Of a stretch of 64,000 nucleotides of DNA, positions 1 through 64,000 are shown piece after piece. The notes below the pieces were generated by a model, which worked only from the letters and a program-made list of their open reading frames with translations, searched no databases and was not told the origin of the DNA. This DNA is from Scenedesmus sp. PABB004. Lineage: Eukaryota. The DNA is taken from assembly GCA_014905635.1 (NCBI GenBank), contig JABVCE010000005.1, positions 744,001 to 808,000 of the forward strand. The letters are read 5' to 3'. Every line of letters starts with the position of its first letter. Positions within the stretch are counted from its first letter, which is position 1. A program made the translations under genes and the position numbers.

Positions 1-53
1 CGGGCGCTGCGCGCGCGCGCGGGGCGGCGCGGCCGCGGCCCGCTGCTGCCGAC

Positions 54-86
<33 letters not shown>

Positions 87-101
87 TGTGCGCGGCCGCA
101 G

Positions 102-505
102 ACGCTCGGCGAGACCACCGGCGGCGGGCTGCCACAGGCGGAGCTGGATGACCTCGCGCGGCAGGTGCGCGAGGGCACGCTGTCGAACGAGGAGCTCATG
201 CGGCGCCTCGCCCCCGAGGGCAGCAGCGCCCAGGGCGGCGACGACACCAGCAGCGCCGGCGGAGCCGGCGGCGCGCAGCGGCCGCGCAGCGGCGCCAGCG
301 CGCAGCCGCCGGCCAGCGGCGCCAGCGCGCAGCGGCCGGCCAGCGGCGCCAGCACGGAGCGGCCGGGCAGCGGCGCGGCCTCTGGCAGCAAGCAGCACGC
401 TGCGATGCGCGTGCTGCAGGGCGCGGCGGCGCTGCAGCGGCAGCCGGTGCCGCCGCCGCAGCCGCCGCAGCCGCCGCGGCCGCGGCAGCCGGTGCCGCCG
501 CCGCA

Positions 506-549
<44 letters not shown>

Positions 550-2421
550 TGCGGCCGAGCGTGGCGGGCGTGGCGGGCGTGGCGCCTGGCCACCACCTCG
601 CCCAGCCCCAGACCGCTACCGTCCAGCGGGTGCCGGTGGTGTTGCACGGTGGCATGCACGTGCAGTTCGCTGGTATGACCAGGCAGCAGCAGCAGGCTGC
701 CGCGGCGGCGCTGCAGCACCACCCGCAGCACTACGCCGCGCAGCAGCAGCTCTTCTCTGCACAGTGGCAGTCCCCCCACCAGGCGCAGCCGCACCCCGGC
801 CTGAACTGGCAGCAGCAGCAGCAGCAGCTCTTCTATGCGCAGCAGCAGCAGCAGCACGCGCAGCAGCAGCAGCACGCGACGGGCGAGCACGACGGCGACT
901 GGCAGGGCGAGGCGGGCTTTGAGGAGGAGCCCGGCGGCGGCGACGGCGACGCGGCGCTGGCCGAGCAGGAGCAGCAGCAGAAGCAGGCGGAGCTGGAGGA
1001 GCCGGCCGCAGCGCGCGGCCGCCCGGGGCTCGCGGCGGCCGGCGGCGGCGCCGCGGCGCGCAGCGTGTCGGGCTCGCCCGGCTCCAAGGTAGGCGCACGC
1101 GCCCGCGCTCGGCTGCCCGGCGCGATCGCAGCCCGGACCGCGCCCGCCCTCAGACCAGCGCGCATGCTGGCGCGCCGAGTGCACGTCGCCTCACTGCCTC
1201 ACTGCCTGCCCTGTCCTCCCGCCTGCCCTGTGTGCCCCACCTCTGCAGCTCAACCACCTGGCCAAGGAGTTCAAGTTGGTCGACAAGGAGTTCAAGCTGG
1301 GCGAGCTCAACCACCTGGCCAAGGAGTTCAAGGTGGGCAGCAGCCTCGCTGGCGCCAGCGGCGGCGGCAGCAGCATCCTGCAGGGCGCCGGCGGCAGCGC
1401 GCCGGCAGGCGGCAGCGGCGGCGCCGCCGCCGTTCCGGCCCCGGCAGCGGCTGCCGCTGCTGGCACGGCCCCAGCAGCGGCGGCGGCCGCTGCCGCTGCG
1501 GCCCCGGCAGCGGCGGCCGCTGCTGGCGGCAGCAGCGGCATCGCCGCCACCGCGGCCCCGGGCGCGGCGGCCAGCACGGCACCTGCTGCGACGAGCAGCG
1601 GTGCAGCGCTGCAGCCGGCGCCGCGGCAGCAGCCCGCGGTGCAGCAGCCCGCGGCAGCGCCGCCGCAGCCGCAGCCGCAGCAGGAGCAGCAGCCGCAGCA
1701 GGAGCCGCAGCAGCCGCCGCCCGCGCCCGTCGGGGGCGCTGCCGGCGGCGGGCTGCCGGCGAACCACGTGTTTGATGCGGTGCACCTCGCGGGCGCCGAC
1801 AACGCGACGCTGGCGCAGGTCTACCGCAACCCCAGCGTGCGCGGGTGCGCCGGCGGCTGCCGCTCCCGCCCCGGGGCCCTCGCCGCGCGCCCTGCCGCTC
1901 GCCCTGCCTGCCTGTGTGTCGTTGTTCTTGCCGCCGTGTCTCTCTCCTCGCTCGGCTCGGCGCCCACCCCACTGCCGCGCCGTGCCACGCCGCGCCGCGC
2001 CGCGCCAGGTTCCGGCTGCCGCACGCGACGTTTGAGTCGCCCGGCCGCCTCGGCGCGGGCGAGAGCGGCGGAATGCTGGTCTATAACAACGACACCGGCA
2101 CCGTGGAGGGCCTCTGGGCCGCGAGCGGCGCGTCGGCCGAGGGCGTCGAGTGGCGCCGCGTCGCCGACTACGTCGGCGTGCCGGCCGAGGTCTACGCCGC
2201 GGTGCTGCAGCTTGCGCCGTTCAAGCGCCGCTACGCCGGCGAGGAGGGCGCCGCCGTGCTGCGCGCGCTGTGGGAGTGGCGGCACCGCGGCGCCGCGGCG
2301 CCGCCGGCCCCCGCGCCGGCCCAGGCGCCGGCCGCCGCCGCGCAGGCGCCCGGCAGCCGGCCCGGCTCGGCGGGCAGCGGCAGCCAGCCCGGCTCGGCGG
2401 GCAGCGCTGCGCCCGGCAGCA

Positions 2422-2458
<37 letters not shown>

Positions 2459-2810
2459 GCGTGCCCTGCCGCCGCTGCTGGCCATGCTGGCCAACCGCCC
2501 GGGCTCGGCGGGCTCCGGCAGTGCCGGCACGCCAGCGGCGGCGGCCGCGGCCGCGGCGGGCGCCGGGCCAGGGCCCGGCGCGCCGCCGCGGCCGGCGGCG
2601 GCAGCAGCGGGGCGCAAGCTGTGCACGCTCTGCCACGCCAACCCGGCCGGGTGGCTGTGCTGGGAGTGCAAGCACATGGGCCCGTGCGCCGAGTGCTGCG
2701 CGCGGCCGCCGAGCGCGGACAAGTTTTACCGCCAGCCGGCCGAGTACCCGACCTGCCTCTTCCCCGGCTGCGGCCGGCCCGTGGGCTCGCTCTTCCGCGT
2801 CGTCATGTGA
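102..2810 (+). CDS. 5'-partial gene: P/Q/A low-complexity protein with a divergent DCD-like domain and a C-terminal C3HC4-type RING finger
   Basis: Exons 102-1088, 1249-1844 and 2009-2810 join in frame via GT-AG introns. The C-terminus CTLC..CWECKHMGPCAECC..CLFPGC..VGSLFRVVM has RING-HC spacing. The start codon lies upstream of the window. Confidence 0.65.
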
Positions 2811-3195
2811 CGAGAGAGGCGCGCGGCGCGGCGTGTGACAGAGGCGCGCGGCGCGGCGGCGTGTGATGGCTTGCAGGTGCTTGGGACGCAGCGGCGTGCG
2901 ACGCGGGGGCGCCGCGGTGTGCGTTCGGGCGCGGTTGTGTGTTCAAGAGAGTTGCCGCTGCGCGTGCCGGGCGCGGCTGAGCTGAGCTGCAACCGAAGGC
3001 GGCGGGGCGAGCTCGCTGTCGCGGAAGATCAGGCGCTGGCAGCGGGCACAGCACGCGCCGCTGCCTGACGCGCGCGCAGGCAAGCGACAGCTTTGGTGCT
3101 GCCCCAAACCTGCCAGCTGTTCCCAGCCACCAACCGATCAGCTTGCTCAGCTGGGGTGCGGCGGGCGGTACGCGGCCCCCGGCGAGTCAGCGACG

Positions 3196-6100
3196 TCACT
3201 CGCTGACTGCCGCCGCTTCCCCAGCGGCGGACTGCACCAGGTCCAGACAGCGCGCCGCCAGCGCGTCGTCGTGGGGCAGCCAGCTGCAGGCCAGCGCCCG
3301 CTCGCCGTCGCCGTCAGCGCCGACGCCGGGGCGTAGCTCGGGCGGCGCCGCAAACTCCACGGACCGCACCGCCGTACAGCTGCCGTTTGCGGTCACCTCT
3401 CTTGCAAGCTCCGCCGGCAGCCCTGCCCGCAGCGCCGCCGCCACGTGCGTGAGCGCTGCAGCGGCGGGCGGCTGCGCGCCGCCGCCCTGCGCCGCTGCCC
3501 AGCACGCCGGCGGCAGTCGCACGCGGCAGCGCAGCCGCACAACGTGCCGCCGCAGCCCGGCGGCGGCCGCCGCGTCGTCCGGCGGGAGCAGCTGCATGCG
3601 CTGCACCAGCGGCTGCGTCGCCGGCAGCTGCGGCGGCAGGTGGTGCACGACCAGCACGCCGTCCAGCACCACGCGCTGCGACTCCAGCGCAAGCTGCTGC
3701 GCCAGCTGGCACGACAGCGCCGCTGCGCGGCCCACCAGCGCGGTGGCGCGCGCGAGCTCCGCCTCGCCCAGCAGCAGCTCGTGCGGCGTCGCCGGGGCCC
3801 CTCCGGGCGCCAGCCGCGTGCCTTCAAGCTCCTGCTGCTGCTCCTGCTCCTGCTCCTGCTGCTGCTGCTGAGGGCTAGCAGCGGCGGCAGTGGCGTCCTG
3901 GCGCGCGTCGTGCGCGGCGGCCGCCAGCAACTCCAGCCAGGGCGCCAGCTGCGCCGCCCGCACAGCTGCCGTCGCGGGTGGCTGCTCCTGCTCCTCCTGC
4001 TGCTGTTGATCCTCCTGCCGCTGCTGCTCCTGCTCCGGCTCCTGCCCCTGCTGGGCTCGCGGCTGGCCGCCATTGCCGCCGGCGCCGCCGCGCCGTGCGA
4101 GCTCCGTGGCCGCCGCCACCAGCGCCGCCGCGTCGCCGCGCTCCAGCCACCCCGCCGCCGCGGCGCCGGCGCCGTCGGCGCGCAGGCGCTGCAGCCCTTC
4201 GGGCAGGCGGCGCAGCAGCGCTGCGGCGGTCGGCACGGGCACGCAGCCGGCGTGCGCGCTGACGCACACCTCCTCCCCGATCGCCGGCGTGTGGCAGGGC
4301 AGGCCGAGGCTACCAGCGATGCGGGCAGACATGAAGGCCATCTTGTCGGGCTCGCCGTGCACCAGCAGCACCGCCGCCGGCGCGACCTGCGCCACGAGCT
4401 GCAGGATGCCCTTGGCGTCGGCGTGCGCGCTCACGGTGGCGTAGTAGACCTGCGCCGCAGCGGCGCAGCGGCGCGGCGCTGGGGCGCGGCGCGGGCGCGG
4501 GCGCGGGCGCGGCGGCGCGCGGCGGCGCGCGGCGGCGCGCGGGCGTGCCCGGGGCCGCGCGGCGCGGCGGCGCGCCTTGCAGTTGACGTCCAGGGGCGCC
4601 TTGTCGACCACGAGGCCCTTGCGCTGCCCCAGCATGAGCTTGCGCCCGAGCGTGCCCGCGACCTGCCCCGCGGCGGCGGCGCCGGCGACGACGGGCGCTG
4701 TCAGCGGCGCGACGGGCGCGGCAGGCGCGGCGGCGGCGGCGGCGGAGCGCCTGCGGCGCTGCCGGGCGCAGCGCCGGCGCGCCTGGTAGCTGGGCAGCAG
4801 GACCAGGTTGTTGGCGCAGGGCGCCCAGGCCTTGAAGACCTCGAGGGAGGTGCCGCCCTGCAGCATGCCGGGCGTGGCAAACAGCACGCACGGCCCCTGT
4901 GCCCGCGGCGGGCGCGCAGCGCGCGGCGGCGTCAGCGGCGGTGCGCGCCGGCCCACCGCCCCCGATGCGCGCGGGCCGCACCGGCGCGTGCGTGAGCTCG
5001 GCGCTCCAGGGCAGCACGCGGCCGGGCGCGAGCGCGGCGGCGCGCGTGCCGGGCGGGCCCGCCTTGACCCGCTCGCTGGCCCAGTTGAGCAGCAGGCGGT
5101 AGTACTGGCTCGCGCGCGCGGCAAGGGGGCCGCTGAAGTAAATGGGCACCTGCGCGGCGGCGGCGCCCGCGCGGGTGGGCGGGCGGCGGCGCTTGGGCAG
5201 GCGCGCGGCGGCGGATGCGCGCTGCGGCGGGCGGCGGGGCGGCGCCGCACGTCGAGCTGGGTGCGCTCCCAGAACTCGCCGAGCAGCAGCAGCAGCTCCT
5301 GGGCGCGGCCGACAGCAAACACCGGCACCAGCACCTTGCCGCCGCCCGCCACGCAGCTGTGGACCTGCGGGCGCGGGCCACACGGCGCGCCGGACGCGGG
5401 TCGGCGCGCGGCGCGCCCGGCCACGCGGCGCGCGGCGGCGCGCGGGCCCCCGCAGCGCGCGGCGCACGCACCGCCGACAGCAGGCTGGCCTCGCGCGCCG
5501 CCTTGCTGTCGCGCACGCTCGTCGCATAGGTCGCCTCGCTGATCAGCAGGTCGGGCGCGAGCCGGCCCAGGCACGCGCCCGCGAGGTGGCGGTCGGGGAC
5601 GGTGTTGAAGTCGCCTGCCGCGGGCCGCGCCGCGCGGCGGCGGCGGCGCCCCGCGGCGTCGGCGCGGCGGCGGCGGCGAGGCGGTGCCGCAAGTGCCGCC
5701 TGGCGCGCCGCCGCGGCCGCGCCGCTGTGGCCGCGGCTGCGCCGCCGCCGCCGGCGCGCACCCGTGTACACGAGGCTCTCCCCGCCGGCGGTCACGCGCA
5801 GGATGGCGGCGCCGAGCACGTGGCCGGCGTTGTACGCGGTGACCTCGACGCCCTCGCACACCTGCGCGAGCGAGCGAGCGAGCGCCCGGGCGGACGCGAC
5901 GTCTTAGAGCCGCCGCGCGCCGCACGCGCACGCCGCGCCGCGCCGCCGCGCCTCCACGGTCTCCTGCAGGTCGATCGGCGTGACGCGCGCGAGCGCGGGC
6001 GCGACGTGCTGCCGGCCGAAGAGCGGCCCGCGGCCGGGGCGCTCCGCGAGCACGCGCGCATAGTCCTCCAGCATGAGCGGCGCCACCGCGGCGGTGGGGT

Positions 6101-6782
6101 AGGTCATGAAAATGGGCCCACGGTACCCCAGCACCTGCCGGGCGCGGCGGCGGGCGCGGCGGACGCGGACGCGGCGGCGAGGGTGTGTGGGGGGGGGGCG
6201 TGGGCGTGGGCGCGCAGGCGTGGGCGCGCGCGTGACGAGGCGGCGGTCACACAGCGCACGCAGCGCGGCGCGGCGCGGCGCAGCGCGGCGCGGGGCGCGG
6301 GGGCGCGGCGCGGCGCGGCGCGGCGCGGCGCGGCGCGCGCGCCTCTGTGAAGTAGGGCAGCGCGCCGACGTGGTCCAGGTGGAAGTGGCTCACCAGCAGC
6401 GCGTCGACCACGGCGGTCAGGTCGGTGCCGGGCGGGCCGAGCAGGCCAAAGTCGGGGAAGCTGTGCCGGGCGGGCGCGGCGGGCGGCGGTGGGCACGGCG
6501 CGCGCGTGGCCGTAGCGGCGCGTGGGGCGGAGCGGCGGCGCGTCGGCGCGCAGGGCGGCGGCGCAGGCGGTCGCGCGTGGTGCTGCGCACCGCCGCTCGT
6601 CCTGGTAGCCCAGGTGCATGCCGCAGTCGAACATGAGCGTGCGGCCGCCGATGCGCACCACCACGCAGCTCTTGCCGACGTCCTGCCCCGCGCCTGCCGC
6701 GCGGCGGGGCGCGCGCTCGGCGCTGCTGCCGCCTGAGGCGCGGCGCGCGCGGGGGCCGCTCACCCAGCACCAGCACACGCAT
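3196..6782 (-). CDS. INTS11: Integrator subunit 11 / CPSF73-II-like MBL beta-CASP endonuclease (11 exons)
   Basis: Spliced product [86 protein letters not shown] has all catalytic motifs. GAGQDVG and the GMH context favour INTS11 over CPSF73-I. Confidence 0.9.
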
Positions 6783-7189
6783 GGCGCCGCGCTGGGCCGG
6801 CGCCGGCGCCGTGATCGCGGGCGCGGCCGCCGGCGGGCGCCGCTGCCGCGGCCGCCGGCGGGCGCCGCTGCCGCGGCCGCTGCTGCCGCGGCGCGTGCAG
6901 CGCTCTGCTCGCGGGTCGCGGGAGGAGGAGTTCAGCTCGCCGGCCGCGTCGCAGATGGCGCGCGCGGTTGGGCCAGGCTCGAACCGCGGCGGTTCGGCAG
7001 AGGCCGCGCCGCGCGGCGCGGGCCGCGCAGCGCCCCCCCCCCCCGGCGTCGACGCACGAGACCGCCACCGCCATCGCAGCCAGGCCAGCAGCTCGCAGGC
7101 CCAGCGCCCGCCCTGCCGCCGCCGGCACCGCCCGCGCTCGCGCCCGCTGCTCCGACGCGCGTGCGCCGCTGCCGATCGCGGCCTCAGAC

Positions 7190-8356
7190 ATGCAGTGCCT
7201 GACCGCGCGCAGTCAGGCGGGCGGTGGGTGGCCAGGCGGACCGCGCGAGCGTCGCAGGAGGGCGTGCGGGGCCGCGCCGCTGCGTGGGCAATCCAGGCCT
7301 CGCATTCGCTCACCCGGCCGCCGCGCGCTGCCGCAGTGGGCGCGCGTGCTGGCAGGGCACATGCCGCCGTCGTCGCGCGGCCAGGCGCCTGCCGGCGGGC
7401 GGCGCTGAGGCCGGCGGCGGTGAGCAGCGGGCAGCGCTCGCGCCCACGCCCGCGCCAGCCGCGCCGCAGGGAGCCGCGCCGCAGCGCGCCCCCGGCCGCG
7501 GCTGGGGTCCTCTGTGTCCGCTGGGTCCGCTCCAGCCAGCGCGCCAGCACGCCCTGGCGCAGCGGCATGAGCGGCCCCCTCCGCCGCGCCGCAGCTCTTT
7601 GGCCTGGGCGGCAAGAAGGCCAAGGCGCCGGCGCCGGCGCCGGTGAAGCGTCCGACGGTCGTGCCGGAGCCGTCGTTCAACCTGCCGCTCTCGCTGCTCG
7701 CCATCAGCGCGTTCTCCGCCTACGAGGGCGCCACGCCCGCCGCGGTGCTCACCGGCATCCTCGGCGCGTTCCTCGCGCTGCAGGCGACGCGCGTCAAGTG
7801 CGCGGCGGCGGGGGCGGCGCCGCGCCGGGCCGCGCGCGGGCGCGCCGCGCCCGACTGTCGCCGCGCGCCCGACCGTCGCCGCGCGCAAGTTTGACGCGCG
7901 TCGCCTGACCGCGCGCCCCGGCGCCGGCGCAGGTTTCAGTTTGAGGACGACGCGCTGGAGGTGGTCATCGCTGGCAAGGAGGAGCAGAAGACGGAGAACG
8001 CCTTTGTCGGCGGCCGCAACCGGTGGCGCTTCGACAGCTTCATCAACTGGGAGCTCTGGTGGCCCGGCTTCCCCGTGCTCGTGTACTTCAAGGTCTGCGC
8101 CCGCCGCCCCCGCGCGCTGCTGGTGCTGCCGGCCGAGGCCGGCGCTGCTGCGCGCTCGCTGCCGCTCGGCGGCGACGGCGCAGGCCCCGGCCGACGCACG
8201 CTGCCGCGCCCCGCCGCGGCCTTTGTTTTGCAGGAGTCGCAGACCAAGCCGGAGGGCCAGATCCACTTCTTCCCCGTCATCTTCAACGGCAAGCAGCTCT
8301 ACGACGTCATGGTGGAGCGCTGCGGCCCCAGCGCGACGAGCGGGCCCAAGAGCTGA
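7190..8356 (+). CDS. DUF3119-like chloroplast membrane protein (5 exons)
   Basis: R/A-rich transit peptide MQCLTARSQAGVGAR.., then PSFNLPLSLL..GAFLALQATRVKFQFEDDALEV..ENAFVGGRNRW..NWELWWPGFPVLVYFKESQT..QIHFFPVIFN. Family recognised from memory. Confidence 0.8.
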
Positions 8357-8645
8357 GCGCGCCGCTGGTCGCGGCGGCGCGCGGCGCAGCCGCGGGAGCT
8401 CGGCCGCTCGGCCGCTCCATGCGCGGGAGCTGCCGAGCCCTCTCGTATCACGAGAGTGAGGGAAAAAGTTTGACGCGGCGCCGTCCGAGCAGCTGCCGCC
8501 GGCGTCGCATTTTGATGGGCGCCGCCGCAGGCTCTTGAGCCGATCGCTGGCCGCGCCGAGCACCAGACCGACGACTCGCTCACCTCACACACAGCAGAGC
8601 ACGCGCACACGCACAGAGCAGAGAACAGCAGAACAACACCAGCGC

Positions 8646-9585
8646 ATGGAGGCCCCCCGCGCGGCCCCCGCGGCCGAGGCCGAGCGGGAAGCGCCAGGCG
8701 TGCCCCAGGTGGAGCAGGCCGAGCGCCCAGCAGGCGCGGAGGACCCGCGCGAGGCGCTGAGACAGGAGTGGAGCGAGCTGCGGGCAAAGACGCGGCCTCG
8801 CGACACAGTGCAGGGTGAGGGGGCCCGCCTGGCGGTGCCTGGCGGTGCAGCGGTGGCGGTCTGGGAGCGGCGGCGGTGGCAGGGCGACGGCAGCGGCTGC
8901 GGAGGGCCTCGCGCGCAGCCGCCGCTGCTCCGGATGCCGCCGCCGCGCACGCCCCGCCGCTGCGGGCTCTGCCCGCATGGCCCGGCGTCCGGCGACTCAC
9001 CTGAGCCCTGATGCGCAGCCCCGCCGCTGCCCGGTCCGCGCGGTCCCGGCATCTCACCGCGACCCTGGCGCGGCCGCCGCTCACAGGCATGAAGAGCGGC
9101 CTCGCGACCGCCGCGGCCGGCGTCGCGTCGGGCGTGGTCGGCCTGTTTGCGGCGCCGATCGTCGGCGCGAAGCAGGACGGCGCCGCCGGGTTTGCAAAGG
9201 GACTCGCCACCGGCATTGCAGGCGCGGTGGTGCTCCCCGTTGCGGGCGTCGTCGGCGGCGCGGTGCAGGTCGGGCGAGGCCTCGCCAACCAAAGCGAGGC
9301 CAACCAGGAGAAGAAGCGCGGCCGCGTGTGGGACAAGGCCGCGCACGCGTGGGTGGACCCGCCGGGCGCGGAGCTGCAGCCGTACGACGCCGACGCGGCG
9401 GACGCGGCGCTCGGGCGGTCGCGCGTCCACGGGCCAGACTTCTATGAGCTGCTCGAGGTCTCCCGCGACGCCGACGGCGCGACGCTGAAGCGCCAGTACT
9501 ATGTGCTCGCGCGCAAGTACCACCCCGGTGCGCGCGGCGGCGGCGCGGCGCGGCGCGGCGCGCGAGCGGCGGCGCGCCCGGCAGG

Positions 9586-9642
<57 letters not shown>

Positions 9643-11099
9643 AGCGCTGGCCCGCGTTGACCCGCGCCGCGCCGCGCAGACAAAAACGCGGGCGACGAGG
9701 CGGCGACGCAGCGCTTCCAGCAGCTGGGGCAGGCGTACCAGGTGCTCTCAAACCCGGAGCTGCGCGCCAAGGTGCGGCGAGCAGCCGCCCCGGCGGGGGC
9801 CTTGCCGCCGCGCGGCGGCCGCCCGGCGCGCCTGCCTGTGCGCGGCCGGGCAGCCAGCAGCATACGCCCACGCGCGCCTCCATGCGCCCACGCGCGGCCA
9901 CGCGCCCGCGCGCCAACGCAGTACGACAAGCACGGCGCGGCGGGGCTGGACGTGGAGCTCGTCGACGCGGGCGTCATCTTTGGCAGCCTCTTTGGCTCGG
10001 AGCTGTTTGAGCCGATCGTGGGCGAGTTCATGATCGCGACCGCGACGAGCCGCGGCGGCGAGCTCAGCGAGCGCGAGGCCGAGTTCCTGCAGGAGGCGCG
10101 CGTCGGCAAGCTGGTGGTGGGCCTCAAGGCGCGGCTCGCGCCGTTTGTGGGCGGCGAGGAGGAGGCGTTTGGCCAGGTGCAGGCGGTCAACGCGGAGCAG
10201 CTCGCGGCCGCGAGCTTTGGCGGCGTGATGCTCGCCACGATTGCGCGCGTGTACTCGACGGAGGCCGAGGTCTTTGGCGCCAACCCGCTGCTCGGCGGGC
10301 TCACCAAGCTGCGGCGCGCGGGCGACAGCATCAAGTGCGCGGCGCGGCGCCGCTGCTGCGGGCGGGCGGGCGGGCCAGCGGGGGCGGGCGCGGGCCGGCG
10401 CGCCGCACGCGCGGCGCGGCTGAGCCGAGCACTGCTCGCCCCGCAGGAGCCAGCTGCAGGCCGCCAAGGCCGCGGTGGACCTGGCGCAGCACCAGGCAAA
10501 GCTGGAGGCGGCGGACGCGGCACTCAAGCAGCACGCGGCGGCGCTGCAGGAGCAGCACGGCGGCGAGCAGGAGCTCCCCGAGCTGGCCAAGGTGCAGCTG
10601 GCGGGCATGATGCAGCAGCGGTGAGCGCCCGCGGCGCCGCCGCCGCGCCCCGCGCCCGGCGCGCGCCGCCCGCGCGCCGCGCGCGTGCCGCCGCGCGCCC
10701 ACGCCCCGCGTGCCGCCGCCCACGCACGCCGCCCCTGGCAGGCACGAGCTCGAGCTCGCGGGCATGGGCCTCGCGCTGCAGGCGATGTGGGCGGCCAACG
10801 TGCTCGACATCCAGCGCACGCTGCACACCGTGTGCAAGCGCCTGCTGCGCGAGCCGGGGATCAGCAAGGCCGAGGCGCGCGGCCGCGCGGCGGCGCTGGC
10901 CGAGCTCGGCCGCATCTACGCCGACGCCGCGCGGCGCGCGAGCGCCGGCGCGGCGGCGAGCCAGGAGGTGCAGATGCAGGCGGCGCTGGAGAAGCTCAAA
11001 GACCTCTACATGGGCGCGCAGCCGGGCGACGACGGCGACGACGACGGCGACGCCGGCGGCGCGGCGGGGCCGTCGGCGTCGGCGGCGCGGCCGGCGTGA
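8646..11099 (+). CDS. J-domain chaperone (DnaJ + DnaJ-X) with an N-terminal ATG_C/VPS13-like segment (6 exons)
   Basis: DFYELLEV..LKRQYYVLARKYHP|DKN (HPD is split by an intron)..FQQLGQAYQVLSNPELRAKYD; FGSELFEPIVGE; MWAANVLDIQRTLHTVC (X domain). Confidence 0.85.
9585..9642. repeat. (GCG)n trinucleotide microsatellite in DnaJ intron 2
   Basis: Uninterrupted GGC/GCG run of more than 50 nt. Confidence 0.9.
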
Positions 11100-11785
11100 G
11101 CGGCGCGGGCGGCGCGGGCGGGGCAGCGGGCGCTGGGCAAACCTTGTGATGTGCGCGGGGTCCATTCCTGGGCTGGTAACGTCCTCACCGAGTGCAGAGG
11201 TCCGTCAGCGAGTGCAGCGGTCCATCAGACACCGGCGGGCCTTGAGAGGAGCTGCCCGCACCGTTTTGAGCGTCACCCGTGAGCGCCGCTGCTGCGACCA
11301 GTGCCCGAGTACGCGCCCCGCCTGGCCCGCTGCGCGCCGCTGATCAGCGCGCTTCGATGACACCGGCGACGAGCGCAGCGGCGCGGCAGCCAGTGCCAGA
11401 GAGTAGGGCGTCGCCGGGTTCCGCGGCGGCCCGGCGGCCGCGGCGCCCCTGCGCGCCCCCGCGCCGCGCGGGCGCGCTTCCAATCGCTCTGAGCTCGCGT
11501 AACTGGAGGATGGTGACGCCGCGGGGCGGGAAGGTCGGCCCTGCTGGTGGGTGGGAAGATGATCGTGAAGTCACTGCCGCACTGGCCGAGCGCTCACTTG
11601 TCCGGGGCCGCTGTGGCCTCTCGCGCCCGCGTCGCAGGCCTGCTTATAGCCCCTCCGCTCCATCTGGAGCAGACAGCGCTCCGCTGCTCGCTCCGCCACG
11701 CCCCACGCGCCACGGCCGCGGTCAACGCGGACCCCACCCACCCGCCCCTTCCCCCCGCCTCGCCCTGAGGCCGAACATCGCCACC

Positions 11786-14700
11786 ATGCGCTGCATCGCG
11801 GCAGCGCTGCTCCTGGCAGCCTGCCTGGGGGCCGCCCAGGCCCGCCAGATGGAGGGTGCGCGGGGACGGGAGCGCGCAGCCAACGCTGGCGCGGCAGCCT
11901 GGCGCGCCCGCAGCGGACGCACGCAGCTCCACTAGCTCTACAAAGACCCGATCAGAACTTTCCGGGCAGCCGCCAGCCGGCGCAGTGCGCGGACGCGCTC
12001 CGCGGGCTGAGGGCCGAGGTGCCATCCCTCACTGGCTGCGCCCGCCCCGCCCCGCCCCGCCCGCCCGCGCAGGCGACCACGCCTTTGGCGCGCGCGCGCT
12101 GCTCCAGAGCGACTCGGAGAAGTGCCCCATCCAGTTCTGCAAGAACCAGGCGGCCTGCATCTACTCCAGCCGCACCAAGCGCTGGAGCTGCACCGACTGC
12201 GATGCACCGCGCATCCCCAACGCCGCCAAGTCGGAGTGCGTGGTGAGTTGCGACCCCAGGCTAGGGCGGCGGTGGGAGCGGCGGCGCCGGCGGCGGCGGC
12301 TCGGGAGGCTAGCCTGGCCCTCAGCGCAGCCATATTTTGCTGACCGCCGCCCGCCTGCCCTGCCCTGCCCTGCTCTGCCCGCGCGCAGTGCCCCGCTGGC
12401 ATGTTCCCGGTCGCCGGCGGCGGCTGCGCGCTGTGCAAGGCCAACATGTACTGCCCTCAGGGCCAGAAGGCGCTGGTGTCCACCGCGACCGCCTGCCCCG
12501 CCAACATGGTGACCCTGCGCCGCGGCGCCAAGAGCCTCAACGACTGGTGCGCACGCGCGCGGCGGTGCTGCGCCCGCCGCCGCCCGGCGCCGGCGCTCCC
12601 CGCGTGCGCGCGCGCGCCCCACCTGACCGCCCGCCCGCCCGCGCCGCCCGTGCCGCCCGCAGCTTCAACGCCCCCGGCTATCGCTTCAGGAAGACCTCTG
12701 CCGGCGTGCGCGCGATCGCGTGCGGCGACAACGAGTACACCGTGGGCCTCAAGAAGCAGACCGCCTGCAACGCCTGCCCCACCAACTTTGTCACCGACCC
12801 CGACAACACGCCCGGCATGCACACCTCGGCCGCCGTGTGCGGTGCGTGCGCGCGCTGCTAGCTGCGACGCGCGGCCGCGCAAGGCGGGCCCGCCTCGTGC
12901 CGCGCGCGCCGGGCCCCCTCCCTGCGGCGGGCTGCCCACGCGCGCCGCCGTGCCGCCCTGCAGTCGCCCCCAAGGGCGCGTTTGTGACCGGCGACTCCAT
13001 CACGCTGTGCCCCAAGGGCGAGTTCAACGACGACTACAGCCTCAGCACCTCCTGCCAGACGTGCGAAGACGTGTACGGCGCCGGCGTCACCACCAAGGCG
13101 GAGGGCTCCACCAGCGTCAACAACTGCACATGTGAGCGCGCGCAGCGCGCAGCGCCGCCTGGCCGCGCCGGTCAGGGCTGCGGCGCGGCGGGCTGCGCGG
13201 CGCGTCGCCGCTGGTGCGCGGCCGCCCACCCCGCGGCCGCTGCTGGGCCGCGCTCGCTGCAGGGCTGGAGCCCGGCTTTGTGCTGCTTGATGACAAGAAG
13301 CGCGCCATCCTGGGCGCCTTTGACCCCATCAACACGCCCATCTCGGGCGCCAAGAAGTGCCCTCAGAACTACTACTGGTGCGCGCGGGGGAGCGCCGCGG
13401 GCTGCTGCCCTTGAGCACAGAGCGCCGCGCTTGGCCCGGCTGCGCGGCGCTCACTGCGCACCGGCGCTGACCGCGCCTGCCGCTCGCCCCCGCCCGCGCG
13501 TGTCGCAGCCCCGGCGGCAACCCCGCTGCCGGCGGCCAGCCGGTGCGGTGCCCCTACAGCCTGTGGACCGAGGACGAGGGCGCCTCCTCCGTGGACGAGT
13601 GCGTGGCGCCCCCGGGCATGTACTACACCGGTGGCGCGATCCCGCCCACCGTGGCGCCTGCGCTGGCCACTGTGAGGGACTGCCCCGAGGGCACCTTCAA
13701 GGAGGTGCGCCGCGCTGCCGGCCGCCCAGCGCGCCGCTTGCGCGCGCGCGCGTGCGGTGCGTGTGGCTGGCCGCTCGCGCGCGTACACGCGTGCTCACGC
13801 GCTCACTCGCCGCCGCCACCGCCGCGGCGCAGACCTGGGAGCGCACCGGCCGCTCCGGCTGCGTGCCGTGCGGCACGGGCCTGTGGCTGTCTGACAAGAC
13901 CATCTTCCTCAACGACCTGGACCCGAACACCGGCCTGGTCCGCAGGCAGATCGGCGTGCGCGGCAGCTCCGACTCGTGCTGTGAGTGCCGCGGGCGCTGC
14001 GCGCGGCCAGCCACCGCGGCCGCCGCCGCCGCCGCCGCCGCGGCCAGCCGACGGCCTGAGCGCTCACGCGTCGCTGCTGCTGCCGGTGCGCAGACATTCA
14101 GCGCGGCATGGGTGCCATCCTCGACCGCAACCAGACCGGCGGCGCCAGCCAGAGCCTGGTGCTGCGCGCGTTTATGTGCCCCGTCGACACCTACGGCATC
14201 AGCGGCGCCAACGTGGGCGGCGTGTTCAAGAAGTACGGCCGCGTGCCCACGCCCTGCACGCAGTGCCCCACCAACATGAAGACCGGCCAGACCGCCACGC
14301 CCAACGACAACCGCGTGGCCAGCATCCAGACCGTCAGCGCCGCCGACAGCACCGGGCTGACGCAGGCCGTGACCCCCGTGAGCGTGGGCGGCTACTACAG
14401 CATTGAGGCCTGCTACAACCCCGACGGCTACGGCTACTACGCCGGCGCCGCCCAGATCTGCCCCCAGGGCTACTTCAACATCAAGGGCAACAAGGAGCCC
14501 TGCACGAAGTGCGCGGCGGCGGCAGCGCTGGCAGCAGCCAGCACGCAGCGCATGATCAGCTCATGAGCTGCCGCTGGCGCGCGCGCGGCTCGCACGCAGC
14601 TCGCGCGCTGACCGCCGCTCCCGCCCGGCTGCTGCTGCCCGCGCCGCGTCGCAGGTGCCCGTTCGGCACCACCACCGCGCTGGCGCAGTCCATCAACACC

Positions 14701-17700
14701 GTGGTCGCCGACTGCACCAAGTACCTGCCTGGCTACGGCCTCGTGAGCGGCGTGCCCGCGCTCTGCCCCATCAGCAGCTACCAGGTCGCTGACGTCAGCA
14801 CGGGCACCGCCTGCACGGCCTGCCCTGAGGACAAGACGACCACCGCCCTGGGCGGCACCTCGCTGGCCAGCTGCTCCGGTGCGTGCGTGCTGCCTGCACT
14901 CTGCGCGCGCCCGCTGCGGAGCTGTCCGGGAGCTGCGGGCTGGCCTGCCGCGCCGCGCTGCAGCCTGCGCGCGCAGCAGCCAACCCCGCGCCGCCCCGCC
15001 GCCCGCCTCGCGGCCCGCAGCCTGCGCTGCCGGCTGGGGCACGCGCGCGCAGAACACCACCTGCGTCCCCTGCCAGGACGGCTACTACGGCGCGAGCGAC
15101 CGCGGCGACACCAGCCAGTGCGTGCTCTGCCCCGCCGACCGCACGTTCACGTACGACTGGCAGGACAGGCCCGACGTGTTTGTCCCCAAGGCCACCAGCC
15201 GCCCGTACGCCAAGACCCTGGGCGACTGCGTCGCCGACTTCTCCCAGACCGTGGAGGGCTCGTCCTTCCTCGACCTCACCGTCGGCGCCAACTTCGCCAA
15301 GGTGGCGGGCCTGGAGAACCTGGAGACCTGCGTGCAGTACTGCCGCGACACCGCCTCGTGCGGCGCGGTGACCTTTGAGTACAGCACCCTCTCCTGCTGG
15401 GTGTGGACCCCCATCGCCAAGGAGAGCTTCGTCGCCACTGGCGGGTGAGCGCGGGGGCCGCCCGCGGCGGCGCGACCGGGGCGCGCGGCAGCCGCTGCCC
15501 GCACGCTGGGCGCGCCGCACGCGCCGCCCGGCTGCCGCCTCACGCGCGCCGCCCCGCCGCCGCGCCACGCGTCTGCCCCCGCAGCCTCGCGTTCAAGCTC
15601 TTCTCCTCCTCGAGCGTGGCGCAGTCCAAGAAGGTCACCGCCAAGGAGATGGGCTCCGGCGAGTACAGCTTTATCAAGGACAGCGCGAGCGGCGACACCA
15701 TCGCCGCCAGCAGCTTCGTCGCGCAGGCCGGCGTCACCTCGCTCCGGGCGTGCCAGGACGCGTGCAGCGCCGTCGCGCTGTGCGCGGGCATCCGGTTTGG
15801 CCAGTACACCGCGCCCGACACCGTCGCGTCGTGCGACCTGATCATGGCCGAGTCCCTGCCCGGCCAGTCGCGCCGCACGCTGATCAAGGCCAACTTCCAG
15901 GGCATGAACACCGACCTCGTCGTCTCGCCCGGCTACTACTGGGACGCCGCCAGCTCCACCGTCAAGCAGTGCGAGGCGGTCGACACCGATGCCGCGCCCG
16001 GCTACTTCTGCCTCGGCGGCGCCGTCGGCGCCGCGCCCAGGACCACGTGCACGGCCGACAACGGCGTCGGCGCGCGCACGCCCGCGGGCGCCGAGCGCCT
16101 CGCCGACTGCGGCGCCACGCTGGACCCCGGGTACTACTGGGACGGCACCGCCGTGTCGCCCTGCCCCGCCAACTCGTTCTGCCTGGGCGACATTTACTAC
16201 AAGTCCGCCGCCGGCGTCACCCCGGCCACCCCCGTCGGCGCGACCGACTGCCCCACTGGCACGAACAACGCCGGCGCCAACACGCAGACGACCGTGGCCT
16301 CCTGCACCACCATCCTCCCCGGCTACTACATGGACGGCGCCGCCGTCGCGCTGACCTCGGTCAAGGAGTGCCCGGTCGGCTTCTACTGCGCCGGCGGCAC
16401 CAGCAGCACCTCCAAGGTCGCCTGCTCGGCCGGCTCCACAACCCCGACCACGCTCTCGAGCGCGATCGCCGACTGCAGCGTCATCAGCCCCGGCTACTTT
16501 GGCTCTGGCGCGACCGTGGCGGCCTGCTCGGCCAACAAGTACTGCCTCGGCGGCGCCGCGCCCGCCGCGGAGACCGCCTGCCCGGCCGGCACCAACTCGG
16601 CGGCCGGCTCCAAGTCGGCCAACGACTGCACCATCCTGCTCGCCACCTACTACTACACCGGCCTGGGCGCGACGATCGCCACCTCCAACGTGCTGGCCTG
16701 CCCCGCCGGGAGCTACTGCCCCGCCGGCACCATCACCGTCGGCATGCCCGTCGACGCCATGGCCTGCCCGACCGGCTCCACGAGCGTGGCCAGCTCCGAT
16801 GCGATCGACGACTGCGACGACCTGCTGCCCGGCTACTACTACGGCGGCGGCAGCGCGGCCATCTCCGCCGCCTCGGTCAAGCTCTGCGACGCCGGCTCGT
16901 TCTGCGATGGCGCGACCGCCATCACCGTCGGCGCGGCCGCGGTCGGCATCGACGCGTGCCCCACCGGCTCGACCTCGCTGCCCGGCCAGTCCAGCAGCAA
17001 CGGCTGCACCAAGCTGCTGCCAGGCTCCTATTTCACCGGCGGCGCCGCAGTGACCGCGGGGACCATCCAGACGTGCCCCGCCGACATGTACTGCCTGGGC
17101 GGCACCACCGTCACCCTGGGCGCCGGCGCGCCGGCACAGGGTGCCACCGCCTGCCCGACCGGCACCGGCACCAACACCGCCACCGGCAGCAGCGCGGTGA
17201 ACGACTGCACGGAGATGAAGCCCGGCTACTACTACCTCGGCACCGGCTCCATCTCCACCTCGAGCGTCAAACTCTGCCCCGCCGACAAGTACTGCCTCGG
17301 CGTCACCGCCGTCACGGTCAACAGCGGGGCCGCGCAGGGCGCCACCGCCTGCCCGACCGGCTCCGGCACCGCCGGCGTCACCGGCAGCGACGAGGTCAAC
17401 GACTGCACCCAGGTCAAGCCCGGCTACTACTTTGACGGCACCGGCACCGCCCCCGCCGACCTTGCCGAGGCTGGCGCGTTCAAGCTGTGCGACGTGGAGC
17501 CGCGCGACAACACCGCCGGCGGCAACTACGGCGCCGGCATCGACAACTCGTTCTGCCCCGGCACGGGCGGCGCCGCCCCCGGCGGTGGCCTCGTCCTTGC
17601 GGTCGACACCACCAGCCTCGGCACCTCTGTCGGCAGGTACCTGTGCAGCGTCGCTAACGGCGCCGCGTACAGCACCTCCACCACGTGTGCTGTGCGCACC

Positions 17701-17748
17701 GGGTTCGAGGGCCAGGACTGCACCAGCGCCGCCAACTGCGTGTCCTAA
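11786..17748 (+). CDS. Large secreted cysteine-rich repeat protein (GCC2/ephrin-receptor-like Cys repeats plus PAN/apple-like modules; mastigoneme/cell-wall-like; 12 exons)
   Basis: Kozak GCCACCATG; signal peptide MRCIAAALLLAACLGAAQA; repeated CPxGxYC..ACPxG..S..DC..PGYY units; 11 GT-AG introns keep the frame; last exon ~15585-17748. Confidence 0.8.
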
Positions 17749-18382
17749 GCGCCCGCACGCGGCGGCGCCCGGCCGCGGCGGCGGGCCTGGTCTGATACAT
17801 CGACCGCCCGCGCGCCCGGCCGTGGCTTGGACTGGCTGCATGCGTGTGTTTAGACCGCACGGCAGCCTGGTCAGCGCATCATTCAGGGGCCGCCGCTGCA
17901 CTCGCGCCCTGCTTACTAACTCACCTCGCCTGTCGTGAGCGCCGGTGCGTGTGCGCTGGCCCGCCCATAGTGGCGGCAGCCAGCCGCCGCGGAGGGCAGG
18001 CAGCGGGATCGGCTTGCTTGTCTCTTGGCATGGCATGGAAACTGGTGGCCGGGCCACGCGCAGCGGCTGCGCCAAATGCAGTCAACGCCCCCCCGCCTGG
18101 TGCAGCGTAGGCACTGTTCTTGCAATGATGATCATCGGTTGTGAGACGCGGCGCATTCCTTCCTTCCAAACGTGGTGCGTGTACACACACCTGGGCGCGC
18201 CCGCAGTCCGGCGGTGGCGCTCGCGGCTGCCCGCCTCGCAGCAGCGGGCCTGCCGGCGAGCCGCCCTGTTGTGTACATACGCGTGGGTTGTCCGTCTCGC
18301 GCGCTGCCAGGACTGCGCGCGGCGGCCCTGGCTGGATGGTTTGAGATTTCTTGGCTGCCCCCTGGCTGGGCTGGCAGAGTAC

Positions 18383-18387
18383 TGTAA
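18383..18387 (+). promoter_or_regulatory. TGTAA polyadenylation signal of the Cys-rich gene
   Basis: First TGTAA seen after the stop at 17748. Confidence 0.45.
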
Positions 18388-18573
18388 CAAACACTTGCCC
18401 TCTTTTGCGCGCGTGCCCGGTCAGCTGTTGGCAGGTCTGGCAAGTCTGTGCCGAGCGCGGCGCAGCAAGTCTGCGCTGGCGCGGCAGCTGCCGCTTGCGC
18501 TCGGCAGCGGCGGTGCTGTGCCTGGTCTGCTGCTGCGCACCCGACAGCGCAAAGCCACGCAGCAGCTCTATCG

Positions 18574-18578
18574 TTACA
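18574..18578 (-). promoter_or_regulatory. TGTAA polyadenylation signal of the AP2/ERF gene
   Basis: About 70 nt downstream of the stop at 18649. Confidence 0.55.
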
Positions 18579-18648
18579 GCAGCAGCTCAACCGCCGCAGC
18601 TCAGCTCGCGCCCAGCGCGCGGCAACCCCTCCGCTCTGTGACCAGGCG

Positions 18649-20637
18649 TCACAGCGCCGCGTCGTTGTCCAGCTCGTCGGCCTCCTCCAGCTCGTTGAAG
18701 CAGTCGCCCGCCAGGTCCAGCACGTAGTGGCACGCCTCGTACGCGCCGCCCTCGGTCGCGTAGCAGCCGACGTGCTGCCACTGCACGCCGTCCCACACCG
18801 TCGCCACCCAGCAAGCCTGGCGCGCCGCCGGCGCGGGCGGCGCCAGGCCCGAGGCCGCCGCCTGCAGCGCCTGCACGTCCAGGGCCTGGCTGTAGACCAC
18901 GCCAAACATGCCCGCCGCGCCGGGCAGGATGCCCTCGAGCGCCGCGCTCGGCGGCAGCTGTGCGAGCAGCCAGCTCATGCGGATGTTGTACACGCTGTGC
19001 CGGCTCACCATGCCGTCGCCGGGCGCGTCCCCGTCCACGCCCCCGCCCGCCGCGCCCGCGGCGGCTGGCTGGCTGCCCTGCTGCGCAGCGCCCGGCGGGG
19101 TGGCGCCTGGGGCGCCGCGCGCAACCTGGCCGCCGTGCAAGGCGGGGTCCAGCTGGTCGGACGCCTGCGACTGCTGCGGGGGCCGCTGGCCGAGCGACCC
19201 GCCCGGTCGGACGCCGGGCTGGGCCGGCGGCTGCTGCCATGCTGGCGGCCGCACTATCTGCTGCGCGAGCTGCCGCGCCAGCCGCTGCTGCTCCGATGCC
19301 TGCTCCAGACTCGGCTGCTGCTGCAGCTGCGGCAGCTGCTCCTGCTCCTGCTCCTGCTGCTGCTGCTGCTGCTGGTGGTGGTGGTGCTGGTGGTGCTGCT
19401 GCTGCTGTGCCTGCAGCCGCGCCCCCGCGTGGTGCACCGGCAGCGGCGGCAGCATCTGGGTCTGCGGCTGCGCGTGCAGCGGCCGGCGGCGGCGGCGGTG
19501 GGCAGTTTGGGCCGGCCAGCTGGCCAGGGGCTGGCGCAGCCCCGCGCCGCTGGCAGTGTCGCGGCGCCAGCCGGGCGCCCGCCGCGACAGAGGCTCACCT
19601 GTCCGCTCGTCGCCGGTCGGCGGAAGAGCAGGCGGGACGCCGGGCGCGGCGCGGCCGCGTGGCCGCCCTCGCCGCCCGCCGTGGCGCCGCCGCCCATGGC
19701 CTGCTGGCTGGCCAGCAGCTGGCCGACCTGCTGGAGCTGGCTCGCGCTGCCCGCGCCGCCCGCGGCCGCCTGCCGCAGGCTGCTGGCCAGGGCGGGCGGC
19801 AGGCCCGCGCGGCGGCCGCCGCCGCCGGCGCCGCCGCCCTGCGTGACTGCCGCGACGGCGGCCTGGACGACCTCGCTCATGCTGCCCAGACTGCCGCCGT
19901 TGCCGACGACGGCCTTGGCGGTGTACGCGGCGAGCCGCGACGACGCGGCGACCTGGAGGTGCCGGTCGATGACGCCGCGCAGCTTGGGGTCGACGACCAG
20001 CTGCCCGTGCGCGTCCTGGTACGTGGCGGGCTCAAAGTTGGTCTCCGCCTGCCCGCCGCGGATCGCGAGCGCGGCGACGTCGTACGCGCGCGCCGCCGCC
20101 GCCTCGTCCTCGAAGGAGCCCAGGTAGAGGCACCTGGGCGCGGCGCGCAGGCGGGGGAGGAGCTCGCGGGGCGCGCGCGCGGCGCTGCGGGCGCGCGCGC
20201 GCGGCGCTCCGAGCTGCCGCCGCACCGGCCGTGCGCGTTGATGGCCGTCTGCCAGCGCTTGTTCTTCTTGTTCCAGCAGACCCCCAGGTAGGGCGAGGTC
20301 TTCTTCTTGCGCTCCAGCTCGTCCTCCGCGCCGCGCTTGCGCCCGGCCGCGCCGACGCCGACGCCTGCGGCGCGCCGCGGCGCAGCGGGGGCGGTCGGGG
20401 ACCAGCTTACGGGCGGGAGCCGTCGCTGGGATGCGCGGGCCGCCGCGCGGGCCGCCACCACGCGGCGCAGCAGCGCCGTTCACGCCGCACGGCACCGCGG
20501 CGGCGGCCGCGGCGGCGGCCCGGGTCGCGCACGCCGGCTGCCGCGCCGCTCCCGCCACCGCGGGAATGTGACCGGCGCTCCGGGCCCGCGGGGGCCGCCC
20601 GCGCCTCACCGTCGACGAGCTTCATGGTGGTGGCCAT
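18649..20637 (-). CDS. AP2/ERF-domain transcription factor (4 exons)
   Basis: TSPYLGVCWNKKNKRWQTAI..|LYLGSFEDEAAAARAYDVAALAIRGGQAETNF; Q/H-rich middle region; degenerate second AP2-like segment at the C-terminus. Confidence 0.85.
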
Positions 20638-21015
20638 CGCTGTTGTCCTCCGGGGCCAAACGCGCGCCCGCGCGTGCCCGCGCCGTGTCGCGCGACGCCC
20701 TCGACGTGCTGGACCGCTCGGCAACCGAGCAGCGGCCAGGCAACGACCGGACGCTCGGGGAGCTGGAAAGGCGCTCTCAGCCGCTGAGGCATGACAGCCG
20801 GGCCCCGGTGCCGCGTGCGCCGCCCCACCGTAACTGACCGTCCCAGGGCAGCCGAAGATGACGCCTGCAGGCCGCGAACCGCCGCGGGTGCGGCGGGTGC
20901 GGCGGCGCCGGCAGCGGCGGCGGCACTGGCACACCCGGTGACCCCGGTGACGCCAGGCTTTTCTTGGGATTTTCGTTCGTTCCTCCCCTGCCTCCTGTCT
21001 TGCACGCGTCGCTGG

Positions 21016-21020
21016 TTACA
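21016..21020 (-). promoter_or_regulatory. TGTAA polyadenylation signal of the helicase gene
   Basis: Chlorophyte poly(A) signal about 130 nt after the stop codon; rare in such GC-rich DNA. Confidence 0.6.
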
Positions 21021-21049
21021 TGCACGCGCCGCTGGCTGCCGGCGGCTGC

Positions 21050-21211
21050 GGGGGCGCCGCCGCGCGCGCGGCCACTGCGGGCCCTCCTGCCCGCGCGGCA
21101 CAAACTTGCCGTAGCGCTTGACCTTTTTGCGGGGGCGCCGCCGCGCGCGCGGTCACTGCAGGCCCTCCTGCCCGCGCGGCACAAACTTGCCGTAGCGCTT
21201 GACCTTTTTGC
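21050..21211. repeat. 81-bp tandem duplication spanning the helicase stop codon
   Basis: 21050-21130 and 21131-21211 differ at 2 positions. Confidence 0.92.
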
Positions 21212-23566
21212 TGAAGGAGCGGTTGCGGCTGAAGCAGTCCTCCACGGGCCGCCCCGCCTCGACGTAGGCGCGCAGCGCCTCGGCGAGCACCGCGTCGGCG
21301 CTGCCGTACAGCGAGGTCACGCGCCCCGGCCGGCCCGCGCGCGCGGTGCGGCCCGCGCGGTGCAGGAACTCCATCGCGGTCGTCGCAAAGTCGGCCTGGA
21401 TGACGTGGCTCACCGCGGGCAGGTCGATGCCGCGCGACGCGGCGTCCGTGCTCACCATCACCACGCTGGACGCAGCGCCGCCGCCGGCGCCGGCGCCGGC
21501 GGCGGGCGCGGCCATGGCCGCCAGCGCGGCGGCGCGCGCCTCGGGCGCCACGGACTTGTGGTACACCACGCACGGCACGCCCGCGGCCTGCAGCATCCCC
21601 GACACCTGGGGCCGGCGGCGCGGCGGCGTGGCGGCTCAGGCGGCGCGGCGCGGCGGGGTGGCAATGGCGGGCGCCGCCATCGCCCGCGCGGGCGCGCGCC
21701 GGCGCGCCGCGCACCCGGTCGGCGGCGGCCACGTCGCGCACAAACACCAGCACGCGCGCGGCGCCGGCGGCATAGTCCGGGTCGTCCCTGATCGCGGCCA
21801 CGAGCGCCGCGTCGGCGCCGCCCTCGGGCACGCGCAGCCAGGCGTGCTGCACGTGCGGCTTGACGCGGTGCAGCATGTCGCCCGCGACCCACGTCGCGCC
21901 CTTGAAGCGCCGCTGCAGCTCGACGCCGACGTCGGCCTTGGTCAGCGTGGGCAGCGTGGCCGCGACAAAGAGGTACTGGCGCTTGAAGTAGGGCCCGAAC
22001 GGCCCGCCGCGCCCGCTGCTGCCGGCGCCCGCGCCGCTGGCGCGGCGCTGCTGCAGCTGCTCCGCGCCGGGCGCCGCCGCGCCCTCCGCGCCCTCCGCGC
22101 CCTCCGCGCCCTCGCCCTCGCCGCCGCCGCCGCCGGGCGCCGGCGGCGCGCCGGGGGCCCGGAAGCCCGCCGCGAGCATCGCGGGCGCGCCGCCGTCCCA
22201 GCAGGCCTGCTTCACGTGCCGCGGCAGCCGCGAGAGCTGCTCCTCGCTCAGCCCCAGCTCCGCCGCGACCTGCGCCTCGATCTGGCGCCGCTCGCCGGCC
22301 TTGAACGCCTGCGGCGCCGCCCGCGGCGCGCACGCGCGGCGTCGGCCGGCGCGCCCGCCGGCGCGCCAGCGGCGCCGCGCGGCCGCGCGCCGCGCGCTGT
22401 GCGCTGCGCGCGCACGTCGAGCAGGCGCGTGAGGTCTTTGACGTAGCCGCCCTGGCTCAGCAGGTCTGCCTCGTCGACCACCACCACCGCGGCGCGCGCC
22501 GACACGCCCTCCGCGCTCCACTGCGGCCCGTACGCGGCGCCGCGGTCGTTGAAGAGCGTGACGAGCGCGCCGGGCGTGGTGACGACGACATCGGGCGGCT
22601 CAAACGGCGGCGGGTGCGCGCCCGACACCTGGCACGCGCGCAGCAGCGGCGCGGCGCCGCCGGGGCCCGGCAGGCTCGCCACGAGGCGCACGACCTGCTG
22701 GCACAGCGCCGCGTTGGGGCAGAGCACGAGCGCGAGCGCGCGGCCGGCGCCCGGCCGCCGGCTGCGCGGCGGGGCGGCGGCGGCGGGCGCGGGCGTCGGC
22801 GGACGCGGTCGCGGGCGCCCGCCGGCGCGCGCGCTGCTCGCGCCGGCGTCCAAGCGCGCTCACCCGGCGCCACTGGCACCGTCAGATGCATCACCGCCGC
22901 TGCCGGGCGCGGGCGCGGCCGCGGCGCGGCGCAGCAGCGCCGTCGCGACGGGCGCGACGTATGCGAGCGTCTTGCCGCTGCCCGTCTCCGCCGCCAGCAC
23001 GACGTCCTTGCCCGCCAGGATGGGGGGCAGCGCCAGCTCCTGCAGGCGCGCGCGCGCGGGGGCGCGGGTCGGCCGCCGCCGCGGGACGCGCGCGCGGCAG
23101 GGACGCAGGCGCCGGCGCGCAGCTGGCCACGCGCCTGCACGCGCGAGGGACGAGCAAAGCCCGCGGCGCGCAGCGCCTCCGCGACCGCCGGCGCGACGCC
23201 GAGCTCCTCGAACGTCGCCGCCGCCTCGGCGTAAAACGCGCCCTCCGCGTCGCCGTCGGCCGCCGGCGCCGGCGCCGGCGCGGAGCCCGCCGCCGCGGAG
23301 CCTGCTGCCGCCGCGGACGCCGCCGCCGCCGCCGCCGCGCGGCCGCCGCCGCGCGCTGCGCCCGGCGGCGCCCGGCGGGACGCTGCTGCCAGCGCGCCGG
23401 CGGAAGAGGCGGCCGCGCTGTGCGGCCGCGCCGGCGCCGCGGCCGGCGGCTGGCCGCCCGCCGCTGCCGCCGCGCCGGCCGCGTGCGCCGGTGCCAGGCC
23501 GCCGCGCAGGCTGCGCAGGCCGCGCAGGCCCGCCTGCCGCGCCGCCCGCCAGGCCAGGCAGCGCAT
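21153..23566 (-). CDS. RH22: Organelle-targeted DEAD-box RNA helicase, RH22-like (5 exons)
   Basis: Q motif FEELGV..PSRVQ; AETGSGKT; LCPNAALC; TTPG; VDEAD; AATLP; STDAASRGID; HRAGRTARAG; C-terminal FSRNRSFSKKVKRYG; N-terminal transit peptide. Confidence 0.85.
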
Positions 23567-23929
23567 GGGAGCAGAGGGCTGGCCGCGGACGAAAGGCTGC
23601 TGCTGCCGCGGCTGTCTTCAAGGTCGGGCAGCTTCGGCGCGCGCCAGGGAGCTCGGCGCCGGGCTCTCTTTGCAGCTCGGCGGAATGGCCGGGCAGCGCG
23701 CGCAGCCCCCTGGGTTTGGCGCGGCGCCGCCGGCGGCGCCCAAACCCGGCTGTCGTCCCGGCACCAAAAACGCCCCGCCCCGCCTCTCCCGGTGTGCCGA
23801 GCTCGCTGGAACACTCCCCGCCCGAGCAAAGCTGCGGCTCCGGGGGGCGCCATCAACAACAGCATTCGATGGCCCCGCACCCACCACCGCGCCTCCCCTG
23901 ACGCCCGGGGGCGGGCACCGCGGCTCGTG

Positions 23930-24817
23930 ATGGCACAGGCTGCGCCGCGCCGGCGGCCCGCGAGCGGCGGCGGGCCGCTGCGCGCCGAGGCGTCCGCGCC
24001 GGCGGCGGTGGGGCTGCAGCGGGCCGGCGCCGGCGGCGCAGAGGCCAGCCTGGTGCGGGCCCTGGTGGCCAGCAGCGGGCAGGGCGCGCCAGCGCTGGTG
24101 GCGGGCGCCGGCGCTGGCGCCACCGCTGGCGGCGCGGTGTGGCGCACGCGCGGCGTCCGCAGCCGCGCCGCCGAGAGCTATGCCATCCTGCAGCTCAAGG
24201 CGCCGAGCACCCGCGGCGTCGCCGTCCAGGTGCGCGGGAACTTCGCGCTCTCTCTCCGCGCGGTCGCGCGCGCGCCGGCCGCGCGCGCGCAACCGCCGCG
24301 CAACCGGCCGCCGCGCAACCGCCGCGCGGCGCCCGCGGCGCGCCCGCAGCTCGCCTTTCTGAGCGCGGCCGCGACGCCGGCGGAGGTGCGCCTGCTGCAC
24401 GCGCCCGGCCCGAGCGCCGCGTTCAGGCCGCTGCTCGGCGCGGCACTGCGCATCGGCGCCGTCGACGCGCGGCGCCAGCAGCAGCACACGCTCGCGGTCG
24501 GGTCGGGCGTGGCGGTGCAGCGCTACGTGAAGCTGGAGATGGCCGGCCAGGCCCTGCCGGCCGCCGCAACGGGTGAGGCGCCGGGGCGGCGCAGCCGGGG
24601 CAGCCCCTCCGCGCGCGCCGACCGCCGCCGCCGCCGCCGCCGCGGGCAGGCGGCCTGCACGCCGTGGTGGCGCTGGACGTGGTGCAGCCGTCGGCGGCGG
24701 CCGCGGCCTCGGCGGCCGCCGCGACGCGGCTGCCGGTGCCTGCGCTGTCGGCGGAGAGCTCGGCGCCCGCGGCGCTGGGCGCGGAGCCCTCGGCGGACGT
24801 GCTGATGCGCAGCCCCT

Positions 24818-24851
<34 letters not shown>

Positions 24852-26791
24852 AGCGGGCGCCGGCAGCGCCGAGCGCGACCCCGACGCCGTCAGCAGCAGG
24901 GCGCCAGGCCGCTTCGACAGCTGGCTGAGCCAGACGCGCTCGTCCCTGCTGCAGAAGGACGCAGCAGGTGGCGCGGCGCGCGGGCGGTCGCAGGCGCCGC
25001 TGGCCGAGCAGCAGCAGCAGCAGGCGCAGCAGCAGCAGGCGCAGCAGCCGCCCTGCGTGGAGCTGCGTGCGCGGCCGCCGGCGTGCAGCCCGCAGCACGC
25101 TGCGGCGGCGGTGCTGGCGGCCGCGGGCAGGCCGTCCACGCTGCTCAGCATGCTGCGGCACTCGCACGACACGGACGCAGACGACGGCAGCGACGGCAGC
25201 AGCAGCGTGTGCAGCAGCCTGGACAGCTTGCTGGCGATGTCGGCGCTGGGGGCCGGCGCCGCCGGCGGCGCCGGCGAGCACAGCAGAGTCGCCGCCGCGC
25301 AGCAGGCACCCCAGCACAGCGCGCAGCAGGGCGAGTCGGCGGCGGTGCTGATGGGCAGCGTCACCGTGGGCGGCCAGGCCAGCAGCCTCGGCAGCTGCGG
25401 CGGTGGCGGCGGCGGCCTCGCGGCGGCAGGCACCACGGACCGGCCCGGCAGCAGCTGCTCTGTGCGCTGGCCGGGGCCGGCGGGGCCGGGCAGCCCCGGC
25501 GGCTCGGACGCGTCCCGCTGCGCCTCGCCAGAGCGCGAGGGGGCGGGCGCCGCGCACGGGCGCGCGTCGCAGTACGCGACGCTGGGCGCGGCCGGCGACC
25601 GGCGCGCGCTGCAGGAGCCGGAGCTGGTGGACAGTCAGAGCTGCCTGCCGCCTGGCAGCAGGCAGGCAGCCGCAGTGGCGCGGCAGGCGGCCGGCGAGCA
25701 CGCTGCCACCGCCCTGCTGGCGGACCGCCGGGTCCAGTCCTGCCCGACGATGCAGCCGCTGATCGGCAGCGGCGGCAGCGCGGGGGACGCCGTGCCGCTG
25801 CAGCAGGGCGCCGCGACGGGCCGTCCGTCGCGGCTGGCCGGCGTGCCGCTGGGCGGCAGCCCCGGCGCGCCAGGCGTGCTGCTGCGCGGCCCGGGCGCCG
25901 GGCGGCTGGCGGTGACGCTGTCGCCCGAGATTCTGCGCCAGGGGCAGCTGGTCAAGCAGAGCTGCCCGCTGCTCGCCTTCCCGCGGTACACCTCGCACTC
26001 TCCCCTCAAGGACAGCTGGCAGGGCGCTGGCGGCGGCGAGGATGGTCTCGCCGCGGCCGCCGCCGCCGACGAGGGCGACCACAGCCCGGACGGCGAGCCG
26101 GCGGCGGCTCAGCCGCCGCCGCCAGGCAGCGTGGCGGGGCGGAGCAGGCTGGCGACGGCGTGCGGCAGGGGCTCGCCCGACCCCCGGTGCGAGCTCTTTC
26201 TCCAGGACGAGCCGCCGGAGCAGCCGGGCGCACGGGAGCAGCAGGACCAGCCGGCAGCGCCCGCCGCACAGCCACCGCCGCCGGCGCCTGCAGCGGCTCC
26301 GCAGCGGGCCAGCCCCGCTGCCAACGCCGTCCTGCAGGCGCTGCTCTTCAGCGGCAGCTGCGACCTGAGCGCCCTGGACGAGCGCCAGGGCGTGCAGGAC
26401 TCTGCGGCGTCGGCGAGCCCAGCGGCCGCGGTCTCAGGCAAGGCGGCGCCAGCGTCGCCCGGCGGCGGGCGAGCAGCGCCAGCGCCCAGCGCGCAGCCCC
26501 AGCCGGCCGACTGCCAGCGCCCTGGCGCGCAGCTGATGCGCGTGGAGCAGCTGCAGCTGGTCGGCGCGCAGCGCCCTGACCTGCCGCAGCACGTGCAGGA
26601 CCTGCAGCCCCTGGCGAGCGGGTCGCTCGGGCTGGCGCGGCAGGACGAGCCTCGCCGTGCCGCCCGCAGCGTGCAGGCGCAGCGCGCCAGCGGGGTGGGC
26701 GCCCAGCCGAGTGGCGTCAGGAGCGCGCCGGCCTCGCCGCGGCGCGCATCTGGCGGCGGCAGGGCGGGCCTCAGCCTGCGGCCCGCGTCGA

Positions 26792-26833
<42 letters not shown>

Positions 26834-29800
26834 CGCGGCGGCCGCCGTCGGCGGGCGCTGGCCGCGCACCTGCCGCGGCGGGCCTTGCTGCAGCAGTCGG
26901 TCAGCGCGCACAGCACGTGGCGGGCAGTGCCCGCCTCGCGCGCGTGGCGTTGCTGCCCGTGCGCACCAGCCACGTGAGGCTGGAGCTCGCGGCGCTGCGC
27001 AGCGGCGCCCGCGCCGTCGCCGGCGCGCCGCGCGGCGGCACCTGCGACGCGGCCCGCTCGAGCGCGCCGGCGGGCGGCGGGCCCGGCGGCAGGCCGGCGG
27101 CCAAGTACGAGCAGCTGCTGCGAGCGCAGTACGGTCGGCCGCTCAGCGGCGACGGCGCGCGGCGGAGCACCGATGGTGCTGATGTCGCCGCGGCCAAGGG
27201 CGCCGAGCTGTGCATCGTGAGCTCGCTGCGGCTGGCCGACCTGGTGTGCGGCGACGGGGGCGCCGCGCCGACTGCGGCCCACGCGCGCCGCGCCAGCTGG
27301 AGCTGCAGCGGCAGCGGCGGCGGCGGCGGCGGCGCGGCGGCGGCGCAGCCATGGGACGGCGCCAGCGCGGCGCGGCGGTCTGCGGCGCTGCCGCTGGGCG
27401 AGCCCGCCCAGCAGCTACAACAGGCCGTTGAGGCGGTGCAGGCGCTGGTGCGGCAGAGCACCAGTCGCATGGAGCAGATGGGGAGCGCTCAGCACGCCAC
27501 GACTGCGCAGCAGCAGCAGCAGCAGCCGAAGCCAGCGCCTGCGTCGCCGCCCGCGCAGATGAGCGCGTTCCTGCCCAAGCTGGTGCAGCAGGAGCTGCTC
27601 ACGCCGCACTCGGCCGAGCAGTCGCAGCGGCGCAGCACCGGCGGCAGCGGCGTGCGCGGCAGGCGTCGCGATCCCGCGGCGCTCACGCCGCCGGGGCTGG
27701 GCATGGCGTCGCCCAAGTCGAGCGCCAAGCAGCAGCGCCGCACGGACCAGCAGGCCCTGGAGCAGCCGCAGCCGCTGGGCCAGGGGTGCGAGCAGGCGCC
27801 GGGCGGGGGCGCAGCAGGCCCCTCCCCGCGCGAGCTCGGGCGGCCCGCCGGCGCTGGCCGCAGCCCGAGCACGAGCTTGAGCAGCGGCGGGCCCTGGCTG
27901 CAGGGCACAGCACCGGTGGCACTGGCGACCACGCAGACCTACGTCAATGCGCTGGCGCAGTCGAGCAGCGCCGCAGACGCCCCAGCAGCTGCCGCGGCGG
28001 CGGAGCTCGACACCGCCCGCTCGGCGCCCGGAGGGCGGCTGGCGCTCTCCGCCGGCGCGCCGCCGCCGCCGCCAGCCGCCGCGCATGGCGCCGGAAGCGC
28101 GTGCAGCCCCGCCGGCAGGCAGGCGCGCTGGCCGCAGGCGCGGCCCTGCCCGCTCGTGGCCAGCCCCGCGCCGTGCGGCGGCGGCGAGGCGGCCACGGGC
28201 GCGGCGGTGGCGGCGCGCTACCGGCTGAGGGGCGTGGGCGCTGCCGGCGACGAGGGCGCCGACAGCGGCGCCGCCGGCACGCTCGTGGTCAGCATCATCA
28301 AGCACGGCCGCGGCGGCGAGGGAGGGGGGCCCGTGGCGGTCGAGCAGCAGTACGCGCTGGAGGCGTGCTGGCTGGCCGACGTGGTGCAGCTGGACGCCGC
28401 GCCGGGCGCCGACAGCGCCTGCAGCGCCAGCACCACCGCGACCTCCAGGTCGCCCCGCGGCGCCGGCGGCGCGCTCGACTCGACCGCGGCGCAGGCGCGG
28501 GACGCGAGCCCCTGCGCCAGCAGCGGCGGCAGCCTGGCGGCCGTGCCAGCGCAGCCGGCCGCCGTGGAGGACGGCGCGGCGGACGGCGGGGAGGCCGGCG
28601 ACCGCGCGGCGGCGACGGGCCAGCAGCCCGGCGCGGCGGCGCTCGGCTCCAGCAGTGGCAGCAACGCCAGCCCCGGCAGCGCCGGCAGCGGCTGCGGCGG
28701 AGACCGGCAGCAGCCGGGCTGGTCGCGCCTGCCGCACCTGCTGCGGGCGGTGCAGCAGGGCAAGAGCCGGCTGGGGCTGCAGCAGCTTGCAGCGGCCGGC
28801 GCGGCGGCGGCGGCGGCGGCGGCTGCCAAGGCGGGTCTGGGCAGCAGCGGGTCGCTGTGCCCTGCGCTGGGCAGCGAGCGGGCCAGCTCGCCGCGCGAGC
28901 TCGTCGCTGCGGTGGTCGCCGCCGCTGGCTCACCCGGCGCCCCCGTGTCGTCGACCGGCAGCGCGCCAGGGGGCGAAGACCTGCGCGCGCCCGGCGGCGT
29001 GGCCGGCGGCGACAGCGAGGCCAGCTCGGCGCAGTCGCACTGCACTGCCAGCAGTCAGCGCGGCACCGTGTGGCCGCACGCGGCGCCCGCGCGCCACCAG
29101 CGCGCGCCAGGGCGTCGCGACGGCGCCAGCGGCGCTGACCGGGCCAGCAGCAGCAGCGGCAGCAGCAGTGTCAGCGACGCGGGGCTGCAGCCAGGGCACC
29201 TTCGGAGCTCTGCTGGCTCGCTTGAAGAGGGCGCTGCCTTGCAGCCACGCGGGCCGCCCGGCGGTGCCGGGGCGGCGGCGGCGGCGGGCCTGGGCGGTCA
29301 GCTGGCTCGCAGCTTCTACGCGCGGCGCGGCTCGGCTTCCAGCTCAGCCGGCGGGCGCTCCGCGTCTGGCGAGTCGTCCGGGCCGCACTCGCTGTGGGAT
29401 GAGACGGACCCGCTGACCGCGAGCAGCCCCATCGCCGCCGCCGCCGGCGGCGCCAGCGGGGTGGCGCCGCAGCACGGCGCGCCTCCACCCCACCGCGTGC
29501 GGGAGGGCGCGGGCGTGCGCGGCTCGCGCGCGGCGGCGGACGGCCTCACCGCGGCGGCGCGCGGCGGACCGTGCGCGGCGCGGCAGAGCGGCGAGGCGCA
29601 GCAGCGCGGCGCGGGCAGCGCGGCGACGCCGGAGTGCGGCGCGTCCAGCGCCAGCTCTGCTGCCGGCCCGCCGCAGCAGCGCGTGCGCGGCACGGCGGCG
29701 GCGGCCAGGGCGTCGGCGGCGGCGGCCAGGGCGTCGTCGGCGGCGGCAGGCGGCGCGCGGCCGCCGGGCAGCCCCCTGGCGGCGCCGGCCTCGCCGGGCC

Positions 29801-32800
29801 GGGCGTCCACGTCACTCTCCTTTGCTGGCATGACGCAGCGCTCGTCCGCGAGCACGCCGCCTGCCAGCGCCTCGGCGCTCGCGCCGGCAGCGGGCAGCGC
29901 GGGCAGCAGCTGCGGCTCGGCCGCTGCCGGCGGCGGCGCCGCTCTCGGAGCGGGCGCGTCGCTCGACGACGTCGGCTTGGGCAGCCCGCAGCACGGCGGC
30001 AGCAAGGACCAGTCGCCGACCAAGCCAGCCGCGCGCGAGCGCGCATCCGCCAAGCCCGCGCAGCAGCGCCCCAAGCCTGAGGCAGGGGCCGCGGCCGGCG
30101 GCGCGGCGCCGGCGCGGCCAGACGCCGACGCGGGCAGCGCGGCCAGCTCGCAGGAGAGCTACGCTGGCAGCGGCCTGGGCGTGCGCCGGGTGGCGCGCCC
30201 GCCGGTGGCCGGCGTGGCGGGGCAGGCGCCGCACGCGCACCAGGCCCCGCCAAACGACGGCCGCGGCGCTGACGCCGGCCACGGCTGGGACGGCCGCCTC
30301 CACCGCGGCACAGCGGCTGCGGCGCGCGCGGCCGCGCAGCCGCAGCCAGCCGGGGCGCAGGAGCAGCAGGCAGCGCGCGAGGCGCCGCCGGGCTCGCCGC
30401 CGTCGAAGCTGCACGCGGCGCTGCCGGGCAGCCCGCAGCTGGCGCGAGCGCGGCGCAGCCCCGGCGTCAACTTCAGCCCCCTGCACGCCGCGCGGTCGGC
30501 GGGCTCGCACGGCTCCTGGCATGCCGGCGGCGCGCACGGCGACGCGGCGCCGGCGGCCGCCGAGGGCGCAGACGCCGCGGGCAGCGCCGCCAGGCACGGC
30601 GGCGCTGGCGGCAGCGCCTTCAGCGCCTTTTCGCCGCTGCACTCCAGCCTGGCGAGCGGCCCCGGCTCCGCGTCGGGCGGCCGGCGCGGCAGCAAGACGC
30701 AGCCGCGCACGCGCGCGGCCGGCGCGGGCGGCCCTGAGGGCGACGGTGTGGCGGGCGTGCGCAAGAACCTGATGGATGAGCTCGGCAACGCGGCAGCCGG
30801 CGCCGCCGGGGGCGCTGGCGCCGCCGCGCACGCGGAGGCGCCCGACACCCACGAGGTGCGCGACGCGAGCGGCCTGCGCGGCGCCAGCCCAGTCGCCGCC
30901 GCCGTGGGCAGTGCCGCGGCGCCGGCGACGGCCCCCGGGCCGGGCCTTGGCGCGGGTGGTGCCGCTGGCCTGCTGCACGCGGGCCTGCTGCGCCACGGCT
31001 CTGCGGGCTCGCTGCTGGACGCGGTGGCGCCGCCAGCCGGCCCTGCGCCCGGAGCCGAGGCGGACGCGCGCGGCAACGGCAGCCCGGCCGGCGGCTGCAG
31101 CGCGAGCCGCTGCAGCAGCGGCGCGAGCGGCCACGGGTCGGGCCGCTGCGCCGGCTGGCCGGCGTCTGCCGCGCAGCTAGGCCCAGCTGCAGAGGCGTCA
31201 GTGCTGTCGGCTGGCAGCGCCGACAGCCTCCTCGCGGCGGGCGCGTCTGGCCGGGGCGGCTGGCGCGGCACCGACAGCGTCCAGCTGATGCGTCAGAGCA
31301 GCGCAGCGGCCGCCGCGGCGCGCGCGGCCGCGGCCACGCCCGCGCCCATCCCCGGCCGCGCGTCGCCCTCGGCGGCGGAGGGCGGCGGCGAGGAGCGGCG
31401 GCCCGGCCAGCAGTCGCCCGGGGCGCTCAGGCGGGCGCAGCCGCCGTGGCAGGCCTCGATGGCGGCGAGTTTTGCGGTGGTCTCCCTCGACGGGGCGGTC
31501 GCGGCGGCAGCTGTCCCGCAGGTGGCGGGAGCGGCTGGCGGTGGCAAGCAGGCGGCGCGCGGCGCGGCGTCGCCCCGGGCGCCCCCTGCTGCAGGGCCGC
31601 TGTCGTCGGGTCTGCTGCGGCGCCAGAGCAGCGGCGGCCTGTCGCGGCTGCTGGGCGCGCCTGGCAGCCCGGCACAGGCGGGCGCGCCGGCCTCGCCGGC
31701 CTCGCCGGCGCAGCCGCCCGACGCCAGCGGCCCTGGGTCGGCGGCCGTGGGCAGGCGCGGCCTGCTGAGCCCGCGGGCGGAGGCGGCGGCCGGCTGCGGC
31801 CGCGCGCCCGACGGCTCGCCCGCCGGCGCGGGGCAGGTGCAGGTGCCGGCAGAGCGGCTCGGCTCTCCCTACCTGCAGCACCTGGAGGAGCAGCAGGCAG
31901 CGGCGGCGCAGCGCGCGGCGGCGGTGTCGCCGCTCTCGAGCCACCGCCCGCAGCTGCAGGCCAGGGCGGGTCAGCAGCAGCTGGGCCTGCTCTCGCCGCG
32001 CAGCCCCGGCCCGCCGGAGCTGCCCGGCGCGTGGGGCCCGCCCTGCTCGCCGCCGCCGGGCAGCCTGCTGCGGGCAGGCTCGCGCCAGGGCTGCTCGCCG
32101 TGCACGCCGGCCGCCGGCAGCGCGGCGGGTGAGCAGCTCGTCGGCGGGCGCGGCTCCGCGGGCGCGCGCCGCGCCGCGTCCCCCGCCGCGCCGGCGCCGC
32201 TCGCCGGCGGCGCCAGCAGCGGCGCGCTCGGCGGCGCGCCGCCCGGCGGCAGTGGCGGCGCGGCGCGCATGGGGCGGCTGCGCCACCGGCGCGCGCGGAG
32301 CGACATGCCCGAATATTGCCCCCTCTCGCCGCTGGAGAGCCCGCTGCACGCCGCGATGCCCGAGGGCGCCCGCGACGGCGGCGGCGAGCCGCCGCCCGCG
32401 GCGTGCGCGTCGGAGCCGCGGCTCGGCCTCGCCGGCGGCGCCTGCGGCGGCGGCGCGCCCGCGGCGGAGCCGTGCGCGGCGGGCCCGCTCGGCAGCCCGC
32501 TGCGGCACGGCCTGACCTCGCCCGCCGCGCTGTACCGGCTCCAGCAGCAGGCGTCGCACCCGCGCCTGCCCGATGCGCTGGCGCCGGAGCCGCCGGCAGC
32601 CGCGGGCGCCGCGCCCGAGCGTGGCGGCGCCGCCGCCGACGCGCCGCGCCCGCGCCAGCTCGGCGCCGCGCAGGCGGCGGCAGCGGCGCTGGCTGGCTAC
32701 GAGGGCAGCATGAGCCCGCGGCGGCTGGCAAAGATCCAGGAGTATGCTGCCCGCCTGGCGGCGCTCGACTCAAGCCCAGCCAGCGACCAGGCCGGCGCCG

Positions 32801-34748
32801 GCGCGCTCGCCGGCCAGGCCGGCGGCGGCGGCGAGCCCGACCCCGACGGGGTGGACAGCTTCACGCTCAACAACCAGCAGAGCCTGGCCGCGGAGCTGGA
32901 GGCGCACGGGCGCCAGCTGCAGGCGGCGGCGCCCGACCCGCGGGCGGCGCCCAGCCCGCTCGGGCGTGGCGCGGCGGGGCAGCAGGAGCAGCAGCGCCAG
33001 CAGCTGGAGGCGGACGCGGGCGCGCCGCCCCTTGACGACGACCCGGCCGCGGGGCTGGAGCATGAGCCCCCGCTCCCACCGCTCCACCAGGAGGCCAGCG
33101 GCGCGAGCCTGGCGGGCCTGGCGCCGCGCCGCGGCTCCGCGGCGTCGTCGCTGCGCGCCAGCATCGAGCCGCTGCTGGCCGCCAAGCTCCGCGCCGGCGG
33201 CGGCCGCCCGCGCTCGGCGGGGGCGGGCGCCGCCGGCGGCTGCGAGCAGGCGGTCGCGCAGCTGCTGCAGGGCGGGGCTGGGGCCGCAGGAGCCTCGGCT
33301 GCGACCAGGCCGGGCGGCGCGCCACGGGCGCTCGCCGCCGCCGCTGGCAGCGTAGCGAGCAGCCTCGGGAGCGCCTGCAGCAGCTCACTGCTGGCGTCGG
33401 TGGTGGAGCTGCTGGAGTCCGTCGACCTCCACGAGGCCCGGCCCCAGCAGCAGCGCAGCCGGAACGCCGCGCAGCACAGCGGCAGCTCCCGGGGCCGCAG
33501 CGCCCAGCTCGCCCGCTCGCTGGACAGCCGGCAGGAGGCGGTCCTGCAGTCCCACGGCGCGCTGCTGGGCCCGGGGCCGGCGACTGCGACGGCCTCTGGC
33601 GACGGCGTCGCCGCCGCGGCCCCCGGCGTGCACGCGCTCATGGCGCGCGGCGGCCCCGCCGGCCACGCGATGGCTGCGGGCGTCTTCCGCCGCTCCGCGC
33701 ACCTGCTGGCGGGCCTTGCGCAGGGGCTGTGGCCGGACGCGGGCTCGGTCGACTCCACCGCGGGCTCGCGCGCCGTGGGCGGCAGCCGCGCCAGCCGCGG
33801 CGCGCCGCTGCGCGCCTCCACGGGCAGCCTGCTGGGGCCCGAGGCTGAGCTGGCGGGCGAGCTGGCGGCCTCGATGGAGCACCTGGTCGCGTCGCTGGAC
33901 ATCTCACGGCCGCAAGTGGGCGCGGGAGGGGAGGGCCCAGGCGCCGGCCGCGCGCGCCGGTCTCCGCGCGGGCGGCCGTGCAGGCGCGGTCGCGCGCCCC
34001 ACGCCGCCGCCGCCCTGCGCGCCGCCCCTCGCAGGCGCTGCAGCTCACGCAGGAGCTGCTGCTCAGCCAGCTGCTGGCCGCGAGGGAGGGGGCGGGGCAG
34101 CAGCAGCCGCGCGCCGCGAGCAGCGCCGGCGGCGGTGCGCCGGGCCCGCGGCCGCGCGACGGCAGCTCGCACTCGGCGCTGAGCAGAGGCGAGCAGCCCG
34201 GGCCGCTGCGGCTGGCCGCGGCGCCACAGCCGCAGCTTGGACCGCTGCTGGCGGGGCGGCTCGCTGCGCTCGCGGCCATGCGGCGCTGGCGGCGCAGCAG
34301 TGTGGGCGAGTCGCCGGATGTTTGCGACACCGCCAGGGCGCTGGCGAGCAGCGGCCAGGCGCTGGGCCCCTCGCTGCTCGCGAGTGTGGGCGGCGGCAGC
34401 TCGGCTGCGCGCGAGTCGCGCGGATCCGGCGTCGCTGCGCCAGCCGGGAGGCTGCAGCTGGGCGCGCAGGCGGAGCCAAACGTGGCGCGGGGCCTGCTCG
34501 GGCAGCAGCTTGACAGCCGGCAGCGGCAGGCGCAGCGGCCGCTGGGTGCGTCTGGTTCCTGCAGCGCGGGCGGCAGCGAGAGCGGCAGCCAGGGCTCGCG
34601 CTCGTCGCGGGCAGTGCTGCTGCCCGGCTCTGGCGACGCCTCGCGGCTGACCTTGCAGGCGTCCTCAGGCGTGCTGGCGGCGCTGCTCCACAGCGAGGCC
34701 AGCGAGGCGACGGGCGGGAGCGGCGGCTGCGGCGGCAGCAGGCGCTGA
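23930..34748 (+). CDS. Very large (~3,500 aa) mostly disordered A/G/S/P-rich protein with a small N-terminal beta-rich domain
   Basis: Exons 23930-24229, 24350-24572, 24650-33915 and 34035-34748 join in frame via GT-AG introns. One frame stays open for 9.3 kb with coding-like codons and poly-Q tracts. Confidence 0.65.
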
Positions 34749-35706
34749 GGCGGCCGCAGGCTGCGTTGGGTGCAAAGGGGGAGGGGCTGGGCTGTGTGCT
34801 TGCAGGATTTGCCGCTGCGTGGCTGGATGTTGAGTGTGTTACACTCGCCCACGGACACGTCGTGGCATGACGCGCACGGTTGCGCTGCTGGGGCGCCTCA
34901 GACACAGCCTGCCTGGCTCCTAGTCTCCATGATCACTTCGCTGCTTCTCCTCGTTGTTCGGCCTGCCACAAACTGCCCGATCGACGCAAAGCCGCTCTAC
35001 GAGCACTGCTAGCAGCCTAACATCCGCACCTGGAGCCGCAGCGACCGCCAGCAGCGCCCCGCGGCGTGGTCAGGGGTGCCGGCGGCGATGCGCCGCCGAC
35101 ACCTGCACGCCCTCGCGCGCCCCCCGTTCCACGTGCCCAGGAACGGGGAGCGCGCCGCACACCATGAGACTGCAAAACTCTGCCAGCGCCGCCACGTCCT
35201 GTCACACAAGGCCCCTGTGGCGCGCCGCTACGTCTGAGTTTTCAGGCGCGCCGCCGAAGCTGGCCCCGACACCATGATGCATGTGGTTAGTCTAGCGCCG
35301 CAGAGTCAACGCACCGTCTGTGGCGCGGCACACACAAACTCTTCATCGCCGCCAACAATCCAGCGGCACACTGCACGCAGCTGCGGTCGCAATGTGGGGA
35401 CGGGAGGCGCGCGAGCCGCGGCGGCTGGGGCCCGCGCTACAAATCCTGCTGCGGCACGACGAGTTCCGGCCCGCAGGGCGGATGCGCTCGCGCCTCCTGT
35501 CTGCCTGCCTGACTGTGAAGCTCAGCCTGCCTGGTCGCGTGCTGCTCGGCTGCCTGCCTCCTTGTTGGGTCTCCCTCAATGTGCCCGCGGGCAGGCGCCG
35601 CACCATGTGCATGCGCATCAGGCGACCGCGCCGCGTCTCCCTGCTGTCAGTAGTCCAAGCTGCTGCTGCCGCCGCGCTGTCGCTGTCGCTGCCGCACGCG
35701 GCCGCC

Positions 35707-37269
35707 TCAGCACGCTGCATCTGGCGGGCCGCCTGGCTGGTCGGCCGCGCCCCGCGGCCGCGCGACGCCCGGGGGCCGCTGCAGCGCCTGCACCAGCGGC
35801 GCCAGGCCCGCCAGCAGCTGCTGCGCCCAGGCCGTGTTCGGGCTGTCGCTGGTCGCCGCCGCCGCCGCTGCCGGTGCCGGTCGGCCGCCCTGGAGCTGGC
35901 GCACCAAGTGCTGCATGTCCGCTCGGCCTGCAGCCTGGGGCGGCGCGGGGAAGCCGGGCTGCTGCACCGCCGCCGCCAGCAGCTGCGGCACCAGCAGCGC
36001 CGGCAGCGACGCCTCCGCAGCCGCGGGGCTGCCGCTGACTGTCAGCGGTGCCGCCGCCGCCGACTGCACCAGCAGCCGCTCCACCTGCCAGGGCTGCAGG
36101 CTGACGCGCAGTGGCAGCGGCGCGGCGGCTGCTGACGCCGCCGCGGCTGCCACCGCGGCAGCCGCTGCAACCGCCATGCCCGCGGCCGCGGCGCTGGCCG
36201 TGCGGCCAGGGTCCTCGGGCGACGACGACGACGAGCCGCCCGCCAGCACCACCGGCGACAGCGCCTCCACCGCCGCCGGCTGCGCCCCCGCCGCGCCGCC
36301 CGGCGCTCCGGCGACGGGCGGCGCCTGCGCCAGGTGCGGAGGCTGCGGCGCCAGCAGCTCGGCGCCGCCGCCCGCGCTGAGCGGCGGCGGCTCCGCGCGG
36401 CCGGGCGGCGAGCCGCCGGCGCTGCCGGCGAGCCGCGCCTGGCGCCGCAGCGCCGCCGCCGAGCCGGCCGAAAGCGGGGCGCCCGCGACCGCGTGCGCGA
36501 CCAGCTCCGCCAGCAGCACCAGGTCCTCCAGCTCCTGCACCGCGCGCCCCACCTCGGCGCCCGCGGCGGCGAGGCCCTCGGCGCGGCGCTGCGCCTCGAG
36601 CGCGGCGAGCTTCTGGCGCCGCTTCGAGCGGTCGGCCGACTCGCGGTTGGCGAGGATGCGGCGCGCGCGCTTCTCGGGTATGCTCGGGTCCGTGCGCGGG
36701 TCGGGCGCCTTGGGCCGCCCCGCCCGGCGCTTGGCCAGGCTCGCCGCGTCGGGCGCGGTGCCCGCGGGCAGCGGCGGCGCGTCGCGCGGCGGCTGCGCCG
36801 CGCCGATCATGCCCCACACGTGCAGCGCCGCCGGGTCGGGCAGCGCCGGCGGCCACGCGCCCGGCGCGCCCGCCAGCGCGGCGGCCGCGGCCGCGGCCGC
36901 GCCGGCCGGGTCTGGCGGCGCAGGCAGCTGCTGCGGCAGCGCTACGCCGGCCGGCGCGTCGGCCTGCGGCCCGACCGTCGCGTTGGGCAGCGCGGCGGGC
37001 GTGGCGGGTGGCTGCACCGCGAGGTGCGCCGGGCCGCCGCCCGGGCCGCCGCCCTTGCTGGCGGCGCCGCCGGGTGCATCGGAGGCGCTGGGCTTGCCGG
37101 ACGGCGCCGGCTGGCGGCCGCCCTCGCGCTCGCCCTGCCCCGGCCCACCGCCCGCCGCGGCGGCGGGCTGGCCCCGGTGCCGCTCGCCGCTGCCGTGGCT
37201 GGTCAGGCTGCTCGGCGCGTCCGAGGGCTGCGCATCCAGCGGGCAGTCGCTCAGGTCGTCCTTTTGCAT
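35707..37269 (-). CDS. bZIP transcription factor (apparently single exon)
   Basis: Basic region EKRARRILANRESADRSKRRQK followed by a zipper-like segment; start MQKDDLSDCP. The 3' end is uncertain. Confidence 0.75.
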   Translation of the reverse strand: MQKDDLSDCPLDAQPSDAPSSLTSHGSGERHRGQPAAAAGGGPGQGEREGGRQPAPSGKPSASDAPGGAASKGGGPGGGPAHLAVQPPATPAALPNATVGPQADAPAGVALPQQLPAPPDPAGAAAAAAAALAGAPGAWPPALPDPAALHVWGMIGAAQPPRDAPPLPAGTAPDAASLAKRRAGRPKAPDPRTDPSIPEKRARRILANRESADRSKRRQKLAALEAQRRAEGLAAAGAEVGRAVQELEDLVLLAELVAHAVAGAPLSAGSAAALRRQARLAGSAGGSPPGRAEPPPLSAGGGAELLAPQPPHLAQAPPVAGAPGGAAGAQPAAVEALSPVVLAGGSSSSSPEDPGRTASAAAAGMAVAAAAAVAAAAASAAAAPLPLRVSLQPWQVERLLVQSAAAAPLTVSGSPAAAEASLPALLVPQLLAAAVQQPGFPAPPQAAGRADMQHLVRQLQGGRPAPAAAAAATSDSPNTAWAQQLLAGLAPLVQALQRPPGVARPRGAADQPGGPPDAAC

Positions 37270-37802
37270 CGCCCAAGGGGCGGTCGGGCCATTCCTCGGG
37301 ACGGCGGGCCTGCGGGAGCAGATGCGCGAACGTTGGCCGCGCCCGTGGCGGGCAGCGGGCGCCCGACGCCCGGCGCGCGTGACCGCGACGTGCTTTTGGC
37401 TTAATGCGCCGCGCTTGGAGCGAGCTGGCAGGGGCGGACGCCGCGAGACGGGGCGCGGCTGCGGCCGCGCGCTCACCTCGCGAGCGTGCCCCGCGAATGC
37501 GCACCCGCAGGCCTGGCCGGCGCGGATCAGGGACTCTAACACTGCTGGGAGACTCCCCCGCGCGCGACAGGCCACGGAGCGTCGGCAACAAAAAAAACAA
37601 CACACACAGGGTTGGCGCGACGCTACGCCGGGCCAGGGCGGGCTGCAGCTCGCTTTTTGCAGCCCAGAGCTCCCCGTTCGCCCGCCGCGCGCGTCTCAGC
37701 GCAGCAGTAGGGCGCCCCGCCGCGCCGCGCCGCCGCCGGCGGTGCCTCTCAGCGCAGCAGCAGGGCGCCCCGCCGCGCCGCGCCGCCGCCGGCGGTGGCC
37801 CC

Positions 37803-38884
37803 TCAGCGCACGCTCGCCCCCATGCTGCGCAGCCGCGCGCGCATCTGCTCCGGGCTGCCCGTGAACACGACGCGCCCGTCCTCCATGTACGATGCCGCGT
37901 CGGCGTATGCGAGCTCCTCAAACCTGCGGCGGCGGCGCACGGCGCGCTGTGTGCTCGGCTCGGGCGGGCGGCGCCGGGCGCCGCGGGGCCGCTGGGCGGC
38001 GCCGCGGCAGCACCAGCCCGCCGCGCCGCCGCCGCGGGCGCGCCTGTGCGTCACCCAGACGGCCGTGACGTCGCGCCGCGCGTGCGTGACGGCGCGCACG
38101 GCCTCGAGCACGCCAAACTGGTCCTCAACGTCCAGAAACGTGGTCAGCTCGTCCAGCAGCAGCAGCTTGGGGTCCTCCGCCAGCGCGCCTGCGAGGCGCG
38201 GCGCGGCGCGGCGTGGCTGCGACGGGCGGCGAGCGCCGCGCGCCGGAGCGAGCGGCGCCGGCGGACGCGCGCGCGCGCCCGCGCGCGCGGCGCACCCGCG
38301 ATGGCGACGCGCTGGCGCTGCCCGCCCGAGAGCGTGTGCGTGGCGCGGTGCATGAAGGGCTTCATGTTGACCAGCTCCAGCGCCGTCTCCACCGCGGCCG
38401 CGACCTGCGACTCAGGCAGCACGTACCTGCGGCGGCGGGCGCGCACGGGCGTGGAGCGCCCGGCACGGCGCGGCGAGTGTGCGCGCGCGTGTGGCCGCCA
38501 CGGCGCGGCACCGAGCGCGGCCCGCCCAAGCCGCCGCCGCCGCCGCCGCCGCCGCGCCTGCCGAGGCCGAACGCCACGTCCGCGGCGACCGTGGGCATGA
38601 CGACCTGGTGGTCGGGGTTTTGGAACACAAACCCCGACGGCTCATCCGCCGCGACGGCGCCGCCGTCGGGCCGCAGCAGGCCGCCGAGGACGCGCAGCAG
38701 CGTGGACTTGCCGCAGCCGTTGGGCCCGAGCAGCATGTGCAGGCTGCCGCGCTGCACGCGGAGGTCGACCGAGCGCAGGATCTGGCGCTTGGCGCCCTCC
38801 GGGCCCAGCGACAGCTGCAGGCCGCGGATGTCGATGCTGAACCCGGGCGGGGCGGCGCCGCCGCTGCCGTTGCCGCCCGGGCCG

Positions 38885-38917
<33 letters not shown>

Positions 38918-39018
38918 GCGCGCCGCCGGCACGGCGCGCAGAGCTTCTGCTGCTGCCCCGGCCGGCCGCAGGCCCAGGGGGCGGCGGGGGAGCCGAGGGC
39001 GGGCGCCCGCGCGCGCAT
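37803..39018 (-). CDS. ABCI10: Plastid ABC/ECF-type ATPase, ABCI10/NAP13-like (4 exons)
   Basis: Transit peptide; Walker [11 protein letters not shown]-loop [23 protein letters not shown]; signature LSGGQRQR; Walker [14 protein letters not shown]-loop VWVTHR. Confidence 0.88.
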
Positions 39019-39451
39019 GGCGCTCCCCCTGCTCGCGGCCGGCTGCGTCGGCAGCGGCGGCGGCGCGCGCGTGCGGCGTGCGGTGCGGGCGCGGTGCCTG
39101 CGGGTTGGGGGTTTGGAGCGCGCTTGGAGAGCTTCGGCTGGCGCTAGCACTGGGGGCGCGGCGGGCGGCGCGGGCAGCGGCAGCGGCTCGAGCAGCGGCG
39201 GCGGCGCTTCAGCGCCGCGCGGTTGTCAGTGGGCGCCTGCGGGTGCGGTCACCGCCACCGCGGCCAGCCCCCCGCATTGATTCCCTCGGTCGCTACTCCC
39301 CCCGCTTGTCGCTCCTCGCTGCCTCTCTGCCGCGGTCCGCCATCAACTCGCCTGCTGCCGACGCCAACGCGGCGATCTCGGCCCGCTCTTCGCCGCAGCC
39401 GACGCAGGCGCCGCCCTAGCAGCCCCCGCGCGGCGCGCGGCGCGCGGCGCG

Positions 39452-40081
39452 ATGTCCAAGAAGGAGAGCGCGGTCGACCTGGCCAAGTTCATCGACAAGG
39501 GCGTGCGCGTGAAGCTGGCGGGCGGGCGGGAAGGTGCGGTACGGGATGCACGACGGAGCCCGAGCACGCGCGCGAGCCGCGCCGCGCCGGCGGGCCGCAC
39601 GCCCGAGCGCCGCGCCGCGCCGCCGCTGCGTTGCTGCTGCTGCTGCTGCTGCAGTCTCTGGCGTGCTCAAGGGCTACGACCAGCTGCTCAACATGGTGCT
39701 GGACGAGGCCGTGGAGTACTTGAGAGGTGAGGCTGCGCGGCCGCGGCCGCGCGCTGGCCGGAGACGGCACGGCGGTGACCAGCACGCCGCCCGCGCCGCG
39801 CAGACCCGAGCGACCCGATGCGTGTCACGGACGACACGCGGACGCTGGGCGTCGTGGTGCGCGCGGCGCTCGCTTGCGCGGCAGCCCGCGCGGCGCCCGC
39901 GGGCGGCGGCGGCAGCGGCGGCGCGCGCGCGAGCCGCCCGCCCGCGGCCGGGCGCAGCGCCGACGCCGGGCGCTCGCGCGCGCCCCGGCCGCAGGTGTGC
40001 CGCGGCACGGCCGTCACGATGGTGGCACCCACGGCGGGCGCGGAGGAGATCGCCAACCCCTTCCTGCAGGCGGCAGAGTAG
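39452..40081 (+). CDS. LSM7: Sm-like protein LSm7 (4 exons)
   Basis: Spliced product MSKKESAVDLAKFIDKGVRVKLAGGREVSGVLKGYDQLLNMVLDEAVEYLRDPSDPMRVTDDTRTLGVVVCRGTAVTMVAPTAGAEEIANPFLQAAE. Confidence 0.95.
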
Positions 40082-40464
40082 TTCCGCACGGGTCGGCAGC
40101 GGGGCCGGTGCGCGGCGGGCGGCGTGCGACGGCTGCAGCGGCAGCCGGCGCGGCGGCGGTCGGCGGCGATCTGGGGCGGGAGGCTGAGGGCGGGGGGTGG
40201 CGAGGGGGCGGGCGGACAAGCCGAGCGTGACGCGGTTTGGCCGCGCGGCGCCGCGCGGCGGCGCTGGTGTCGGGGGCCCTTGCCCCCGTGGTCATTTCCG
40301 CGCTCCGTCCCGCGCTGCCGCGTCTCTCTCTCTCGCAAGCGAGGCAGGCGGCCCCATCAGCCACGGCGGCGGCAGCGCCCATCAGCGGCGGCAGCGCCCG
40401 CCGCCCGGCTCCCTGGCGCCCCGCCAGCTCGCGCAGCGCCGTCCCGCGCAAGGTTCGGACGCTT

Positions 40465-40897
40465 ATGGCGCGCCCGCCCGCGGCTGAGCAGTCGGCGGGC
40501 GGCGGCGTGCCGGCGGAGACGGCGGCGCCAGCGGCGCGCCCGCTGCCGCACGCCGTGCTGGTGCGCGCCCGCGTGCGCCTGCCGCGGCTAGGGCGTGGCT
40601 CAGCGCGCTCCGTGCGTAGCGCTCTCCCACGCCGTCCCCCGCTCGCAGCCCCCGCCGCAGGACCCCGGGCTGCTCGAGGACACCGCGCTGCCGCTGGCCG
40701 GGCTGCACGCGGCGTTTGCCAAGGCCGCCGCGTGGCAGGCGGCGCAGGAGGCGGCGGCAGCACGGGAGGAGGAGGCGGGGGCGGCCCAGGGCGACGCGCG
40801 CGCCGGCGCTGCCGGGCAGGAGCCGGGTGCACCGGAGCACCGGCACGGAAAGCAGGCAGCGGCGGCGCAGGCGCCGCCGGCGGGCCAGCCGCCCTGA
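40465..40897 (+). CDS. Small hypothetical protein (~110 aa, 2 exons)
   Basis: ATG at 40465; exon 1 40465-40560; intron GTGCGC..CCGCAG 40561-40660; exon 2 40661-40897 in frame (DPGLLEDTALPLAGLHAAFAKAAAW..). No homology recognised. Confidence 0.4.
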
Positions 40898-42322
40898 CCA
40901 CCGCGGCCGGCTCGCGGCGACTCGTTTCATCCCCCCTGATCAGCTGCCCGCACGGGCTGCGCTTGGCGCGCGCGTGCTGTGGGCGCCCGGGCAGGCTGGG
41001 GCGCCAGCTGCGGAGGCCGCGGGCAGGGGGCTGGCCGCCCCCGCTCGGCCGCGGCGCGGCCGCGGTCCGTGACCGCCGGCAACACAACGCCAGGCGGCGG
41101 CGGCCGACCGGCGGCGGCTTGGCAGGCCGTCGCAGCGCCGAGCGCTCGCGAGCGCTCGGGCACGTGCCGGGCGTGCGGCCGGGGGCAGCGCGGGCGGCGG
41201 CCTCGATGCGGCGCCCTCACCGGTCCCTGCGCGCGGCCTGCGGCGCTGGGAGCTGCGGCGGCGCCCCGCGGCGCGGAGCAGGCGCAGCGGCTGCGCGGCG
41301 CAGCGCGTGGCGCAGCGCGCGGCGCGGCGCGGCGCGGCGCGTGCAACGCTCGCCGCCGCCTCGGCAGGCTCGCGCGACCGCCCGCCCGAGCGTTGCACGC
41401 GCAGCGCCTCGCCAGCGCGGCACGCGGGACGGCACGCGGAGCCCTTGCTCGCCCGGTCACGACGCCGCGGCGCGAGCCCGCCGCCCGCCCCGCCGCACCC
41501 CCATCCCCGCGCCAGCAGCGCGCCGGCGCTGCGACCAGCCGAGCGCTCGAACACGAGAGCAGCAGCAAGGCGCCCGAGGGCCGCGATCTGCGTTGAGGCG
41601 CGCAAGTCGGAATCAGGTCGAATCCGCGGAGTCGCTGGCGAGCGCAGGTGGGCTGCGCGGCGCTGGGGCCGGGCGGCACTCGAGCGCATCCCACGCCGCG
41701 CGCGCGCCGGGGGCCCGCGCCCGCGGGCTCTCGGCAGCGTGCGTGCGCGGGTTGCGGGTGTGCGGGGCTGCCGTGGCAGGGTGGCGCGGTGCTGCGCGAC
41801 CGCGCAGCCGGCCGTGCCACGACAGCGGGACGCGGGCGCGCCAGGGGCGCCGCGCAGGCGCCTGGGCTGGGCGCGGCGGGCCGGGCTGGGCTGGGCCGGC
41901 CGGCTCGCGAGCGCGCGGGATCGGAGGGGGCCGCGCGGCGCCGTGCGGGGGCGGAGATGCCGGGCCTCGCCCCAGTCGCAGCAGCGCGCCAGGGCGCCCC
42001 CAGCGCGGCCGCCGGCCCGGCCAGGGCCAGCTCACGTCGCGGCGCAGCCGCGGGGACGGCGCATTGGGGGCCCGGGGCCGGCGCGCGCTCGCGCGCGCCC
42101 GACGCCGCCCGCGCTGCTGCCGCGCCGCGTTGCCCGCCGCCGCGCCCGCAGGAGCCTGCCGCGCGGCGCGCCCGGGGCCAGCAGCCATGGCGGTCGCCGC
42201 GTGAGGCGCACCGCGCGCGGCCGGGCGCTGCGGCTGGGCAGCGGGCGCGGCGCGCCGCGCGCGGCCGCGCGCGTCGCGCGCGCGCGAGCGCGGGCCGCCG
42301 CGGCCGGCGCCGGCGCGGGCCG

Positions 42323-43865
42323 ATGTCAGCGCAGCAGCTGGGCAGCGACCTGACCTCTCCCAACACACTGCTCAACAACGCGCACGACATGCAGCTCGAC
42401 GGCCAGGCGCACCCCGGCGGCGCGGCGCTGCAGCCGCTCGGCCCGGGCGCGGTGAAGCTGGAGCCGGGGCTGGCGCCGCAGCCGCTGCCAGACCCCAACG
42501 AGGCGCTCGCCCACGCGGTGCACGGCGCCGGCGGCGCGCCGCCGCCGCCCTACGCGAGCCCCGCGCTGCACCCGGGCGGCGGCTTTGGGCAGGCGCCGGG
42601 CTTCCACGACGCCGGCGCGGCGCCGTGGCAGCACCACGACGCCGGCGGCGGCGAGTGCGGCCTGGGCGCGTTTGACGTCGGCGTCGGCGCGTCGCCCGCG
42701 GGCTCGCCCTTCCCCGGCGGCGCCGCCGGCGGCGGCGGCACCGGCCCCGGCGCGTACGCGCACGCCGGCGCGATGCCGTCGGCCGACTCGGTCGCCTCGC
42801 GCGGCAGCAGCGAGGGGCTCTTGGCCCCGGGGCCGCTCGGCGGCGGCGGCGGCTTTGAGATGCAGAGCGGCTTCATGGCGGGCGGCGGCGCCCTCCAGGG
42901 CCTGCACGCGGGCGCGCTGCCGCCGGTCGGCAGCCCGCGCGGGAGCCACAGCCCCGGCCTGTCGCAGTTTGGCGGCGGCGGCGCCGCCGCCGCCGCCAAC
43001 GCCTGCAGCGGCGAGAGCGCGCGGCCCGTGAACGGCCTCGGCGGCCAGCACCACCAGTACGCTGGCGCCAGCGGCGGCGGCAGCGGCGGCGGCGGCGGCG
43101 GCGGGCCCGCGCACAACGTGCGCAGCAGCAGCGCCGCCCACGCCGGCGGCGGCCGCGGCGCCGGCAGCAGCGCCATGGCCGCGGCGGCCGCCATGGCGGG
43201 CGGCGAGCAGGTGTTTCGGTCGCAGTACCGCGGCGTGAGCTACGACAAGAAGAAGCGCAAGTGGCGCGTGCAGATCAAGGTCGCCGCGCTCGGCAAGTCA
43301 GGTGCGCCCGTGCGGGGGCTGCGCCGCCGCCGCCGCCGCCGCCGCTGCCGCCGCCGCCGCCCGCGCCGCGTTGCCGCTGCCCCGGCCCCGCCGCGACCCC
43401 GCCGCGGCGTGCGCAGGCGTGAGCGTGGGCTACTTTGACACGGAGGACGCCGCGGCGCGCGCGTACGACCGCGCCGCAATCGGCCTGCTCGGCCGCGCCA
43501 ACTGCCGCAGCATCCTCAACTATCCCATCGAGGAGTACGACCACGACAGCGTGCCAGAGCTCGTCGGTGCGCCCCGCGCGCCCCAGCGCCGCCGCGCGCG
43601 GGCGCGGGCGGCGGCGGCGGCGGTGGCGTGGCGGCGGCGCGCGCCAGCGGCGCGGGCGCGGGCGCGGGTGCTGACGGCCCGGACCGCCGCGCACGCGGCG
43701 CGCAGGCAAGACGCGGGAGGAGGTCAAGGCGACGCTGAAGAGCGAGCGCGCCAAGCTGCCGCGCCGCCGCCTCACCAACCGGTGCGCGCCTCGCCGCCTC
43801 GCCGCCGCCGCTGCCGCGCGGCCCCGCGCGCGCACGCGCTCGCGCTCGCCGCGCCGCGCTCACCG

Positions 43866-43914
<49 letters not shown>

Positions 43915-46900
43915 TGCGCCAGGCGCCGCACGAGCCGGTACCTCGGCGTGGGCAGCAGCAACCGCAAGAACCAGTGGCAGGCGCGCATCCTGTACCACGG
44001 CAAGGTCACGCACCTGGGCTACTACCGGACCGAGGAGGAGGCGGCGCGCGTGTACGACAAGGTCTCCATCTCCCTGCACGGCGCGGGCGCGCAGACCAAC
44101 TTCCCCATCGACCAGGTGCGGCGCCGGGGCGGGCGGGCGGGCGGGGGCGGCAGCGCGGCGGCGCAGGGCAGGGCTCCTGGGCTCCTGGCCCCTCCTGCAG
44201 GCCTCCTGGGCTCTGGCCCCTCCTGCGGGCCTCCTGGGCCTGCACGCCAGGGGGGCCGCGCGGGGCCGCGCACGGCTGGGCCGCTGCCGGCGCCGCCCGC
44301 CCCTGAGCCCTCCCGCCGCGCCGCGCCGCGCCGCGCCGCGCCGCGCCGCGCCGCGCAGTACAAGCACGAGGTGGGCAGCCTGCAGCAGAAGCTGAGCGGG
44401 CTGACGCGCGAGGAGCTGCAGCGCGCGCTCGGCGTGAAGCCGATGGACAAGAGCAGCACCTTCCGGGGCGTGAGCAAGAAGAAGGGCCGCTGGGAGGCCA
44501 AGGTCATGCTCAACCGCAAGTGGGCCTACAGGTGCGGCGGCGGCGCGCACTGCGCGGGCGGCACGCGCTCGGCGTGGCTCGCGCGCGGGCGGCGTGCTGA
44601 GCGCGTGCCGAGTGCGGCGTGCTGAGCGCGTGCCGAGTGCGGCGTGCTGAGCGCGGCGCGCGTGCTGAGCGCGGCGCGCGCCGTACGTGCGCGCAGGGAG
44701 ATTTTTGACGCCGAGGTCGACGCGGCGCGCGCGTACGACGCGGCGGTGTGGCGCCTCAAGCCGCGCGAGGCGCGGAACTACACCAACTTCAAGGACACCT
44801 GCCCGCCCGACGTCGCGGCGGTGCTCGCGGCGGCCGACAAGGCGCGCGCGCGCGCGGGCCGCGGCGTGCGCGTGGGCCGCCACGCGCGGGGCCGCCGCGC
44901 ACGCGGCGGGGTGCTGATGCCGCGCGCCATGCGCCGCGCGCCGCCGGCGCAGGGCGGCGCGCTCGCGATGCACCCGACGGGCCTGCCGCTCACGGCGGCG
45001 CCGCTCATCGAGGCGGGGCTGCTCTTTGACGACGAGGGCCAGAGCATCCGCGGCCCCAACGGCATCACGCGCACCGTGAGCATCGGTGACCTCATCTCCC
45101 TCGGCGACTCGGCCGGCCAGTCGGCGAGCGAGGAGCGCTCGACCGGCGGCGGCGGCAGCGGCAGCGCCGGCGGCCGCCCCGCGCACAGCGGCGGCGGCGC
45201 GTCGGGCGGCGCCGGCGGCGCGCCGCCGGGCGGCACCGCGGCGGCGGTCAAGCGCGGCGGCGGCGGCGGCGGCGCCGCGGCGGGCGGGCTCGTCAAGTCT
45301 GCGAGCTACTCTGCACTGTCGGGGCTGGACGGCGCGGTGACGAGCAGCCTCATCGCGTCGCCGCCCGACCCGGCGGCCGCCGCGGCGGCGCCCGTGCCCG
45401 CGAGCAGCCTCGCGGCGCTCAAGGGCCGCGGCGGCGGCCTGCACGGCGACCTGGCGTCGCACCACGCGATGGGCGGCGGCGGGCACCACGCGATGCACGC
45501 CGGCGACGCCCACGCCGCGGCGCTGGGCCCGGGGCACCACCACCTCGGCGCCGGCGGCGGCGCGGGCGGGCACTACGGCGTCGGCGGGCTCGGCGGCGGC
45601 GGGCTCGGTGGCGGCATGGCCCGCGTGCACTCGGTGCCGTCCCTGGTCAGCTACGGCGGCGGGCTCGCCGACGTGGGCTCGCCCTCGCTGCCGCCGGCGG
45701 GCGGCGCCGGCGGCGGCCGGCCGGGCGCGCTCGGCGGGCAGCAGCCGTATGGCGGCCAGGGCTACGGCGGCTACGGCGCGCCGGCGGGGCTGCCGCACGG
45801 CGGCATGAAGCTCGAGGGCACCTACTGGACCACGGAGCTGCCACACCAGGTGCGGGGGCGCCGGCGGCAGCGCGGCCGCGGCGCGCACAGCCGCGCGCCC
45901 GCGCGCAGGGAGGAAGGGAGGGGGCCCACGCCCGCCGCCCGCCGCCCGCCGCCCGCCGCGCAGATGGACCACGCTGCCGCACACCACGCCGCGGCGGCGG
46001 CGCACCAGGCGGCGCACCAGGCGCACCAGGCGCAGCAGCACGGCCTGCGCATGAGCCGCTCGTGCGGCAATCTGGCCTTCATGGCCAGCGGCGGCGGCAT
46101 GGGCGGCGGCGGCATGGGCGGCGGCGGCATGGGCGGCAGCCACAGCCCAGCGGGGCTGGGCCCGCTGCCGCCCCAGCAGCAGCCGCTGCAGCACCATCAC
46201 CAGCAGCCGCAGCAGCAGGCGATGAGCAGCCCTGGCATCGGCACGTCCCCGCTCGGCACGTTCAGCAGGTGCGCGCGTCGCGCCGCCGCGCCCGCCGCGC
46301 TGTCGCCGCCCGGCGGCGCGCCTGCCGCGCTGGGGCCGCCCGGCGCGCGCGCCGCGCCGCATCACCGCCGCGCCGCGCCGCCGCGCCGCACCGCGCCGCG
46401 CGCGCGCAGCGGCTCGGCCGACTTTGGCAACGGCGCGCCGAGCAAGCCGCTGATGGTGCGCGTGGGCAGCGAGCAGCACCTGATCGCGCCCGCGCCCGTG
46501 CCGGGCGGCGGGCTCAAGGGAATGCCGCGCATCGGCAGCGAGAGCCAGCTGAGCAGCATGGTCCCCGTCTCGCCCTCGGCCGCGTTCCTGGGGCCCGAGC
46601 TCGGCCACGGCGGCGTGCACGGCCTGCCCGGCGGGCTCGGCGGCCCGCCGGCGCAGCAGCACGGCCTGCACGCCGGCTACGGCCACCTCCACGCGCCGGG
46701 GCACCACGTCGCCGCGCTGCAGCAGCAGCAGCAGGCGCAGGCGCAGCACTACCAGCAGCTCGGCTACGGCGGCGGCGGCGGCCTGCCGCAGCACGCGCCC
46801 GGCGGCGGGCTGCCGAGCGGCGCGGGCGGCGGCGCGCCGCGGCCGCGTCGCGAGGGCGGCGGCATGCCACGCGCGCACAGCTACGCGGCGCTTCAGAGCA

Positions 46901-47613
46901 TCGACGAGTCCTCCGTGTACGCGCACGCGCACGCGCACGCGGCGGCGCACGGCCACCACGGCCACGCGCACTCGCTCGGCGCGGCCGACATGGACGCACT
47001 GCTTGCGGGCGGCGCCGGCGGCGTGCAGGCGCAGCGCGCGCACAGCATGCCGGGCAGCCTCGGCCCGCCCGCCGGCGGCGGCGGCGCCTGGGGCCACGCG
47101 GCGCCCGGCATGCACCACGGGCTGCACGCCGGCGGCGTCGGCATGGGCCACCCGGCGCCGGGCATGCACCACGGCGGCGGCGGCGCCTTTGCGGGCGCCG
47201 CGATGCCCGGCGGCGGCGGCGGCTGGCCCGGCGGCGGCGGGTTCGGCCTGCCGCAGCAGGCGCCGCCGGCGCCCGCGCACCAGGCGCAGGGCATGGGCGA
47301 TGTGTGGTCGGGCGGCGGCGGCGGCGGCACGGGCGGCGGCGCGGGCGCCGGCGCGGGCGCCGGCGCGGACGGCGGCGGCGTGGAGCGCCCCGACTCGCCG
47401 CTTGGCGCGGTGCAGATCGGCGGCGAGGAGCTGGACGTGGCGATGACCTTCCTGTCGGACGGCAGCCCCCGCCGGCTCACCGAGCACGGCGGCGCGCTGG
47501 ACCTGCTCGAGGGCCTCGCCGACCCGCCGCCGTCGGCGCCCAGCCCCGGCGGCAGCGGCGGCGCGCTGCTGTTCAACGCCGCCGACCTCGGCGACACGCA
47601 CATGGTTGACTGA
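42323..47613 (+). CDS. Transcription factor with three AP2 domains and a long G/H/Q-rich tail (9 exons)
   Basis: SQYRGVSYDKKKRKWRVQI..AARAYDRAA; SRYLGV..NQWQARI..HLGYY..AARVYDKVS; STFRGVSKKKGRWEAKV..DAARAYDAAV. Confidence 0.9.
44589..44680. repeat. Intronic tandem repeat, 25-bp unit GCGGCGTGCTGAGCGCGTGCCGAGT plus shorter derivatives
   Basis: Read directly in intron 5 of the triple-AP2 gene. Confidence 0.85.
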
Positions 47614-48343
47614 GCGCCGCGCCGCGGCCAGCGCCTCGCGGGCGGGGCGGGGCGGCGGGGCCTCGCGCCGCGCCCCGGGATTGGCGGCGGGGGCGCCTGG
47701 GGCGGGGGGCGCAGCGGAACGCATGGCGAGCGGGAGCGAGCGCGCGGGCTGCAGCGGCGCCGCGCGCGGCGGGCTTCGCCGCGCCGGCAGTTTTTTTTTC
47801 CGAGCCGCCGCTGCTGAAGAAGAAGAGAAACAATTTTTGCACGAGCAGGGCTGGCTGGGCACGGCAACGCCGCCGCGCGCCGTGCTGTGCGCTGCCGCTC
47901 CGGGCAGCGTGCCGCCACCGCCGCCGACGACGACCAGCCCGCTCGCCGTCACGCACACGCGATCAAACCACGATCGCCTGCCCGCCGGCGGCGGCGCCAA
48001 CGCGCGACCGGACGCGGCGGTTCGACACGCAAACACCGCGCCGACAGCTCGCGCCCAGCGACCCCTGCCGTGCCCGGTTGGGCCCGTCCAGCACTCCCCC
48101 GCCGGCCGGGCAGCCCAGCGCGGCCTCCCGTCAACGGCCTCCTGCGAGCCCGTGCAGCAGGGCCCCCTCCCGCGCGCACGGCAGCCCGCAGCCGGCGCTG
48201 GGCGGCTTTGCCGCGAGGCGTGATCAGTAGCACGCCGAAACCGCGGCGTGGCGAGCTGGGGGCATGGCGTGGCGGGCCTGAAGGCAGCTGCAGCAGCATC
48301 CCCCGCGCCGCCGCCGGCCGCCGCAGCGCGGGACGGGGGCGCC

Positions 48344-49792
48344 ATGTCGGACTGGACCCGGGCCCTGCGCGGTGGGGGCGGCCCGTCCGCGGGCACCACG
48401 CCCCGCGCCAAGTCGTACAGCAACAACCGCTACGGCGCGCGCACGGCGGACGAGGACGACGCGGACAGCTCCGCCGGGGGGACCATGAAGCGCACGCCGC
48501 GCCAGGCGGGCCTGTATGACCGCCCCTGGAAGGAGACGGTGCGCGCGCGGGGGCGGCGCGGAGGGGAGGGGCGCGCGCACGGCGCGCGGCGCGCGGCGCC
48601 AACCGCCGCGCAACCGCCGCGCAACCGCGCAGGGCGGCGGCGTGCCCGCGGCCGGGCGCGGCACGCCGCGCAGCCGGGCGTTCGCGCGGCCGCCGGTGCC
48701 GCGCCAGAACAGCACGGTCGACGACTGCGACGCCGCGAGCGCGGCCGAGTCGGACGACGTCTCGGTCGTGACCGAGGACGACTTCCGCGACCCCGAGGGC
48801 GAGAGCGTGCAGGTCTTCGTGCGCGTGCGGCCCACCAACACCACCGAGGCGGAAGAAGGCGCGCAGCGCGGCGCGGCGGCGCACAGCGCGGTGGCGGCGG
48901 ACAGCGCGGCTCGCAGGACCGGGCGCGCGCGGCGACGCGGTGCCGCCGACGCGCCGCCCCGCCCCGCGCGCGCAGGCGACCAGTACCACTGCACGCGCAT
49001 CTACGGCGACCGCACGGTCTCGGTGGAGCTGCGGCACCGGCCGGAGCCGTACCAGTTCAAGTTTGACTGCGTCCTGCCAGAGGCCACGACGCAGCTGGAG
49101 ATCTTTGAGCGTGCGCGCCGCCGCGCCGCGTGCCGCGCCGCGCGCGCCGCGTTCGCCGGCCGCAGCCAGCTGCACAGCAGCCACGCCGACGCGGCTGCCG
49201 CCGGGCGCCGCCGCAGGCGCGGGCAAGCCGATCGTGGACAACTGCATGGCCGGCTACAACTCGACCATCTTTGCCTACGGCCAGACGGGCGCGGGCAAGA
49301 CGTACACGATGCAGGGCCCGCTCGCGGGCGCGCTGGAGGCCGACGGCGGCGACGAGGCGCGCTCGGCCGCGCCGCGGCGGCAGCCTGCGGCGCGCGCCGC
49401 GTGAGCGCCGCCTGAGCGCCGCCTGGGCGCGTCCGCCGCGCCCGTCGTGCGCGCCCGCGCAGAGGGGCCTCGCGCCGCGCGTGTTTGAGTACCTCTTCTC
49501 TGAGATTGACAAGGCGCAGGACGAGAAGGACCACGGCGCGCTCACGTTCTGCTGCCGCTGCAGCGTGCTGGAGATCTACAACGAGGTCATCACTGACCTG
49601 CTCAACCCCGGCGCGACCAACCTGCAGATCCGGGAGGACATCAAGCGCGGCTGCTACGTGGAGGACCTGGGCGAGCACCTCATCCAAAACGGTGCGCGGC
49701 GCGCGCGCGCGCCGGCCCCGCCGCGCCCGGCAGGCGGCGCTGCCGGGGCGCGCCCCGACGCGGCGGCCGGGTCGCCCACTCACCGCCGCCGC

Positions 49793-49824
<32 letters not shown>

Positions 49825-52800
49825 GGTGCCGCCGCCGCAGTGTCGGACGCGATGCGGCTCATGCGCACGGGCGCGGAGAACCGGCACGTCGGCGAGACGC
49901 GGCTGAACCGCGAGAGCAGCCGCAGCCACAGCGTGTTCACGTGCACGCTCGAGCGGCACAGCAAGAGCCAGGAGACGGGCGTGACCAACGTGCTGTTCAG
50001 CCGGCTCAACCTCATCGACCTCGCGGGTGCGCCGCGCCTGCGGCCCCGGGGCTGCGAGCAGCGCCAGAGTGCGCGCCGGCGCCCGCGCGCGCGCCGCGCC
50101 GACCGCCGACCGCCCGCCCGCGCCCCCGCCGCGCCGCGCCCGCGCCCGCGCCGCAGGCAGCGAGCGCATCCACGGCGGCGAGCACGGCGGCAGCCAGGCG
50201 ACGGGCAAGCACTTCCGCGAGGCCTGCCACATCAACAAGTCGCTGACCACGCTCGGGCGCGTGATCATGGAGCTCGTGGAGGCGCAACGCAAGCCAGGCG
50301 GCGGCAAGCCCGGCGGCGGCGGCGGCGGCGCCGCGGGCGCGCGCGGCCGGCACGTGCCGTACCGCGACAGCCGGCTGACCTTCCTGCTGCAGGACAGCCT
50401 CGGCGGCAACGCCAAGACGCTCATGATCGCCAACATCAGCCCCAGCAGCGTGTCGGCGGCGGAGACGCTGTCGACGCTGCAGTTTATGTCGCGCGCCAAG
50501 TGCATCCGCAACCGCGCGACGATCAACCTCGACGCGCGCGGCGACGTGGTGCTGCTGCAGCGCGAGATTGTGCGCCTCAACACGGAGCTCGACAACCTGC
50601 GCAAGGGCTACACCGAGCCCGCGGTGCAGGAGGCCAAGGAGCTGCGCCTGCGGCTCGACGAGTGAGGCGCCGCGCGCGGGCGCGCGCGCTGCCCGCTGCG
50701 CTGTGCCGCGCAGCGCTGCGCGCGACGCGGCCGGCGGCGCCGCCGCGCAGGATGTGCGCGGCCAAGGGCCAGATGGAGGCGCTCATGCTCGGCCTGGACA
50801 AGGAGAACCAAAACCTCAAGGCCGAGCGCCGCCGGCTGGACCACAAGATGTCGCAGATCCAGAAGTGAGGCTGAGCGGGCGCCGCGGGGGCGCGGGCAGC
50901 GCAGGCAGCGCGGGCAGCTCGCAGGGGCCGCGCGGCGCGGCGCCGAGCCGGGACGGCGCCGCGGCGGCCCGCCGCTTCGCAGGGGCGCGGGGCAGCTGGA
51001 CCAGGCCATCTTCAGCCTCACCGCCAAGGTGATGCACCACGAGTCGCTCGCCGCGGCGGCGACGGAGAAGAGCCTGCGCGCGGCAAAGGCGGAGCACGAG
51101 CTGCAGGTGGCCGAGCTGCACGCGGCGCAGGCGGAGCTCAGCGAGGAGCTGGCCCGGGTGCGCGGCTGCGGCGGCGGGCGGCGCAGGCGGCGGGCCGGCG
51201 CCGCGCCGCAGCTGCGGTTGGTTGTGGCGCTGGCGGGGACCCCTGGCGCTCACCGCAGCCTGGCCGCCCCCTGGCGCGCGCGGCGCAGGAGCGCACGGGC
51301 CGGCAGGAGGCCGAAGCGCGCCTGCAGGTCGAGCTGCGCAACGGCGTGGCGGCCGCGGCCGAGCAGGTGCACGCGATGCAGGCGGAGCTGCAGAACGTGC
51401 ACGCCACGGTGGAGGGGCTGACGGCTGAGAACCAGCAGCTGCACGGCCAGCTCGCCGAGGCGTCCAGCAGGGAGGCCGCGCGCGCGGCGGCGGCCGAGGC
51501 GCGGCTCGCCGAGGCGGCGGCCGAGAGCGCCGCGCTGCGCCAGCAGCTGGACGAGGCGGCGCGCGCCGGCGCCGCGCTGCGCGAGCAGCTCGACGCCGCG
51601 GCCGCTGACAGCGACGGCCTGCGCCGGCAGCTGACCGAGGCGGCCGAGGCGCGCGACGAGGCAGTCGAGGCGCTGGCGGTGTCCAAGGCCGTGAACGCGG
51701 GCCTGGACGAGCAGGTCAGGGAGCTCATGGCGCAGGCGGCGCAGGTGCGGGGGGGGGGGCGCGGGGCGCGGCCGACACGGGCGAGCTGCACGCGGCGCGG
51801 GCGGCGCCGGCGCAGTGGCAGCCCCCGTGCGCCCACGACCCCCCCCTGACCGCCCGGCCGTGCGCCCACGCAGGCGGAGGCCGAGCTGCAGGGCCGCGAC
51901 AAGCAGCTGGCCAGCCGCGCGCGCGAGCTGGAGGACGCGCAGCAGCAGCTGGGCGCCATGCAGGGCGCGCTGGCGGCGGCGCAGCAGCAGCTGGCAGCGC
52001 AGCAGGAGGAGGCCGCCGCGCGGGCCAGCAGCGACGAGAGCGAGCGTTCGGCGCTGCAGCAGCAGCTGGCAGAGCGGGACGAGCAGCTGCAGGACGTGCG
52101 GGCGCAGCTGCAGCGGGCGGGCGAGGTCAACGAGCAGGCGCAGCAGCGCATCGACGAGCTGGAGGGCCGCGCCAGCAGCGCCAGCGGCACCGTCGAGGAG
52201 CAGCAGCAGCGCCTGGGCGAGCTCGGCGGGCGCGTGCAGCAGCTGGAGGCGGAGCTGGCGTCGCAGGGCGCCGCGGCGGAGGCGGCGCGCGGGCAGGTGG
52301 CCGCGCTGGAGGAGGCGCTGGCGGAGCTCAACGCCGCGCTCAAGGAGCGCTCGCAGGCGCTCGAGGCGACGGAGGAGCGCGCGCGGCACCTCGCGCAGCA
52401 GCTGGACGCCACCGGCACCGCGGCGGCGGCCAAGGCGGAGCAGCTGGCGCACGACCTCGCGGCGGCGCGCGAGAGCAGCAAGAGCCGGCAGGAGGAGCTG
52501 ATGAAGCAGGTCACCGAGGTGCACCTCGCGCTCTCCGCGGCGCAGCAGGAGCAGGAGCGGCTGCAGGACGCGCTCGACGCCGCGCGCAGCGACAGCGGGC
52601 TGCTGACGGCGAAGCTCGCCGACGCGGAGGGCCAGGTCGACAAGCTGCGGGTGCGCGGGCTGCTGCAGGCGGCGGCGCGCCGTGGCGACGCGCGGCTTGG
52701 GAGCGCGGCTGAGCCCGCCCGCCCGCCCGCCGCGCCGCAGGGCCAGGCCAGCGCCAAGAGCCTTGACTGCGACCTGCTGAAGAAGAAGCTCGCCGCCGCC

Positions 52801-54829
52801 GACGCGACCGCGGCGGGGCTGCGCGGCGAGCTGGAGGAGCGCGGCGCGGAGCTGGAGGAGCTGCGCGCCAGCCTGCGCGCGGCGGAGGCAGCGGCGCACG
52901 ACGAGGTGGAGAAGGGCGCGGAGCAGGTGCGGCGGCGGCGGGGCCGGCGGCGCGTGCGGGGCGCGGCGGGCCTGTGCCGGTCGAGCCTGGCCGAGGCAGG
53001 GCAAGCGCGGCGAGCCAGGCCGAGGGCTGAGGCGCTCCTGCTGACCGGGCCGCCCCTGCCGCCTCTGCCGCCTCTGCCGCCGCCCACAGCTCAACACGCT
53101 GCAGCGCGAGCTGCTCGACGCGCAGGAGCTGCTCACCTCCAAGGGCTTTGAGGCCGTCCAGATGCAGCGCCGGCTGGAGGAGCTCGCGCACCGCCTGAGC
53201 GACCGCAACGCCGCGCTTGAGGCGCACAAGGAGGTGGGCGGCCGCTGCGCTGCGTTGCTCGCGGCGGGCGGGCGGGCGGCGGGCGGCGGCCGCGCCCCAG
53301 CAGCTGCGGCGGTCGGCTGCGTTGACCCGCGCGGGGGGGGGGATCCGCTGCCCCGCCCCGCACCGCGCAGGAGGTGAAGGGCCTCAAGGCCAGCCTGGCC
53401 AAGATGGAGGGCCTCGGCCGCCAGCGCGACGCGCTCCTCGCGGAGCGCAGCGCGCTCGCAGACCAGCTGCAGGTGCGGCACGCGGGCGCGCGGCGGCGGC
53501 TGGCGCCGCCGGGGCTGGCCAGCCGTGCGGCCGCGCCGCGCTCACAACCCGCCCGCCGCTCCGCGCCGCGCCGCGCCGCTCCTTGCCGCGCGCGCAGGCG
53601 GACAGCGAGGTGCTGCACGCGCGGCTGCACCGGCTGCAGGAGGAGCTCGCGGTCAAGGAGGGCCAGCTGCGCGGCAAGCTCAACGCGCACGAGCTGCAGC
53701 TCAAGGAGCAGATCGTCTACAACGTGCGCCGCCCGCGTGCCGCGGGGCGGAGCAGGGGGGGGGGGGGGCACGCTGCGTGCCGCGGCTGCCGGCGCAGGAT
53801 GTGGCGCGTGCGGCGCGCTGACGCCGCCCCCTGCGTGCCCGCCCCGCCCCGCGCCCCCCTCCGCCAGGCGCGCAACCGCCAGGCCATGAATGAGATCCGC
53901 AAGGTCATCAACTGGGCCCAGCAGGCGCCCACGCTCGGCGTCGCCGGCGGCAGCGCGGCGAGCACGCCGACCGGCGGCGCGGCGAGCCCCGCCGTCGGCG
54001 CGCGCTCGCCCACGCGCGCGGCGGCGGCGGCGGCGGCGGCGGCGCGCTCGCGCTCGCGCTGGCGGAGGAGCTGCCGCTGCCGGCGGACGAGGGCTTTGAT
54101 GAGGCCTTCGGCCTGCGCCCGCCGCCCAGCAGCGGCGGTGGCGGCGGCCTCGCCGCGCCGCACTACGCCGACGGCCTGCCGCTGGCGCTGGAGGGCGTCG
54201 GGCTGGAGCTGCCGGGCGGCCGGGCGGCGCGGCGCCGCGGCAGCGCGGGCGGCGGGAGCGAGGCCGGCGGCGCGCACGGCGCCGGCACCCCCGGCAAGCC
54301 GCGCGTGCAGGAGCGCGCGCCCGGCGCGGACGCGCGCGCCTCTGACGGCGGCGACGTCGGCGGCGACGTCTCCAGGTGCGGCGCGCGGCGGACGCGCCTG
54401 TCTGATGCGGCGCGCCGCGGATGCGCCCCGCCCGGCATGGCGTCGCACAGCCGCCGCCGTGACACGCCGCGCCCGCGCCGCGTGCCGCGCCGCAGGCAGC
54501 TGCAGGGGCCGGAGCGGGCGAGCAGCCCGCTGCGCGCGTCGGCCGAGGACGGCCGCGCGAGCCCCACGCAGCACGCGCGCAGCAGCGCGCGCAGCAGCCG
54601 CCGCGACACTGGCCGCCGCGGCGGCGTGCGCATGGCGAGCGACTCGCACAGCTTTGGCGCCGCGCTCAAGGCGGCGCGCCGCGGCAGCGCGGGCGGCTCC
54701 AACGAGGGCAGCGTGGGCCGGCTCTCGGCGTCGGGCGACTGGCCCCGGGCGGCGGCGACGGGCCGAAGCTGCCGGCCGCGATCGTGGGCGGCGACCTCGC
54801 GTGCGAGCCTGACGCCGCGTGAGCCGTGA
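48344..54829 (+). CDS. Kinesin-12 (KIF15/PAKRP-like) motor with a long coiled coil (~17 exons; apparent frameshift near 54015)
   Basis: [92 protein letters not shown] heptads at 50550-53920. Confidence 0.9.
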
Positions 54830-55467
54830 TCGCACACACCACCATCGTAGGAGTGGGAGGCGTGGGAGCGCTGGGGCGTCTGGTGCAGGGCGCTGTGCAC
54901 GGTTGTCAGGCGTTTGGCGCAGCGTTGGCGGCGACGACGAGAGGCACAGGCGCGACGCGCAGGACGGCAACGCCGCTTGCCAGTCCGCGCGCGTCGGCGG
55001 CGCTGAAAAGCAAGGAGCCGGACGTGACGCACCTGAGCGCGCAGCGCTTGCGGTTTTGACCTGGCGAGCCGCCGCCTCGCGGCAGCTGGTTCGCGGCTAC
55101 CGCGACCCCCACGCATCGTGATCGCGTTGTGACCCGCCGGGGACGCCTCCCCGCGCCGCGAGGAGCCGCGGCGGCGCGCCAGACCGCGGGCCTCGGGCTC
55201 TCAAACTGTCGCGTGCAGCTCAAGCCCCGCGATCCGCTAGCTGGCTCACTCCATTTCGCGTTTCTCCCGCCACCAGCGGCCGTCGCTCGCAGCGCCTGCC
55301 GGCGCGCCAGGCCAGCCGCTGCCGCTGCCGCCGGCAGCAGCGCCGCTGGCGCACGCGAGCCCGGCGCCCCGCGCTGCGTGAGAACGCTCCTCCATTACAC
55401 CTGGAGCAACGTCACCGGCTGCGTTCTGAGCTTACGCCTCGAGCGTCCGGCCGCGCGCTGAGCTACC

Positions 55468-56761
55468 ATGGGCGCCGCCGCGTCAGCCGCGAGGCCGCCC
55501 GCGGTGCCGTATCGGCATGTCGTGATCACTGGCGCCAGCGCGGGCCTCGGCGCCGCGCTCGCGCTGCGCCTCGCCGGAGAGCAGCCGGACATCGCGCTCA
55601 CGCTGATCGGCCGCTGCGCTGCGCGCCTGGACGCCGTCGCCGCCGCGTGCGGCGCGCGCGGCGCGCTCGCGTGCGCGGCCGTCGCCGATGTGGGCGACGC
55701 CGCGGCGCTGGCCGCCGTGCTGGCCGCTGCTCACGCGCGCCGCCCGGTCGACCTGGTCGTGGCCAACGCCGGCGTGGTGGGCGGCGCGGCGCGCGGTGGG
55801 GGTGGGGTGGAGGGGACACTCTCGTCCGCCGCCGCGACCAACCTGGTTGGCGCGCTCAACACGCTCAGCGCCGCGCTGCCGCTCTTGCGCGACACCGCGG
55901 CGCGCGGCGGCGCCGCCGGCGTGGCGCTCGTGAGCTCGGTCTCTGCGCTGCCGCACGGGGCGACGGAGCTCGCGGGCAGGCTGGGCCTCGGCGTGATGCC
56001 GTACACTTGGACCAAGCAGGCCCTGCTGCTGCTGGGCCAGGGCCTGCGGCGCGAGCTCGCGGGCAGCGGCATCGAGGTGTTCACCATCTGCCCGGGTGCG
56101 GCGCCGGCGCGCGCTCTGGCGCAGCCCCGCGCGCAGCCCCGCGCGCAGCCCCGCGCGCAGCCCCTCACGCCGCCGCCGCAGGCGTGGTGCTGACCGAGCT
56201 GGCCTCCTCCCTGGCCGCCGCGGTCGGCGAGCGCTCCGGCCCGCCTGCGTCCAGCGCGCCCGCGCGCTCTGCGTCCGCGGTCGGCGCGGGGTCCAGCGCG
56301 GCCGAGCTCGAGCCGCCGTCGCCCGGCACGCCGCCGGCCGCGTCGGTGGTGGTGGTGGCGGTGCCGCGGCGCGGCGGCGGCGACGGCGGCGCGGCGGCCA
56401 AGCCCGCGGCGCCGTCCGAGCGGCGCGCGCCAGCGGCTGGCGACCCGGCCGGGGCGGCGCTGCGCGCTCTGAACGCCATGTCGCCGGACGAGGCGGCGAC
56501 GGCCATCGCAGCGAGGCTCGCTCGCGGCAAGGTGCGGAGCGCAGGGGCGGGCGCGGTGCGCGGTGCGCGGTGCGCCGGCGCGCGCGCCTGGCGCCCGGCC
56601 CACCCGCTGCTGCCGCGCGGCGCCGCGCAGGGCGGCGTCGTCGCCTTCCCCCCGCCGCGGTGCGGGCGATGCGCGTGATGGCGGCGCTGCCGCAGGGCCT
56701 GCTCGCGCGCGCCATCCGCCGCGGCGTGGCGCGCCACCACGCCGCCGCCGGCAGCGCGTGA
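55468..56761 (+). CDS. Short-chain dehydrogenase/reductase (3 exons; apparent frameshift near 56650)
   Basis: VVITGASAGLG; ADVGD; VVANAGV; TN; VSS; catalytic YTWTK; ICPG|VV. Confidence 0.85.
56121..56164. repeat. Intronic 12-bp repeat (GCAGCCCCGCGC), about 3.7 copies
   Basis: Read directly in SDR intron 1. Confidence 0.85.
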
Positions 56762-56913
56762 GCTGGGCCCGCCAGGCCCGCCGGCGCGACGAGTGACCAG
56801 CGCTGCTGTGGGGACGGTAGCGGCGGTGCTGCGGGGCTGACGCGGGCTGCTGCGGCGATAACGAAACCTTGTGAGTGTGTGTCGTTGACCGGCGTGTGAC
56901 CCCACCAAGTTGC

Positions 56914-58204
56914 TCACGCCGCCGCGCCGCGGCCCGCGCCGCCGCCGCGCTTGAGCCGCACCTCCAGCGCGCCGCCGCGCGCCTCAAAGCAAAAACCCCG
57001 CTCGCTCAGCCAGCCCGCGACCGCGCGGGGCAGGCTGGCGTCGCCGTCGCTGCTGTGTGTGCCCTTGCCTGTGATCACACGCAGCCCGCGCCGCGCCGCG
57101 GCCTGCTGGTGCGGCTGCCCCGGCTGCGCGCTCAGCAGCAGCGCCTGCTGCAGCGCCTGCTGCCGCGCAGCGCCCCCGCCGCCGCCGGGCGGCGCGAGCT
57201 CCTCGACGAGGCTGGCCAGCAGCTCCAGCCGCGCCGCCAGCGCCGCGCAGGCCTCGGCGGCGTGCAGGCCGTGCAGGTCGAGCTCCAGCTGCGGGCGGCG
57301 GCGGCGGCGCGGCCGGCGGGCGCCAGCGGGCTCAGCCTGGCCGTGCGCGGCGGCGGCGCCCGCGGGCACGCGGCGGCGGGTGCGCGCGGCGGGCGCGCAC
57401 CAGGCCGGGCGCGCGGTCCAGGTTGTGCGCGACCTCAATCTTCAGCGCCGCCGCCGCGTGCGCGGCGTCGGCGGCGCGCTTGAGCTCGCGCGCCGCAGCC
57501 GCCGCGGCCCGCGCGGCGCCGCGGTCGCCGGCCGCGGTCGCCGCCGCAGACCTGCGCAGTGCGCGCTGCCATGCTTGTGTGAGGTGCAGCGCCTCGCGCC
57601 GGGCCTCCCGATACACGTCGCCGTGCGCTGGCGGCGGTGGCGGCGGCGGCGGCGGCGGCGGCTGCTCCCGCTCCTGTCGCTGCTGGCCGTCCGCCGCCAG
57701 CAGCTGGCGCGCCGCGGCTGGCTGCTCGTCGACGCATTGCGGCGCCAGCTCAAACAGCGCCACGGCCGCGGCGTCGGGGTCGCCACCAACGCTCGCAAGC
57801 ACCTCGCGCGCCAGCTCCGGCTCGCACCACGCGTGGAGCTCGGCCAGCTGCGCTACGAGGGCGTCCACGGCCGCCGGCGCTTGCTGCTGCCCCGACTCGG
57901 GCGTGGCGCGGCCCGCAGCCTCGGCAAACGAGGGCGCCGAGGCACACCGCCGCGGCGGCGCCGGCCCCGCCCTGCCGCCGCCGGCCGCCCCCGCGCCGGC
58001 GAGGCTGGGGAACGCCGCCAGCGGCGGCGGTGGCGGCGGCGCTGCCCGCCCGCGCCCGCCCGCCCAGCGCACCGCGCCGGGCTGTGGGCTCTGCGGCGCG
58101 CTGTGGGCGCTTCTGGTGCTGCTGGTGCTGCTGTGGAGGCCCGCCCAGCCTGGCAGGCCGCCGCGGCCACGTTGTTCGTGCTGCTGCTGCGGCGGCGGCT
58201 GCAT
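56914..58204 (-). CDS. CUE-like + DUF1771 + Smr domain protein (Cue2/N4BP2-type RNA quality-control endonuclease family; 2 exons)
   Basis: LAELHAWCEPELAREVLASVGGDPDAAAVALFEL (CUE-like); YREARREA..AAALKIEVAHN; LDLHGLHAAEA..LRVITGKGTHS (Smr). Confidence 0.8.
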
Positions 58205-58427
58205 TCGGGCTACTGCAGGCCGTGCCGGCGCGTCTGCAGGTTGCGCTGGTCGAATCAAGTGGTGGAGAGCTCGCGGGCGAGCTGTGGCGCGCGCTCGGCG
58301 CCGCTGCCAGCAGCAGCGACACGTTGGCCACACGAACGTCTCGCGGCGGCTGCCAGGCCTGGGAACAAAGGCACCGCCTGGCGCCCTGTGAGCGAATCGG
58401 GGAGGGTCGTCAAGCACAGGCCTCGCG

Positions 58428-58432
58428 TTACA
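58428..58432 (-). promoter_or_regulatory. TGTAA polyadenylation signal of ANR1
   Basis: About 470 nt downstream of the ANR1 stop on the same strand. Confidence 0.45.
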
Positions 58433-58902
58433 GCTCCGTTCTGACTAAACCCGTCGGCGCTGCAGCCGCGGCAACACAAATGGGCGCGCGCGTCGCTGGC
58501 GTGCATGCAGCATCGACGGCTGGAGGCGCACGCAGCGTGGCTGTTGTTGGCAGTGCGTGTCGCCCCTCCTCGCAGGCACGTCAAAACACACGACGCGCAC
58601 GTCAGTCGCCGCGCCGCGGCGCGCTCTCAGCACTCACCCAGCATCGATTGGGGTTCAATGGCACGATGCTATGCGCGCAGCCCCCGCTGCCGCCACCGCC
58701 GTTGCTGCTGCGCAGTCGTCGCCGCCACTCGCGCGGCCCACATCCGCGGCGGCCCCCGCTGCCCTGCCTGGCGCGCGGCCGGCGGCGGCCGCGCGCGCGG
58801 CCGCTCCCTGCCCCTGTCCCTCGGCCCCCACCACCCCTCAAAACAACACGCGCAGCTGCGCGCGCGGCCTCCTCACGCGCACGCGCGGGGCCCGCGGGGG
58901 CC

Positions 58903-60569
58903 TCACAGCTCGAGCACGTAGCGCGCGACGAGGAAGACGAGCAGCCAGAAGCCGCCCGCGATGACGAGCTTGCTCGCCTGATCGCCGGCCGAGCTGATCC
59001 TGTCCTGCAGGCTGCTCACGAGCGCGCGGCCGGTCGCGACTGCGCCGGCGCCGCCGAGCAGCGCGACCGCCACGAGCAGCAGCGCCTTGGTCTTGTCGTC
59101 GATCGGCGCCTGCGCGGCGCGGCGGGCAGCATGGCGGCGGCGGCGGCGGCGGCGGCGCGTGAGCGGCGCGCGCGGGCCGGGCCGTGTGCGCGCGGGCGTC
59201 CACCACGCGCCGACCCGCCCGCGCTGCGCTGCGGTGCGCGGCGCGGGCTTGGCGCGGGCTTGGCGCGGGCTTGGCGCGGGCTTGGCGCGGGCGCGGGCGC
59301 GGCGCGGGCTTGGCGCGGGCTTGGCGCGGGCTTGGCGCGGGCTTGGCGCGGGCGCCCTCACGTTGACGATCTCCGCCTTGACCGCGTACTCGCCGAGGTC
59401 TGTGACCTCGTTCAGCAGCAGGCCGCCGCCCGCGCCCGCGGCGACGAGCAGGCCCGCGACCGCGACAGGGCTCGTCTGCTGCGCGCCGGGCGCGCGCGGG
59501 TCGCGCAGCGTGACCTCGCCGGTCGCGACAAACTGCTTCAGCCCCTTCTCGCCGCCCGCAAAGCCGCCCGTCGCGCCGAGCAGGGGGCCGAGGTCGTCCT
59601 TGGCCGGGTACTTGGCGGGGTCGTCCAGGATGACGCGCCCCGGCGCGCCCGCCTTGCGCTTGTCGAGCTCGCTGCGCGCGGCGCGCGGGCGCGGGGCGCG
59701 GGCGCGGTGAGGCGCGGCGGCGGCGCAGCGCGGCGCGGCGGGCGCGGCGGGCGCGGCGCGGCGCTCACTCCTTGCCGTAGCCGAGATAGATGGGCGCCTT
59801 GCCGTCCTTGGCCGCCGGCGGGCTGGCCGGGCGCGCCGGCGCCGGCGCCGCCGCCGCCGCGGGCGCGGCGCCGCCCTTGGCGCCCTTGGCGGCCGCCTTC
59901 TCGCGCAGCACCTGCTCGCGCAGCTGCCACAGCCCCGCCTCGCCGCCCGCCCAGCCGCCGGTCGCGCCGGGCAGGAAGCCGACGTCCTCCTTGCCGGGAT
60001 ACTTGGTCGGGTCGTCCACGATCACGCGGCCCTTGCGCCCCGCGCGCGGCGCAAAGTCGCCCTTCTCAAAGCCGATGTAGATCTCGGACCCGCCCGCCGG
60101 GCCGGCGGCCGGCGCCGCGGCCGCCGCGGGCGCCTCCGCGACGCTCGTGCTCGCCTGCGCAGCGGGCCGGCCGCGAGCGGCGGCGGCGGCCGGGGGCGGC
60201 GGCGGGGCGGCGGCGGGGCGGCGGCGCGTGAGCGCTGTGGACTGAGCTTCGTCGGGAGCCGCCGGGATGCGGGCCGGCGACTGAGCGCGGCAGGCTGCGG
60301 GCGCCAGCGGCCGGCCTGCCCCGCGCCAGCGCTGCCAGCTGCGCCCCAATTGCCGCGCTTGCGGCGCCAAGGACGTAGCGCGCCGTCCGCTAAGCGACGC
60401 GGCCGCTGCCGGGCGGGCGCGCTGGCTGGGCGGCGCGCGCGGCGCGCGAGCGCTCCGGCCGCATCCGAGCTCGCACCTGGGCACGCACGCGCAGCGCCGG
60501 CGCGACGCGGCGACTGAAACCGCTCGCGTGGGTCCCGGCGGCCAACCTGGCCTGCTGCTGCAGCTGCAT
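58903..60569 (-). CDS. ANR1: Thylakoid protein ANR1/TEF7-like, with two ANR domains and transmembrane helices (4 exons)
   Basis: Transit peptide MQLQQQARLAAG..LRVRAQ; two repeats IY(I/L)G..GRVIxDDPxKYPxK(E/D)D..GATGG(W/F)AGGExGL, resembling the plant NdhS N-terminal TGGFPGGEKGL motif; C-terminal hydrophobic helices. Confidence 0.75.
59240..59352. repeat. Intronic minisatellite (GGCGCGGGCTT)n, about 8 units in two blocks
   Basis: Read directly in ANR1 intron 3. Confidence 0.9.
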
Positions 60570-60886
60570 GGCGCTGCTGTGCGCAGGAGCTGTGGCGCTG
60601 CTGTGCGGGGGAGCTGCTGGTGCGTGCGAGGGCGCGCGACGCTGCGTGGCGTGGCGGTGGGTCGTGGAGTGCGTGTGGCTCGCGTCTGGCGGCGGCTGCG
60701 CCTCCCGAACGGGTCGTTCGACGAGCAAGCGCCGAGAATGTCACTTGTCTGAGGGTGTTGGAGGCTGGGGGCCGCGCTGCGAGTCCGCCTTGCTGCTTCA
60801 CGTGCTCGCCCGGGCGCCAGGGCGCCTCCCGAGACGCAGCGGGAGCCTCCCGCTGCTGCCGCCGTCGCTGCCGCCGCCGTCGCTGC

Positions 60887-61164
60887 CCTTCACCGCCGCC
60901 GCCGTGCGCCCCGCGCGCGGCCTGCGCGCCGCGGCGCGCCGCGGCGCCGTGGCGACCCGCGCCAAGGTGCGGGCCGCGCTGCCGCCCGTGGCGACGCGCG
61001 CCGGCGGCGCGGGGGCGGCGCACTGAGCGCGCCGTTGCGTTCCGCAGCTCGGCGACTCCCTGGCCGAGTTCCTGGTCGAGGCGACGCCGGCGCAGTCGCG
61101 ACCGGCCGCGCGCTCGTGAGCACCTTGACCTTGAGCAGCCTACAGGACCGCATCAGCTCCGCCG
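60887..61164 (+). pseudogene. Chimeric gene fragment: copy of SBPase 61763-61964 fused to an inverted copy of ANR1 58986-59050
   Basis: 202-bp direct copy including an intron, with 2 mismatches, followed by the reverse complement of part of the ANR1 last exon with a 15-nt insertion. Confidence 0.9.
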
Positions 61165-61502
61165 ACGGCCCCGCCGCAGCCGACTCGCGCCGGCGAAGCC
61201 ACTGTCGCTGGGGCGCCTCACCCCGGCGACGTGGTTTGCACAGGCCTCGCTCCGGGCGCCGGGCGCGCCCGGCCGCCGTGCGCGCGCCGCGCCGCTCGTC
61301 GCGCGCCCGCCCGCGCGCGGCGGCGCGAGACGATCGCGTCCCCACGGCCACCGCGACGCAGCTTAGTGGGAAACGCTGCGACGTGCGCGTGCTCGAGCTC
61401 CTCGGGTTTCGGGGCACTGCGCCCCATCGCTCGCTGCTCTTGGCCCCGCGCGCGCCGGCGCCCGGCACCTTTCCACCACCCGCCGCCGCACATCACATCA
61501 AG

Positions 61503-63898
61503 ATGGCGACCGCTCTCGCCAGCCGCACCGCGCAGGCCGGCCTGGTGGCCAGGGCGTCGGGCGCCAAGGTGCGCAGCGCCCGGCCGACGCCCCCATTGGC
61601 GCCGCGCCGCGGGCAGGGCCTCGCGCGGGCCGTCCTCTCCGCGCCCTGCCCAGCGCCGCATTGCGCCGCGCCCGCAGGGCGTCGCGCGCCCGGTCACCGG
61701 CCGCGCGCCCGTCAAGGTGGTCGCCTGCGCCCGCAGCAGCAGCTTCGCGGCCGGCAATGGCGCCTTCACCGCCGCCGCCGTGCGGCCCGCGCGCGGCCTG
61801 CGCGCCGCGGCGCGCCGCGGCGCCGTGGCGACCCGCGCCAAGGTGCGGGCCGCGCTGCCGCCCGTGGCGACGCGCGCCGGCGGCGCGGGGGCGGCGCACT
61901 GAGCGCGCCGTCGCGTTCCGCAGCTCGGCGACTCCCTGGCCGAGTTCCTGGTCGAGGCGACGCCCGACACCAAGCTTCGCCAGCTGCTGATGAGCATGTC
62001 CGAGGCCCTCCGCACCATCGCCTTCAAGGTGCGCGCCGCGCGGGCATGGCGGGAGGGCGGCCGGGGAGGCTGGCAGCCCGGGGGACCGGCGGCAGCGGCC
62101 AATGCAGCGGGCGCGGGCACGGCGGCCGCGCGGCGCGGGCGGTGATCAGCGCGGCCGGGCCCCGGCCGCGGGCCGGGCCCCGCCCGCGGCCGGGCCCCGC
62201 GCGAGCGTGGGCGGCTGTGGTGCTGCGGCCCGCCAGCCGCGCGGCGGCGGCCGCCCCGCACGCGCTGCCCGCGCTGCGCGCCCGCTCGCTGACGCCCCGC
62301 CGCCGCTCCGCTGCGCCCGCAGGTGCGCACCGCGTCCTGCGCGGGCACCGCATGCGTCAACAGCTTCGGCGACGAGCAGCTCGCCGTGGACATGCTGGCG
62401 GACAAGCTGCTGTTCGAGGCGCTGCGCTTCTCGGTGCGGCGCGCGCGCGCGGGCCGACATCGCGCCGGGCGCGCCGCTCCCTCCTCTCTCCTCCCCCTCT
62501 CCCCCGCCGCTCCCTCTCTCTCCCTCCCCCCGCCGCCCGCGCACCCGCGCCGACGCGTCGCCGCGCGCGCCGCCCTGTCGCCCGCGCGCGCGCAGCACGT
62601 GTGCAAGTACGCGTGCTCCGAGGAGGTGCCCGAGCCGGTCGACGTCGGCGGCGAGGGCTTCTGCGTCGCGTTCGACCCGCTCGACGGCAGCAGCATCGTC
62701 GACACCAACTTTGCGGTCGGCACCATCTTTGGCGTGTGGCCGGGCGAGAAGCTGAAGGACATCACCGGCCGCCAGCAGGCCGCCGCGGGCATGGGCATCT
62801 ACGGCCCCCGCACCATCTTCTGCCTCGCCGTCGCGGGCTACCCCGGCTGCCACGAGTTCCTGCTCATGGACGACGGCAAGGTGCGCCGGCGGCCGGGCGG
62901 GCCGTTTGTCCGCGGGCGGGCGGCTGTGGGGGGCGGCCGTGGGGGCTGCGCCCGCGGCGGGCTGCGCCGGCGGCGGCGGCGGCGCGGGCTGACCGCGCCG
63001 CCCTCCCTCCCCCGCGCCCCGCGCGCGCAGTGGGTGCACGTCAAGGAGACGACCGAGATTGGCGAGGGCAAGCTCTTTGCGCCGGGCAACCTGCGCGCGA
63101 CGTTTGACAACCCCGCGTACGAGCGCCTCATTAGCCACTACCTGGGCGAGAAGTACACGCTCAGGCGCGCTGCCAGTTGCAGCACCGCGTGCCGGCGCAC
63201 ACGCACGCACGCGCGCGCGGCCGCCGCCCTGCCGCGCGCCGCGCGGCGCGCGCCGCTCGCGGGCCGTCTGCGCCGAGCGTCTGCGTGCCAGCCGCGGCCG
63301 CCTCGCTCCCGCGCCGCCGCTCACCCGCGCCCGCACACAACACACTCCACCCCCGCGCCGCAGGTACACGGGCGGCATGGTGCCGGACGTGTTCCAGATC
63401 ATCGTCAAGGAGAAGGGTGTGTTCACCAACGTGACCTCGCCCTCGACCAAGGCCAAGCTGCGCATCCTCTTTGAGGTCGCGCCGCTCGCGCTCATGGTCG
63501 AGCAGGCCGGCGGCGCGAGCAGCTGCGACGGGCTCTGCGTCTCCGCGCTCGACGTGCCCATCCTCGGCTACGACCAGCGCACCGAGATCTGCTTCGGCAG
63601 CGTCGGCGAGGTGAAGCGCTTCGAGGAGTACCTCTACGGTGAGCCGGCGGCACAGCGGGGCGGGCGCGCGGGCGCGCGGAACGCACGGGACCGCGCGGGC
63701 CCGGCGGCGCGCGCGGCGCGGTCGGCAGGGGCCTGGGCCGGCGGCGGAGGGCAGGCAGGCGCCGCGCGCGCGGCGGAGGGCGTGCGCGCTGACCGCCCCG
63801 CGCCCCTCCCCCGCGCCTCTCGCCTCCCCCGCGCGTGTGCAGGCAACTCCCCCCGCTTCAGCGTGGCCAACGAGCTGGAGGCCAACCCCCGCCAGTGA
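61503..63898 (+). CDS. SBP1: Sedoheptulose-1,7-bisphosphatase, chloroplast (8 exons)
   Basis: [86 protein letters not shown]; the redox CxxxxC is present. Confidence 0.97.
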
Positions 63899-64000
63899 GC
63901 GGCGGCGCACGAGCCCGCGCGCGCCGGCGGCGCGCCGCCGCAGCGGCCGGGAACGCCCGCCCCGCTGCGCGGCGCGCGTGACGCCCGGCGCGGCGGCGCG

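Follow-up and report, generated by a model that had tools for sequence, protein, structure and literature searches.

GC-AG introns account on average for 1.2% of the introns of plants. In animals and plants alike, GC 5' splice sites represent about 1% of introns, with the consensus AG|GCAAGT, and passages of the literature (Burset 2000; Thanaraj & Clark 2001; Kralovicova 2011) describe them as U2-type sites whose mismatch to U1 at +2 is offset elsewhere. Passages of PMC2490688 and PMC3167603 likewise place the remaining signal of GC donors closer to consensus. Higher shares have been reported for GC-rich genomes: the discussion in PMC3167603 holds GC-AG introns to be much commoner in GC-rich lower organisms, with a value "approaching 40%" cited in a pelagophyte context, and passages of a preprint (bioRxiv 10.1101/2024.10.30.620910) give predicted shares of 14-17% for Aureococcus anophagefferens and about 14% for Pelagomonas calceolata, ascribed to GC content. 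Among green algae of 64-67% GC, the share is raised in Chlorella sorokiniana (7067 of 124,435 introns, 5.7%), Micractinium conductrix (8046 of 114,347, 7.0%) and Micromonas pusilla (495 of 8837, 5.6%), the percentages being our own divisions of counts in the supplements of PMC6310983; these are annotation counts, which depend on the pipeline permitting GC donors, and Monoraphidium has only 19.

Here we analysed a stretch of 64 kb from Scenedesmus sp. PABB004 (the window), with a GC content of 78.8%, the whole genome (assembly GCA_014905635.1) being listed at 78.5% in PMC12571836. The relatives Tetradesmus obliquus and Scenedesmus sp. NREL 46B-D3 are at about 57% GC. PMC12571836 mentions the strain and contains neither the word "intron" nor "splice", and our literature search on GC-AG introns in green algae found no description for Scenedesmus sp. 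PABB004. Judged from sequence, about one intron in seven in this GC-rich window begins with GC, and the supported cases all follow an exonic AG. Like the pelagophytes, then, the window has a large share of GC donors, and its 10 of 70 falls in the same range; however, pelagophytes are stramenopiles whereas the window comes from a chlorophycean green alga, their genomes are intron-poor (0.1-0.9 introns per gene in passages of the same preprint) whereas the window is intron-dense, and an obligatory exonic AG, the rule at our supported GC donors, is not stated in the passages on pelagophytes. The share is about twice that of the three green algae named above. It also differs from the sites of animals and plants both in frequency (about 14%) and in motif (AG|GCGCG), although the compensated nature of the site is common to both and the published account, as far as those passages go, agrees with the enrichment of GT that we found after the acceptor. 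GC-rich algae are thus already known for this pattern, and the window shows it in a more extreme form. The baseline of around 1% assumed in the preliminary description is right as an average, but GC-rich algae were already known to lie above it.

Eleven GC donors had been proposed from hand-splicing, each consisting of an exonic AG followed by GCGCG, and a direct check of the sequence reads AG|GCGCG at all 11 coordinates on the strands given. The heptamer AGGCGCG, however, occurs 67 times in the window (35 copies on the plus strand and 32 on the minus strand); at 78.8% GC it is frequent by chance, so that the motif by itself is no proof and independent evidence is required. In five well-modelled genes, 10 of the 17 sense-strand copies of AGGCGCG are donors and none lies within an intron, while GGCGCG with any preceding base is a donor in 10 of 103 copies.

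Such evidence came from a spliced aligner that maps proteins to genomic DNA. Other algae supplied the orthologues, and the aligner was run in three modes (GT only, GT plus GC, any donor); the junctions accordingly have protein homology and one public annotation as their basis. On these grounds 10 of the 11 candidates are supported, nine by spliced alignment and the one in the SBPase gene by continuity between structure and sequence. The aligner placed GC-AG introns at nine of the 11 coordinates, and with GC forbidden the score dropped by 109-272 units and conserved motifs were broken (YTMQGP, for example). At no site did a GT..AG alternative give the same protein. The orthologue alignments were gapless over nine junctions and almost so at 49357. 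With distant homologues and any donor permitted, a few junctions moved, to CG at 5977, 5247 and 23131. Permitting GC also produced many spurious GC "introns" in weakly conserved stretches of the RH22 gene, and GC calls lacking conserved flanks are therefore unreliable. All ten supported introns have GC at +1/+2 and AG at the 3' end, and in five of them the length is not a multiple of three, so that their removal is needed to hold the reading frame. From the gapless orthologue alignments and the restored frame, we infer that the ten segments would be removed from the mRNA.

The INTS11 gene (minus strand) contributes four of them. With any of the 16 possible donor dinucleotides permitted, its alignment to the Tetradesmus orthologue yields 10 introns, six GT, four GC (6342, 5951, 4782 and 4575) and no others. 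The putative intron at 6135..6342 (208 nt, junction YFTE|VLGY) was recovered with three of three homologues under any donor, and as 208 is not divisible by three the frame needs splicing here. Those at 5862..5951 (90 nt, QETVE|VCEG) and 4450..4575 (126 nt, VNCK|VYYA) were placed by the aligner, the distant homologue P0010 with any donor preferring CG at 5977 to the former. The NCBI protein P0001, which carries the name of Scenedesmus sp. PABB004, matches the INTS11 exons of the window at 100% and uses these three of the four GC donors (6342, 5951 and 4575), GC..AG being at each junction the only way to reproduce the protein with an AG acceptor. The fourth, 4663..4782 (120 nt, in frame, PSYQ|VAGT), was spliced with three of three homologues and is kept in the public annotation as an insert of 40 residues missing from six of six homologues; to judge by these, it is wrongly retained in P0001. 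The comparison with public annotation covers INTS11 only, and proteins of PABB004 itself for the ABCI10 and kinesin genes were not among the matches listed. Alignment of INTS11 against metagenomes returned 80 loci, all at 52% identity or less and mostly intron-poor, among which no close Scenedesmaceae relative was found. ORFs of metagenome relatives begin immediately before VYYATVS, following brief stretches of unrelated sequence, as expected if an intron lies at 4450..4575.

The other supported introns lie in four genes. In the RH22-like DEAD-box helicase (minus strand), the predicted intron at 23040..23134 (95 nt, PSRVQ|ELAL) falls between the conserved PSRVQ and the GSGKT P-loop, has a length that is not a multiple of three and was placed by five of five spanning homologues with GT and GC permitted; with any donor, 23134 was picked in two of the five and CG at 23131 in three. 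For the ABCI10-like ABC ATPase (minus strand), three of three orthologues gave the series GC 38557, GT 38295 and GC 38043, the first of these introns (38427..38557, 131 nt, FGLGR|YVLPE) being gapless in every mode that permits GC, and the third (37924..38043, 120 nt, VTHR|FEEL) being aligned differently only by a fourth homologue with a divergent C-terminus (P0033). The motor of the Kinesin-12-like gene (plus strand) has eight introns, with GC at 48859 and 49357. Both had been singled out as the least certain calls. The intron at 48859..48975 (117 nt, TEAEE|GDQYHC) is gapless against two of two orthologues in every GC-permitting mode; that at 49357..49462 (106 nt, GGDE|RGLAPR) is best for two of two orthologues with GT and GC permitted but lies in a variable loop and is less tightly pinned, one run with any donor favouring GG at 49348, and the only GT alternative, GTGAGC at 49401, lying 44 nt downstream and adding 14 residues. 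In SBPase (plus strand), the exons flanking the candidate intron at 63165..63363 (199 nt, KYTLR|YTGG) correspond to residues 182-228 and 229-321 of the solved structure chain 7b2o_A with no gap between them, and GT alternatives alter 4 to 40 residues. Alignments to homologues or to a structure therefore place GC donors at the junctions in SBPase, INTS11, RH22 and ABCI10 that had been regarded as forced by conserved motifs.

The eleventh candidate, a 111-nt in-frame segment of the AP2-domain gene (44842..44952, plus strand), has the sequence and a coding model as its evidence. A canonical donor in the same reading frame (ggc|GTGCGC at 44866) lies 24 nt downstream, shares the acceptor and would add eight residues (ARARAGRG), and a crude coding model prefers the GC donor at 44842 by about 4 nats. 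This intron may in fact be of the GT type, and it was left out of the set of 70 introns used below.

That curated set comprises 10 GC and 60 GT introns from one 64-kb window, a GC share of 14%; 40 of the 70 are ab initio calls, and the homology-pinned subset consists of the 10 GC and 20 GT introns. The high share claimed earlier thus stands, on counts of 70 verified introns and 10 GC donors instead of about 86 hand-spliced introns and 11. The region at 24-37 kb is outside the set, and the G1 gene gave only one intron. A permissive version of the ab initio finder ran the whole window together as huge genes in which false introns numbered in the hundreds, and a strict version merged or missed introns; a per-gene version served as a guide to curation only. 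The ab initio GC calls at 1011, 23475, 43602, 53982, 58055 and 59836 were dropped as unsupported, none of them following AG, as were the GT call at 3522 and two introns of the Cys-rich gene with ambiguous acceptors (13132 and 14879).

In this set, the exonic AG precedes all 10 GC donors and 18 of the 60 GT donors (Fisher p=3.3e-5; 10 of 10 versus 3 of 20 in the homology-pinned subset, p=9.5e-6), which bears out the suggestion that GC donors rely on it. The next exon starts with GT after seven of the 10 GC introns versus nine of the 60 GT introns (p=7.6e-4), and the acceptor is CAG in all 70. Apart from +2, GC sites are hence nearer to the splicing consensus than GT sites. The compensation under a canonical U1 is only partial, GC donors having on average 5.6 paired positions versus 6.25 for GT donors. 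The intronic consensus G-Y-G-C-G is common to both kinds of donor: GTGCG was correctly named as the commonest GT donor (46 of 60), and GCGCG, put forward as a special feature of the GC sites, simply mirrors it (10 of 10 versus 46 of 60, p=0.19). Nor did the impression of an uneven distribution across genes hold overall (permutation p=0.20; INTS11, with 4 of 10, has a nominal p=0.03), and we found no support for a feedback through INTS11, where the clustering is not significant. U12-type introns have the donor motif /RTATCCTT; they are ruled out here, all 11 donors reading GCGCG. An introner-like family found no support either: the first 15 of the 1084 intron-intron matches were short GC-rich stretches common to GT and GC introns, with no GC-specific family among them.

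Taken from the sequence, these would likely be ordinary U2-type GC-AG spliceosomal introns, unusually frequent in the window at about 14%, in which GT turned into GC under GC bias with compensation. It might be objected that hand-splicing in stop-poor, GC-rich DNA creates such introns by itself, the true donors being nearby GTs or the in-frame segments being translated. The 67 copies of the heptamer would allow it, as would the five of ten introns that are in frame and stop-free and could be read through, the consensus GT donor 24 nt below 44842 in AP2 and the GTGAGC 44 nt below 49357 in kinesin, and the spurious introns that permitting GC gives in non-conserved regions. We consider such an artefact very improbable, since orthologue alignments are gapless at nine junctions and nearly so at 49357, models limited to GT wreck conserved motifs such as YTMQGP, read-through would add 30-42 residues found in no homologue, and five introns are out of frame. 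Still harder to believe, to the point of being nearly negligible, is that assembly or polishing put a C for T at +2 by mistake; sequencing can suffer at extreme GC, but random T-to-C errors at GT donors, only 30% of which follow AG, would not leave all ten sites sharing the exonic AG.

A variant U1 or U6 snRNA, or associated proteins, might instead accept C at +2 and make GC a co-equal class. A share of 14% is far over the plant average of 1.2%, and the general consensus GTGCG differs from GTAAG at +3 and +4. If C paired like U, however, the extra exonic pairing would be needless, yet AG precedes 10 of 10 GC donors as against 30% of GT donors; a strict exonic AG is to be expected if a canonical U1 is mismatched at +2, and this argues against a re-tuned U1. 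Similar fractions in other GC-rich algae are, moreover, ascribed to GC content in passages by the cited authors, and such re-tuning seems to us unlikely. The Rfam search of the window for snRNAs gave zero matches. Slightly less unlikely, though still doubtful, is a shifted 5' splice-site code in which the A at -2, the G at -1 and the GT of the next exon are primary and read by U5/Prp8 or an altered U1, and in which AG|GC would form a second class of regular donors; were this true, C could replace U at +2. Weak GC sites could also have been selected for regulated splicing or intron retention, INTS11 autoregulation being one example. The nominal excess in INTS11 (4 of 10, p=0.03), the in-frame proportion (five of 10 GC versus 20 of 60 GT introns) and, in passages of PMC2490688, the tie between GC donors and alternative splicing in animals would suit this idea, but neither the heterogeneity among genes (permutation p=0.20) nor the in-frame excess (p=0.48) is significant and the GC introns are spread over unrelated genes of housekeeping and plastid function, so that we hold regulation to be quite improbable.

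If the introns are ordinary compensated GC-AG introns, the extreme G+C bias would repeatedly have turned the T at +2 into C (the direction from GT to GC being the presumed one), and the change would have been kept only where other contacts with the splicing machinery were optimal, namely the A at -2 and the G at -1 pairing with U1, a good acceptor and the downstream exon. Selective survival of compensated sites would lead all survivors to resemble AG|GCGCG...CAG|GT. GC pressure, raised earlier as a possible driver, is plausible, given the 78.8% GC of the window and the published link between GC-AG introns and GC content.

For annotation, this means that gene prediction in extremely GC-rich genomes must permit GC donors, or else false insertions will appear in conserved proteins, as in the public INTS11 model with its retained intron of 40 residues, and whole genes may be missed; a simple rule (a GC donor only after exonic AG, with a CAG acceptor) could improve matters. 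For the biology of splicing, the window adds a further and more extreme data point linking genome GC content to the frequency of GC-AG introns, and it offers a clean natural example of weak splice-site compensation. If the share in the window holds genome-wide, that of Scenedesmus sp. PABB004 may rank among the highest reported for the green lineage.

The motif AG|GCGCG, which the preliminary description had reported at 11 candidate GC donors, was borne out by direct reading at all 11 coordinates on the strand claimed, namely INTS11 6342, 5951, 4782 and 4575, RH22 23134 and ABCI10 38557 and 38043 on the minus strand, and AP2 44842, kinesin 48859 and 49357 and SBPase 63165 on the plus strand. 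At none of these 11 sites did we find an in-frame GT..AG pair that leaves the protein unchanged. The AGGCGCG heptamer is frequent in the window (35 copies on the plus and 32 on the minus strand), so that the motif alone is weak evidence for a donor. Within five well-modelled genes, 10 of the 17 sense-strand copies serve as donors, and no copy falls within an intron; the corresponding figure for GGCGCG with any preceding base is 10/103. Several copies also fall within 24000-37000 (~13 kb), where the coding-like segments on both strands are solely low-complexity and Q/A/L-rich.

Orthologues from protein databases were aligned to the DNA with a purpose-written protein-to-genome spliced aligner, in which any of the 16 donor dinucleotides can be permitted. 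For the conserved part of INTS11 (minus strand), the Tetradesmus obliquus orthologue (P0005) gave ten introns, six with GT donors (6763, 6590, 5761, 5471, 5250 and 4981), four with GC donors (6342, 5951, 4782 and 4575) and none with any other. All four GC donors were recovered with the distant homologues P0010 and P0013 when GT and GC were permitted, and a GT-only alignment was penalized by 184-272 score units; with any donor permitted, P0010 chose CG at 5977 in place of GC 5951, and P0013 chose CG at 5247 in place of GT 5250. An INTS11 exon query retrieved the public NCBI protein "CPSF73-II [Scenedesmus sp. PABB004]" (P0001) at 99% identity, the exons of which match the window at 100%, which places the window in this chlorophycean green alga or in a strain almost identical to it. 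The P0001 model itself splices GC-AG at 6342, 5951 and 4575, where GC..AG is the sole solution having an AG acceptor, and it retains the 120-nt in-frame GC-AG intron 4663-4782 (minus strand), resulting in a 40-residue insert that is missing from 6/6 homologues and likely reflects a misannotation brought about by the GC donor.

Comparable support was sought in the other genes. In ABCI10 (37803-39018, minus strand), spliced alignment with 3/3 orthologues placed GC at 38557, GT at 38295 and GC at 38043, with gapless GC junctions (FGLGR|YVLPE and VTHR|FEEL) and a GT-only penalty of 113 units; the last junction was placed differently with a fourth homologue, whose C-terminus diverges. The motor region of the Kinesin-12-like gene (48344-54598, plus strand) gave eight introns with two orthologues, including GC at 48859 and 49357, and the GT-only alignment cost 109-112 units and lost the YTMQGP motif. 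Site 49357 lies in a loop exceeding that of the orthologues by two residues; GG at 49348 was picked there in one any-donor run, and the sole in-frame GT alternative, GTGAGC at 49401, would add 14 residues. The NREL 46B-D3 (Scenedesmus sp.) orthologues of ABCI10 and kinesin share one 228,778-base contig, suggestive of conserved linkage; PABB004's own protein models for the two genes were absent among the matches listed. In the RH22-like helicase, GC 23134 was picked with 5/5 spanning homologues under GT plus GC, and under any donor two homologues kept it and three shifted to a CG three bases away. Against the closest homologue, its junction PSRVQ|ELALPPILAGKDVV aligns without a gap; in poorly conserved stretches of this run, numerous spurious GC "introns" arose once GC was permitted. 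At SBPase 63165, the exon ending KYTLR corresponds to residues 182-228 of 7b2o_A, an SBPase chain of known structure, and the exon opening YTGG to residues 229-321. The 5' part of this gene is duplicated as a 202-nt direct repeat, 99% identical (60887-61088 and 61763-61964, spacing 876 nt), including one coding exon, which is present twice; at 59344-60043 (minus strand) lies a gene in which a hydrophobic tail comes after two copies of the conserved segment GRVI[VL]DDP.KYP.K.D.G.L.GATGG.AGGE. For the candidate donor AP2 44842, a consensus donor (ggc|GTGCGC) stands 24 nt downstream, in frame and with the same acceptor, and a crude coding model leans to GC by ~4 nats, which is not decisive.

To estimate frequency, 70 introns were curated, 30 pinned by homology and 40 taken from a per-gene ab initio run and checked by eye, leaving out AP2 44842, a GT prediction at 3522, two introns of the Cys-rich gene with ambiguous acceptors and the 24-37 kb region. 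GC donors account for 10/70 (14%), in agreement with the 11 in ~86 (13%) proposed beforehand. Six further GC predictions, none of them after AG (0/6), were dropped as unsupported. The proposed uneven distribution among genes was not supported, clustering being non-significant (permutation p=0.20; INTS11, 4/10, nominal p=0.03). With a median length of 120-130 nt, the curated introns are short, and their G+C content is 87-89%; those inspected for mutual resemblance share low-complexity similarity only.

What sets the GC donors apart is the exonic AG at -2/-1, found at 10/10 of them versus 18/60 GT donors (p=3.3e-5), and at 10/10 versus 3/20 in the homology-pinned subset (p=9.5e-6). GCGCG, in contrast, is no special feature: GCG at +3 to +5 occurs at 10/10 GC and 46/60 GT donors (p=0.19) and merely reflects the general consensus. 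The acceptor is CAG in 70/70 introns, and the downstream exon opens with GT in 7/10 GC introns versus 9/60 (p=7.6e-4). Were U1 re-tuned for C at +2, GC would form a co-equal donor class, which would need no AG; the strict exonic AG thus makes such a U1 less probable. Pairing to the canonical U1 motif averages 5.6 positions at GC donors and 6.25 at GT donors, so that compensation is only partial. The GC-donor introns of the window are very probably ordinary U2-type GC-AG introns. In a proposed two-step history, GC-biased substitution converted T to C at +2, and the C then survived only at sites where it was offset by -2A, -1G and a favourable 3' side. The earlier observation was correct and its sites well located, and its interpretation, which had coupled GC pressure and reliance on exonic AG with a relaxed or re-tuned splice-site code, was right in part only.

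The window has a G+C content of 78.8%, and Table 1 of PMC12571836 gives the PABB004 genome as 39.8 Mb, 78.5% GC and 7,092 genes; Rfam detected no RNA families in the 64 kb. In plants, GC-AG introns average 1.2%, and splice-site GC content tracks genome GC content (r ~0.40). By our own division of counts in the supplements of PMC6310983, the share is 5.7% in Chlorella sorokiniana, 7.0% in Micractinium conductrix and 5.6% in Micromonas pusilla, and predictions reach 14-17% in Aureococcus and ~14% in Pelagomonas, credited by the authors to GC content (bioRxiv 10.1101/2024.10.30.620910). Much higher GC-AG fractions in GC-rich lower organisms were already noted in 2011 (PMC3167603), and compensation at GC donors is described both there and in PMC2490688. 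In the literature on PABB004, we found no paper describing frequent GC-AG introns; those of this alga are a new and more extreme instance of an already known phenomenon.
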